Under the pieces are notes generated by a model, which made no database searches, was not told where the DNA came from, and saw nothing but the letters and a program-made list of their open reading frames with translations. The translations under genes were made by a program, and so were the position numbers. This document shows, in pieces, positions 1 through 40,066 of a stretch of DNA of 40,066 nt. Source of the DNA: Chrysochromulina tobinii (Eukaryota); NCBI GenBank assembly GCA_001275005.1, contig JWZX01003264.1, forward strand, positions 1 to 40,066, given 5' to 3'. The number at the start of each line of letters is the position of its first letter. Positions within the stretch are counted from its first letter, which is position 1.

Positions 1-869
1 GACGGCGGTGATGGCGGCGGCGACGGCGGCGGCGATGGCGGCGGTGGTGATGGCGGCGGCGACGGCGGCGGCGACGGCGGCGGTGGTGATGGCGCCCGCA
101 CGAGTGCCTGGACGACGGATTGGACACTGACGCCCGTAACGCCGATGCCAAGTGCGAGAGTCAAGTCGGGTGGCGTCGCATTGACGAGTTGAGTGCGCCC
201 TGCGCTCGCCTGCGCAAGAGTGGCGTAGGTCATGCGAAGGTCAGCGCGCACGCTGGCCGACAGCACGCGCATCAGTGCCACACGATCGACGGCGAGGCCA
301 GCGTAGCTAGCAAGGCTGGTGCGCAGCGCGAGCCGCGCCGCCGCATCAAACTCGTCGAGGGAGAGGGCGAGCAGAAATGAGACGTCGAGCAGCGCCGCCA
401 CCGTGCCGCCGGGGCTCGCGGGAGGCAGTGCCGGTGGCGGTGGCAGTGGCGGCGGTGGCTTTGGAGGCCATCTGGGTGGAGGAGGGGACGGTTCAGCAGG
501 CTGTGACGGAGGTGATGGCAGTTGCGGCGGTGGCTTTGGAGGCCATGCGGGTGGAGGCGGAGGCAGCCGAGGCGATAGCGGCCGCGGCGGCGATGGCGGC
601 GGCGATGGCGGCGGCGAAGGCGGAGGAGGCGAAGGCGGAGGAGGCGATGGCGACGGCGGAGGAGGTGAAGGCGAAGGTCGAGGAGGCGACGGTGGTGGCG
701 AAGGCGGAGGAGGCGAAGGCGGAGGCGAGGGCGGCGGCGGTGGGCATGGTGGGAGACGCGGCGGCGCCGGTGGCGACTCTGGTGGCGACGGAGGCGATGG
801 TGGCGGAACGAACGGGCTTGGTGGTGGAGGAGGGGACGGTTCAGGCGATGACGGTGGGTACGGCGGCAT
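1..869 (-). CDS. Pro/Ser-rich (SPPP, extensin/pherophorin-like) surface protein with a globular SEA-like segment; 3'-partial, runs off the window start
   Basis: Minus frame from ATG 869 reads MPPYPPSSPEPSPPPP...ASPGGTVAALLDVSFLLALSLDEFDAAARLALRTSLASYAGLAVDRV...VSVQSVVQALVRAPSPPP with no stop to position 1. It is absent from the ORF track because it is open-ended. The listed Gly-rich and Ala-rich plus-strand ORFs are its shadows. No signal peptide at 869, so an upstream exon is possible. Confidence 0.7.
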   Translation of the reverse strand, partial: MPPYPPSSPEPSPPPPPSPFVPPPSPPSPPESPPAPPRLPPCPPPPPSPPPSPPPPSPPPSPPRPSPSPPPPSPSPPPPSPPPPSPPPSPPPSPPRPLSPRLPPPPPAWPPKPPPQLPSPPSQPAEPSPPPPRWPPKPPPPLPPPPALPPASPGGTVAALLDVSFLLALSLDEFDAAARLALRTSLASYAGLAVDRVALMRVLSASVRADLRMTYATLAQASAGRTQLVNATPPDLTLALGIGVTGVSVQSVVQALVRAPSPPPPSPPPSPPPSPPPPSPPPSPPPSPP

Positions 870-1144
870 GGCTATCTAGCTTTTTTTTCAAGCGAGCATG
901 TAATAGCGCAAAGGGCACCAGAGCAGTCGTCCAACACGCGCGACCCGCAACAAAATCACGTCAAAACTTCGCGACGGTTTCAGAATTCCGCAGAGGCATG
1001 GTCATCGAACTGTTATGAAATTTCGTCTGTTGCTGGGCGCACCTTCGAAGGGAGCGAGTTACGGCAACCGACGAATTCTTGCAAGTTTTAATCGCGGCAC
1101 GTGGCGACCTTTGTTCGCGTCGGAGCACTTACCCGCGATCTGCG

Positions 1145-3490
1145 ATGGGTGTTGAAGACGTCAAAGCGGCCTTCGAAGGCCTATCGATCCCGTGGGAGTG
1201 CGTCGAGCACAACCCCATCGAAAAGGTGGAGGAGGGCCTCGAGCTCGACTCGATCAAGTCGCTCGGCTGCAGCTTCGCCAAGAATTTGTTCATCAAGGAC
1301 AAGAAGGCTGGCTTCTTCCTGCTCGTGGTGACCGCGGACCGCAAGCTCGACATGAAGAAGCTGCCCGGCCTCCTCGGCAAGGGCACGAAGGAGTTCCGCT
1401 TCGCGGACGAGGCAGCGCTGAAGGAAAAGCTCGGCTGCGGCAAGGGCGCCGCCTCGCCGCTGGGCGTCATGACCGACGCCGCTGGCGAGGTGACAGTGGT
1501 GCTCGACGAGGAGCTGATGGGCGCCGCCAAGATTGGGTGCCACCCGTGCCAGAACGACCACACGCTCGCGCTCACTCCCGATCAGCTCAAGGCCTTCCTC
1601 GCCAAGTACTCGCACGAGCCGATGCTCGTCAACTTTGCGGCGGCGGCTCCTGGCGAGGCGCCGGCCGGCGGCGCCGCGGCGCCGCCGCCGAAGAAGGCGC
1701 CGGCGAAGATAGAGGAGGAGGCGAAGGTGGTGGGCAAGAAGGAGGGCGCCGATTCCAAGGGCCTCGAGTACACCAAGGCGGGCAACTTCCCCAACTGGTA
1801 CCAGCAGGTGATCCGCAAGAGTGAGATGATTGCCTCCCTCATCAGGTGATCCGCAAGAGTGAGATGATTGCCTCCCTCATCAGGTGATCCACAAGAGTGA
1901 GATGATCGAGTTTTACGACATCTCGGGCTGCTACATCCTGCGCCCGTGGTCGTTCAGCCTGTGGGAGGCGATCACCGAGTTCTTCGACGGGCGCATCAAG
2001 AAGATGGGCGTCAAGAACTGTTACTTCCCCATGTTCGTCTCCGAGGCGAAGCTGAACGCCGAGAAGGATCACGTCGAGGGCTTCGCCCCCGAGGTCGCGT
2101 GGGTGACCCGGTCGGGCGACGGCGAGCTCGAGCAGCCCATTGCGATTCGGCCCACGTCGGAGACGATCATGTACCCGGCGTACGCATGCTGGATCCGCTC
2201 GCATCGCGACCTGCCCCTGCTCCTCAACCAGTGGTGTAGCGTCGTGCGCTGGGAGTTTAAGCACCCGACGCCCTTCCTGCGCACGCGCGAGTTCCTCTGG
2301 CAGGAGGGGCACACCGCGCACGGCTCGTACGAGGAGGCGGACAAGATGGTGATGGACATCCTGGGGCACTACAAGGCCATCTACGAAGAGCTCCTCGCCG
2401 TGCCCGTCATCAAGGGCTACAAGACCGAGAAGGAGAAGTTTGCGGGTGGATTTCGGACGACGACGGTGGAGGCCTACGTGCCAGCGACGGGCCGCGCCAT
2501 CCAGGGCGCCACCTCGCACAACCTGGGCAAGAACTTTGGCAAGATGTTCAAGATCGAGTACGAGGACAAGCAGGGACAGAAGCAGATCCCCTGGCAGACG
2601 TCGTGGGGCTTCACCACGCGCTCGATCGGCGTGATGGTCATGGTCCACTCGGACGATACCGGTCTGGTCCTGCCGCCGCGTGTCGCGCCCATCCAGGTGG
2701 TCATTGTGCCGATCGTCATGAGCGGGATGAACCTGGACACGCTGAGCGGCGCGGCGAGCGATCTCGCGTCCCAGCTGCGCGCGAGCGGCGTGCGCGTCGA
2801 GCTTGACGATCGCGACAACTACAACCCCGGCTGGAAGTACAATTATTGGGAGCTCAAGGGAGTGCCGCTGCGCCTCGAGCTAGGTCCCAAGGACCTTGAG
2901 AAGCGGCAGGTGCGCTCTCCCTGGATTGCCCTTGATTACTATTGATTGCAGCTCCGCGATGTCCTCGAGAAGCGGCAGGTGCGCGTGCTGTCCAAGGTGC
3001 TCATGGGCCCTCGGCATGCAAGTGCTCATCACGGCGCCCTCGCCTCTCCCCACAGGTGCGCGTGGTGCGCCGCGATACGAATGCGAAGCTCGACGTGCCG
3101 TGGAGCGTGCTGCCACAGCAGATTGCGCTGCTGCTCGTGCAGATGCAGCACGAGATGCTCGAGCGCGCGACCGCGCTGCGCGACGCGGCGCTCAAAACGG
3201 TGGTCGAGTGGAAGGACTTCGTGCCTACGCTCCAGCTGGGGCACATGGCGCTCACGCCCTTCTGCAACGACGAGGAGGCGACGCACTTTGAGGAGCTCGT
3301 CAAAGAGAAGTCGAAGGCCGAGGCGCTCGCCGCGTCGGGCGCAGAGGCGGAGGACGCGAGGACGTCAACATCGGTCGCCGCCAAGACTCTCTGCATTCCC
3401 TTCGAGCAGCCGCCACTGCCCGAGGGCACTAAGTGCTTCATCTCGGGCAAGCTCGCCACCTGCTGGGTGCTTTGGGGACGCTCCTACTGA
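1145..3490 (+). CDS. proS: Eukaryote-type prolyl-tRNA synthetase with N-terminal YbaK/ProXp-ala editing domain; join(1145..1807,1884..2909,3056..3490)
   Basis: [10 protein letters not shown] editing domain; class II motifs [47 protein letters not shown]; anticodon domain [24 protein letters not shown]-terminal GRSY. Two phase-0 GT-AG introns restore the frame. Confidence 0.96.
1808..1883 (+). other. Intron made of two 38-nt units (copy of downstream exon start + tgcctccctcatcag)
   Basis: cag|gtgatccgcaagagtgagatgattgcctccctcatcag x2 |gtgatccacaagagtgagatgat; removal joins NWYQQ to [15 protein letters not shown]. Confidence 0.9.
2910..3055 (+). other. Composite intron: cassette-B unit 2910-2978 plus cassette-A unit 2979-3055
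   Basis: Internal copy of the exon junction gagaagcggcag|gtgcgcgtg at about 2967-2987; ends gcatgcaagtgctcatcacggcgccctcgcctctccccacag; removal gives [12 protein letters not shown]. Confidence 0.88.
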
Positions 3491-4350
3491 GCGCTGCCCT
3501 GCGCCCTCCCTCGCCTCCGTCGCCGGTGTGCGACGAGGCGTCGCGTGCGCAGGAGGCTTGCCGCTGTCCGTCGGCGCAGACGCACAGAGACGCGCCTGGA
3601 CGCGCCCGAGGGCGGCGGCTGCATGTGGCAATTGTGGAGGTGGGCCAGCCGAGAATAGAGGCCAGCGGGATTTCAGGGCTGGGGAGGAGCGTGTGGCAGA
3701 GGGCGCTTCGTGCCCTCCAGGTGGTGTCTTTGCGGTCTGAGGCGTTGAGCGGCTCTCACCGCCCGATCAGTTGCGCGTCCGAGATCGCACGCGACGTCGG
3801 AGGGCCCGGGAATGACACAGGTCACAGCACACAGCGTGTTGAGGGGGGGTGAAGACCCATGGTAGGTTGCATTCAAATTTCCCGAACAGGTGTAGGGTTG
3901 GGCCCTCCGACGCGTACATCCTATAGAACGTGCAACGTGGAAAAAACGGACGCGATGTCGGCGATTAGATCCGGCCCGGCCGTTGCTTCGCGGCCTTCCA
4001 AAGCACGGCATGTCCGGGCGCTTCGCGCGTCTTGCTCTCCGCACAGCGTCACCTCCGTCGCGCCTCTCGAAGCGGCGCGCGCGCGCGCGCAGCGCACTGC
4101 CTCGCGAGACGGCGAGAGATACTCTTCGTCGCAGGGTCGTCTGCCTCTCTGGTTGCGCTCTCTCTCTTCGCTTCATAAGCTACAGCTTGAGTGCGGTACT
4201 CATCAGCTTGAGTGCGGTACTGGTACGGCACCGCTCGACATTCCCGAAGCGCTCCCCCCCGTGATTATAGGCAACGCCCCCCGGCGGGCGCTTCCACCGA
4301 CCAGCCCAGCTACGAACTAGGGAGTGTGGTTGCGTCGCCACACGTCGTCG

Positions 4351-6576
4351 TTAGAGCCCAAACAATCGGCTCAATCGGCCACGCGCTGCGGCCTTGCGCT
4401 CGGCCAGGGCCTTGACCAGCCGCAAGACGTCCTTCTCGTCGAATTGGAGGACCGTGGCGATGACCTCGAAGAGTTGCTCGCTTTCGTCAGATCCCTCGAG
4501 CTCGATGAACTTGACGATGACGTGGCGCAGGTAGTCCAAGTTTTGGCTGTCGGCTTGGAGCACCGCCTGATGCCGCAGCTGCTGCAGGTCCGCTTGCGCC
4601 GCGTTCAGCTCGCCCTCGAGGGTCTGACTCCGTATGCGCTCAACCGAAAGCTCCGCGTGCAGGCGTGCCTGTGACAAGGCGAGCCGCTGGAGAGCACTGC
4701 CCTCGTCGCTGCCCTCGCCCACGCCGTCGCTGCCCTCGCCCAGGACGGCGCTGCCCTCGACCATGACGGCGCGGCCATTGCCCACGACGGCGCCGTCCTT
4801 GCCCACGATGGCGCTGCTCGCGCCGCCAACGCCAGCCCCGTCGGCGACAGCGCTCGTCGCAGCGCCGGCGCCGTCGTGGGCATGCCCACGGCAGCGCTCG
4901 TCCTTGCCCACGTCGGCGCCGCGCCGCACGCCGCCCGGGACGACGCGAGCCTGCCCCTCGGGTGGGCGAGTATGCTGTGCGGCGGCCAGCGCGGTCTGTG
5001 CGGGCGCCATGGTGGGCGCCATGGTGGGCGCCATGGTGGGCGCCATGGCGGGCGTCTCAGCAGCAGCTCTCATCGTCCATTCCAGCCCCGTCATGTCGGG
5101 CGCCATGTCGGGCGCGGGCGGCTCGGCGGCAGGGGTGGACGCGGCCGCGGGTAGCGTCCGCCGCCGCATCTCTTCCTCCTGTTGCCCAAGGAGAGCGCGC
5201 GCTTTCTGCTTCACCTGCTTCGTCATCGGAGGGAGCAATCAAGAGCAATCAAGAGCGATCAAGAGCAATCAAGAGCAATCAATCAAGGAGAGCGTGTGCT
5301 TTCTGCTTCACCTGCTTCGTCATCGGAGGGAGCAATCAAAAGCGATCAAGAGCGATCAAGAGCAATCAAGAGCAATCAATCAAGGAGAGCGTGTGCTTTC
5401 TGCTTCACCTGCTTCGCCTCCGCCTTGGCCTCTCGCGCCTCAGCGGCCGCCTCCTCGCGCGCGGCCTCCGCCGTCGCGAGCGCCTGCCGTGCCTCGACCA
5501 AGGCGGCCTCCGCCTCCTCCGCACGCCGCAATTCTTTCGCCGCCGCCGCCGCCGCCGCCTTCCACGACGCCGCCAGCTGAGCCCTCGCCGCCTCAGCCGC
5601 CTCGACGCGCGCCTCGAGTCCGCGAGCCCCATGGCCTGTGGAAGGCGTCTGGGGCACCTGCATGCAATGAGGGATGCAATCAGCGGCAATCAGCGGCAAT
5701 CAGCGGCAATCAGCCTGTGGACGGCGCCTGGGGCACCTGGGAGTGAGCCGGCGTCTGGGGCGCCCGACGCAGCGAGCGAGCCTCCGCGGCCTCGCGCTCG
5801 GCCGCCGCACGCGCCGTCGCGAGCGCCTCGCGGAGCTCGGCGGCGACCTCTTCGGCCGCGGCGCTCGCTTTCTCGGCCGCCGTTCGCAAGGATCGCTCGC
5901 GATGCAACTCGGCGGCTTGCTCCGTCACTTTCACCATCAGCATCTTCACACGTGCGCCCGAGGCATCGGACGCCGCGCCGCCAGCGCCGTTGGCGGCGAC
6001 GGTGCCAGCCGCCGCCGCCGCCGCGCCCTCCTCAACCAATGGTGCGACCGCCACGGGCTCCTGTGCCTTGGCATCTCCCGACGTGCGCAGACGAGCGATC
6101 TCAAGCTGCATCGCCGACTCCTTGGCGTGTGCCGTCTTCAGCGCCGCTTCGAGGCTCGCGATCTGCTCGTCCTTCTCACGCATCCGCTTGAGCGCCTTGA
6201 GCTTCGTGCTGTTGAGCTCCTCCACCAGCGCACGGATGCGCTGCTCACCCGCCTCAAGGGCCCGGCGCTGCTGCGCACACAAGACGTCGAGCGCTGGCTT
6301 GCCAGGAGTGGCAGGGACTGGTGCTGCCGCGCTCGGTGCCGGCGCCGGCTCGTCAAGATCGAACTTGATCGTACCAGCATAGGGCTCGTCAGATGAGGGA
6401 GCTGCCTCGGGCGGAGCACCATCCTCTGGGAAGAATTGTAATGACGACGTTGCGATCGAGAGCCGCGACGTGGCTTCGGACAGGGACAGGCTTGAAGCCT
6501 GCTCAGCCGCCTGTGCTGCCGCTGCCGCCGCATGCTCCGCTGCGGCGGCCGCTTGCTCGCGGAGCGCTGCGAACAT
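4351..6576 (-). CDS. Coiled-coil golgin-like protein with C-terminal GRIP domain; complement(join(4351..5214,5409..5657,5737..6576))
   Basis: Ala/Glu-rich heptads; C-terminal NLDYLRHVIVKFIELEGSDESEQLFEVIATVLQFDEKD matches the GRIP pattern (YL.n...F....e...L..vi.t.L.F); two phase-0 introns link three listed ORFs. Confidence 0.82.
5215..5408 (-). other. Intron of two 97-nt units (exon-junction copy + TGATTGCTCT decamer array)
   Basis: Sense: cgaagcag|gtgaagcagaaagcacacgctctccttg-attgattgctcttgattgctct...ccctccgatgacgaagcag, twice, then exon gtgaagcagaaagcgcgcgctctccttg. Confidence 0.88.
5658..5736 (-). other. Intron (24-nt downstream-exon copy + TGATTGCCGC array)
   Basis: Sense: cag|gtgccccaggcgccgtccacaggc-tgattgccgc x3-tgattgcatccctcattgcatgcag|gtgccccagacgccttccacaggc. 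Confidence 0.88.
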
Positions 6577-6583
6577 GAAGACC

Positions 6584-6616
6584 CAAGTCAAGTCAAGTCG
6601 AGTCAAGTCAAGTCAA
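6584..6616. repeat. (CAAGT)n / (GACTT)n pentanucleotide microsatellite
   Basis: caagtcaagtcaagtcgagtcaagtcaagtcaa immediately upstream of the golgin ATG. Confidence 0.95.
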
Positions 6617-6726
6617 ATCCCACAGGAGACGACGAATCCCAATAGAGAAGGGACCTAGATGCCCTATAGGCCTAATTCTATTCCCGCCAACCCGATTGCG
6701 CGCGGTGGCGGGCGAAAAAACAAAAC

Positions 6727-7512
6727 ATGGCGTTCCAGTATGCTGAACCAGGTGCGCTGGGCGACCTGGGCGCCGCGACCGTCGCGCTGCTGGTGTGGTA
6801 CTATGTGGCGTTGTTTACGCAGAGCTACGCCAAGATTGCGCTGGTGCAGCGGCAGCGGCGAGCCTCGTTCGGGCTGCTGAGTTACAGGACCTGCTCTTAC
6901 ACGGACCCGGCCGTCGCGCGTTTAAAGTACGGGGTTCCGCACGACTCGCCTATCGCGCTGACTGCTGATCGCACGGCCGGCAATCTGAGCGAGCAGCTGG
7001 TGCCGTTCTTGGCGTCAGCGTGGCTCCGCGCGCTCCTAGTGCCGGGCGCAGCTGCATCGAGCGGCCGTCTGTGCTATGCGTATCTCGTCTCGAGAATGGT
7101 GTACCCCTTTGCCTTCTACGCCGGCCACCCATTGCTCCAGCTCTCAACACAGCCGGGGTACTTGATTGTGTGGGGACAGCTCGCAGACCTGTATATGTTT
7201 CACGCCGGGGATCCGCCAACCTGGTGGTCTGCCGCGCGCACTGAGGTTGCTATTCTTACGCTGGCCGCTGCTTGTGAAGTCCTCATCCTTGGCCAATGGG
7301 CTGCCGCAAGGTTGTCGAAGGGCGACGCTAGCAAGGACCAGTCCGATGCGAGCACGCAGCCGCCATCTCCGCCGGGGAGTTCGCGGCGCAAGGCGCAAGG
7401 GAACAGGCGTGACGCGCCTTCTCGCTCCCCGAGTCGCCACGAGACAGATTGCGCGTTGCGCCGGAGCACTGTTGCGTCGCCGTCGGTGGAGGTGGTGAGA
7501 AGGCACACGTGA
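6727..7512 (+). CDS. MAPEG-family membrane protein
   Basis: Hydrophobic helices with ADRTAGNLSEQLVPFL (R...N..E) and YLVSRMVYP motifs; low-complexity C-terminal tail. Confidence 0.75.
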   Translation: MAFQYAEPGALGDLGAATVALLVWYYVALFTQSYAKIALVQRQRRASFGLLSYRTCSYTDPAVARLKYGVPHDSPIALTADRTAGNLSEQLVPFLASAWLRALLVPGAAASSGRLCYAYLVSRMVYPFAFYAGHPLLQLSTQPGYLIVWGQLADLYMFHAGDPPTWWSAARTEVAILTLAAACEVLILGQWAAARLSKGDASKDQSDASTQPPSPPGSSRRKAQGNRRDAPSRSPSRHETDCALRRSTVASPSVEVVRRHT

Positions 7513-7695
7513 TCGTGGACTGAGACTGTGTTTGAGAATACTCTAGAAATACGCGGGTCCTTGCCTCGCTCTGAACCGTTGCATCCCAGGGCAACACAGG
7601 TCGCACAGCGATCGGCCCGCACACGACCTCACACCGACGTCACGCGAGGCGCAGCGCCCGGGGGCCGGCATGTGTGGATTATATACACAGAGAAG

Positions 7696-8322
7696 TCATA
7701 GCACGTGGCTCAAGGGCGTGCCGCTTCCATCGGCGGCTGCGGCCGCCTTGAGTCGCGCGTTGCGTTGCTTTCGCTGGCCGAGCGCGTCGAGCCCGCAGCG
7801 CACGAGCATGACCAGACTCACGAGGATGATGACGACCTTCATCATCGGCAACATCCATTGGCCTAACAAGACGTCACCAGCGTCCAGTTCCTGAGCGTTG
7901 TCCGCAGGCTGCCCCCCATGCACAGCATGGGGATTCGGCAAGCCTGCATCATATTTCAGGAGCGGAGTGGCAGCAATCGCCGATTCCCTATGCCATCTGG
8001 TCGCATTGTTCACAGGGACCACGGAGGTGGGAGGCTTGAACTCGGCCTGGAAGAGCGCGTGAAGCTGCTTGTAGCTGTACATGGAAAGGTCGAGGGTCCT
8101 CTTGCGGCCGTCGTCGTCCTCCACCACTAGATCGGGATTGTGATGACGAATCCACTCAATCTTGACCATTGAGTACTGGTCGACACCGCCCGGCTCCTTC
8201 AGAAAGCGCTTTACCTGAGGCAAGCTATTGAGCTTTCAGGCGGGGCACGATATGACAGTGCCACGCTTGGCGACAGATGACGGCAACTGCATCACGAGAA
8301 CAGCAACCCCGAATCGGCGCAT
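7696..8322 (-). CDS. SELENOM: SelM/Sep15-family selenoprotein (CxxU; UGA at 8236-8238) with signal peptide and C-terminal transmembrane helix
   Basis: MRRFGVAVLVMQLPSSVAKRGTVISCPA-UGA-KLNSLPQVKRFLKEPGGVDQYSMVKIEWIRHHNPDLV. The in-frame TGA sits at the Sec position of SelM (CGGUQLNRL) and Sep15 (CGUKLGRFPQV), with family similarity on both sides. Confidence 0.85.
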
Positions 8323-8577
8323 GTTGCTGCGCTTTCTTGTGCCCCTCGAGCAAAAACAGGGCGCAGTACGAGAGAGAGTAGCCTATTTATAGAACGGGGT
8401 GTGAAGGAGGTACGGCGCCGGAAAAGAAGTGCGGGGACATGTTTCGTCAAGCCATCATCGTACTTCCTCTTTTGGGAGTTGACGAGACGCGCGTGCGAAC
8501 CGCCACCACATGGAATACGGGTAGCGCTCATCCTCTCATCCGAGGCTCTTATTCACCCCCAACTCCCCACCCCCTCC

Positions 8578-9660
8578 ATGAGCGCCGACGACGGTACAAC
8601 CACCAGGAGTTCCTACAAGGCCCCGACTTCTTTCGATGCTCTCCTCTCGGAGCCCAAGGGGAAGACTGTGTACTTTGCCGGCGAGGCATTTATGCTTCAC
8701 GTCTTTTGGGAGACTCCTTCGCGCGAGGCTGCCACAGAACTCTTGAGAGGTCTCTCCTTGTGCGCTGCGGCGACCCACCGCAACACTCCATGCGTGCCAG
8801 TCTACTTCTTCAGATTATCCAGCTGTGACGACGACCTCTGCCCACCGCCCCCAACAACGGTGGGGAACTTTCCCGCGCTGATGGATGCCTCCCGCAAACT
8901 CTCCAGAGGCGTCCCCGCGCCCGCTGTTCACGCTGAGCTAAAGAAGAAGGGTGTTGACGTGGCGCTCCTTTCCTTGCCCACCGACGCTCCCCTTCCACCA
9001 GAACTGCTGAACCGCCAAGCGTGCATCATCGAGCTTACCGAGGTGTACCTTGACGAGCGCGCGTTTGTGGAGCACGCCGGGAGTCGCGACTACCTCGACG
9101 GGCACGCGGCCGTCATGAGTCCTGCGTTGCAGAGTATCAGGCGGCCACGGTCTCTGCAGCTAGGAACTCCGAACGCGGGATTGGTGGAGCGCATTTTGGA
9201 GCCTGTGCTGCAGGCTACTGAAGTCCCACTCGGCGGCGGGAACTGCTTCGTTTGGCGTCCCTTGCCATCCCCGTCACCGAACAATGAGGAAGAAGGCGGA
9301 GGCGCTTCTATGTTCCTCTCTCTCGACACAGAACGGCTTCCCCCCGACCGCGCATCCGCAGCTCTACCCTCGGCGTTCGTCGAATTGTGCTGTACCCTAA
9401 CAGTCTTCGAGCACCCTCTTCGCGACGGAGCAACTCGTGTCATGGCTGTGCTCTACGAGTGGCCGACTGCCGCCCTCCTTGAGGAAGTTGACCGCGCTCT
9501 GCTGCACGTCGCGCGAGGACAGGCCCATGTGCTTGACGCCGAGAGAGCGGCATCGCTCCCGCAACTCTTTGAGGCTGCTGGCCTTCATGGGCGTGTGATT
9601 CTCAACACCAACTCTGCGGGCTACGTCCTTCACTCCAAGGCGGCACACCTGACGACGTAA
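8578..9660 (+). CDS. Hypothetical protein, possible ABM-like (dimeric alpha-beta barrel) domain
   Basis: Intronless 360-aa ORF; FMLHVFWETPSREAATELLRGL...VYFFRL and IIELTEVYLDERAFVEHAGS resemble two halves of an ABM fold. Confidence 0.6.
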   Translation: MSADDGTTTRSSYKAPTSFDALLSEPKGKTVYFAGEAFMLHVFWETPSREAATELLRGLSLCAAATHRNTPCVPVYFFRLSSCDDDLCPPPPTTVGNFPALMDASRKLSRGVPAPAVHAELKKKGVDVALLSLPTDAPLPPELLNRQACIIELTEVYLDERAFVEHAGSRDYLDGHAAVMSPALQSIRRPRSLQLGTPNAGLVERILEPVLQATEVPLGGGNCFVWRPLPSPSPNNEEEGGGASMFLSLDTERLPPDRASAALPSAFVELCCTLTVFEHPLRDGATRVMAVLYEWPTAALLEEVDRALLHVARGQAHVLDAERAASLPQLFEAAGLHGRVILNTNSAGYVLHSKAAHLTT

Positions 9661-9776
9661 GTCGGCACCAAAAGAACTGCCATTATCCCCCGAAGAACTG
9701 CGACGGAATCGCTCGAGCTCTCTGCGCTCCCAACCCCAACCCGAACAGCTTTCATAACAATAATTGCAAATCTCCG

Positions 9777-10221
9777 CAGCATGGGGATTCGGCAAGCCTG
9801 CATCATATTTCAGGAGCGGAGTGGCAGCAATCGCCGATTCCCTATGCCATCTGGTCGCATTGTTCACACTCAGGGACCACGGACGAGGTGGGAGGCTTGA
9901 ACTCGGCCTGGAAGAGCGCGTGAAGTTGCTTGTAGCTGTACATGGAAAGGTCGAGGGTCCTTTTGCGGCCGTCGTCGTCCTCCGGACCACTTCCACTAGA
10001 TCGGGGGGGTTGTGATGACGAATCCACTCAATCTTGACCATAGAGTACTTGTCGACACCGCCCGGCTCCTTCAGAAAGCGCTTTACCTGAGCGCTGAGGC
10101 AAGCTATTGCGTTGAGCTTTCACGGTTTCAGGCGGGGCACGATATGATAGTGGTTAGTGCCACGCTTGCCGACAGATGACGGCAGCTGCATCACGAGAAC
10201 AGCAACCTCGAATCGGCGCAT
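9777..10221 (-). pseudogene. 3'-truncated, frameshifted copy of the SelM-like gene (duplication extends through the promoter to about 10383)
   Basis: Near-identical to 7923-8322 but with many small insertions; Sec TGA retained at 10128-10130; lacks the TM-coding end and 3' UTR. Confidence 0.9.
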
Positions 10222-10476
10222 GTTGCTGCGCTTTGTTTGTGCGACTCGAGCAAAAACAGGGCAAGTATAATGTGAGAGTACTGTACCGGTAGCCTATTCA
10301 TAGAACGGGGTGTGAAGGAGGCACATGTTTCGCGGGAAAAGACAGGCGGGGTACATGTATCGGGAAAAGACATGTATCGTCACCCTTCCACATAATGGAG
10401 CTGTGAAGACAAGTAGTGGGGGGCCGTTTACGTGAAGTGTGTGTTCATACAAGTAGAAGACGAGCGAGCGATCACC

Positions 10477-12141
10477 ATGTCACTGGATTCAGTCGCGCCC
10501 ATCGCAGGATTCGGGGTCGCGTTGCTGCTCGCGCCGCCTCTGAGCCGGTGGTCGGGACAGCCAGTCATCACGATGCACCTGCTGATCGGGCTGCTCACGC
10601 AGTTGCTCTCAGGCACGCGCATGCCGTCCATCTTTGCGCCCGCGCACAATGCGGCTTTAGCTTGCATCACGCTTGCAGCGGGTTCCGAGCTCGTCGTGGC
10701 GGAGCTTCGACGTAACGCGCGCTCCATTGCGTACATATCGTGCATGATCACGCTCTTCACCATCGCATGCGTCTTCACAGCGTTCGTACTTGTCGGTGAT
10801 ACCCTGGCGAGCCAGGCGGGCAGCGGCAACTCGGTCGCCGATGCCAATCTGCGGCGCGTGCAGGCGATGCTCGCCGCGGTTGTGGCCGTCGGCCGGTCGC
10901 CCTCGTCGGCGATGGCCATTGTGAGCGAGCTGCAGGCCGAGGGGCCCTTGACGACGACCATGCTCTCGGTAACGATGGTGTCGGACGTGCTCGTGATCTT
11001 GCTCTTCACTGCGGCTTGCGAGCTCGCGCACGTGCTTTACAGCGGACACGTCCTTCAATCGACACGTGCTGTCATGACGCTCGAGGGCACGATCATCTCC
11101 TTCTGCTCGACGGTCGCCATCCAAATCGGGCTGTCGGTGGTGCACGGCATCGCGCTCGCCTACCTCTGCCTCCCGATCCTCGACCTCGACGAGCTCCGCA
11201 GCCACGGCCGAGCCCAACATGGCGCCACGCGGGCCCCTGTTGCTGCTGTCTGGGCGGAGGAGTACGACGCGCCTTCGCCCCCGCCGAGCACGAGAGCGAG
11301 CGAAGGCGAGGAGGAGGACGAGGAGAAGGTCGAGAGCGTGTCAGGGTGGGTGCGCTCGGCGGCGCAGCCGGCGTTGCTGCTTGTGCTGGGTGGCTACGCT
11401 TTCGGCGCCGAGGCGCTTCTCAAGCGGCTGGCGACCATGCTCAGCCTGTGGCTCTACCACGCGCCGTGGCCGAACGTGGACAGCTTGCGCCTCGAGCCCA
11501 TGCTTGCATGCATGGTGGGGGGCTTTTGGTTGTGCAATGTGCTCCGGCGGCGCACCCAACTCCGACGGCTTCTGAACACTTGCCTGCCCCCACTGATCGC
11601 CTTCTTCTTCTTCACGACGGGCACCGCCATGCGCGTGCACCAGCTCCGGCTCGCGTGGCCGTTCGCGGTCACCGTCTTCTACTCGCGCGCGCTCGGCATC
11701 TTTGTGGGAAACTACACGGGCGTGGCGCTCGCGGCCCGGCATGCAGTGTGCGTGGGCGAACGTACGGACGAGGAGCGCCGTCGCGGGCACAGCGGGCCGG
11801 CAGAGTCCACGTGCGCGGGCGTGCAGTGCTATGGCTGGGCGGCCTACGTGACGCAGGCGGGCATCACCCTCGGGTTGACAGATGAGCTCGCCGCCGTCTT
11901 CCCCACATGGGGGCCCGCTCTCCAGGCGCCCCTGATCTCGTCAGTCCTCCTGACCCAGATCGTCGGGCCGCCGCTGCTCAAGGCGGCGCTCACGTACGCT
12001 GGCGAGGCGCACGCGTTGAGTCCCTTTGCGCGCCGCCCGGCACACCGCCCGTTGCTTGGCAGTCGCGACTCGATGGTGGAATTTGCGGACGTGGCGGACT
12101 CGCCTGACATCCGGCGAGCCTCCGATGCCGATAGCGGATGA
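10477..12141 (+). CDS. Cation/H+ exchanger (CPA superfamily) membrane transporter
   Basis: Many TM helices; motifs AAGSEL, RSPSSAMAIVSELQAEGPLT, SDVLVILLF, EPMLACMVGGF, TQAGITLGL, IVGPPLLKAALTYAGEA. Confidence 0.8.
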   Translation: MSLDSVAPIAGFGVALLLAPPLSRWSGQPVITMHLLIGLLTQLLSGTRMPSIFAPAHNAALACITLAAGSELVVAELRRNARSIAYISCMITLFTIACVFTAFVLVGDTLASQAGSGNSVADANLRRVQAMLAAVVAVGRSPSSAMAIVSELQAEGPLTTTMLSVTMVSDVLVILLFTAACELAHVLYSGHVLQSTRAVMTLEGTIISFCSTVAIQIGLSVVHGIALAYLCLPILDLDELRSHGRAQHGATRAPVAAVWAEEYDAPSPPPSTRASEGEEEDEEKVESVSGWVRSAAQPALLLVLGGYAFGAEALLKRLATMLSLWLYHAPWPNVDSLRLEPMLACMVGGFWLCNVLRRRTQLRRLLNTCLPPLIAFFFFTTGTAMRVHQLRLAWPFAVTVFYSRALGIFVGNYTGVALAARHAVCVGERTDEERRRGHSGPAESTCAGVQCYGWAAYVTQAGITLGLTDELAAVFPTWGPALQAPLISSVLLTQIVGPPLLKAALTYAGEAHALSPFARRPAHRPLLGSRDSMVEFADVADSPDIRRASDADSG

Positions 12142-12547
12142 GGGGCGCCGAGCGCTTTATTATGATCTATGATGAATCGCCGATGGTGCCGATACCAGGC
12201 CGATACGTCGTCCCTCTCGATCTTCATCGGGCGGCTCGAGATCGTCGCGCCGCTGGCGTAGCTACCGGCTAGGCGGATTACGACATAATTACGACACTGA
12301 ACCGACTCGGACGGTCACGATGACGCGCCGGGGCGGCGCGCGGCCCCGGGACCCCGATATCCGGATATGTTCTCACAGTCAGGAGTCAGCAGCGAGCAGT
12401 CACACACCTGACCCTCAGTGGGGTTTTTCATATAGAGGAGCGGAGCTCTTGAGAAAAGAGTGAACTTATTAGACCAGGCACACTAAAACGCAAGCACGCC
12501 CCGTTCTAGGGCATACTAAAAATGGAGAGCGCAGTCTTGCTTACAGC

Positions 12548-13491
12548 TTAGCAGAAGGTGGTCGGGCGCGCCGCCTTGAAGGTCGTCCGGTACTTCTTGG
12601 CAATCTTCGCCACCCTGTGCGGCAGCGGGAAGCGGATGGACTGCGAGTGGAACTGCTTGACGTCGGCGCGCTTGCACTCCTCCGGCTTCAGCTCGGCCGT
12701 CTTGAGGATCTGGATGGCCTTCGACTTAGCGCGGCTGCGGCCTGCCATGTCCATGTACATCATGTTGATGGCAGCGGTGAGCGACATCTCGCGGATCTCC
12801 TTGTACGCGTTGTGAGTGCCCGTGCGCGAGTCATAGCGGAACCAGATGCCAAAGTTCTTGACCTTGAGCGGGCTCTTCTCATAGATCTGCGCGGCGGACG
12901 GGGCGGGGGCGCACACGCTTACGGTGAGCGCCACAAGCAAAGACAAAGGGTTGCGAGTACCGACGGCATGGCGCTGACGACCATCTGCCCGATGCGGCGG
13001 CAGCGGGCCCGATGATGGTGTCCGCACAACCTGGCACTGCCGAACGGCCTGCCATGGCGAGCTCCACGAAAGTCGCCAGAGTTCCCAACTCGTTGCGCCG
13101 CCACCACGTCCTCAGCCGCAGCATCCGCTATCGGCAGCCACGTTGCGGCGGCTGCTGTCGCACGCCGCACCCGCCGGCTGGCTGCGGCCCCATGCTGCGC
13201 GCTGGATGGAGCTCCGAGCATCTTGCTGCGGCGGCGATCGTGTTGGCAAGAGAGAGCGCGCACCTTGTTGATGGAAATGATCTGACCGTTGGCCTTCTTC
13301 ACGCGGCACAGCTTGCCCATGAAGTACCAGAAGCGGCTGCGCGCGACGACGTTGTTCCTCGCGAACAGGTTCATGCGGTACACCTTGCACATGGCCGAGT
13401 CCGCAGAGTACTTCTCATTGGGCACGAAGCGTCCCACCACCTGGTACTGCGACTGCCCAGTCGGCAGCGCACCCGAAGCCTTCTTGCCCAT
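12548..13491 (-). CDS. RPL18A: 60S ribosomal protein L18a (eL20); complement(join(12548..12886,13264..13491))
   Basis: YQVVGR, VYRMNLFARNNVVARSRFWYF, VKNFGIWFRYDSRTGTHNAYKE, FPLPHR; phase-0 GT-AG intron 12887-13263. Confidence 0.97.
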
Positions 13492-13504
13492 TGAAGCTGA
13501 GCGA

Positions 13505-13637
13505 CTGTGGATGCAGCAGAGGAGGGCGACCGCGTCAGACTCACGCTGCAGGCAGGCGCGCGCGGCGGTCGGGACGCACAGGGAGTGCGGGGCAGACGGG
13601 GCTCGCAGCGCTGCGTGTCCGAGCGTGGTGTGCATAC
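13505..13637 (-). other. Probable 5'-UTR intron of RPL18A
   Basis: Sense gtatgc donor at 13637 and tgcatccacag acceptor at 13505, 13 nt before the ATG. Confidence 0.5.
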
Positions 13638-13817
13638 GATGACGTCTCCGTCTCCAAGAGGCCGTGCTGTGGGGAAATTGGCGGATTGATTTTAAGCGCC
13701 GAATCCATTTGAGAAAGGCACCCGAGGCCGGCGCCGATCTCCAGAGAGTAAGATCAATAGAACACATTTCACAGGCGCTGCCCTGGGCGCGACCTCGAGT
13801 TGTCCTTTCCCCTCGGG

Positions 13818-15950
13818 ATGAACAGGCCATCGCGGACGGCGACGCTCATCCTGCTCTCCGCCGCGGCGGGCTTCCGCGCGGGCCCGCGCGTGCCGCCATT
13901 CGGCCACGCCGCCGCCGCTGCACGCTCTAGCGTCGCATGCTCTATTGCTGTGCCCGTGCCGCCCGCCGATAACGATAGGACCGTCGTGGACGGCCCCAAT
14001 GGACCCATCCTCGTGACCAAGGTCAAGGGCAGTTACTACGCCGTCGACGCGACCTGCCCTCACCTCGGCCTTCCGATGAAGCGTGGCAAGGTTGCCGACG
14101 GCGCGGACGGCGTGACGCTCACGTGCAGTTTCCACAACAGTTGCTGGGCGATGAAGGATGGAAGCTGCAAGAAATGGGTGACTGGTGCGCTCGGCATCGA
14201 GAATGAGGCTGCCGCCGGCGTCATGGGCAAGCTGGGTGGCCAGAAAAGGAGCATCAAGTCTTACAAGGTGGCCGTCAACCAGGACGGCTCGCTCACGCTT
14301 GAGTCGAACTCACTGATGCTGCCTGCACAGCCGCCTGCCGCCTCCGTGATCCGTACCATGGTGCCCGATTCGCCGTCGGGCTCCGAGTTCGAGACGCTCG
14401 GCGAGGCCGACCACGGGCCGGTCGGCGTGCTGCTGCTCTCGGTGGGCGCGCCCGAGACGCCCGACGACGTCGAGGAGTACTTGTACAACGTCTTCTGCGA
14501 CCCGGAGATTCGCACCCTGCCTCCCGCCATCTCTTGGGCGTTCAAACGGCCTCTCGCGTGGCTCATCGCGCGCGAACGCGCCGAGGAGGCGCGCGAGTCG
14601 ATGCGGCTCGCGGGCGGGCGCTCGCCGCAGCTAGCGACGATCCAGGCGCAGGCGAAGGCGCTCGGGACGGCGCTCGCTGACCGAGGCGTCGATGCGCGCC
14701 CCTTCATCGCGATGCGCTACTGGAAGCCGTTCACCGAAGATGCCGTCGAGGCCATGAAGGCGGAGGGCATCCAGAAGCTGGTGATCCTGCCGCTGTACCC
14801 ACAGTTCTCCCTCTCGACGTCGGGCTCGGCGCTGCGCGTGCTCGAGCGATTGCTCTACACGGACCCGGGCTTCCCCATGAAAACGTCCGTCGTGCCCGCG
14901 TGGTACAACCGGCCACTGCATGCATGCACGTGCTCACCACGGCGCCCTCCCCCTTCCCCACAGGTCCGTCGTGCCCGCGTGGTACAACCGGCCCGGCTTC
15001 CTGCAGGCGACGGCCAAGGGCATCGCCGATACGCTTGCCTCGCTGCCCCGCGATGCGCGGGGGACGGCGCACGTGCTGTACACGGCGCAGGGCCTGCCGC
15101 GCAAGTACGTCGACGACCTTGGCGACCCATACCAGGAGCAGGTCGAGCGGTGCGTGCAGCTGGTGAGTGACGAGCTCGGCGCGATGGGCATCGCTAACAA
15201 CCGCTCTCTCGCGTACCAAGGTACGATCGTCCCACTGAGGGCCACTGAGGGCCTTGAATGGCCTCGAATGGCCTTTGAATGGCCTCTTGCTTGCCCCAAT
15301 GGTCTCTGCGTGCCCTAATGGCCACTCCTCGCATCCTTCATCAGGCGCCTTCGGGCCGCAGCCTCTGATGACCGCTGATGACCGCTGATGAGCTCTGATT
15401 GCCTCCCTCATCAGGCGCCTTCGGGCCGCAGCAGCTGCGCTGGCTCGAGCCGTCGACCGCGTCTGAAATCGAGCGGCTTGCGGCCCAGGGAGTGCGCTCC
15501 TTAGTGCTCGTGCCCATCTCCTTTGTCTTCGAGCACATGGCCACCCTCAACGTGATGGACTGCGAGTTCGCCGGCGTCGCGGCGGCGTGCGGCATCCAGT
15601 CCTTTGTGCGCGTCCCTACCCTCGGCGTGGAAGAGACGTTCATCGGGGCGCTCGCCACGGTAGTCATGGAGGCCTTGCCCGACCTGTCGCGCCCTTCCTT
15701 CCAGCAGATCAACGCGGGCACGCCCGTCGCCCTCAATATGGTCAATGAGTACACACGGCTGTACACCAAGGACCAGCTGCAGCTAGTCCCGCAGGAGCAG
15801 CCGTGGGGCTTCACGCAGGAGGCGGAGATCATCAACGGGCGCATCGCGATGACCGCGATCACGCTCGCGCTCGCGCTCTCACTCGATCCATCGCTCAAGG
15901 CCATCGTGGCCGTCTACCGAGCCGCTGCCGGTGCCGCCGGCGCCATGTAA
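13818..15950 (+). CDS. Plastid-targeted Rieske [2Fe-2S] + ferrochelatase-like + CAB/HLIP-helix fusion; join(13818..14884,14964..15220,15415..15950)
   Basis: Signal + transit peptide (LILLSAAAG-FRAG); Rieske CPH (14055-14063)...CSFH (14124-14135); HemH-like GVLLLSVGAP, MRYWKPFTEDA, LPLYPQFSLSTSGS, GDPYQEQV, WLEPST, VPISFV; C-terminal WGFTQEAEIINGRIAM. Confidence 0.85.
14885..14963 (+). other. Intron (perfect 30-nt downstream-exon copy + cassette A)
   Basis: aaac|gtccgtcgtgcccgcgtggtacaaccggcc-actgcatgcatgcacgtgctcaccacggcgccctcccccttccccacag|gtccgtcgtgcccgcgtggtacaaccggcc. Confidence 0.92.
15221..15414 (+). other. Composite intron with degenerate decamer arrays and a duplicated acceptor (15344 and 15414)
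   Basis: catcag|gcgccttcgggccgcagc occurs twice, separated by tgatgaccgc repeats and tgattgcctccctcatcag; removal gives AYQGAFGPQQLRWLEP. Confidence 0.85.
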
Positions 15951-16520
15951 CACTGTGCCCCGGCGGCAGCGGAAGCGTCCAGCCGAACAAGGCAGCTGCC
16001 CCCCCGGGCGCGCCTTGCGGGCGCGGGCTTACCCTACTTGGTATTTGCCCGAACGAGCCACGGCTGCGGCGTGAGCGGTCCGCGGTAAACCGTAAACGCG
16101 TCGACGGCCGCGAGGGAGGCAGCTCGTCGCGCTCGTGCTCTCCTCAGCGGAGATGTCGAGACGGCGTGTGCCATAGAGCATAGTGCGCCTTTGTGTGGAG
16201 CGTGCCAACAAAGTCGCTTGGCCGTCGATCCCGACTATTCGTCTGAGGGCCGGGCAACGGGCCGTTCGAAACGGCGTCCATTCTTAACAAAGATACTCAC
16301 GTCCGACCGCGCATGCACCATTTTTCGATCCGTTTCGCTGCGCTCGACCGATCGCCCACTCCAAAAAGGGACGGGAAATGCAAGTTGCATGTCGACAGTA
16401 ATTTCAGAAATTACCCGTGTGTTCTGGTGATGTGCTTTTTTGGCATGTGCTCGGTTTCCAATTTTGGCAAGTGCTCGCATTTACTTTTTTAGATTTTGAC
16501 GAAATTTTAGTTTTCAGTTT

Positions 16521-16624
16521 GAGATTTGATGCCACCGATGACCACTGATGACATGACCTCTGATGACCACTGAGATGACCACTGATTTCCGCGGATTACC
16601 ATGACCTCGCTCCTCTCCCCACAG
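16521..16624 (+). repeat. Orphan cassette-B decamer array ending in an acceptor-like ctccccacag
   Basis: gccaccgatgaccactgatgacatgacctctgatgaccactga...cctcgctcctctccccacag|gtgg, outside any recognisable gene. Confidence 0.65.
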
Positions 16625-17738
16625 GTGGAGTTATCCAACGGCCGAGCTGTGTATCTCAAGCCAGCCGAGCAGGGGGCGCCTCAGGGTATGGATCTCGGAC
16701 GTGCGGCATGCGCGGCGCGTCGCGGCCGGTCGCTTACTCTATCGCGTTTAGGGCGGAGGCGCGGCGGCTCATCGCATAAACAACGTGTAACGTACCGTAC
16801 AAGCAGGAGGCCCGCGACCCGCGTGGTCCCTGCGTGCTGGCCGGGTTGTGCCGGGTAATATCAATGAATCTCCGATACGCATGAATGCAGGATACATACC
16901 ATAAGTAACCCTGACTCAACCCCCCAGTCCGTACAGTTCGGCCGTCCGTGGAAAGCGAACGGACAACGCAAAGGGGGGCCGCGTCGCCGTCGGCCGTCGC
17001 CTGTCTTCTTGTCGCGCTAGTGTCACGCGGCGGACGCGCCTGTGTCATGTGTGAGGTTAGTGTGAGGTCGCCCCGCGCAGAGCGGAGATAGCGGCTATCT
17101 CCCGCTCCCGGCTCACCCGCCACGCCCGGCGAGGCGGCGTGAGTTTGTTATGTGTCTATTGTGAGTCGACAGTCGTGCCCCTCCGCCTCCATCCCGGACC
17201 CTAGTCGCTGTCTAGACTAGGACGCAGAGCCCGGGCCCTCGCGAAGCTGGCCCTAGCGCCTAGGCCAGCTCTCGGGGCTGTTTGTTCATTCTTCATAAGA
17301 CATTCAGGTCCATCCTGTGCGATCTGCGATGCAACCGATACGGTCGTGCGTTACTTTGCTTGCCCCAGAAGACAACCATTCTAGCGCCTTTGGCGCTAGA
17401 ACTCAGCATGTCCCGCGACTCGCCCTGCACGCTCCAGTCATCCCACCACCCACGGGTCAACAGGCACGACAACACACTGTGAGTGTGTGACGACACTCTG
17501 TCTCGACACTCGAGTCTCGATGGACACGAACAAGTCACAACCATCCACCCCCCCCACAAACCGCAGCGACGATGGTCGATGCACCGCAACACCCGCGGTG
17601 GCGACAACGTACGTGCACACTCAGGAGGCAAGGGCGAGAGCGATGACGAGTACGAGCAAGCGAGCAGGGCAATCGACTCGTACACGCGCCGGGCGTGCCG
17701 CGACTCCCTTGCGGCGCATCACTCACTGCAGGGCAGCA

Positions 17739-18794
17739 TCACCAGTTATAATGTCGACCGATCTGATCAAGGCCACTGTAAGCATACATTCCGGTTGAGA
17801 ACCAGAAGTCGCGACGTTCACTTCCCCACGTCACGAATCCTGCTCTGCTTGCCTCCTCGAAGGAGAAGCCCGCCACCTTGCACTGGTATGGTCGATAGCC
17901 AGCAGCCTTCATCTGCTCGATCGTGAAGCCTGCCGCCTTAGCTTCCTGCGCTGTATGAGTTCCGGGTCCCAGGTGCCCTGCACTGGTGAGCTCCTCAATC
18001 GAGAAGCCAAACACGTTGCACTGGCGTGAAGTATAGCCAGCAGCCTTCATCTGCTCGATCGTGAAGCCCGCCGCCTTCGCTTCCAGCGTTGTATGAGTTT
18101 TGGGTCCCAGGTGCCCTGCACTGGTGAGCTCTTCAATCGAGAAGCCCGCCACGTTGCACTGGTACGAATCATAGCCAGCAGCCTTCATCTGCTCGATCGT
18201 GAAGCCCGCCGCCTTGGCTTCCTGCGCGCTATGAGTTTGCTTTGCTTTCATGGGATTTACATGCACCCAGCGCTGCCGCGTGGTGAGAGAGATTGGCAGA
18301 GCATTGCTACGGGTATAGCGATTGAACTCGTCGGCAGAAAGCTTGGTCAGCTGCCAGGTTGGATCATGTGCAGCAGCGCGAGCGGCAACGCTCCAATCAT
18401 TGCACACGAAAAGCAACCGGCCCAGGTGACTCAGATCCAGAAAGTAGCAAACGGCCATAAGAACGTCCAAAGTTAGATCAGTTGTACAATCCGCCGATTT
18501 TGCTCGGGCCGCAGCATCTCTAACCTCGAAGAATCTTGCTTCAGTAAGTAGGCGTCGCCGGTCGGCCTCATCTTCAATCTGTCGGCGTCGCCGCTCGGCG
18601 TGGTCGGCATCTTCACGCTCCAGAGATTCACGCCGCCGCTTCCGGCACTCAGGTGTCTCCCCAACAGACCACTGCACGCACTCTGCCTCCGCGGACGGTG
18701 CAACGCCGAGGAGGTCCAGCGGATCGGCGCTGGAGCTGGCCGTACAACAACTTGCATCCAACGTTCGGTTCGGCCAGGAGTACGGCGGCGGCAT
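17739..18794 (-). CDS. F-box protein with C-terminal 46-aa tandem repeats
   Basis: LTLDVLMAVCYFLDLSHLGRLLFVCNDWSVAA F-box; about three 138-nt repeats (THxxxEAKAAGFTIEQMKAAGY...C.V.GFSIEEL); start codon uncertain. Confidence 0.7.
   Translation of the reverse strand: MPPPYSWPNRTLDASCCTASSSADPLDLLGVAPSAEAECVQWSVGETPECRKRRRESLEREDADHAERRRRQIEDEADRRRLLTEARFFEVRDAAARAKSADCTTDLTLDVLMAVCYFLDLSHLGRLLFVCNDWSVAARAAAHDPTWQLTKLSADEFNRYTRSNALPISLTTRQRWVHVNPMKAKQTHSAQEAKAAGFTIEQMKAAGYDSYQCNVAGFSIEELTSAGHLGPKTHTTLEAKAAGFTIEQMKAAGYTSRQCNVFGFSIEELTSAGHLGPGTHTAQEAKAAGFTIEQMKAAGYRPYQCKVAGFSFEEASRAGFVTWGSERRDFWFSTGMYAYSGLDQIGRHYNW
17840..18240 (-). repeat. 138-bp coding tandem repeat (about 3 units)
   Basis: gtgccctgcactggtgagct at 17973 and 18111; ccagcagccttcatctgctcgatcgtgaagcc three times. 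Confidence 0.9.
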
Positions 18795-19481
18795 CAAAAG
18801 GTGCAAGCCCCAACCCTGGCAGTCTCGCTGCACACCAGGTCTCGCTCAATAACCATCATGTACGGATACCTCGAGGAGGAAAACGAAAGGCTTGCTTTCT
18901 TCCCGTTCCACACCGGACACGAGACATATTTTTCCTTCGTTCGTTCGTTCGTTTTATCATGAATCGAAACAGTTCTCGAATGAATTCGTGCATCGCAGCC
19001 GATTCGGCGCTACACGCCGCGCTGCCTCCGGTCCGCGAACGGACTCGCTCACTCCGCGCTGGTGCACTCTCTCCTCGTCCTCTCGATCTAGGACTAGGTT
19101 CGGAGATCCTCTGTTCATTGCCTCTGTTCCTCTCTCTCTCGCTCGAGTCGACTCTCTCCTGAAGTCTCTCCACACTCTGTCTCTCTGATAATCGGATCTC
19201 TCAGTCTGATGATCGCTCTCGCCCGCGCGGCTCCGCACATCGACCGTTACGATGCAGTCTCAGCCCGCCAGCCACGCCGCCTCTGATGACTCTCTCAATC
19301 TCTCTCAATGGACCCATGCGATTTGATTCGTGTCATTCGAGTGCCCGGTCCTACCGGGCCGCCGCCACGCTGTGCACTCGCGTCCCCGCACGCGTCCGAT
19401 GACCTCCGCGCATCTCCATCTCCATCTCTCGCTGCGCGTCCACGTGTCAGGTCCGTCCGAAGACGAGCTTCGTCAGCTCCG

Positions 19482-20483
19482 TCAGAAGACGAGCTTCTGC
19501 GTCAGGTGATCGTACCCTCCGCGGGTGTGGTCCAGCGCCCGTGCAGTCATCACCGTGTGCGGTGAGCGGCCGCGCTCAGGCGAGCTCGCTCCCCATTTGC
19601 GTGCCGTGCGAGACGATGCGTGTCGAAGCGGCGAGCCCAGCCGCATCGGCGAGCCCAGCATGCCACCGGCAATCTCGGGCGTACCTGTACCGGGGCGTGC
19701 GAAGCCGAGCGGCATGCCCAGCGGTGACGTGAGCGGCCGCAGGGGCGTGAGCGGCCGATCGGGCTGCAGTCCGAACGGCGAGTTGGGACTCGTACCGGCC
19801 CCAGGCGGAGATGGCACGCGCCCAGCCGAGTCACCCAGCGACGGCAGAGAGCCGCGCGAGGGGCTGCGCAGCGAGCCCGAGGCAGTGTGCAGCGTGCGCC
19901 GGAGCAGACGCTCCTCGGCTGCAAGCGAGGTGGCAAACGTGGACGCGCCCATGTCCCCAGGCCCGCGCTGATCCTGAGCTCTCTCCGCCTCGATCTTGTG
20001 ATCCATCTTGCTGATGAGCGCACGCTCACGGAAGAAGTCGAGCATGCGCACGCCCGGAGACGCCGATGGCAGGTGGGGCACACCATACTTGCGCAGGATC
20101 GCCTCGACTTGCGCCCGCAGAACGGTCGTGTTCTTCACCCAGACTGGGCTGGTGCCCACTCGGCGCACTGCAAAGTGCTGAAAGCTGTTGATGCTTTCGT
20201 CGGTGGACGAACCGGTGCCATAGCGGCCGTACTTATTCTCCTGGCTGCGCAGCATGAAGAGCAGGTCGCGCTCTTCGACGGAGAACATCCGGTCCTGCGC
20301 CAACAGCGGGTCGCCCAGCTGGCACAGGGGCCAGAAGGTGCGATAGTTCTTCGCGAAGACCTTGGCACACAGGGGGAGTGGCAAGCCCTTTGTGACAGCC
20401 CACTCCCAGAGGACGGCCGTTTGTACGTCGCGAAGGTCGGCGGGGTTCGCGACTTGTTTGAAATACGCTGTGCCCTGGCTCAT
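19482..20483 (-). CDS. Hypothetical protein (globular N-half, Ser/Pro-rich C-half)
   Basis: 333-aa ATG-initiated ORF with GC3-rich codons, head-to-head with the gene at 20695. Confidence 0.65.
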   Translation of the reverse strand: MSQGTAYFKQVANPADLRDVQTAVLWEWAVTKGLPLPLCAKVFAKNYRTFWPLCQLGDPLLAQDRMFSVEERDLLFMLRSQENKYGRYGTGSSTDESINSFQHFAVRRVGTSPVWVKNTTVLRAQVEAILRKYGVPHLPSASPGVRMLDFFRERALISKMDHKIEAERAQDQRGPGDMGASTFATSLAAEERLLRRTLHTASGSLRSPSRGSLPSLGDSAGRVPSPPGAGTSPNSPFGLQPDRPLTPLRPLTSPLGMPLGFARPGTGTPEIAGGMLGSPMRLGSPLRHASSRTARKWGASSPERGRSPHTVMTARALDHTRGGYDHLTQKLVF

Positions 20484-20694
20484 GTCGTGAGCCCTCTACG
20501 CGCGCAGCGCAAGCGCGAAGTCTGAGTGAGTGAGTGATTGAGTCATCGTCTCGCAGTTCCGCAAATTTCTAGGTTCGAACATGTAGAATGAAAGAGACCG
20601 TGATTCTCTACCGAGCTTACTTTCGGGTTCGACGAAATTCAAAACGCATGTCTAATTCCGCATGATGGCTGCTTCTGAGTAGCGCGCCGCCATC

Positions 20695-23600
20695 ATGGCC
20701 ACCGTGCGGGACGCGCACCTCCTCGAGGAGAGCCTCATGGAGAGCCTCCAGGTCGCCCACGTGGAGGCTCGCCAACGAGTCGTCATCCCTCCGTCTAGCT
20801 CTTCATCGCCGCGCGTCCATTCGTCGCCGCGGCTGCTGCGCCCGGGCACCGCTCCCTCCAACGGGCGCCCAGTGCCACACGTGCTACACAGCGTATCCAG
20901 CAGTCACGACGCGGCGACCGTGCAGCGTTGGACGGGCGAGCCTGGAGTAGACGACGAGAGCCTGCCCTCCGAGCGCGAGAACAAATCGTACCTCGAGACG
21001 CTCGCCGCCCGCGCCGCCGACCTGGCCAGCGAGCTGTACCGACTCAAGCTGGTAGGCGGCATGGACCTCACCGGCAAGGTGTCGTCGCCCAGGATGTATG
21101 CAGGCAGGATGGGCTCGTCGCCCAAGATTGCGCCCCACAAAAAGTCCGTCTCGGGCCGAACCGCGGCCGCTTCCGGCCGCTCGAAGAAGAGCGGCAGCGC
21201 CCGGGCGCACCAGAGTGTGGCCGCCGCTGAGCCTACCACGTGTGCGCCGGCGGAGGCGACTGCAAGGGCCGTCTCATACGAGGAGCCGAGCAATCCTTTC
21301 TTCCTCTCCGGACGGCACGTTGCTGCGGCGGACCTGCCGATTACCGGTCAGGAGCACAGCAGCACGCCGAGTGACCCTACCGGCTACGGGCAAGGGCTGG
21401 TGCATGCGATGACCCTGGAGCTCGAAGTCGAACAGGAGAAGCGCGTCGCACACCTGCAGCAGCTGGGTGTGAAGCGGCTGCGCAGCCAGGCTATCGCGCG
21501 TGCCTGGTCGGCGTGGCACAGCACGTGGTTTGAGATGACCAAGGCGCGGCAGGTGATGATTGCCACTGATTGCCTCTGATTGCCACTGAGTGCCTCTGAG
21601 TGCCTCTGACTGCCTCTGATAACATCTGAGATGACCATGGCGCGGCAGGAGGCTGCCCTCGAGGAGTCGAGATCCGAGCTCGCGAACGCGACCCATCTGT
21701 GCGAGCGCCAGCGGCTCGAGCTCGAGTCCCTGCGCGGGCGCGGTGCGGCGGTCAAGGTGGCCTCAGCGTACGCGGTGCATACCGGCACGCCTTGGAGTAA
21801 AGAGGACGAGCTGCGGTTCCATGCGCTTGCGAAGATGGGGGACGACGGCAAGTACAGCGATGGGCTGCGCGAGCTACTCGACCTCGCGGTAGTCGCCACT
21901 ACGGCGCGCGTGTCGGACGCGCTGCGTGAGGCTGCGCATGCACGCGCCGTGTCGGAGCGAGCGGATCGAGAGAGCCTCCAGGTGATGATTGCCACTGATT
22001 ACATCTGATTACATCTGATTACATCTGATTGCATCTGATTGCATCTGATTGCATCTGATTGTCTGATTGGCTCGAGAGCCTCCAGTTGATGATTTCACTG
22101 ATTGTCATCTCTCTGCTGGCCTCTCTGCTGGCCTCTCTGAGGACCACCGATGGCAACTGATGGCTTCTCTCGATCGACTCGCCGCACGCTGCCTGCGCCC
22201 AGCACCTCGAGGCCGCGTTCAACGGGAACGACCCGGCGAAGCTCGTCGCGCGCCGCGCTGCTCGTACAGACGCAACGGACCGCCTCGCGGCTGCGCGCGG
22301 TCGTGGGACGTCTCGAGCATGAGTCAAGCCTCGCGCAGTCGACCCACGTGGCCGATGTACGCAGCCTCTCCGATAGGCTCGTCGCTAGGCACGATGCCCA
22401 TCAGGCGCTACTCCTTGTGGAGCTCGAGCGTGCCGACAGCGCTTGGGCCACTTCGGTCAGCGCCCTCGAGGCACGCATCACCGACATCCGACGCTCTTGG
22501 GCGAGTGAGGTGCATGCGCGTGGCCTCGAGGGCACCCCTGCCCTGCATGCAAGTGCTCACCACGGCGCCCTCCCTTCCCCACAGGTGCATGCGCGTGACC
22601 TCGAGCTCCACCGGCTGCATGCAAGTGCTCACCACGGCGCCCTTCCCCCTTCCCCACAGGTGCATGCGCGTGACCTCGAGCTCCACCGGCGGCAGTCGCA
22701 GCTCGATGCGCTCACCACCAAGCTCGAGGAGGCCGAGGAAAGGCACACCTTTGAGAGTCGCATTGCCGCCACCGATGGGCGCACGCTCAAGGCCGAGGTC
22801 GTGCGGCTCGAGACGGCGCTCGAGGCGGCGCGTTTGGAGCACGGCAGGTTGGAGAAGGAGAAGCAGAAGTTGATCGTGCAGTGCGTGAACCAGTCGGCCG
22901 ATGCGGGCTCGGCGAGTGAGGGGCTGCAGCAGCTGCTGCGGCAGGAGCAGCAGGCGCGCGCCGAGATGCAGGAGAGGGCGACGGGCTGCTTGCGATCGAG
23001 AAGGAGCAGCGGCGCGCGCGTGAGATCGAGCTGCAGCACGAGATCGCGAGGGAGCGCAAGGCGAGCGAGGTGCGCGAGGCTCTGATTGCCTTGATTGCAT
23101 CTGATTAGCCAGGATTGCATCTGATTAGCCATGATTGCGGGCCAGATGCTCAAGGCTGTTGACACCCGATGACTTGATTGCATCTGATGAGCCATGATTG
23201 CGTCCTTGCTTAGGTGCGCGAGGCCGCGATGCTCAAGGCGTACACGGCGCTGCAGGAGGACAAGGCAGCGATGGAACTGACTCTCCACACGAGGCTCAAG
23301 CGCCTCGAGACAGTCCACGAGCAAGAGAAGGCTGTGCTGCGCGCGCGCGTCGACAGACTCTCGAGGCTGCAGGAGGAGGCCATCAATGCGGGCGGCGCGC
23401 AGAAGACGCGTGCGCTGCTCTGGCACGCGGCGCTCAAGTCGAAGACGCAAGCCGAGGATAGCATCTCGTGGCGCGGCGAGAACAGCCCAGCCCTCAATGA
23501 GGCACCCCGGTGGAAGGCGCAGCAGTGGGCGGAGCAGCAGTGGGCGGAGAGTGCCTCCGGCACTGCACCACATCTCGCCTCTTCCTCGACTTCGTACGAC

Positions 23601-23738
23601 CCCGAGGATGCTCCGGCGGCAGCAGCAGCAGCGGCAGCAGCAGCAGCAGCGGTCATGCTGCCGGGGAGGCGCAGCGAGGTGTCGGGCGTTAACGCGGGAG
23701 ACTCAGGACGTCAGGAGCGAGGTGTCGGGAGATTGTAG
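20695..23738 (+). CDS. Long coiled-coil protein; exons approx 20695..21552, 21649..21981, 22270..22509, 22660..23069, 23214..23738, with an apparent 1-nt frameshift near 22975
   Basis: Consecutive ORFs with Glu/Arg/Ala heptads and a RSQAIARAWSAW motif are joined by four phase-0 GT-AG introns; the acceptor at 22269 was chosen because it restores frame. Confidence 0.65.
21553..21648 (+). other. Intron (cassette B supplies the donor; 22-nt upstream-exon copy supplies the acceptor)
   Basis: tgagatgaccaaggcgcggcag|gtgatgattgccactgattgcctc...acatc-tgagatgaccatggcgcggcag|gag. Confidence 0.88.
21982..22269 (+). other. Intron beginning gtgatgattgccactgatt with TGATTRCATC array and an internal upstream-exon copy
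   Basis: Same first 19 nt as intron 21553; gagagcctccag repeated at 22074-22085; 3' end inferred from frame. Confidence 0.65.
22510..22659 (+). other. Intron of two 75-nt units (downstream-exon copy + cassette A)
   Basis: gag|gtgcatgcgcgtg...tgcatgcaagtgctcaccacggcgccct...ccccacag twice; stop-free and 3n. Confidence 0.82.
23070..23213 (+). other. Intron (11-nt exon copy + cassette-B arrays)
   Basis: gag|gtgcgcgaggc-tctgattgccttgattgcatctgatt...cttgcttag|gtgcgcgaggc; internal gatgctcaaggc also copies the downstream exon. Confidence 0.85.
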
Positions 23739-24452
23739 CGAGGTGTCGGGAGACTCAGGACGTCAGGAGGAGGAGCGTTGGAGAGCTTTTGGAGAGCGTT
23801 CCAACGAGAGGTAAGAGACCTTAATTAGACTTTAGAGACTAAGAGCGCGTCCAAACACCAAAGGTCCAATGGGAGGTTCCAGTGGAGGTGGAGCGGACGC
23901 CGCGGAGAAATCGCCGCTAGCCAAAGTACGCCGCCGATTCTCGATAGCCATTATACTTAGCGAAGAGACGCGCCGGATCGGATCACAATCGTCTCAGTAC
24001 ACAGATAGACGTCAGAGTCGGGGTCGAAGACGGTTACAGTTAGACGACTAAGAGAGCGTGCCGACGCGCCGCGCTCGAGCGACCCCCCGGTACGCGGGAG
24101 GCGCGCGACCGGCCGCCGACACCCGGGCGCGTTCGTTGTTTCGTTTTTCGTACGCGCCGGCGTCGACCGTCGTGTTAGTACGATACTAATGCGTGGACGC
24201 GGAATGCGTAAAGCGGCGCGCCGACTGCCAATGACGTCAAGTATAATTATAAGTCAAGTAGATAGTAGTTGAGCATCCAAGCAGCAGCGGTTTACACCAG
24301 GTACTAGCTGACAAGTAGCTGTGGTACCACGGCGACGCCTGTCACAGCCGGGGTAGACACGTCTCGAGACTCTCTGCTGTCCCGGTCGGCTAAACTAAGG
24401 GCTACGCTCTAGTCAGGCTATACGCGGGCAACACGATCCTAGTACCCCTGAA

Positions 24453-25643
24453 TCACAGAATTGAACCACGTGCAACGAGGTGCTCGAGCAGTCGATAGAT
24501 GCCGGCCTCTTTGAAAAGATGTCGTGGTTCGAAGCGCTCTCGGAAGACCTCGTGCGCTCGGCGCGCCTCTGCTCGCCATTCGTCCTCCGAGTGGCACAAG
24601 CGGTCGAACGCTGTGGGGATGGCCTCCTGCGGCATGAAGCGGACGGTGCCATTGAACTCGGCCTCGTCAAAGGGGTGGCAACGCTCCGAGAGGACAATGC
24701 GGCCGCCGGGCATCGAAAGGATGCGTGGCACTCGGAATGTCACTGGCGAGCGGCCGGCCGCCTCGCATCCCTTGTGCAAGTTCAGGTAGAAGTGGTCGGT
24801 ACGCAAGATCTCGGCGAGGGGCTCGTCTTCCCACGCATCGTAGGTCTGCACGAGTCGATCGTGGAGCACAGCACGCAACTTATCGAAGCAGAGAGTACGG
24901 GCCTGGCCGGGCTGCAGCCGGTCCCTCTGATCAATGGCTCCAAGAAAACGGAGGCGCGCGCATGCACTGCCGGTACCGACGGCAAGGCGGGTGGTGTGAA
25001 CGGCCGTTGGGGCTGGTCCGGGAGGTGGTGGCAGGTAGCCAGGTGGGATGAAGCGCAGGGTCAGCATGGGGGAATCTCGTTGGACACCTCCGATGCATTC
25101 GAACGTTGCATGCCGCGTGCCGTTGAAAGGCAGTGGAAAGCGCTGCTGGCAAGAAGTCATACAGCCTTCGAGGCCAGCCCATCCAAAGTCCCACACCTCA
25201 TCCACAAGCTTCGTGCGGTAAGGACACCACCTTCTCGGTTCGGTGGAATAGAGCACCGTGCGCACGCCTCTTGCGCGAAGTCGACGGAAGGGCATGTTGG
25301 GTCGCGTTGCCAAAGTGAAGGGGCCAACCCAGATGAACAGATCGCCACTCCGCAGCTCAGATAGCTCATGACTGAGCCGCATCGAACGGCCAACGCCAGC
25401 CCGTATCTGCCACCCCAAAGCATTGCGAAATCCTGCGACGAGTGTCGCCACGACCGGGTACAGCATGAAGGAAAGGTGGCCATCCATCCTCTCATCATGC
25501 CAGATCAGGACGCGATGAGTACCGATGTGGCTCACGTTGCTGGTGTTCAGCCCCAAGTGGGTGTTCAACCACCGATCGCGAGCTGCGCCTGCCTTTAGCT
25601 CTGCACGAGAGATGCTGTCTGATGGCTTGAAGGCCCCTTCCAT
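24453..25643 (-). CDS. Hypothetical protein, possibly glycosyltransferase (GT-B)-like
   Basis: Long ORF with VLYSTEP...VDEVWDF and YLNLHK...TFRVPRILS...VLSE segments reminiscent of GT-B C-termini; start uncertain. Confidence 0.55.
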   Translation of the reverse strand: MEGAFKPSDSISRAELKAGAARDRWLNTHLGLNTSNVSHIGTHRVLIWHDERMDGHLSFMLYPVVATLVAGFRNALGWQIRAGVGRSMRLSHELSELRSGDLFIWVGPFTLATRPNMPFRRLRARGVRTVLYSTEPRRWCPYRTKLVDEVWDFGWAGLEGCMTSCQQRFPLPFNGTRHATFECIGGVQRDSPMLTLRFIPPGYLPPPPGPAPTAVHTTRLAVGTGSACARLRFLGAIDQRDRLQPGQARTLCFDKLRAVLHDRLVQTYDAWEDEPLAEILRTDHFYLNLHKGCEAAGRSPVTFRVPRILSMPGGRIVLSERCHPFDEAEFNGTVRFMPQEAIPTAFDRLCHSEDEWRAEARRAHEVFRERFEPRHLFKEAGIYRLLEHLVARGSIL

Positions 25644-25755
25644 GAAAGGCGCCAACACCGTGAATAGTTCACGTGAATATGCCAACTGCAAGCAATTCTG
25701 GTGGACCACATTCAATTTTTGGATTATTGGTGGTATACATGTGACAGTTGAATGC

Positions 25756-25789
25756 GACTTGACTTGACTTGACTTGACTTGACTTGACT
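25756..25789. repeat. (GACTT)n microsatellite
   Basis: gacttgacttgacttgacttgacttgacttgact between two divergent genes. Confidence 0.95.
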
Positions 25790-25867
25790 GCCGACCCACA
25801 TGAACTCGCAAGAAATGCAATCACGCATCACTCGGCCGTGCCCCTCGTTCTGGAGCTCATCCGGGAA

Positions 25868-26947
25868 ATGATGGACCACGCTGAGCTCCAGAAGCTCCTG
25901 GTCAGTGGTGACGTGGACGCTCTGCGCCGTTTGCTCAAGCGAGAATCGTATGAAGAAGCAGCCACGGTTGCTGCTCCGCCGTCCTCGAATCAGCTGCTGC
26001 TGCAGTCGGCTGACCGCCTGCTCCAGCCATCCACACTCTTCGCTTCCCGGCCATCGGTGCGGCTTCCCATCGGCGCGTTCGAGGTTCTGATTTGCAACCA
26101 TCGTTCGATGAGCAAGCTGCTCTGGCCCGCCGGTCAGGCCATCGCAGAGATGCTTTCCGGTGTGGCACCCGCGGCCGCTGCGTCCTCGCTCGCCGTCTTG
26201 GAAATTGGTGCGGGAGCGGGCGTGCCCGCGCTCATCGCCGCACAAGTCGGAGCACGAGTGGCCATCGCCACCGACTTCACCGAGGAATCTGTCGAGCTGC
26301 TCCGCTACAATGACGGCCTCAACGGTCAGAGACTCACGGGCTGTTCGCGGCTCGATGTGGGCGAGCCCTCTTGCATGCTGGAGTGCGTACGGCAGCACGG
26401 ACTCGCCGAAGCGGACCCGGTGCTCATCGTCGCGTGCGAGTGCTCTTACGACCCGACGACGGTGACCAAGCTCTTTGCCTCGGCAGGTCAGTTGCTCTTG
26501 CGACCGGGAGCGGCCAGCCCTCTGATCTGCTTCGCGCGCTCAGACGTCTTTGCTCATCTCGACGAGCACACCTTCGCGGCGGCGCACGCCGGTGGCTTCG
26601 CACTGTGCCGGCGCGAGCACCGCCGCGCCGCCGGGGTGCTCGACGCCACGCTGTCGTATCTGACCCCCTGTGCCGAGGATGCTGTGGAATGCTTCTTTTT
26701 TGTTCGAGAGGCGGACGCGGCACTGCCGCATCCGATACTCGACCTGCTCCCAAGGTCACACGCGCCGCAGGCTGACGCCGCGGCTGCGCCCGCTGCCGCG
26801 GCCACCGCCTCCGAGCTCGCGAGTGCATGGGCTCTCCCTACTTTTTCTTACACTTGGGCACTCCCTAATTTGGAACACCGAGCACACCCCGTCGAGGAGC
26901 GGCGTCTCCACTTCGATCCGCCAACCCCAGTCGTTCCACAAGAATAG
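25868..26947 (+). CDS. SAM-dependent methyltransferase, family 16 (METTL21/FAM86-like protein methyltransferase)
   Basis: LLWPAGQAIAEML, VLEIGAGAGVPAL (motif I), IATDF, IVACECSY (variant of DxxY). Confidence 0.8.
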   Translation: MMDHAELQKLLVSGDVDALRRLLKRESYEEAATVAAPPSSNQLLLQSADRLLQPSTLFASRPSVRLPIGAFEVLICNHRSMSKLLWPAGQAIAEMLSGVAPAAAASSLAVLEIGAGAGVPALIAAQVGARVAIATDFTEESVELLRYNDGLNGQRLTGCSRLDVGEPSCMLECVRQHGLAEADPVLIVACECSYDPTTVTKLFASAGQLLLRPGAASPLICFARSDVFAHLDEHTFAAAHAGGFALCRREHRRAAGVLDATLSYLTPCAEDAVECFFFVREADAALPHPILDLLPRSHAPQADAAAAPAAAATASELASAWALPTFSYTWALPNLEHRAHPVEERRLHFDPPTPVVPQE

Positions 26948-27090
26948 CTGTTGACCGTGAAGGGAGGTTTGGGGGTGTGCTGTGCGACAAGTCTCATGAG
27001 TTCACCAAAAACGCTCACGAACCGAGAGTGAATCTGGGGGGGGGACCGAATCTCCGAGAAAACGCTCGACACCGTGGAGGTCATCAAATA

Positions 27091-27870
27091 ATGTTGACCA
27101 TCTGCGCTATTGTAGCCCTTGGCTACCAGCTGCCGTCCCATGCGAGCTATTCTGCGCCAACGCGCGCCGCCTCTGCAAAGATGATGGGTGGATCACCGCT
27201 CGCCGCGAGCCTCGACAAATCCAAGTCGGTGCTTGTCCAGGGCAACACACTCAAAACTTGGGATGTAGGAGAGGAGACTGTGGAGCGTGTTCAGCTCCAG
27301 ATCACGTCGGGCGGTCGCCCCGTGCACAGCCGCGTGGAGCTATGGTACACGCCCGCGTACGTTCCATCCAAGATTTCAGTATATACCGAGGACGGCAAGT
27401 ACCGCCCAGTTGACATCATCATCGAGACGCCCAAGTCGCCCAAGACTGTGGCGGTCTACAACACTGGCTCGCTCGATTTCCCCTTCACCGCCACCGTTGC
27501 CCACACCGGCATGGACAAGGCCTACTATTCGCTGAAAGACATCACGCCCGAACACGTTCAGGGTGGCCGAATCACGTCCTACACCTTCGGGCCTGAGGTC
27601 GAAGCCGTTCAAATCCTGTTGACGAGCAAGGTGAACAACCTGAAGGCCAAGATCGAGCTTACGCAGGGACCCAACCAGGTGAAGCAGATTGTTGAGATCT
27701 ACTCATCCACCTACAAGAACCCGCTCTACCTCGTCATGCAGACGCCAGGTGCAAACAACGCCATTCGTGTCATCAACGAACACACCGTCGAGTTCCCGTT
27801 CGATGCTTGGGTGCTACCGTACAAGACCGCCGGCACGGATGCCTCCGCACCGGTGATGGGTGGGTTCTAG
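27091..27870 (+). CDS. Signal/transit-peptide protein with two tandem beta-rich domains, function unknown
   Basis: MLTICAIVALG-YQL presequence; internal repeat VQGNTLKTW...VQ...VELW...ETP...YN...FPF versus VQGGRITSY...VQ...IELT...QTP...IN...FPF; strongly biased codons. Confidence 0.75.
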   Translation: MLTICAIVALGYQLPSHASYSAPTRAASAKMMGGSPLAASLDKSKSVLVQGNTLKTWDVGEETVERVQLQITSGGRPVHSRVELWYTPAYVPSKISVYTEDGKYRPVDIIIETPKSPKTVAVYNTGSLDFPFTATVAHTGMDKAYYSLKDITPEHVQGGRITSYTFGPEVEAVQILLTSKVNNLKAKIELTQGPNQVKQIVEIYSSTYKNPLYLVMQTPGANNAIRVINEHTVEFPFDAWVLPYKTAGTDASAPVMGGF

Positions 27871-28509
27871 CTCTGTGCACCTCGCGCATGTGCATGCACT
27901 ATGCGTCTCTCGGATGTCGCGTTGTACTGCTCCGACCTCTTCCCCTCCGCGCCCCCACGCTGTGGTCTGTCCAGTGGTTCGCCGGGCCGCTCGCTCCGGT
28001 GGGCGACTGTGGCGATCATGCCAACTTGAGCTCGCACCGTTCGAGGTCTAACAAGGGCGTGGAGCGGCATATAATGTGGTAACGTTCGGTGGCGAGTACA
28101 CAGTCTGTGTTCGGCGTAATTCGAACACTCAATCTTACTGCTTGTGCTTCATTCGACTTGTTCGGGCGTACCGGCGGCTCCACGGACCACACCGACGCCG
28201 CGAGCGTGCCCGGGAGCCGCCTGCGTGCGCGATCGTCCGCCGCGTGGCTGCCCCGGTGCGCGTTAACGTGCGGTCTGAAAGACTGAAACTCGTCGAGGAG
28301 GACCGAGGAGGACGTCGCACCTTAGCGCTTCCGACATGTCCAGTTCGAGCGGTGACCCTGACCGGTGTCCGGTGACGATACGAAACTGGGAAACTGAGTT
28401 ACTTTGAAACTCGACGACGTCTGACTACAGTCGCCGACCGTAAAGTATAACGCTTTCTATAGGGCTCTGGTCTGTACGCCCCGCGGGACACCTCTCCGCA
28501 TGGGCTATT

Positions 28510-29340
28510 TCAGTCCTCATCAGACAAGCTCTGACTACTGGCGCTGCTGCCATCCTCTTTCTCACCTTCGTACTCAAGGTCCTGTCGGAGCTTGCGTACG
28601 GTGGCCATGAGCGAGGTGTCGCGTGAAATTGCCTCATGCACCCAGGCAGGCGCAGCGAGGTTGAGCACTCTTTTTCGCAGACCAGCGACAGCGCGAGCAC
28701 CCACGGAGGCCACGTCCTTGTCGGGCAGATCAAGGAACTTGGAAAGCTGCCGCCACGCTTGCTTCTGCGGCCCGACCAGGTCCTCGAGCCGCAGCTGCAG
28801 CGAGCGTGTGCGCTGGCGTTTCGCGTGCATGTACAATCCCGGAAGCCTGTCCATGCGCAGGCGGCTGCAGAGCGTTGCCATCGTGACGTTCGGTCCATCA
28901 TGGGCAGACGTCATCGGCCACTGCGCCACGCACGCCTGCATCGGATCCCAAAGCACATGCACGAGCTGCACATCGGCGGCGTGCTCACGTAGGCTGTCGA
29001 ACGTCCGTTGCAACGCACCCGCTTCACGTTCGAGCCATACCAAGCGAGTCCTACGCTTTCGCTGAATGGATGCAAGCGACTTGAGATCGTGTATCGAGCC
29101 GCCCAGTGGTGTTTCGCAGAGCAGCTGTGTGCGCGCCCGCTGACACAGATCGCCAAAAACTTTAGAGAGCAGCTCGGAACCCAGACCAAAGTGCGAACCG
29201 ATGAGAAGCACCGATCGCGTTGCTGCCTTGCGGCTGCGACTGCGGAAGATAGAGCGACTCGAAGAGCCCACGAAGATGTCGTCCGCACCGACGCACAGCA
29301 CCACGAAAAGGCCGATGATGCTCATCGTGAAGGAAAGCAT
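28510..29340 (-). CDS. Secreted/anchored sulfotransferase-fold-like protein (degenerate motifs)
   Basis: N-terminal hydrophobic stretch; LLIGSHFGLGSELL, VHVLWDP and LRLEDL fall where HKTGT, VRDP and RYEDL lie in P-loop sulfotransferases. Confidence 0.5.
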   Translation of the reverse strand: MLSFTMSIIGLFVVLCVGADDIFVGSSSRSIFRSRSRKAATRSVLLIGSHFGLGSELLSKVFGDLCQRARTQLLCETPLGGSIHDLKSLASIQRKRRTRLVWLEREAGALQRTFDSLREHAADVQLVHVLWDPMQACVAQWPMTSAHDGPNVTMATLCSRLRMDRLPGLYMHAKRQRTRSLQLRLEDLVGPQKQAWRQLSKFLDLPDKDVASVGARAVAGLRKRVLNLAAPAWVHEAISRDTSLMATVRKLRQDLEYEGEKEDGSSASSQSLSDED

Positions 29341-29673
29341 ACATGAGCATACGTGTGAATTGATACACGTGTGAATTGTCTTTACGGATTTGGTATGGTA
29401 GGGCATGCAGGACTAGGTGTTGAGGAGTAGAGGAGGGGTGTGGGCCTCCATTGGGATAGATTTGGGGTTCGTTGAGGTTCCGGGTAGTCGTCGATGGAAA
29501 GAGTGTGTGATTTGAGGTCGTCTGTTCGTATCATCAGCCTGGACACTGGACCACAGCTGTTAAAAGTAAATTGAAGCGCAATAATTCAGTGGTCAATTCT
29601 CAATTTTCTTGCTACGTCGGCACGACGAAACTTTGTCGCTCAGATCAGCCGTCTCGCATTATACGCCCGCGTG

Positions 29674-30714
29674 TCAGTCCTCAAGCCAGCGCTCGATGAT
29701 GGTCCTCGCGAGGGAGATGGACGAGGGCACGTGGAAGGCGCCCGGCTCGGCGGGCTTGTCGAGGTCGCCCTGCCTGGCGAGCGCACCGCGCACAAACTCG
29801 CGCTCGAACCACTGCGCGTCCTCCAGCTCGTCCTCATCGACATGCAAGACTTCTTCCTTGGTCTGCACCAGGAAGCCAACCATGAGCGATCGCGGGAAGA
29901 GCCAGGGCTGCGAGCCGACGAAGCGCAGCGAGGTGCGATCGCACCGCACGCCCGCCTCCTCCATCATCTCACGCAGCACGCATTCCTCGATCGTCTCCCC
30001 AAACTCGACGAAGCCCGCGAGCGTGCTGTACCGGCCGGCGGGCCATTCCTTCTTGCGCCCGAGCAAGCACTTATCCCCGCGCGTGACGAGCACAATGACG
30101 GAGGGATCGAGCTGCGGACGGTAGCGCGTGCCGCAATCCTCGCACTTTCGGTTGCGCCCGTTTCGGAACGGCTTCGTCTTGCCACCGCATGCGCTGCAGT
30201 GCGGAATGGACCGATGCCAGAGCGCCAAGCCCCGCGCCGTGGTGAGCAGGGCCACGTCGTCGTCGCTCGTGAGTCGCACGTCGCTGCCGCCCAAGATGGC
30301 TGCTTCGCCGCCGCCCGGGCCGCGTGAGGCCCGCAAGGGCGCCCACTTGCCACCGAGGTCGGGAGCAGTCTCCAAGTGGGAGAGTTCGAGCAGCCAGAAG
30401 CCGGGCGTACTACCCTCGCCGTGCGCCGCCAGCGGTCCTTCCTTGGCGGTTCCGATCCATTGCGTGATGCAGTCCTCATGCGCCGTGAATCGGGACGCGG
30501 CCTCTGCACTCAACAACACTGGCTCGCAGTCCCGCCCTCGCTCTGCTTTCGCGGTGCACGGCGACACGCACAGCTCGCCTTTGTACACGGGCACGTACCG
30601 TGCAACAGCATCTGCGGCGGGCGCACCAGTGCGCTGCAGCCGCAAGTTGGTGTCGAAAAAGGGTACCGACGTCAGCGATGCAGAGGGCCAGGATGCCACG
30701 ACGAGCAGGAACAT
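29674..30714 (-). CDS. nudC: NADH pyrophosphatase / NAD-cap decapping Nudix hydrolase (NudC, NUDT12/13 type), N-terminal targeting peptide
   Basis: Zinc ribbon CSACG...CEDCG, YRPQLDPSVI, Nudix box GFVEFGETIEECVLREMMEEAG, SQPWLFPRSLM signature. Confidence 0.93.
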   Translation of the reverse strand: MFLLVVASWPSASLTSVPFFDTNLRLQRTGAPAADAVARYVPVYKGELCVSPCTAKAERGRDCEPVLLSAEAASRFTAHEDCITQWIGTAKEGPLAAHGEGSTPGFWLLELSHLETAPDLGGKWAPLRASRGPGGGEAAILGGSDVRLTSDDDVALLTTARGLALWHRSIPHCSACGGKTKPFRNGRNRKCEDCGTRYRPQLDPSVIVLVTRGDKCLLGRKKEWPAGRYSTLAGFVEFGETIEECVLREMMEEAGVRCDRTSLRFVGSQPWLFPRSLMVGFLVQTKEEVLHVDEDELEDAQWFEREFVRGALARQGDLDKPAEPGAFHVPSSISLARTIIERWLED

Positions 30715-30883
30715 GACGATTTTGGCGTTACGTGCTGGGTTTCAAGAGATCCCAGAATCGGAGGGCTCGAGCGAGAGAGCCGCGTCTGTGGTGAGGATAC
30801 GCCCAAGAAGGCGCTCGCAGCTGCCGTACCGAAGTCCAAAGGGACTTGGGCAGTTTTGCTCTCGTTCGTGTCGCGCTTGCAGC

Positions 30884-33800
30884 ATGTACAGTCGCGAGGA
30901 GCGGTACCGCTCGATGTCTCAGGCGACGCCGTGGACGGTCGGCCCGTCGGCGAGCCGCGATTTCGAGCCGCCGGCCGCCGCCGACGATCCGATGCTCCAG
31001 ATCGCTGCTTCAGCGCACGCAAAGATCGCCGGCCACAATGGCTTGGGCAACCCGAAGATGGTCCGTGGCCAGCGCGGCCGCTTCACGGGCAGCGCCTCGG
31101 CGCCCGCGCTGCACCGCGAGTTTACCCTCAGCACCTCGGCCAACGAAGTCGTCCAAAACCGGCTCGGACCAGGCCCGTCGACCGTGACGCTGGAGGTCGG
31201 GGTGAGCGCATTGCGTGGCGCTGCTCAGTCGCAGGCCAAGGAGCTGGTCGCGTCGCGCCAACGGGCTGCTCGAGCGTCGCCACCACCGAGCGACGAGGTC
31301 GACGCGCAGGAAGGCGCAGCGGCCACAGCAGCAGGAGCGGCGGCGACGGAGACGGAGGCGACGACGGCCGCCGACGTGAGCTCTTCGCCGCTGCCGCCGC
31401 TGCCGAGCACGCCGCCAGAAGAGAGCGACCCGGGCGCGGCCACCGCGGCCGCGGCTGAGCCGTCCGCCGCGCCAGCCAGCAGTGCAGAGGACGAGAAGGA
31501 CGAGAGCCATCCCACCGGCGCGGACTCCGCGGAGGCGAAGAGCCGAGGCAGGCGCGGCGGTGGAGGCTCTAGCAGCGCGCCGATGCTGCCGGCAGAAGGG
31601 ACAGCCATGGACGCGGAGATGAGCGGAGCGCCGCGCGCTTCCGCCTTTGCCCCACATGCATCCGACGGCAGCGGCGGCGGTGGCGCCGGCAGCGGCGGCG
31701 GTGGCGCCGGCAGCGGCCGCGGCGGTAACAACCCGTTCGCGCGGCTCAAGGCTGTAGGAGTGCCGGGGGACATGGCTCTTCACGTTCACACCCCCATGGC
31801 TGCGCCTCCGCCGCAGCAGACGCCTCCCGCATGGACAGTTCCCATCAAGGGCCGCGTGCCCTCGCCCACTCCGCTGCAGCTGCCGTGGCGGCCGGAGCCC
31901 GGCCGACTACTGAACTCGCCGCCGAGCGGGCAGCCGCTGCGCCCACTGCCGCTGTATCCGGCGCCCATACAGCCGGGGTCGACGGCGACGGTGCCGCTCA
32001 CAGACGACGAGGTGCTCGTTGGCAGCGTGGCCAGCGTGGCGCAGCGGAACGCCATGGCGACCATTGGCATCCGTGAAGGGCGGTGTGAAGGGCGACCACA
32101 AGGCCGACCCCTGGGCCGTGGAGTCCGTCCTGCCACGCCGCGAATACTAATCACCTCCGCCTCCGCGCCGCTCACCTCCTCTTCGACTCACGAGGAGCCT
32201 CCCCCGAGGGCGCCCTCGTCCTCGCCGCGTGCGCCACGCACGAGCTCCACCGAAGTCGGCGCCGTCGTGAGCGCGAGCGGCGCGGGAGCTGCGGCGCTCA
32301 CGACGGCGCTCACAGCGCCGCCGCCGCCGCAGCCTCTCGGCGCTGTCGTGAGCGCGTCCATGCCGGTGCTGCCGACTGACTGGTCACCCATCGACGGTGG
32401 GACGCGCGGTGGCCCCGAGTTCCGTGCAAGCGCCTTCGGACGCACGCTCGAGTCCGTTGCCGCGCCCGTGCCCTTCGGTGGCGCCGGCCTGCCAGCATCG
32501 CTGAGCGCTGTGGCGGGCACTGCCAAGCTCAAGCAGCCTCGATCGGAGTTACAGACCGCGCCGCCGCCACCGCGCACGCAGCAGCCCGCCCGATGGCGGC
32601 GGTGACGCACAGCGCGCAGCTCGTCGGCCGCACGAGCGCCTCGTGCGCGGAGCCGCGCGGATCACAGATGCTCCCGCTGCGCGTGTGTGGTGCGCTCACG
32701 ACGGCGCCCGCGTGGCAGGAGGGATGGGAATGGTTTGGGTGGGACGTCTCCCCCTTTGACGAGCGTGCTGCCGAGGTGGCGGCGGCCGTCGACGTTGGCG
32801 CGGAATGGGCGGAGGAGGCCGTGGATGCTGCGCCTCGCGAGGAGGCGGAGCGTCGTGGTGAGCACTTGCATGCAGCGCCTCGCGAGGACGTCGCAGCGCC
32901 GCCGCCACCCGTCGCCAAGCTCGCACTCCACTTGGAAGCAAAGTCGTCGGCACCCTCATCGTCGTTCAGCGAGGGTGGTGAGGGTGGCGGTGAGGGTGGC
33001 GGCGAGGGTGGCGGCGAGGGTGGCGGTGAGGGTGGCGAGGGCGGCGAGGGCGGCGACGCCAGCGAAGAGGCAGCGGCGACGCAAAGGGAGTCACGCGACG
33101 CAAAGAGAGGTGCTCAGCACGATGCCCTCGACCCTTCACCATCGCTGAGCGTCGTGATGAGCACCACTCCGGATGCCTCATTGGATGCGGCGGCGGCGCG
33201 TGCCCGGGTCTTCCTCAACACGAAAGGATACGCCGAGCCCGACGTCGAATCGATCCGGCCGTTGGGACGGGTTGGAGGCAAGGAGCTGCTCAAGGCCATC
33301 TATGCGCACGCGGTCCGTCTGTCGGAGAAGAGCTTCGCAGTGCCCTCGACGTCATCACGCGCAGGCCCACCGGCGCCGCTGCTGCGCCATGCGTTGGGTA
33401 AGCCGGCGGGCTGCCTCTGCCTCGAGCTCTGCGAGCCGGGAGCCTACGACGCGCTGCGTGCTGCGTACCGCCGGCTCGCGCGCATCGAGGGTCATCAAGG
33501 GTCATCCAGCATCGAGGGTCATCAAGGGTCATCCAGCATCGAGGGTCATCAAGCTGGCGGCCCCGCCGAGACGATCCGCGAGCTGCTGCCGATGCTTGAT
33601 GAGCTTCGTCATCGCATAGCCGTGGGTCGTGTGGCACTCCAACGGCTCAGTGTGCTGCTGCCACCACCGCCCGCGGGCGCCGCGCCGACAGCCTCGTTGG
33701 CCATCGGGCTGAGTCTCCTCTCAATGGCTGGCAGTAACTCCCACCCGGGTGCGGAGGCCGCTCGGCAGGCGGCGCCTGAAGTGGCCACGGCACTGGAGCT

Positions 33801-34761
33801 GTGGCACCGGTCCGGGCTCACCGAGGCCGCGTCGTCGCTCGCTGCCGACCTGAGCCTGCACGCGCACACGCTGGCTCACCACCTGAGCAAGTCGATGCCC
33901 AAGTCGCCTGAGGGCGAGCTGCTGCCCGGCATCACCCAGATGCCACCACACCTGGCCGTCGTTGAGCTATGCACACCCGCCCACCTCGAGTGCTTCCGAC
34001 GCATCGCCACCTGGGGGGATGTGACACCCGAGCCTTCAGGCCCAGGCACCAACCAGGTCCCCACAGGGGTGGGCCTCGGCCTCCGGAGCGGCGTCTCCAA
34101 AAACGTCCCCGCTGCAAGCGCCTCGATGAGCTCGGCGGCGCCGCCCAACACGCAATGGGCGCAGCTCCTCGCGCAGCAGCTCCTCTGCACGCTCTGGCGG
34201 CTCTACCGGTGTGGCGCACTCACGGTGCCCATGGACCCCGAGGTGCAACAGACGGCCGAGCTGCTCGAGCACCAGCACCGTCGCGCGCGCCAGGCGCAGC
34301 TCGAGCAAGAGCGACGAGAACGCATCGGGCAGCCGTCGCCGCCGCCGCCGGGCCCTGATGACATTCCCGACGAGCGCGACTCGCCTTATTACGGACGCCA
34401 CCTGCGGGCAGTGTGCGTGCTGCAAGCGCTGCATCGACAGCGCCAGCTGCAAGTGCAGAAGCAGAAGCAGCAGGCGGCGCTGCACCGGCTCGGGCACGAG
34501 CAGAAGCAGCTCGCGAAGCGTACTACCGGCGCCGCCGCACCCACCTTTACAATGGCCACGAGCAATCCCAAGCCGGCCAAACGCCCCGCGCCGCAAGGAG
34601 CGCTCCACCGGCTCGGGCAGGAGCGGCCAGCTGGGCCGAAGCTCCCGTTCCTCACCGCCCTGATCGTGCCGCCCAAGGCCCACTTCAAGGACGGCGAGGT
34701 GCCGCGCATGGAGCTCTACCACTCCGAGAACGCGCCCGGCTACGTACACTTCTCGTCGTGA
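30884..34761 (+). CDS. Large low-complexity hypothetical protein(s); two abutting ORFs (to 32605 and from 32593) with a frame change near 32590
   Basis: Continuous GC3-rich coding-like sequence; could be one frameshifted gene or two genes. Confidence 0.5.
32825..32888 (-). mobile_element. Antisense, in-frame copy of cassette A flanked by a 19-nt direct repeat
   Basis: 32850-32874 gcgtcgtggtgagcacttgcatgca is the reverse complement of tgcatgcaagtgctcaccacgacgc; atgcWgcgcctcgcgagga at 32825 and 32870 (45-nt offset). Confidence 0.85.
33482..33553. repeat. 27-nt coding tandem repeat (2.7 units), antisense cassette-B-like
   Basis: gcatcgagggtcatcaagggtcatcca; the reverse complement contains gatgacccttgatgaccctcgatg. 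Confidence 0.8.
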
Positions 34762-35139
34762 GCCCCTACCGGTCCGGCTTGGGTGTTGAGACGGCATGGG
34801 CTCGTACGCGCGTACTGTATTCTCGAGTAGCGAGCTCTCTGCGTCAAGCTGAAGAGTGCAGACCCCACAGTGTGTGCCCCGCGAGAGCGTCAGACAGCAC
34901 AGCACACGATAAATGTATCTCACCGTGCCACCCGACGTCTGGACATGACGGGGAACTGATATAATAAGCAGCGCTTGACCACCTTCCAGTCTCGAGACTT
35001 TGGTGAACGCTGTCCACACTGGAATCAAAATGTGGAAAAAGGCGAGCACGGATTTTCGATCGTGTCGTCTGGAAATCCAACGCCGCAAATTCAGTTGTCA
35101 AGCACACCGTCTGGAATCTAGATTTTTTGAAGAGACAAC

Positions 35140-36444
35140 ATGCCGACTCTTGTCAAGCATGGCACTCGAGAGCTTAGCTTCGCTGAAGCATTTGAAACCA
35201 TCTCCCAGGTGAAAGCCGCGCTAGCTCGCGCTCACGGCATCGCACCAGAGAGCGCGCGCTTGGTCGCCAAGGGCAAGACGCTCTCCGACGAAGAATCCGT
35301 TCCGAACTGCAAGATGATGTTGTTTATCCGCGGTGGCACATCAACGCTGTCATTGTCGCTGCGCTGCCTCGTTAGCGGCCGCGTCGTGAATCAGGTTCAG
35401 GTCGCCTCCTCGATGCGCGTGTCCGAGCTTGCAGAGCGGGCGACCGTCGCCCTCGGCCTCTCGGGCCATCGGGCCCTGTACCTGGAGGCTGGCAAGCAGC
35501 TCATGCGTCCCGAACTGTCGCTCAATGACTACACGGTTACGAACGGCACCGAGATTTTCGTCTGTCCGGTTTCGAGGACTGCGGAGGAGCTCGGTGCTGA
35601 GGCTGAGCCCAAGCTGCTGCCGCTGCCGCTGCTGCCCCCGTCAATCAAGAGCGCAGTGCCTAAGGCTCTGGAGCCCGTGCCGCCCACGCCGCCTGCGCAG
35701 GACGCCGATGGCGAGTGCAGCCAGGCGGGTGCAAGGGTACCTGCTCGAATGAGGACGGGTGTGCTCGGCGAGGCTGGGGCTGCTGCCCAAGTGCAAATGA
35801 TCCCAATCCCCATCGAGGTGCTACGTGAACTGCAGCGCTCGGAGTGCGGAGGCGGGAAGCCTGTTGACGAGCGTGCCTTGCTCGGCTTGATCGATCAGCA
35901 GATGCACGCCAACCTGGGCACCTTGGGCATCCTGGGCGAGCTGCCTCGCATTGAACAGCAGCAGGCGAGGCAAGAAGAGCATCTCGAGCTCGTATGCTCG
36001 AAGCTCGTGCACGGGCTGCAACGCGCCCAGCCTGCCGAGCAGCTCGGCAACAAGCCCAGCGACGCCAAGGAGCGCCGAAAGGAGTCCGCAGCGTGGGGTA
36101 AAGGCCTTTCAAAGGGGTTCCTCTCGCGACCCAAGAAGCAGAAGCGGCAGCCGGCTCAGCCGCCCGCGCCCGTCGTCGTCGTCAGCCAGGCTGAGAATGC
36201 CGAGTTGAGCGCTGCCGTGTGCGCAGCCAACCGTGCCAAGAAGAGGGCGGCAGCTTGCTGCTTGGTGTGCGCAACACGCCTGCCAGTGACGGCGTCGATT
36301 CAGGCGCGCTGTCGCTGCGGTGAGCTCTTCTGCGCGGCTCATATGCATGCGCACGCGTGCAAGCATGACTACAAGGCTGCTTTTGCGAACCATCTGCGAG
36401 CGGCCAACCCGAAGGTGGAGCCAACGAAACTCGAGACGCTATAA
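35140..36444 (+). CDS. Ubiquitin-like domain(s) + C-terminal AN1-type zinc finger protein (ZFAND4-like architecture)
   Basis: TISQVKAAL...RLVAKGKTLSD UBL; second UBL ...GKQLMRPELSLNDYTVTNGTEIFV; CLVC...CRCGELFCAAHMHAHACKHDYK. Confidence 0.85.
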   Translation: MPTLVKHGTRELSFAEAFETISQVKAALARAHGIAPESARLVAKGKTLSDEESVPNCKMMLFIRGGTSTLSLSLRCLVSGRVVNQVQVASSMRVSELAERATVALGLSGHRALYLEAGKQLMRPELSLNDYTVTNGTEIFVCPVSRTAEELGAEAEPKLLPLPLLPPSIKSAVPKALEPVPPTPPAQDADGECSQAGARVPARMRTGVLGEAGAAAQVQMIPIPIEVLRELQRSECGGGKPVDERALLGLIDQQMHANLGTLGILGELPRIEQQQARQEEHLELVCSKLVHGLQRAQPAEQLGNKPSDAKERRKESAAWGKGLSKGFLSRPKKQKRQPAQPPAPVVVVSQAENAELSAAVCAANRAKKRAAACCLVCATRLPVTASIQARCRCGELFCAAHMHAHACKHDYKAAFANHLRAANPKVEPTKLETL

Positions 36445-37037
36445 GACGTAACTCGAGACGCTGCGAGACGGGGCAGGCAGCAAGACACATACTGGGACGC
36501 TACTACCGTTGATTGTAGATGCAATTAAGATGGATGGCCGACATGATTCTGCTCGGGATGCGCTGGGATGCGGCGTTGGCAGGGGCGAGCAGCTGGTCAT
36601 GCCGAGTCCTGAGAGCTCGCAAGTTGCGAGCCGGGCTCAAGGAATCGGTATCCGGGAATGAAGGAAACCTAACCGGAGCTAAGCTGGGAGCTGAGGCAGT
36701 GGTGCCTGGTGCGGCCCCGGCGCCTTGACGTGACATCGATTCGCGTTTTCGTTGTTAGTCGGCTCGATCCTTGACTCGCGTTCAAGGTGTACTGCTACTA
36801 ACACAGAAAAAGCCACTTTTTAGCGGGTATCTAAGCTCTCAGCAAGTAGATCACGAAGAGCCCATCACGACGCTGCCGCTATGTTCACGCGACGCGAGGA
36901 CGGATGTCCCATGTCGCCGAAACGGATACGCGCACTGCCCGTGCGCGCACGACTTTGCACAAGAAATGCACGGCCGTCCGAACAGAACGCCTCGCGCAAA
37001 AGCCAAACCAACGCGGAGGTCAGATGGCAGCAGTACG

Positions 37038-38432
37038 ATGTCAACGCGCTTTTGTGCCGTACTGTTTCTGGCCGACTGCGAATGTCTGAGACGAACACGA
37101 TCGAATTCTTCTGATTTGCGACCCATTCTCGCAAACCATGCAAGCATGAACGCAAGCCACATGGGATTGCTGTGGACGCCAGATCTCCCGCCGATCCCCG
37201 ACAGCAGGCCAGGAATCGGTGGAAACTGCTCAATGGGGGAACTCAAGTACAACAAGGTGCCTTTGAAGAACTCGACCATGTGTTTGGCCCCGGAAGGCGA
37301 CTGGATTAGCGATAAGATACGCAAGGTTGGACATTGGTATGATTGTATGCTTCTGAGACGCCTGTGGCACGCACCTGTCGCAGACAGAAGCCGCGGAGGC
37401 ATATTCCTCGAAGTAGGTGCAAACATTGGCACTTGCACGTTGGAGTTCTTGCTCTTGACGGATGCGTACATAATTGCAGTGGAGCCGAGCCCATTCAATC
37501 TCTACCATCTCACACGCACGCTTCACATGGCAGCATTACAAAATCCCGCCCTGGCCTCTCGCGTTGCGGTGCTCACACTTGCCGCTGGAGATGCAAGTAT
37601 TCGAGGCGCAGGATTGCGCACGCCACATGGTAACGCCGGCAATTCCCAGATGGTAACGCCTCCATCCCCGCCGCTGCCGAGGCCGGCTGCCAAGGGTGCA
37701 GCCGCGACCAACGGGCGAGCTGCTTCTGCGCACCGAGGGCTTAGCCCTGGGGGCAATCCAGCAAGCCCTGGGCGTCCGCAGAAGGTGGCGGCGTGCCGGG
37801 GCTCGTGCACAGTCCAGAGCGTTGCTGTTGAACCTCTTGATAAGATCTTTCCTGGTCGAGCCCTTCGCTCTGTGCGACTCTTCAAAGTGGACACAGAAGG
37901 ATTTGAGTGCAACGTGTTGCGAGGTGCACGCCAATTACTGCGATCGGGCGAGGTGCAACGCGTGACTGCTGAAGTGAACTCAGGAATGCTGCAACGTGCA
38001 GGTTGTGACGAGACGCGCCTGCACCGCGAGCTCTGGTCTTCGGGTGCATACAATGTCTCGCTTCGCCCGACGATGACAGAATCAACCTTCATCGCACAGC
38101 GCTTTGGCGGACCTCTGGCCATGTGCAGTGGGCCCAGCGGGTGCCCAAACGTGCCATTGGATTACTCGAGTCCGGAATGGCAAACTCCTGGTACGTTGCT
38201 ACATCCTCATCCTGGGTCCAGCTCGAGCTCCACGTCTTCGTCTGCGGGTCCAGAGGGGGCACTACGTGTACATCTTCCCTGTGCATCGCATCTGCTAAAG
38301 GGCTTTGGCAAGATGAAGTATGATGCTTGCATGGCATCTGCCCTTGGTTCATGCCCGCCCGCTGTGTGCGCGTCGCTCAGTACCGGAGCGGGCGTTCTAC
38401 CGCCCCTTTTGTTGCTTGCCCCTGAACGCTGA
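37038..38432 (+). CDS. FkbM-family methyltransferase
   Basis: FLEVGANIGTCT, IAVEPSPFNL, GNAGNS, LFKVDTEGFECNVLRGA; start uncertain. Confidence 0.85.
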   Translation: MSTRFCAVLFLADCECLRRTRSNSSDLRPILANHASMNASHMGLLWTPDLPPIPDSRPGIGGNCSMGELKYNKVPLKNSTMCLAPEGDWISDKIRKVGHWYDCMLLRRLWHAPVADRSRGGIFLEVGANIGTCTLEFLLLTDAYIIAVEPSPFNLYHLTRTLHMAALQNPALASRVAVLTLAAGDASIRGAGLRTPHGNAGNSQMVTPPSPPLPRPAAKGAAATNGRAASAHRGLSPGGNPASPGRPQKVAACRGSCTVQSVAVEPLDKIFPGRALRSVRLFKVDTEGFECNVLRGARQLLRSGEVQRVTAEVNSGMLQRAGCDETRLHRELWSSGAYNVSLRPTMTESTFIAQRFGGPLAMCSGPSGCPNVPLDYSSPEWQTPGTLLHPHPGSSSSSTSSSAGPEGALRVHLPCASHLLKGFGKMKYDACMASALGSCPPAVCASLSTGAGVLPPLLLLAPER

Positions 38433-38916
38433 AGACCTCTAGCGTAGTAACTTGGTAGTACTGTAATTCTCGCGCTCGACCGCTGTACAAGCATACTAAC
38501 GCATTCGCACCCCTTTCGCGCACGGTGTCGATCATTCAACGTTATTCGCGGCGCCTTGGCCTTCGCGCTTATCCGTCGGTTATGGCGTTCCGACCTCCAC
38601 CAACAACAGTAATAGGGTACTAGACGTAACAGTGTCGACACGATACGATGAGTCACACACGCGGCGACGAGTACACACACATTCGACTTTGGCGCCAGTT
38701 GGTTCTTGGAACGACCCTCCTCGCAGCTGCCAGTCTCGCGTTCGCCGGTTCGCACTGCGTTCGCCGGTTCGCAGGGTCCGGAAGCTACGAGGAGGGAACG
38801 CGCCAGTGCTCGCGGCGGCACTCGAGTGGCTGTACACACATCGGTATGGTACTTCGTCACTGGCCGGTGCTTCGTCACTTACCTCTCGAGTGGCTGTACA
38901 CGTCGGTCTTCTCCGA

Positions 38917-40066
38917 TCATTTCTGATCTCTTCGCTGGGATCGCTCCTTCCGTCGAGCTCGCGCGTGCTCAACGGCAGATGCCATCGAGCTCTTGAGCTT
39001 TGAGACGATCATGTCTATCCTCTGGTCCATTCTTCGGGCTCGCTCTTGCTTGCGAGCCAGCGTGCGCTCAACGGCTGCCTCCATAGACTTATAGAGGGCC
39101 TTGAAGGCTTGGGGGTGGCGCAAGCCCGAGAGAGGAGCAAGCACCGGGTGCACGAGCGGCAGCGCCCACGGCAGCTTCTGACTGATGAAGCGACCCATGG
39201 TGCGCACGAGCGATCCGGCCTTATGCTCCCCCGCCTGCATGCGGCGCCGCCACGTAGCCTTATCCTCCCCCGCCTGCGGAGCCGCATGCGCTGCAGGCGG
39301 GATCGAAGAAGCTTCGGCCTCTGCGGCGGCCATCATCCACCGCCAGAGGCGGATGAGGCGCGGCGCCTGCGGGATCTCCGCCTGCGAGATCTCATCGTCC
39401 TCTGGGTCCGCCTTCTCGGCGCCCTTCTTGGCGGCCGCCGCGCGCTCTGTCTGGATACGCTCTGCTTCGTTCCGCTCGGCCTTTGCCTTCTCGGCCTTCG
39501 CCTTCTCGGCCGCCATCTTGTCAGCCTTCGCCTTCTCCGCCGCCGCCTTCGCCGCCATCTTGTCAACCTTCGCCTTCTCCTTCTTCGCCTTATCAGCCTT
39601 CGCCTTGTCAGCCTTCTCCTTCTCGGCCGCCGCCTTCTCGGCCGCCACTTTTTCGAGCGCCGCCTTCTCGAGCGCCGCCTTCTCGGCCACCGCCTTTTGG
39701 GCAGCCGCCTTCTCCTTCTCGGCTGCCGCCTTCTCCTTCTCGGCCGCCGCCTTGTCCGCCGCCGCCTTCTCGATTGCCGCCTTCTCGGCCGCCGCCACCT
39801 TCTCGGCCGCCGCCGCCTTCTCCGCCGCCGCATTCGCGTTTGGTTTCGGAGCGGCCGCCGGCGGCGGCGCGCTGTAGCCGTTGCCCGAGCTCGCCGCCCG
39901 ACCCCGGTTCATCGCGCTCGCCGCATGGGCACTCTTCGGAAAGCCACATTTGCAATCACCGAAGTTGGCGCCGGCCATGTCGACTCGGTACTCATTGCAC
40001 GCGCCGCCGGCCGCCGGCTCGTCTTCAGTCGGCGCGGCGGGCGGCGGCGGCGGCACCGCCTTCGGA
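38917..40066 (-). CDS. 5'-partial protein with a small Cys/His motif and long AAEKA single-helix repeat
   Basis: [25 protein letters not shown] followed by about 120 aa of (AAEK/ADK)n; ORF enters from beyond the window end. Confidence 0.7.

Follow-up and report, generated by a model that had tools for sequence, protein, structure and literature searches.

The origin of new spliceosomal introns is a long-standing question. Recent surveys attribute most ongoing intron gain to transposable elements (PMC12130899), and repair and duplication models come without a source for the branch point and acceptor (PMC4202315). The question is raised again by a 40,066-nt contig of the freshwater alga Chrysochromulina tobinii (hereafter the window), in which a first-pass annotation had described ten introns, each with a copy of the adjacent exon and one of two shared cassettes, A and B. 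All ten introns were recovered at the same starts, in four genes, and are given here with an internal control.

1145..3490, plus strand: prolyl-tRNA synthetase (ProRS) gene by Pfam, two introns, 707 aa open once spliced
1808..1883, plus strand: ProRS intron, two 38-nt units, with a 23-nt copy of the downstream exon start and a family-A acceptor end overlapping by a few bases; seen in RNA
2910..3055, plus strand: composite ProRS intron, A-type repeats, internal exon-junction copy (2963-2987) and cassette B (about 3014-3055); seen in RNA
5215..5408, minus strand: GRIP-domain gene intron, two 97-nt units, comprising a 28-nt downstream-exon copy, A repeats and an 8-nt upstream-exon copy giving the AG; predicted from the open frame
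5658..5736, minus strand: GRIP-domain gene intron, 24-nt downstream-exon copy plus A repeats; predicted from the open frame and exon-copy score
12887..13263, minus strand: RPL18A intron (internal control), without exon copy or cassette; skipped in RNA
14885..14963, plus strand: first ferrochelatase intron, in phase 2, in which a perfect 30-nt copy of the downstream exon is joined to cassette B; the same in L020, L043 and L055
15221..15414, plus strand: second ferrochelatase intron, in phase 1, in which an older-looking core is followed by an 18-nt copy of the downstream exon (15345-15362) and another A acceptor end; seen in RNA
21553..21648, plus strand: gene 4 intron 1, A-type donor start and repeats, AG from a 22-nt upstream-exon copy
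21982..22202, plus strand: gene 4 intron 2, A-type donor start as in intron 1, internal 12-nt upstream-exon copy (22074-22085)
22510..22659, plus strand: third gene 4 intron, built of two 75-nt units that each join a copy of the downstream exon to cassette B
23070..23213, plus strand: gene 4 intron 4, 11-nt downstream-exon copy, A repeats and an internal 12-nt exon piece

RNA contigs from three RNA runs (14 are on record) were searched for splice junctions. Among the joints listed, three of the ten introns were skipped exactly with GT..AG ends: 1808-1883 in two runs (skip of 76), 2910-3055 in three (skip of 146) and 15221-15414 in two (skip of 194). The remaining seven are predicted introns. 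The RPL18A intron was likewise skipped with GT..AG ends (skip of 377). Once spliced, the ProRS, GRIP-domain and Rieske-ferrochelatase frames are open (707, about 643 and 619 aa), and ProRS homologues are continuous across both intron sites. The earlier claim that splicing restores the protein thus stands for three junctions and four frames, with the qualification that gene 4 (810 aa) has its open frame in L044 alone, a near-identical assembly compared to which the window carries an additional base at 22253 and lacks one at 22980. Reading of the junctions also bore out the placement of eight introns in phase 0 after CAG or GAG, the ferrochelatase introns being the other two.

Every one of the ten introns contains a copy of its adjacent exon, as had been described, with anchored best pieces of 11-35 nt; at most 3 of 400 random 60-mers from the window equalled the exon-copy score of any of them. 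By the same control the RPL18A intron scored at chance level (P 0.97), so that its description as free of such copies holds, for one intron rather than several. Read from the sequence, it carries a similar branch-point-like motif about 40 nt upstream of its acceptor. In seven of the ten introns one terminal splice site comes from the copy; in 2910, 15221 and 21982 the long copy is internal. The proposal that the exon copy donates one splice site and the cassette the other is partly supported. Filler beyond the duplication is present in all ten.

The two cassettes differ in kind. Cassette B is a true shared sequence, present in three of the ten introns, and its core has eight matches in the window compared to 0.01 expected. 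What had been called cassette A is more loosely defined, as a family of repeat units of 10-11 nt; its exact 19-nt acceptor end occurs in two of the ten introns and has three matches in the window compared to 0.00 expected. The Emiliania genome paper reportedly describes 10-11-bp intronic repeats. The cassette patterns had no match in the viral contigs or prokaryote genomes searched, and Rfam gave no match in the window at the gathering score. Conservation falls sharply immediately upstream of the B core, as at the end of a defined element, although the search was built on that core and the drop is partly ascertainment.

Misjoining or chance repeats would be a scarcely credible source of this anatomy. 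Short-read assemblies can misjoin at repeats, two single-base discrepancies lie in gene 4 of the window, and one wider locus, L116, could be such a misjoin. However, the same introns are present in the independent assemblies L004, L020, L043, L044 and L055, one of them 0.26% diverged, and are therefore not an assembly artefact; RNA contigs skip three of them exactly, and shuffle controls were far exceeded.

Wider counts rest on 123 metagenome loci (L-numbers) chosen by cassette B from 13 of 64 metagenome parts scanned, out of an estimated 610 or so stretches. These loci held 165 full B cassettes, of which seven had flanks that were too short and were set aside. An anchored downstream-exon copy accompanies 113 of the remaining 158, compared to 0.6% of shuffled pairings. 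With orthologues merged, 108 of 151 cassette-B acceptor sites carry a copy of 10-56 nt (median 26), its length continuous with no fixed size, so that the exon copies recur outside the window, in loci chosen by that cassette. Among these 108 copies, 95 begin with GT, 86 are preceded by G and 52 are perfect; mismatches total 120 in 2,868 copied bases. The spacer is zero or less in 20 of the 108, and the median intron is 77.5 nt. Pure tandem genomic duplication was rejected, as filler is present in all ten window introns and AG precedes only 43 of the 108 B copies. Family A acceptor ends carry an exon copy in 45 of 88 cases, tandem units included, compared to 2.5% after shuffling. In 286 cassette-containing repeat pairs, GT..YAG lies on the cassette strand in 126 and on the other strand in five.

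Three loci with tandem 48-nt B units (L057, L100 and L105) were excluded from the repeat-pair, filler and truncated-fragment analyses. Their arrays were considered as master copies and rejected, each array lying within one intron and looking like a local expansion. Filler of type A or B occupies 174 of 305 repeat pairs with filler, in loci that were chosen by cassette B. This share exceeds what random capture suggests, a point against a template-switching reading. In flanks more than 3 kb from a match we counted 13 B cores and seven A ends in 86 kb, a density too biased to give a genome total.

The annotation had proposed comparing orthologues for presence and absence. Two filled/empty pairs were found, in each of which one population is filled and another is empty with a single copy in the same reading frame. 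An 81-nt intron of L022 is missing from L006 and L015, and a 78-nt intron of L008 is missing from L009. We infer gain rather than loss at both sites, from two-allele comparisons with which precise loss is also compatible. Precise loss belongs to a reading that we consider improbable, in which the introns are older, their ends merely remodelled by duplication and filler. Events on existing introns are indeed clear at 15221, 21982 and 22510 and in L012 compared with L116 and L026 compared with L034; some events enlarged or doubled existing introns (15221, 21982, 22510, L012 vs L116), and the ferrochelatase intron at 15221..15414 is likely an extension of a pre-existing one. Against remodelling in general, many introns consist of exon copy and cassette alone, with no older core left, about half of the B-site copies are perfect, and both copies at L008 share one base that differs from the empty allele.

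The source of the filler can be followed in several cases. The non-duplicated 48 nt of the L022 intron match a neighboring intron about 520 nt away. Other introns carry another intron's exon copy: in L019, 7625 from 5927 and 4999 from L081; in L074, 4296 from 4518; L110 from L006; and L116 from L109. Sharing of at least 10 nt just upstream of the cassette occurs in 8 of 122 same-locus pairs and in 8 of 11,172 other pairs, the pairs not being independent. Within a locus, B cassettes are overall no more similar (Mann-Whitney P 0.30), and sharing in family A is no more frequent in same-locus than in other pairs (2/52 vs 79/1,839). The downstream exons of donor and daughter are more alike than those of random pairs starting with GT (4.6 vs 3.2, P 0.007, for pairs picked by eye; P 0.06 with exact-prefix pairs), which fits an unspliced template.

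Cassette copies also occur outside introns. Of the cassettes that lack an acceptor, 24 of 43 lie between direct repeats of at least 12 nt, a raw count without a shuffle control. These truncated fragments are mostly in the sense of nearby introns (27 the same, three opposite, 13 unplaced). Fragments in both orientations form in-frame coding insertions in L009, L052, L061 and L085 and at 32830 in the window.

32830..32888, minus strand: cassette-B fragment, antisense, 3'-truncated, between 14-nt direct repeats; not an intron
33110..33164, strand not assigned: two more cassette-B-like cores in opposite orientations, in the same ORF as the 32830 fragment

The first is a 45-nt in-frame insertion in a plus-strand ORF, at which a distant homologue is gapped and a close homologue carries the fragment; both stretches of the second are gaps in the close homologue P0240. 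The process appears to add short peptides to proteins. The fragment at 32830 is shared with a diverged relative, as older introns would predict, and the process is therefore not brand new.

These observations bear on the claim of a reusable cassette as a discrete unit, which found no support in that form. Variable 5' reach, missing acceptors, antisense copies and carried exon copies of other introns indicate that the cassette is probably not a discrete element and that the template looks like existing introns. A MITE-like DNA-transposon introner with its transposase elsewhere in the genome is disfavored, and we rate it as very improbable. Introners have been reported from marine Chrysochromulina MAGs, one of them with a 4-bp TSD and no TIR (PMC9860276), and introners typically draw one splice site from the duplication and the other from the element. 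Published duplications, however, are 3-9 bp and fixed per family, with members that match at both ends (PMC9860276; bioRxiv 10.1101/2020.10.14.339549; PMC12130899), whereas those found here vary continuously over 10-56 nt, a single end is shared, ends vary and pieces of donor exon are carried along. As the annotation had reported, no TIRs and no transposase were seen: the longest terminal inverted match at the 108 sites measures 5 nt in the insert and 6 nt when the whole intron is taken, and Pfam found neither transposase nor reverse transcriptase among 25 ORFs or exons of the window. Helitrons were rejected as a class without target-site duplication, given the long duplications.

The introners of Symbiodinium, Polarella glacialis (classes 4/5 and 6/8/10), Aureococcus and the marine Chrysochromulina MAGs have several features in common with these introns: similar introns form families at new positions, the duplicated target gives one splice site and the insert the other, the mRNA is restored exactly, and phase 0 is favored. 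Similar introns do occur here in unrelated genes and are spliced, with positions empty in relatives in two filled/empty pairs only. The operational definition of an introner requires similarity at both intron ends (PMC9860276), and here the 5' ends are site-specific exon copies. The alga's introns are set apart from the MAG introners by published descriptions.

We consider it probable that template switching guided by microhomology, in the course of DNA repair or replication, gives rise to these young introns, with the end of an existing intron being copied and splicing filtering the survivors. Synthesis would leave the target 10-56 nt beyond a G|GT, pair over a few bases with an existing intron, whether close by or elsewhere, and copy its branch region and acceptor, sometimes starting within the donor's own exon copy. 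It would then return to the target at G|GT, aided by similarity to the donor's acceptor junction, and the duplicated GT would serve as donor site, such that splicing restores the original mRNA. In a mirror form, the duplication would cover the upstream exon and supply the AG, with A-type repeats filling the middle. Splicing would act as a filter and not as a cause, unspliceable products being left only where they keep the frame or lie in non-coding DNA. Every intron gained would be a further donor, and two families may therefore have come to dominate. The enzyme and the use of DNA rather than RNA as template are the parts of this reading that we infer. Of the staggered-break or template-switch model first proposed, the variable exon duplication and the templated branch region and other splice site recur beyond the window, and the discrete cassette is not supported.

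An RNA template is unlikely but is the leading alternative. The reverse transcriptase would be supplied by a non-LTR element or a repair polymerase. Priming at a nick beside G|GT, it would copy the 3' end of an intron, with pre-mRNA or intron RNA as template; the duplication, long and variable, would be a retrotransposon-type TSD, and cassette B would be an RNA, either SINE-like or derived from an intron. Target-primed reverse transcription characteristically leaves duplications of variable length, truncates 5' ends with microhomology and keeps the 3' end of full copies constant. Such features are seen here, same-gene donors and the sense bias fit a transcript, and the mismatch frequency in copied bases would fit error-prone synthesis or age. 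However, the 3' end is missing from many copies at varied points, B copies end without poly(A) or a tandem tail, and 24 of the 43 acceptor-less copies also lie between direct repeats. The window holds no tRNA-, 5S- or 7SL-derived head at the Rfam gathering score and no reverse transcriptase, five intron pieces folded no better than their shuffles (z -0.2 to 0.9), duplications reach 56 nt and the mirror form would need the opposite polarity. Similarity that continues into the downstream exon of the donor makes an excised lariat less likely as template, pre-mRNA still being compatible. Reverse splicing of an excised intron, which would be whole, seamless and sense only, was rejected, since copies are partial, duplications are present and some fragments are antisense.

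Polymerase theta-mediated end joining and fork template switching produce templated insertions from local and distant templates in either orientation. They share with the template switching favored here microhomology at both junctions, this range of templates and orientations, and tandem duplication; we know of no case in which they are the source of self-amplifying intron families. Introns formed by double-strand-break repair in Daphnia have exon-intron repeats of 4-12 bp and filler of mostly unknown source (PMC4202315; PMC3443670). In the alga, too, the adjacent exon recurs as a direct repeat at the intron boundary, here above background, populations are polymorphic and young introns hold repeated secondary duplications, whereas the alga's repeats are longer and its filler traces to other introns, forming families. 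In tandem genomic duplication across AG|GT (PMC3443670) a duplicated exon segment also gives the splice sites, and mirror-form A introns duplicate across AG|GT; that model, however, has no foreign filler or recurring family, and the AG of B introns usually comes from the insert. Intron transposition, template switching by reverse transcriptase, RNA-assisted end joining (PMC3443670) and sister stwintrons (PMC8469720) likewise take splice signals from existing introns, but move whole introns seamlessly, with no flanking duplication in Hypoxylaceae, whereas here only the end is copied and the duplication is long. A literature search whose coverage stopped short of subscription papers found no description of an exon copy joined to a shared splice signal.

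In this alga the source of branch point and acceptor is visible and the process is polymorphic in natural populations. We tentatively put forward a transposon-independent, self-amplifying form of intron gain, in which ends of existing introns are copied during repair synthesis into exon sites that become duplicated, and the parent is recorded in the foreign exon carried along. The links between donor and daughter open the mechanism to testing in an alga that can be cultured and has a small genome. A published introner screen that requires similarity at both ends lists C. tobinii with zero families, a blind spot for introns of this kind. If this form of gain is real, introns would multiply without a transposon, and a genome-wide intron genealogy could be reconstructed from the carried pieces of foreign exon. 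Introner screens would miss the process by design, and it may be common in haptophytes and elsewhere.

Each of the ten introns that the first-pass annotation had placed in four window genes contains an anchored copy of its adjacent exon; their coordinates held, and no more than 3 in 400 segments drawn at random from the window matched as well. Eight of the ten are in phase 0 after CAG or GAG, as had been reported. In the case of RPL18A, the exon-copy score was at chance level in the same comparison, in keeping with the claim that this gene lacks the feature, but a single intron rather than several was seen in RNA contigs (three RNA runs, joints listed). In these same joints, 1808-1883, 2910-3055 and 15221-15414 were spliced out exactly, with GT..AG ends, and the remaining seven introns are predicted from sequence. 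Splicing had been said to restore the proteins, and removal of introns does open the frames of prolyl-tRNA synthetase (707 aa), a GRIP-domain gene and a Rieske-ferrochelatase gene (domains by Pfam). The fourth gene (plus strand; introns 21553-21648, 21982-22202, 22510-22659 and 23070-23213) is open, with a length of 810 aa, only in the near-identical assembly L044, from which the window differs by two single-base indels, an extra base at 22253 and a missing base at 22980, with the frame shifted between them; both are probably sequencing errors in the window. The same introns are present in independent assemblies, and an artefact, a poorer fit, is extremely improbable. Window proteins group at 90% clustering with proteins named Chrysochromulina parva, and the host is therefore a freshwater Chrysochromulina, presumably of the tobinii/parva group.

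Two shared cassettes had been proposed. Family B does recur as a core of about 25 nt, followed by a pyrimidine tract and CAG (8 window matches vs 0.01 expected), and its consensus includes a candidate branch-point-like motif. Family A instead consists of repeat units 10-11 nt long, often with a 19-nt acceptor at the end (3 window matches vs 0.00 expected). Metagenome contigs scanned for family B yielded 123 loci (L001-L123), in which 165 of 221 distinct B contexts end in an acceptor. Among the 158 of these with enough flank, the cassette is preceded by a duplicate of the start of the downstream exon in 113, compared to 0.6% of shuffled pairings; with orthologues merged, the copy is found at 108 of 151 sites, some of which are tandem units of one intron. 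These 108 copies are 10-56 nt long (median 26); 52 are perfect, 95 have GT at their start, 86 are preceded by G and 43 by AG. For family A, 45 of 88 acceptor ends, tandem units counted, have an exon copy (vs 2.5%). A search starting from direct repeats gave 286 pairs with A or B in between, with GT..YAG on the cassette strand in 126 and on the other strand in 5, and also revealed a mirror form, with the AG provided by a duplicate of the upstream exon.

Mismatches between copy and exon at B sites fall on AG dinucleotides at 21 of 276 positions and elsewhere at 99 of 2,592, an excess that may reflect selection against cryptic acceptors. At L057, L100 and L105, one intron has expanded by tandem repetition of a 48-nt unit with a B core, and unit counts differ between assemblies. 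Simple repeats of 5 and 6 nt, possibly further families, act as filler between the exon duplications of some introns (L007 ~4800-4900, L063 ~3860-3960, L028 ~1400-1450) and are also found close to the starts of window genes (6585-6615, 25757-25790). An orphan intron-like 3' end lies at 16500-16624 (plus strand), in which a pyrimidine tail of B type and CAG come after A-type repeats; an upstream coding exon is not evident.

Overlapping loci were compared pairwise, and two of the 13 comparisons paired an allele containing a complete B intron with one containing a single copy of the segment. These were L022 (81 nt; L006 and L015 empty) and L008 (78 nt; L009 empty), with 1.6-1.7% divergence across both cases. 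The empty allele keeps the frame of the spliced filled allele. Three other differences were an extra unit in an existing intron. We infer that L022 and L008 gained introns; two alleles fit precise loss as well, and the alternative that old introns were remodelled, with empty alleles arising by loss, is a poorer overall fit and improbable.

Outside its duplication, the L022 intron matches the neighbouring intron ~520 nt away. In five introns, part of another intron's exon copy sits between the cassette and the intron's own exon copy:

L019 7625, piece from L019 5927, 1.7 kb apart
L074 4296, piece from L074 4518, 222 nt apart
L019 4999, piece from L081, different loci
L110, piece from L006, different loci
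L116 (possibly a misjoin), piece from L109, different loci

The direction from donor to daughter is therefore readable, and donors lie upstream, downstream or elsewhere. At least 10 nt just upstream of the cassette are shared by the two members of 8 of 122 same-locus pairs vs 8 of 11,172 others, pairs being non-independent. Over eight pairs picked by hand, the donor's downstream exon resembled that of its daughter more closely than random pairs starting with GT resembled each other (P 0.007 when scored, 0.06 for the exact prefix), which suggests that the template was unspliced. Read from these sequences, the template of new introns appears to be other introns. Against this reading count whole-cassette similarity, which is no higher within loci than between them (P 0.30), the absence of same-locus enrichment in family A, and the abrupt loss of conservation upstream of the B core.

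The mechanism first proposed, exon duplication plus a cassette, keeps its variable exon copies, whereas its insert probably derives from other introns. A double template switch at microhomologies, which would duplicate the target and copy the end of an existing intron, is the simplest account and a fairly probable one, its enzyme and template type being putative. An RNA-templated version, on pre-mRNA or SINE-like RNA, would leave a nearly identical product and is a distinctly less probable possibility. As had been claimed, neither TIRs nor a transposase were found, the latter among 25 window ORFs or exons, in which no RT turned up either; Rfam gave no match and folding revealed nothing special. 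A MITE-like introner fits less well and is very unlikely.

Splicing acts as a filter on the products of the proposed switch. After exclusion of 13 in tandem arrays, 24 of 43 acceptor-less B cores, truncated at different positions, lie between direct repeats of at least 12 nt (a count without shuffle control); relative to the nearest intron, the 43 comprise 27 in sense orientation, 3 in antisense and 13 unplaced. Some of these fragments sit in frame within coding sequence, as judged by open frames, with sense copies in L009, L052 and L061 and antisense ones in L085 and, of A type, in L052. One more lies in the window:

32830-32888, antisense, in-frame insertion of 45 nt; a distant homologue is gapped there and a close one has the insertion

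The long low-complexity gene at 30884-34761 (plus strand) has a frame change near 32600, and its homologue P0240 is a single protein of 1,223 aa. Four B-like cores (32692, 32848, 33110, 33147) lie in this gene, two of them inverted relative to each other. Other window features were as follows:

7923-8446 and 9777-10362, diverged direct repeat of ~520-590 nt either side of an ORF without Pfam match (8578-9660, 360 aa); a local duplication or old insertion may explain the arrangement
13818-15950, plus strand, Rieske [2Fe-2S] domain fused in frame upstream of ferrochelatase; spliced model 619 aa
17739-18794, minus strand, ORF with decapeptide repeats (PF25296); 138-nt coding units vary between assemblies
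27091-27870, plus strand, strong match, in a haptophyte, to the pyrenoid shell protein family of diatoms (PF25192, E 8e-77)

No report of an exon-copy and shared-cassette intron architecture was found in the open literature. In the portions of the papers cited here, introner duplications are 3-9 bp, similarity at both intron ends is required, and introners are listed in marine Chrysochromulina MAGs (PMC9860276); a survey list gives C. tobinii zero introner families (PMC12130899); and the Polarella classes described have fixed duplications of 3-8 nt (bioRxiv 10.1101/2020.10.14.339549). Those portions also describe exon-intron repeats of 4-12 bp with filler mostly of unknown source (PMC4202315), proposed intron-gain mechanisms (PMC3443670) and proliferating introns without duplications (PMC8469720); they include no haptophyte case (PMC11282704) and mention introns once, at about one per gene (PMC4580454). 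Overall, the phenomenon is real and polymorphic, and it occurs generally in this lineage. It behaves as an introner, but its variable duplications and lack of TIRs set it apart from the transposon-derived kind, and we class it as uniting break-repair intron gain with intron-to-intron copying.

Follow-up and report, generated by a model that had tools for sequence, protein, structure and literature searches.

A conserved and expressed duplicate of the haptophyte plastid ferrochelatase without the catalytic histidine and glutamate

The stretch of DNA analysed here (the window) comprises 40,066 nucleotides of contig JWZX01003264.1 from Chrysochromulina tobinii, a GC-rich, intron-bearing eukaryotic sequence. 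A gene on its forward strand with three exons (13818-14884, 14964-15220 and 15415-15950) encodes a protein of 619 residues in which a presequence, a Rieske domain, a ferrochelatase fold, the linker known as region II and a chlorophyll a/b-binding (CAB) helix follow one another. Pfam recognizes the Rieske domain (PF00355), the chlorophyll a/b-binding motif (PF00504) and, over all three exons, the ferrochelatase family (PF00762), each exon scoring above the curated cut-off of 27 bits; this match and the two-domain chelatase fold place the protein in PF00762. Exon 1 holds the presequence, the Rieske domain, a linker and the N-terminal half of the ferrochelatase fold, whose full extent (residues 202-528, 14421-15674, from Pfam and a model of the orthologue P0005) spans both introns, and exon 3 runs through the stop codon. 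The presequence (13818-13952), a hydrophobic signal ending AAG-F followed by an Arg/Ala/Ser-rich stretch, is likely a bipartite plastid-targeting signal, and a similar reading of 32 orthologues finds a bipartite-looking N-terminal extension in each. Head to head with this gene, with approximately 330 nt between the start codons, lies an intron-split gene for ribosomal protein L18a (PF01775) on the reverse strand (12548-13491).

The exon structure follows from the gene model and from RNA contigs, and the spliced product is also on record as P0077. Four of the 14 listed RNA runs were examined, all of one type and year and so maybe from one campaign. Their contigs skip intron 1 (14885-14963, 79 nt, GT..AG) in three of the four runs and intron 2 (15221-15414, 194 nt, GT..AG) in all four, and bridge the Rieske-to-ferrochelatase junction in all four; the whole gene is spanned by no single contig. 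In the same runs the intergenic bin 13716-13819 has no RNA depth. The segment 15076-15570, to which an earlier note on this DNA had assigned its ferrochelatase observations, runs across intron 2. An alternative acceptor for this intron at 15344 was rejected, as it yields a frameshift and stops. Around its 3' end (15340-15433), a second copy of the acceptor and of the first bases of the exon lies 70 nt upstream; the duplication surrounds a CTGATGACCG-type repeat, which other runs likewise contain at very high copy number. Only the downstream acceptor keeps the frame. The first 30 nt of intron 1 are an exact copy of the start of exon 2, while its 3' part (approximately 14921-14965) is covered hundreds- to thousands-fold by unrelated contigs in other runs. 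Strains probably differ in whether they have intron 1, because the allelic proteins P0001 and P0131 read straight across its site, yet run on into intron 2; it would be a recent and possibly mobile intron.

Homologue searches return a group of related proteins at approximately 56-87% identity. Its named members come from Emiliania huxleyi, Tisochrysis lutea (P0206) and, more diverged, Diacronema lutheri; among named matches the clade seems to be restricted to haptophytes. Residues were counted in an alignment of 35 clade proteins and the window protein, excluding fragments and predictions that read into introns, and human numbering was counted from an alignment of P0005, which is 87% identical to the window protein, to human ferrochelatase. 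The proposal that the domain lacks both catalytic residues holds on the sequence and in this alignment. The motif FSAHGVP reads LYTAQGLP at 15076-15099, where Gln398 (CAG, 15088-15090) replaces His263, and SEHIETLEEID reads FEHMATLNVMD, where Ala484 (GCC, 15540-15542) replaces Glu343. A third altered motif, LLSVGAP for LLNLGGP (14433-14453), contains Ser208 (14439-14441) at the position of N75, and Met262 (14601-14603) takes the place of the propionate-binding Y123. These replacements extend to the clade: H263 is Gln in 36/36, E343 is Gly in 19, Ala in 16 and Ser in 1 of 36, N75 is Ser in 31/31 and Y123 is Met in 33 and Leu in 2 of 35. None of the best 46 matches, unfiltered, has His at the H263 site, and the codon there is CAG in 12/12 coding sequences. 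Since both residues are intact in 20/20 canonical haptophyte ferrochelatases and in 34/34 other aligned ferrochelatases, their loss is not a matter of chance. RNA editing back to His and Glu was rejected: no other letters appear at either codon in 4/4 RNA runs, and CAG stands in 11/11 intron-free orthologue contigs.

Beyond these two residues, the earlier note had described downstream acidic residues as lost and the porphyrin pocket as retained, and each description is true in part. The acidic loss applies to the window gene, in which the equivalent of E347 is Val, but not to the clade, in which E347 is Glu in 33/36, D340 is kept as Glu in 36/36 and D349 is kept in 36/36, together with H341 in 35/36. 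Likewise, R164, Y165, Y191, T198, Y276 and W310 are kept in 36/36 and F337 in 35/36, but Y123, S303, V305 and S339 are replaced (S303G in 36/36, V305F in 30/36, Phe or Tyr at S339 in 36/36), and the M76 position is Val in 31/31. The alignment therefore describes a pocket that is remodelled more than merely retained. In human ferrochelatase numbering the porphyrin propionates are bound by R115, Y123 and S130, according to passages of a review (PMC9133952); the clade keeps R115 in 26/29 and S130 in 26/32 and has lost Y123 in 35/35. Overall, the clade retains 75 of 102 near-universal positions and departs from the other 27. The protein thus has neither the invariant H263 and E343 nor the full R115/Y123/S130 set of an active ferrochelatase.

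These losses have not been followed by decay. In the ferrochelatase-to-CAB part, dN/dS (Nei-Gojobori) lies below 1 in 66/66 pairs, with a median of 0.22 and a maximum of 0.59, in a comparison whose pairs are not independent, which includes two near-identical contigs and in which GC-rich third positions probably lower dS. The comparison covered the window gene and 11 intron-free contigs from 31 loci, leaving aside partial or intron-bearing loci and L010, which gave no usable frame. Between the window gene and its closest orthologue the ratio is 0.14, and of ten differences between strains in this part of the gene nine are synonymous. Neither of the sequence outcomes that the earlier note named as counter-evidence occurred, since the orthologues have not retained His and Glu and dN/dS does not approach 1. 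The gene is, in short, a conserved, expressed duplicate of the haptophyte plastid ferrochelatase without the catalytic His and Glu. Loss of catalytic residues from an expressed protein whose remainder is under purifying selection is the profile of a pseudoenzyme.

The lineage of this duplicate was examined in a tree of 34 rows (LG+G4, without a mixture model) from which 12 trait columns had been removed. Intact and pseudo copies of haptophytes group together (100/99), apart from the green, cyanobacterial and other algal enzymes. Pseudo copies of prymnesiophytes form a group of their own (100/100), and the tree places the origin of the pseudo clade inside the haptophyte plastid ferrochelatases. 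Diacronema and the protein P0337 join the pseudo copies at only 85/97, on long branches. A single duplication that predates the split of the two haptophyte classes is likely, because Diacronema differs at 12/12 of the fixed-change sites, at seven of them with the clade's own residue, and has the region II ending in common. The H263 site itself is Val or Ser in Diacronema and Met in P0337. The latter, a haptophyte-type protein of 529 residues, retains E343 and the CAB motif; as it shares only one residue with the fixed changes of the clade and keeps E343, it perhaps represents a separate, third loss of the histidine. Named intact copies come from E. huxleyi CCMP1516, C. tobinii (KOO25964.1) and Pavlovales, and E. 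huxleyi is the one strain in which both copies are named (XP_005762401, pseudo; XP_005784633, His/Glu-intact). The window protein is approximately 50% identical to the latter. Section 4.2 of PMC11914136 names KOO22639.1 as the C. tobinii ferrochelatase, a different accession from the intact copy found here.

The overall build of the protein is that of a type II plastid or cyanobacterial ferrochelatase (HemH/FC2; PF00762 and PF00504), with the same fold and the same order of core, region II and C-terminal CAB helix with its ExxNGRxAM motif. An AlphaFold model of P0005 (mean pLDDT 82.4) superposes on human ferrochelatase (1hrk_A) with Z 42.0 and an rmsd of 2.4 over 336 aligned residues. The CAB helix, an LHC-like membrane helix (15807-15890; PF00504, E 9.6e-9), keeps the motif residues E, N, G, R, A and M in 33/33. 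The region II linker (residues 529-572, 15675-15806) is the most conserved segment of the clade, with a mean pairwise identity of 0.87 against 0.73 and 0.62 in its own core and 0.67 in region II of the intact haptophyte copies. In addition, positions that are Arg or Lys in the intact copy are Glu or neutral in the pseudo clade, a contrast that sits in a gapped part of the alignment. Such conservation and acidity would be expected of a binding surface, and could equally reflect binding of a protein other than the intact enzyme. Model confidence in region II is low for both copies (pLDDT 32-38 versus 43-46 across the intact and pseudo models), so the models are silent on its role; low confidence there as a sign of folding upon a partner was rejected, the intact copy being equally low. 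In Synechocystis the CAB domain matters for dimerization and lowers turnover, and pigment binding to it was not evident in the study, as passages of PMC3563542 describe. Compared with HemH/FC2, the pseudo clade descends from the haptophyte plastid enzyme but replaces H263, E343, N75, Y123 and S303 and carries its own strongly conserved region II sequence, and the C. tobinii copy adds the Rieske domain.

This additional domain (13971-14297; Pfam E 2.4e-11) has its CxH (14055-14063) and CxxH (14124-14135) ligand motifs intact and shares 61% identity with P0061, a diatom protein that stands alone. The fusion was found only in two clusters of C. tobinii's own alleles. A Rieske domain is missing from 32/32 orthologues with at least 40 residues before the core (out of 48 examined; some of these 32 are near-duplicates), including the closest, P0005, which has its own presequence. 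By tblastn the Rieske part is present in just 4/31 loci, all C. tobinii's own, and no neighbouring Rieske gene was found in the other 27, mostly short contigs. An atlas search with the Rieske part returned generic Rieske clusters only, and allelic differences concentrate in the linker and not in the Rieske domain. From this distribution, the domain probably came from a stand-alone Rieske protein of algae by a recent in-frame fusion, and would lie outside the ancestral function of the clade. Together with P0048, P0061 and P0070 it belongs to a conserved algal family of Rieske proteins that are small (approximately 200 residues) and stand alone, and for which no described function was found.

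A second lineage of similar character emerged from a profile search. Among 138 new representatives, 120 have both catalytic residues, 14 miss one or both sites and are unchanged where covered, two are fragments of the haptophyte clade and two lack the histidine outside it, namely P0337 and P0354. The latter clusters with QKY14909.1 of Polytomella parva (P0354/P0464), annotated as a ferrochelatase. This alga is a colourless green alga (PMC5024002), and its odd copy resembles the haptophyte one in the His-to-Gln replacement, the loss of E343 and the presence of intact paralogues, here two. It differs in its independent green-algal origin, in a colourless host and in being known from one species, to which the parallel is limited; the CAB motif is absent from it and from its intact paralogues. 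The odd copy branches with these intact copies (100/99), and an AU test rejects one clade of Polytomella and haptophyte pseudo copies (p-AU ~1e-80). A wider green-algal family was likewise rejected, as 118/118 other listed matches to the Polytomella protein keep His and Glu. The Polytomella copy is changed at 10/12 of the sites fixed in haptophytes and at 15/71 of the sites the clade keeps (Fisher p 6e-5), and four of its substitutions (L76V, G78S, H263Q and S303G) are identical to those of the clade. At the level of sequence, this shows a parallel release of the same sites in the two lineages. Because colourless Polytomella keeps an independent His-to-Gln copy, a pseudo copy can arise without chlorophyll.

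What might such a protein do? The earlier note's conclusion that it is no active chelatase is an inference with good support: all H263 variants studied are inactive according to the review (PMC9133952), haptophytes have an intact paralogue, and the losses are fixed under purifying selection. On these grounds metal insertion by the pseudo copy is unlikely. With a probability of roughly 0.45, it is a non-catalytic partner or regulator of the true plastid ferrochelatase, which of the three functions first suggested (carrier, regulatory partner of true HemH and Rieske-dependent enzyme) fits best. The protein would be located in the plastid membrane, would insert no metal and would pair with the intact enzyme via the CAB helix and region II, and so would affect the split of protoporphyrin IX between haem and chlorophyll. 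It may do so by tuning the activity of its partner, or its remodelled pocket may sense a tetrapyrrole. Paralogy, co-occurrence and conservation are what point to the link with the intact enzyme. The pocket itself may have a selected job, because a single residue, Gln, is fixed in 36/36 and H341 and E340 are kept. Since the Polytomella copies have no CAB motif, the same partner mechanism would need another interface there. In order of plausibility, this reading is followed by a free carrier, a new pigment enzyme, a residual chelatase, a Rieske-dependent enzyme and decay.

As a stand-alone tetrapyrrole carrier or buffer, the fold would close on protoporphyrin IX, haem or Mg-porphyrin and hold it or hand it on, a less likely possibility. 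Gln398 would then possibly act as a metal ligand; glutamine is a ligand of the chlorophyll Mg in antenna proteins. The closed two-domain fold of the P0005 model, the largely kept R115 and S130 and the retained R164, Y165, Y191, T198, Y276, W310 and F337 are consistent with ligand binding, as is the human E343K variant, which is inactive and co-purifies with trapped protoporphyrin in the account of the review (PMC9133952). Against this, Y123, a propionate binder of nearly all ferrochelatases, is gone throughout, bulky Phe occupies V305 and S339, and Gln is not universal, given the Val, Ser and Met of Diacronema and P0337. Furthermore, a carrier would leave the best-conserved part, region II, unexplained.

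The remodelled pocket might instead act on a chlorophyll c-type substrate as a new haptophyte pigment enzyme, which we regard as improbable. Twelve near-universal positions are fixed to new residues, the acidic set and H341 near E343 are kept, and the clade is apparently confined to haptophytes among named matches. However, the changes run to Ser, Val, Ala, Met, Gln, Gly and Phe and bring no catalytic or metal-binding residue, a colourless alga has altered ten of the same 12 sites, and H341 is lost in Diacronema, in Polytomella and in one of the 36 clade members. In addition, chlorophyll c synthase is encoded by a gene of its own, which has members in haptophytes, according to passages of PMC12960971.

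A slow or specialized chelatase, or a reverse chelatase, working without His263 and Glu343 is more improbable still. The proximal-face residues R164, Y165 and Y191 are kept, and variants like LmCpfC H182A are reportedly left with residual activity. The structure 9f0g, titled 'LmCpfC H182A variant in complex with iron coproporphyrin III', leaves a small doubt about chelatase inactivity by analogy; a literature search on Listeria ferrochelatase variants found nothing. On the other side, the N75 and M76 positions are changed too, E. huxleyi and Polytomella parva also possess intact paralogues, and the review (PMC9133952) describes all H263 variants studied as inactive.

A fused [2Fe-2S] domain could supply electrons to a Rieske-dependent pigment-modifying enzyme, as the earlier note had also envisaged, and the intact ligands, the open frame, the RNA contigs bridging both domains and the concentration of allelic differences in the linker are compatible with a working domain. 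This reading is unsupported and very improbable, as the domain is missing from the orthologues, including one with its own presequence, is confined to C. tobinii's own loci and has stand-alone proteins as its close relatives. Rieske oxygenases of pigment metabolism (CAO/PAO type) join a Rieske domain to a mononuclear-iron catalytic domain, whereas here the domain after the Rieske part is PF00762 and Pfam lists no oxygenase domain. Decay towards a pseudogene, suggested only by the catalytic losses and the extra E347V of the window gene, is already refuted by the selection data, provided that the orthologues are translated, and spliced transcripts and frames open throughout the clade speak against it as well.

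This kind of protein is already known. A ferrochelatase-like protein of Caenorhabditis elegans ('pseudoferrochelatase') is likewise without the equivalent of H263 and enzymatically non-functional, and most nematodes take up external haem, according to passages of the review (PMC9133952). By comparison with this description, the haptophyte copy arose by a separate duplication, belongs to a photosynthetic plastid pathway that also has an intact paralogue, and carries a CAB helix. A non-enzymatic regulator of the branch between haem and bacteriochlorophyll that binds ferrochelatase, PufQ, has been described in Rhodobacter sphaeroides (PMC5725709). Its role is what the pseudo copy would resemble as a partner of the intact enzyme. 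In contrast to the pseudo copy, PufQ is a separate protein from the puf operon and no ferrochelatase paralogue. Its size also sets it apart, and it is not known to be homologous to ferrochelatase.

A literature search, with most subscription journals outside its scope, found no description of the haptophyte or Polytomella pseudo copies, nor a paper that treats the Polytomella copy as an inactive enzyme. Two papers on the haem pathway treat haptophyte ferrochelatase and note no inactive copy, in the main-text passages of PMC11914136, whose supplements may bear on the point, and in the portions of PMC5115734 covered, which include 4/5 of its supplements. Nothing is added by passages of PMC10578119, PMC13564367, PMC11528492 and bioRxiv 10.64898/2026.02.27.708454.

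It has long been asked how plastids partition protoporphyrin IX between haem and chlorophyll, and there is no settled view of what the extension formed by region II and CAB does in ferrochelatase. An extension kept on a copy without catalytic residues separates the regulatory parts from catalysis and makes them testable, Tisochrysis lutea with its recorded pseudo copy (P0206) being one suitable species. The parallel substitutions in Polytomella mark sites constrained by catalysis alone. Public databases label the pseudo copies as ferrochelatase, and pathway counts for haptophytes and Polytomella are thus likely inflated. A broader proposal is that at least twice in algae the same substitutions have turned a ferrochelatase duplicate into a subunit dedicated to a non-catalytic role, and that the haptophyte one pairs with the true enzyme and reads a Mg-porphyrin/haem signal in its Gln-lined pocket. 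We consider it unlikely in this full form; if true, a major group of phytoplankton would have a so far undescribed switch where its haem and chlorophyll pathways part, newly wired here to a [2Fe-2S] redox domain.

Two further features of the window deserve mention. A reverse-strand open reading frame of 364 residues (17739-18833) encodes decapeptide repeats (PF25296) whose copy arrangement varies among C. tobinii loci. A stretch of approximately 550 nt is duplicated at 85% identity at 7923-8446 and approximately 9777-10362, as seen via loci L015-L021, and the two copies flank an open reading frame at 8401-9660.
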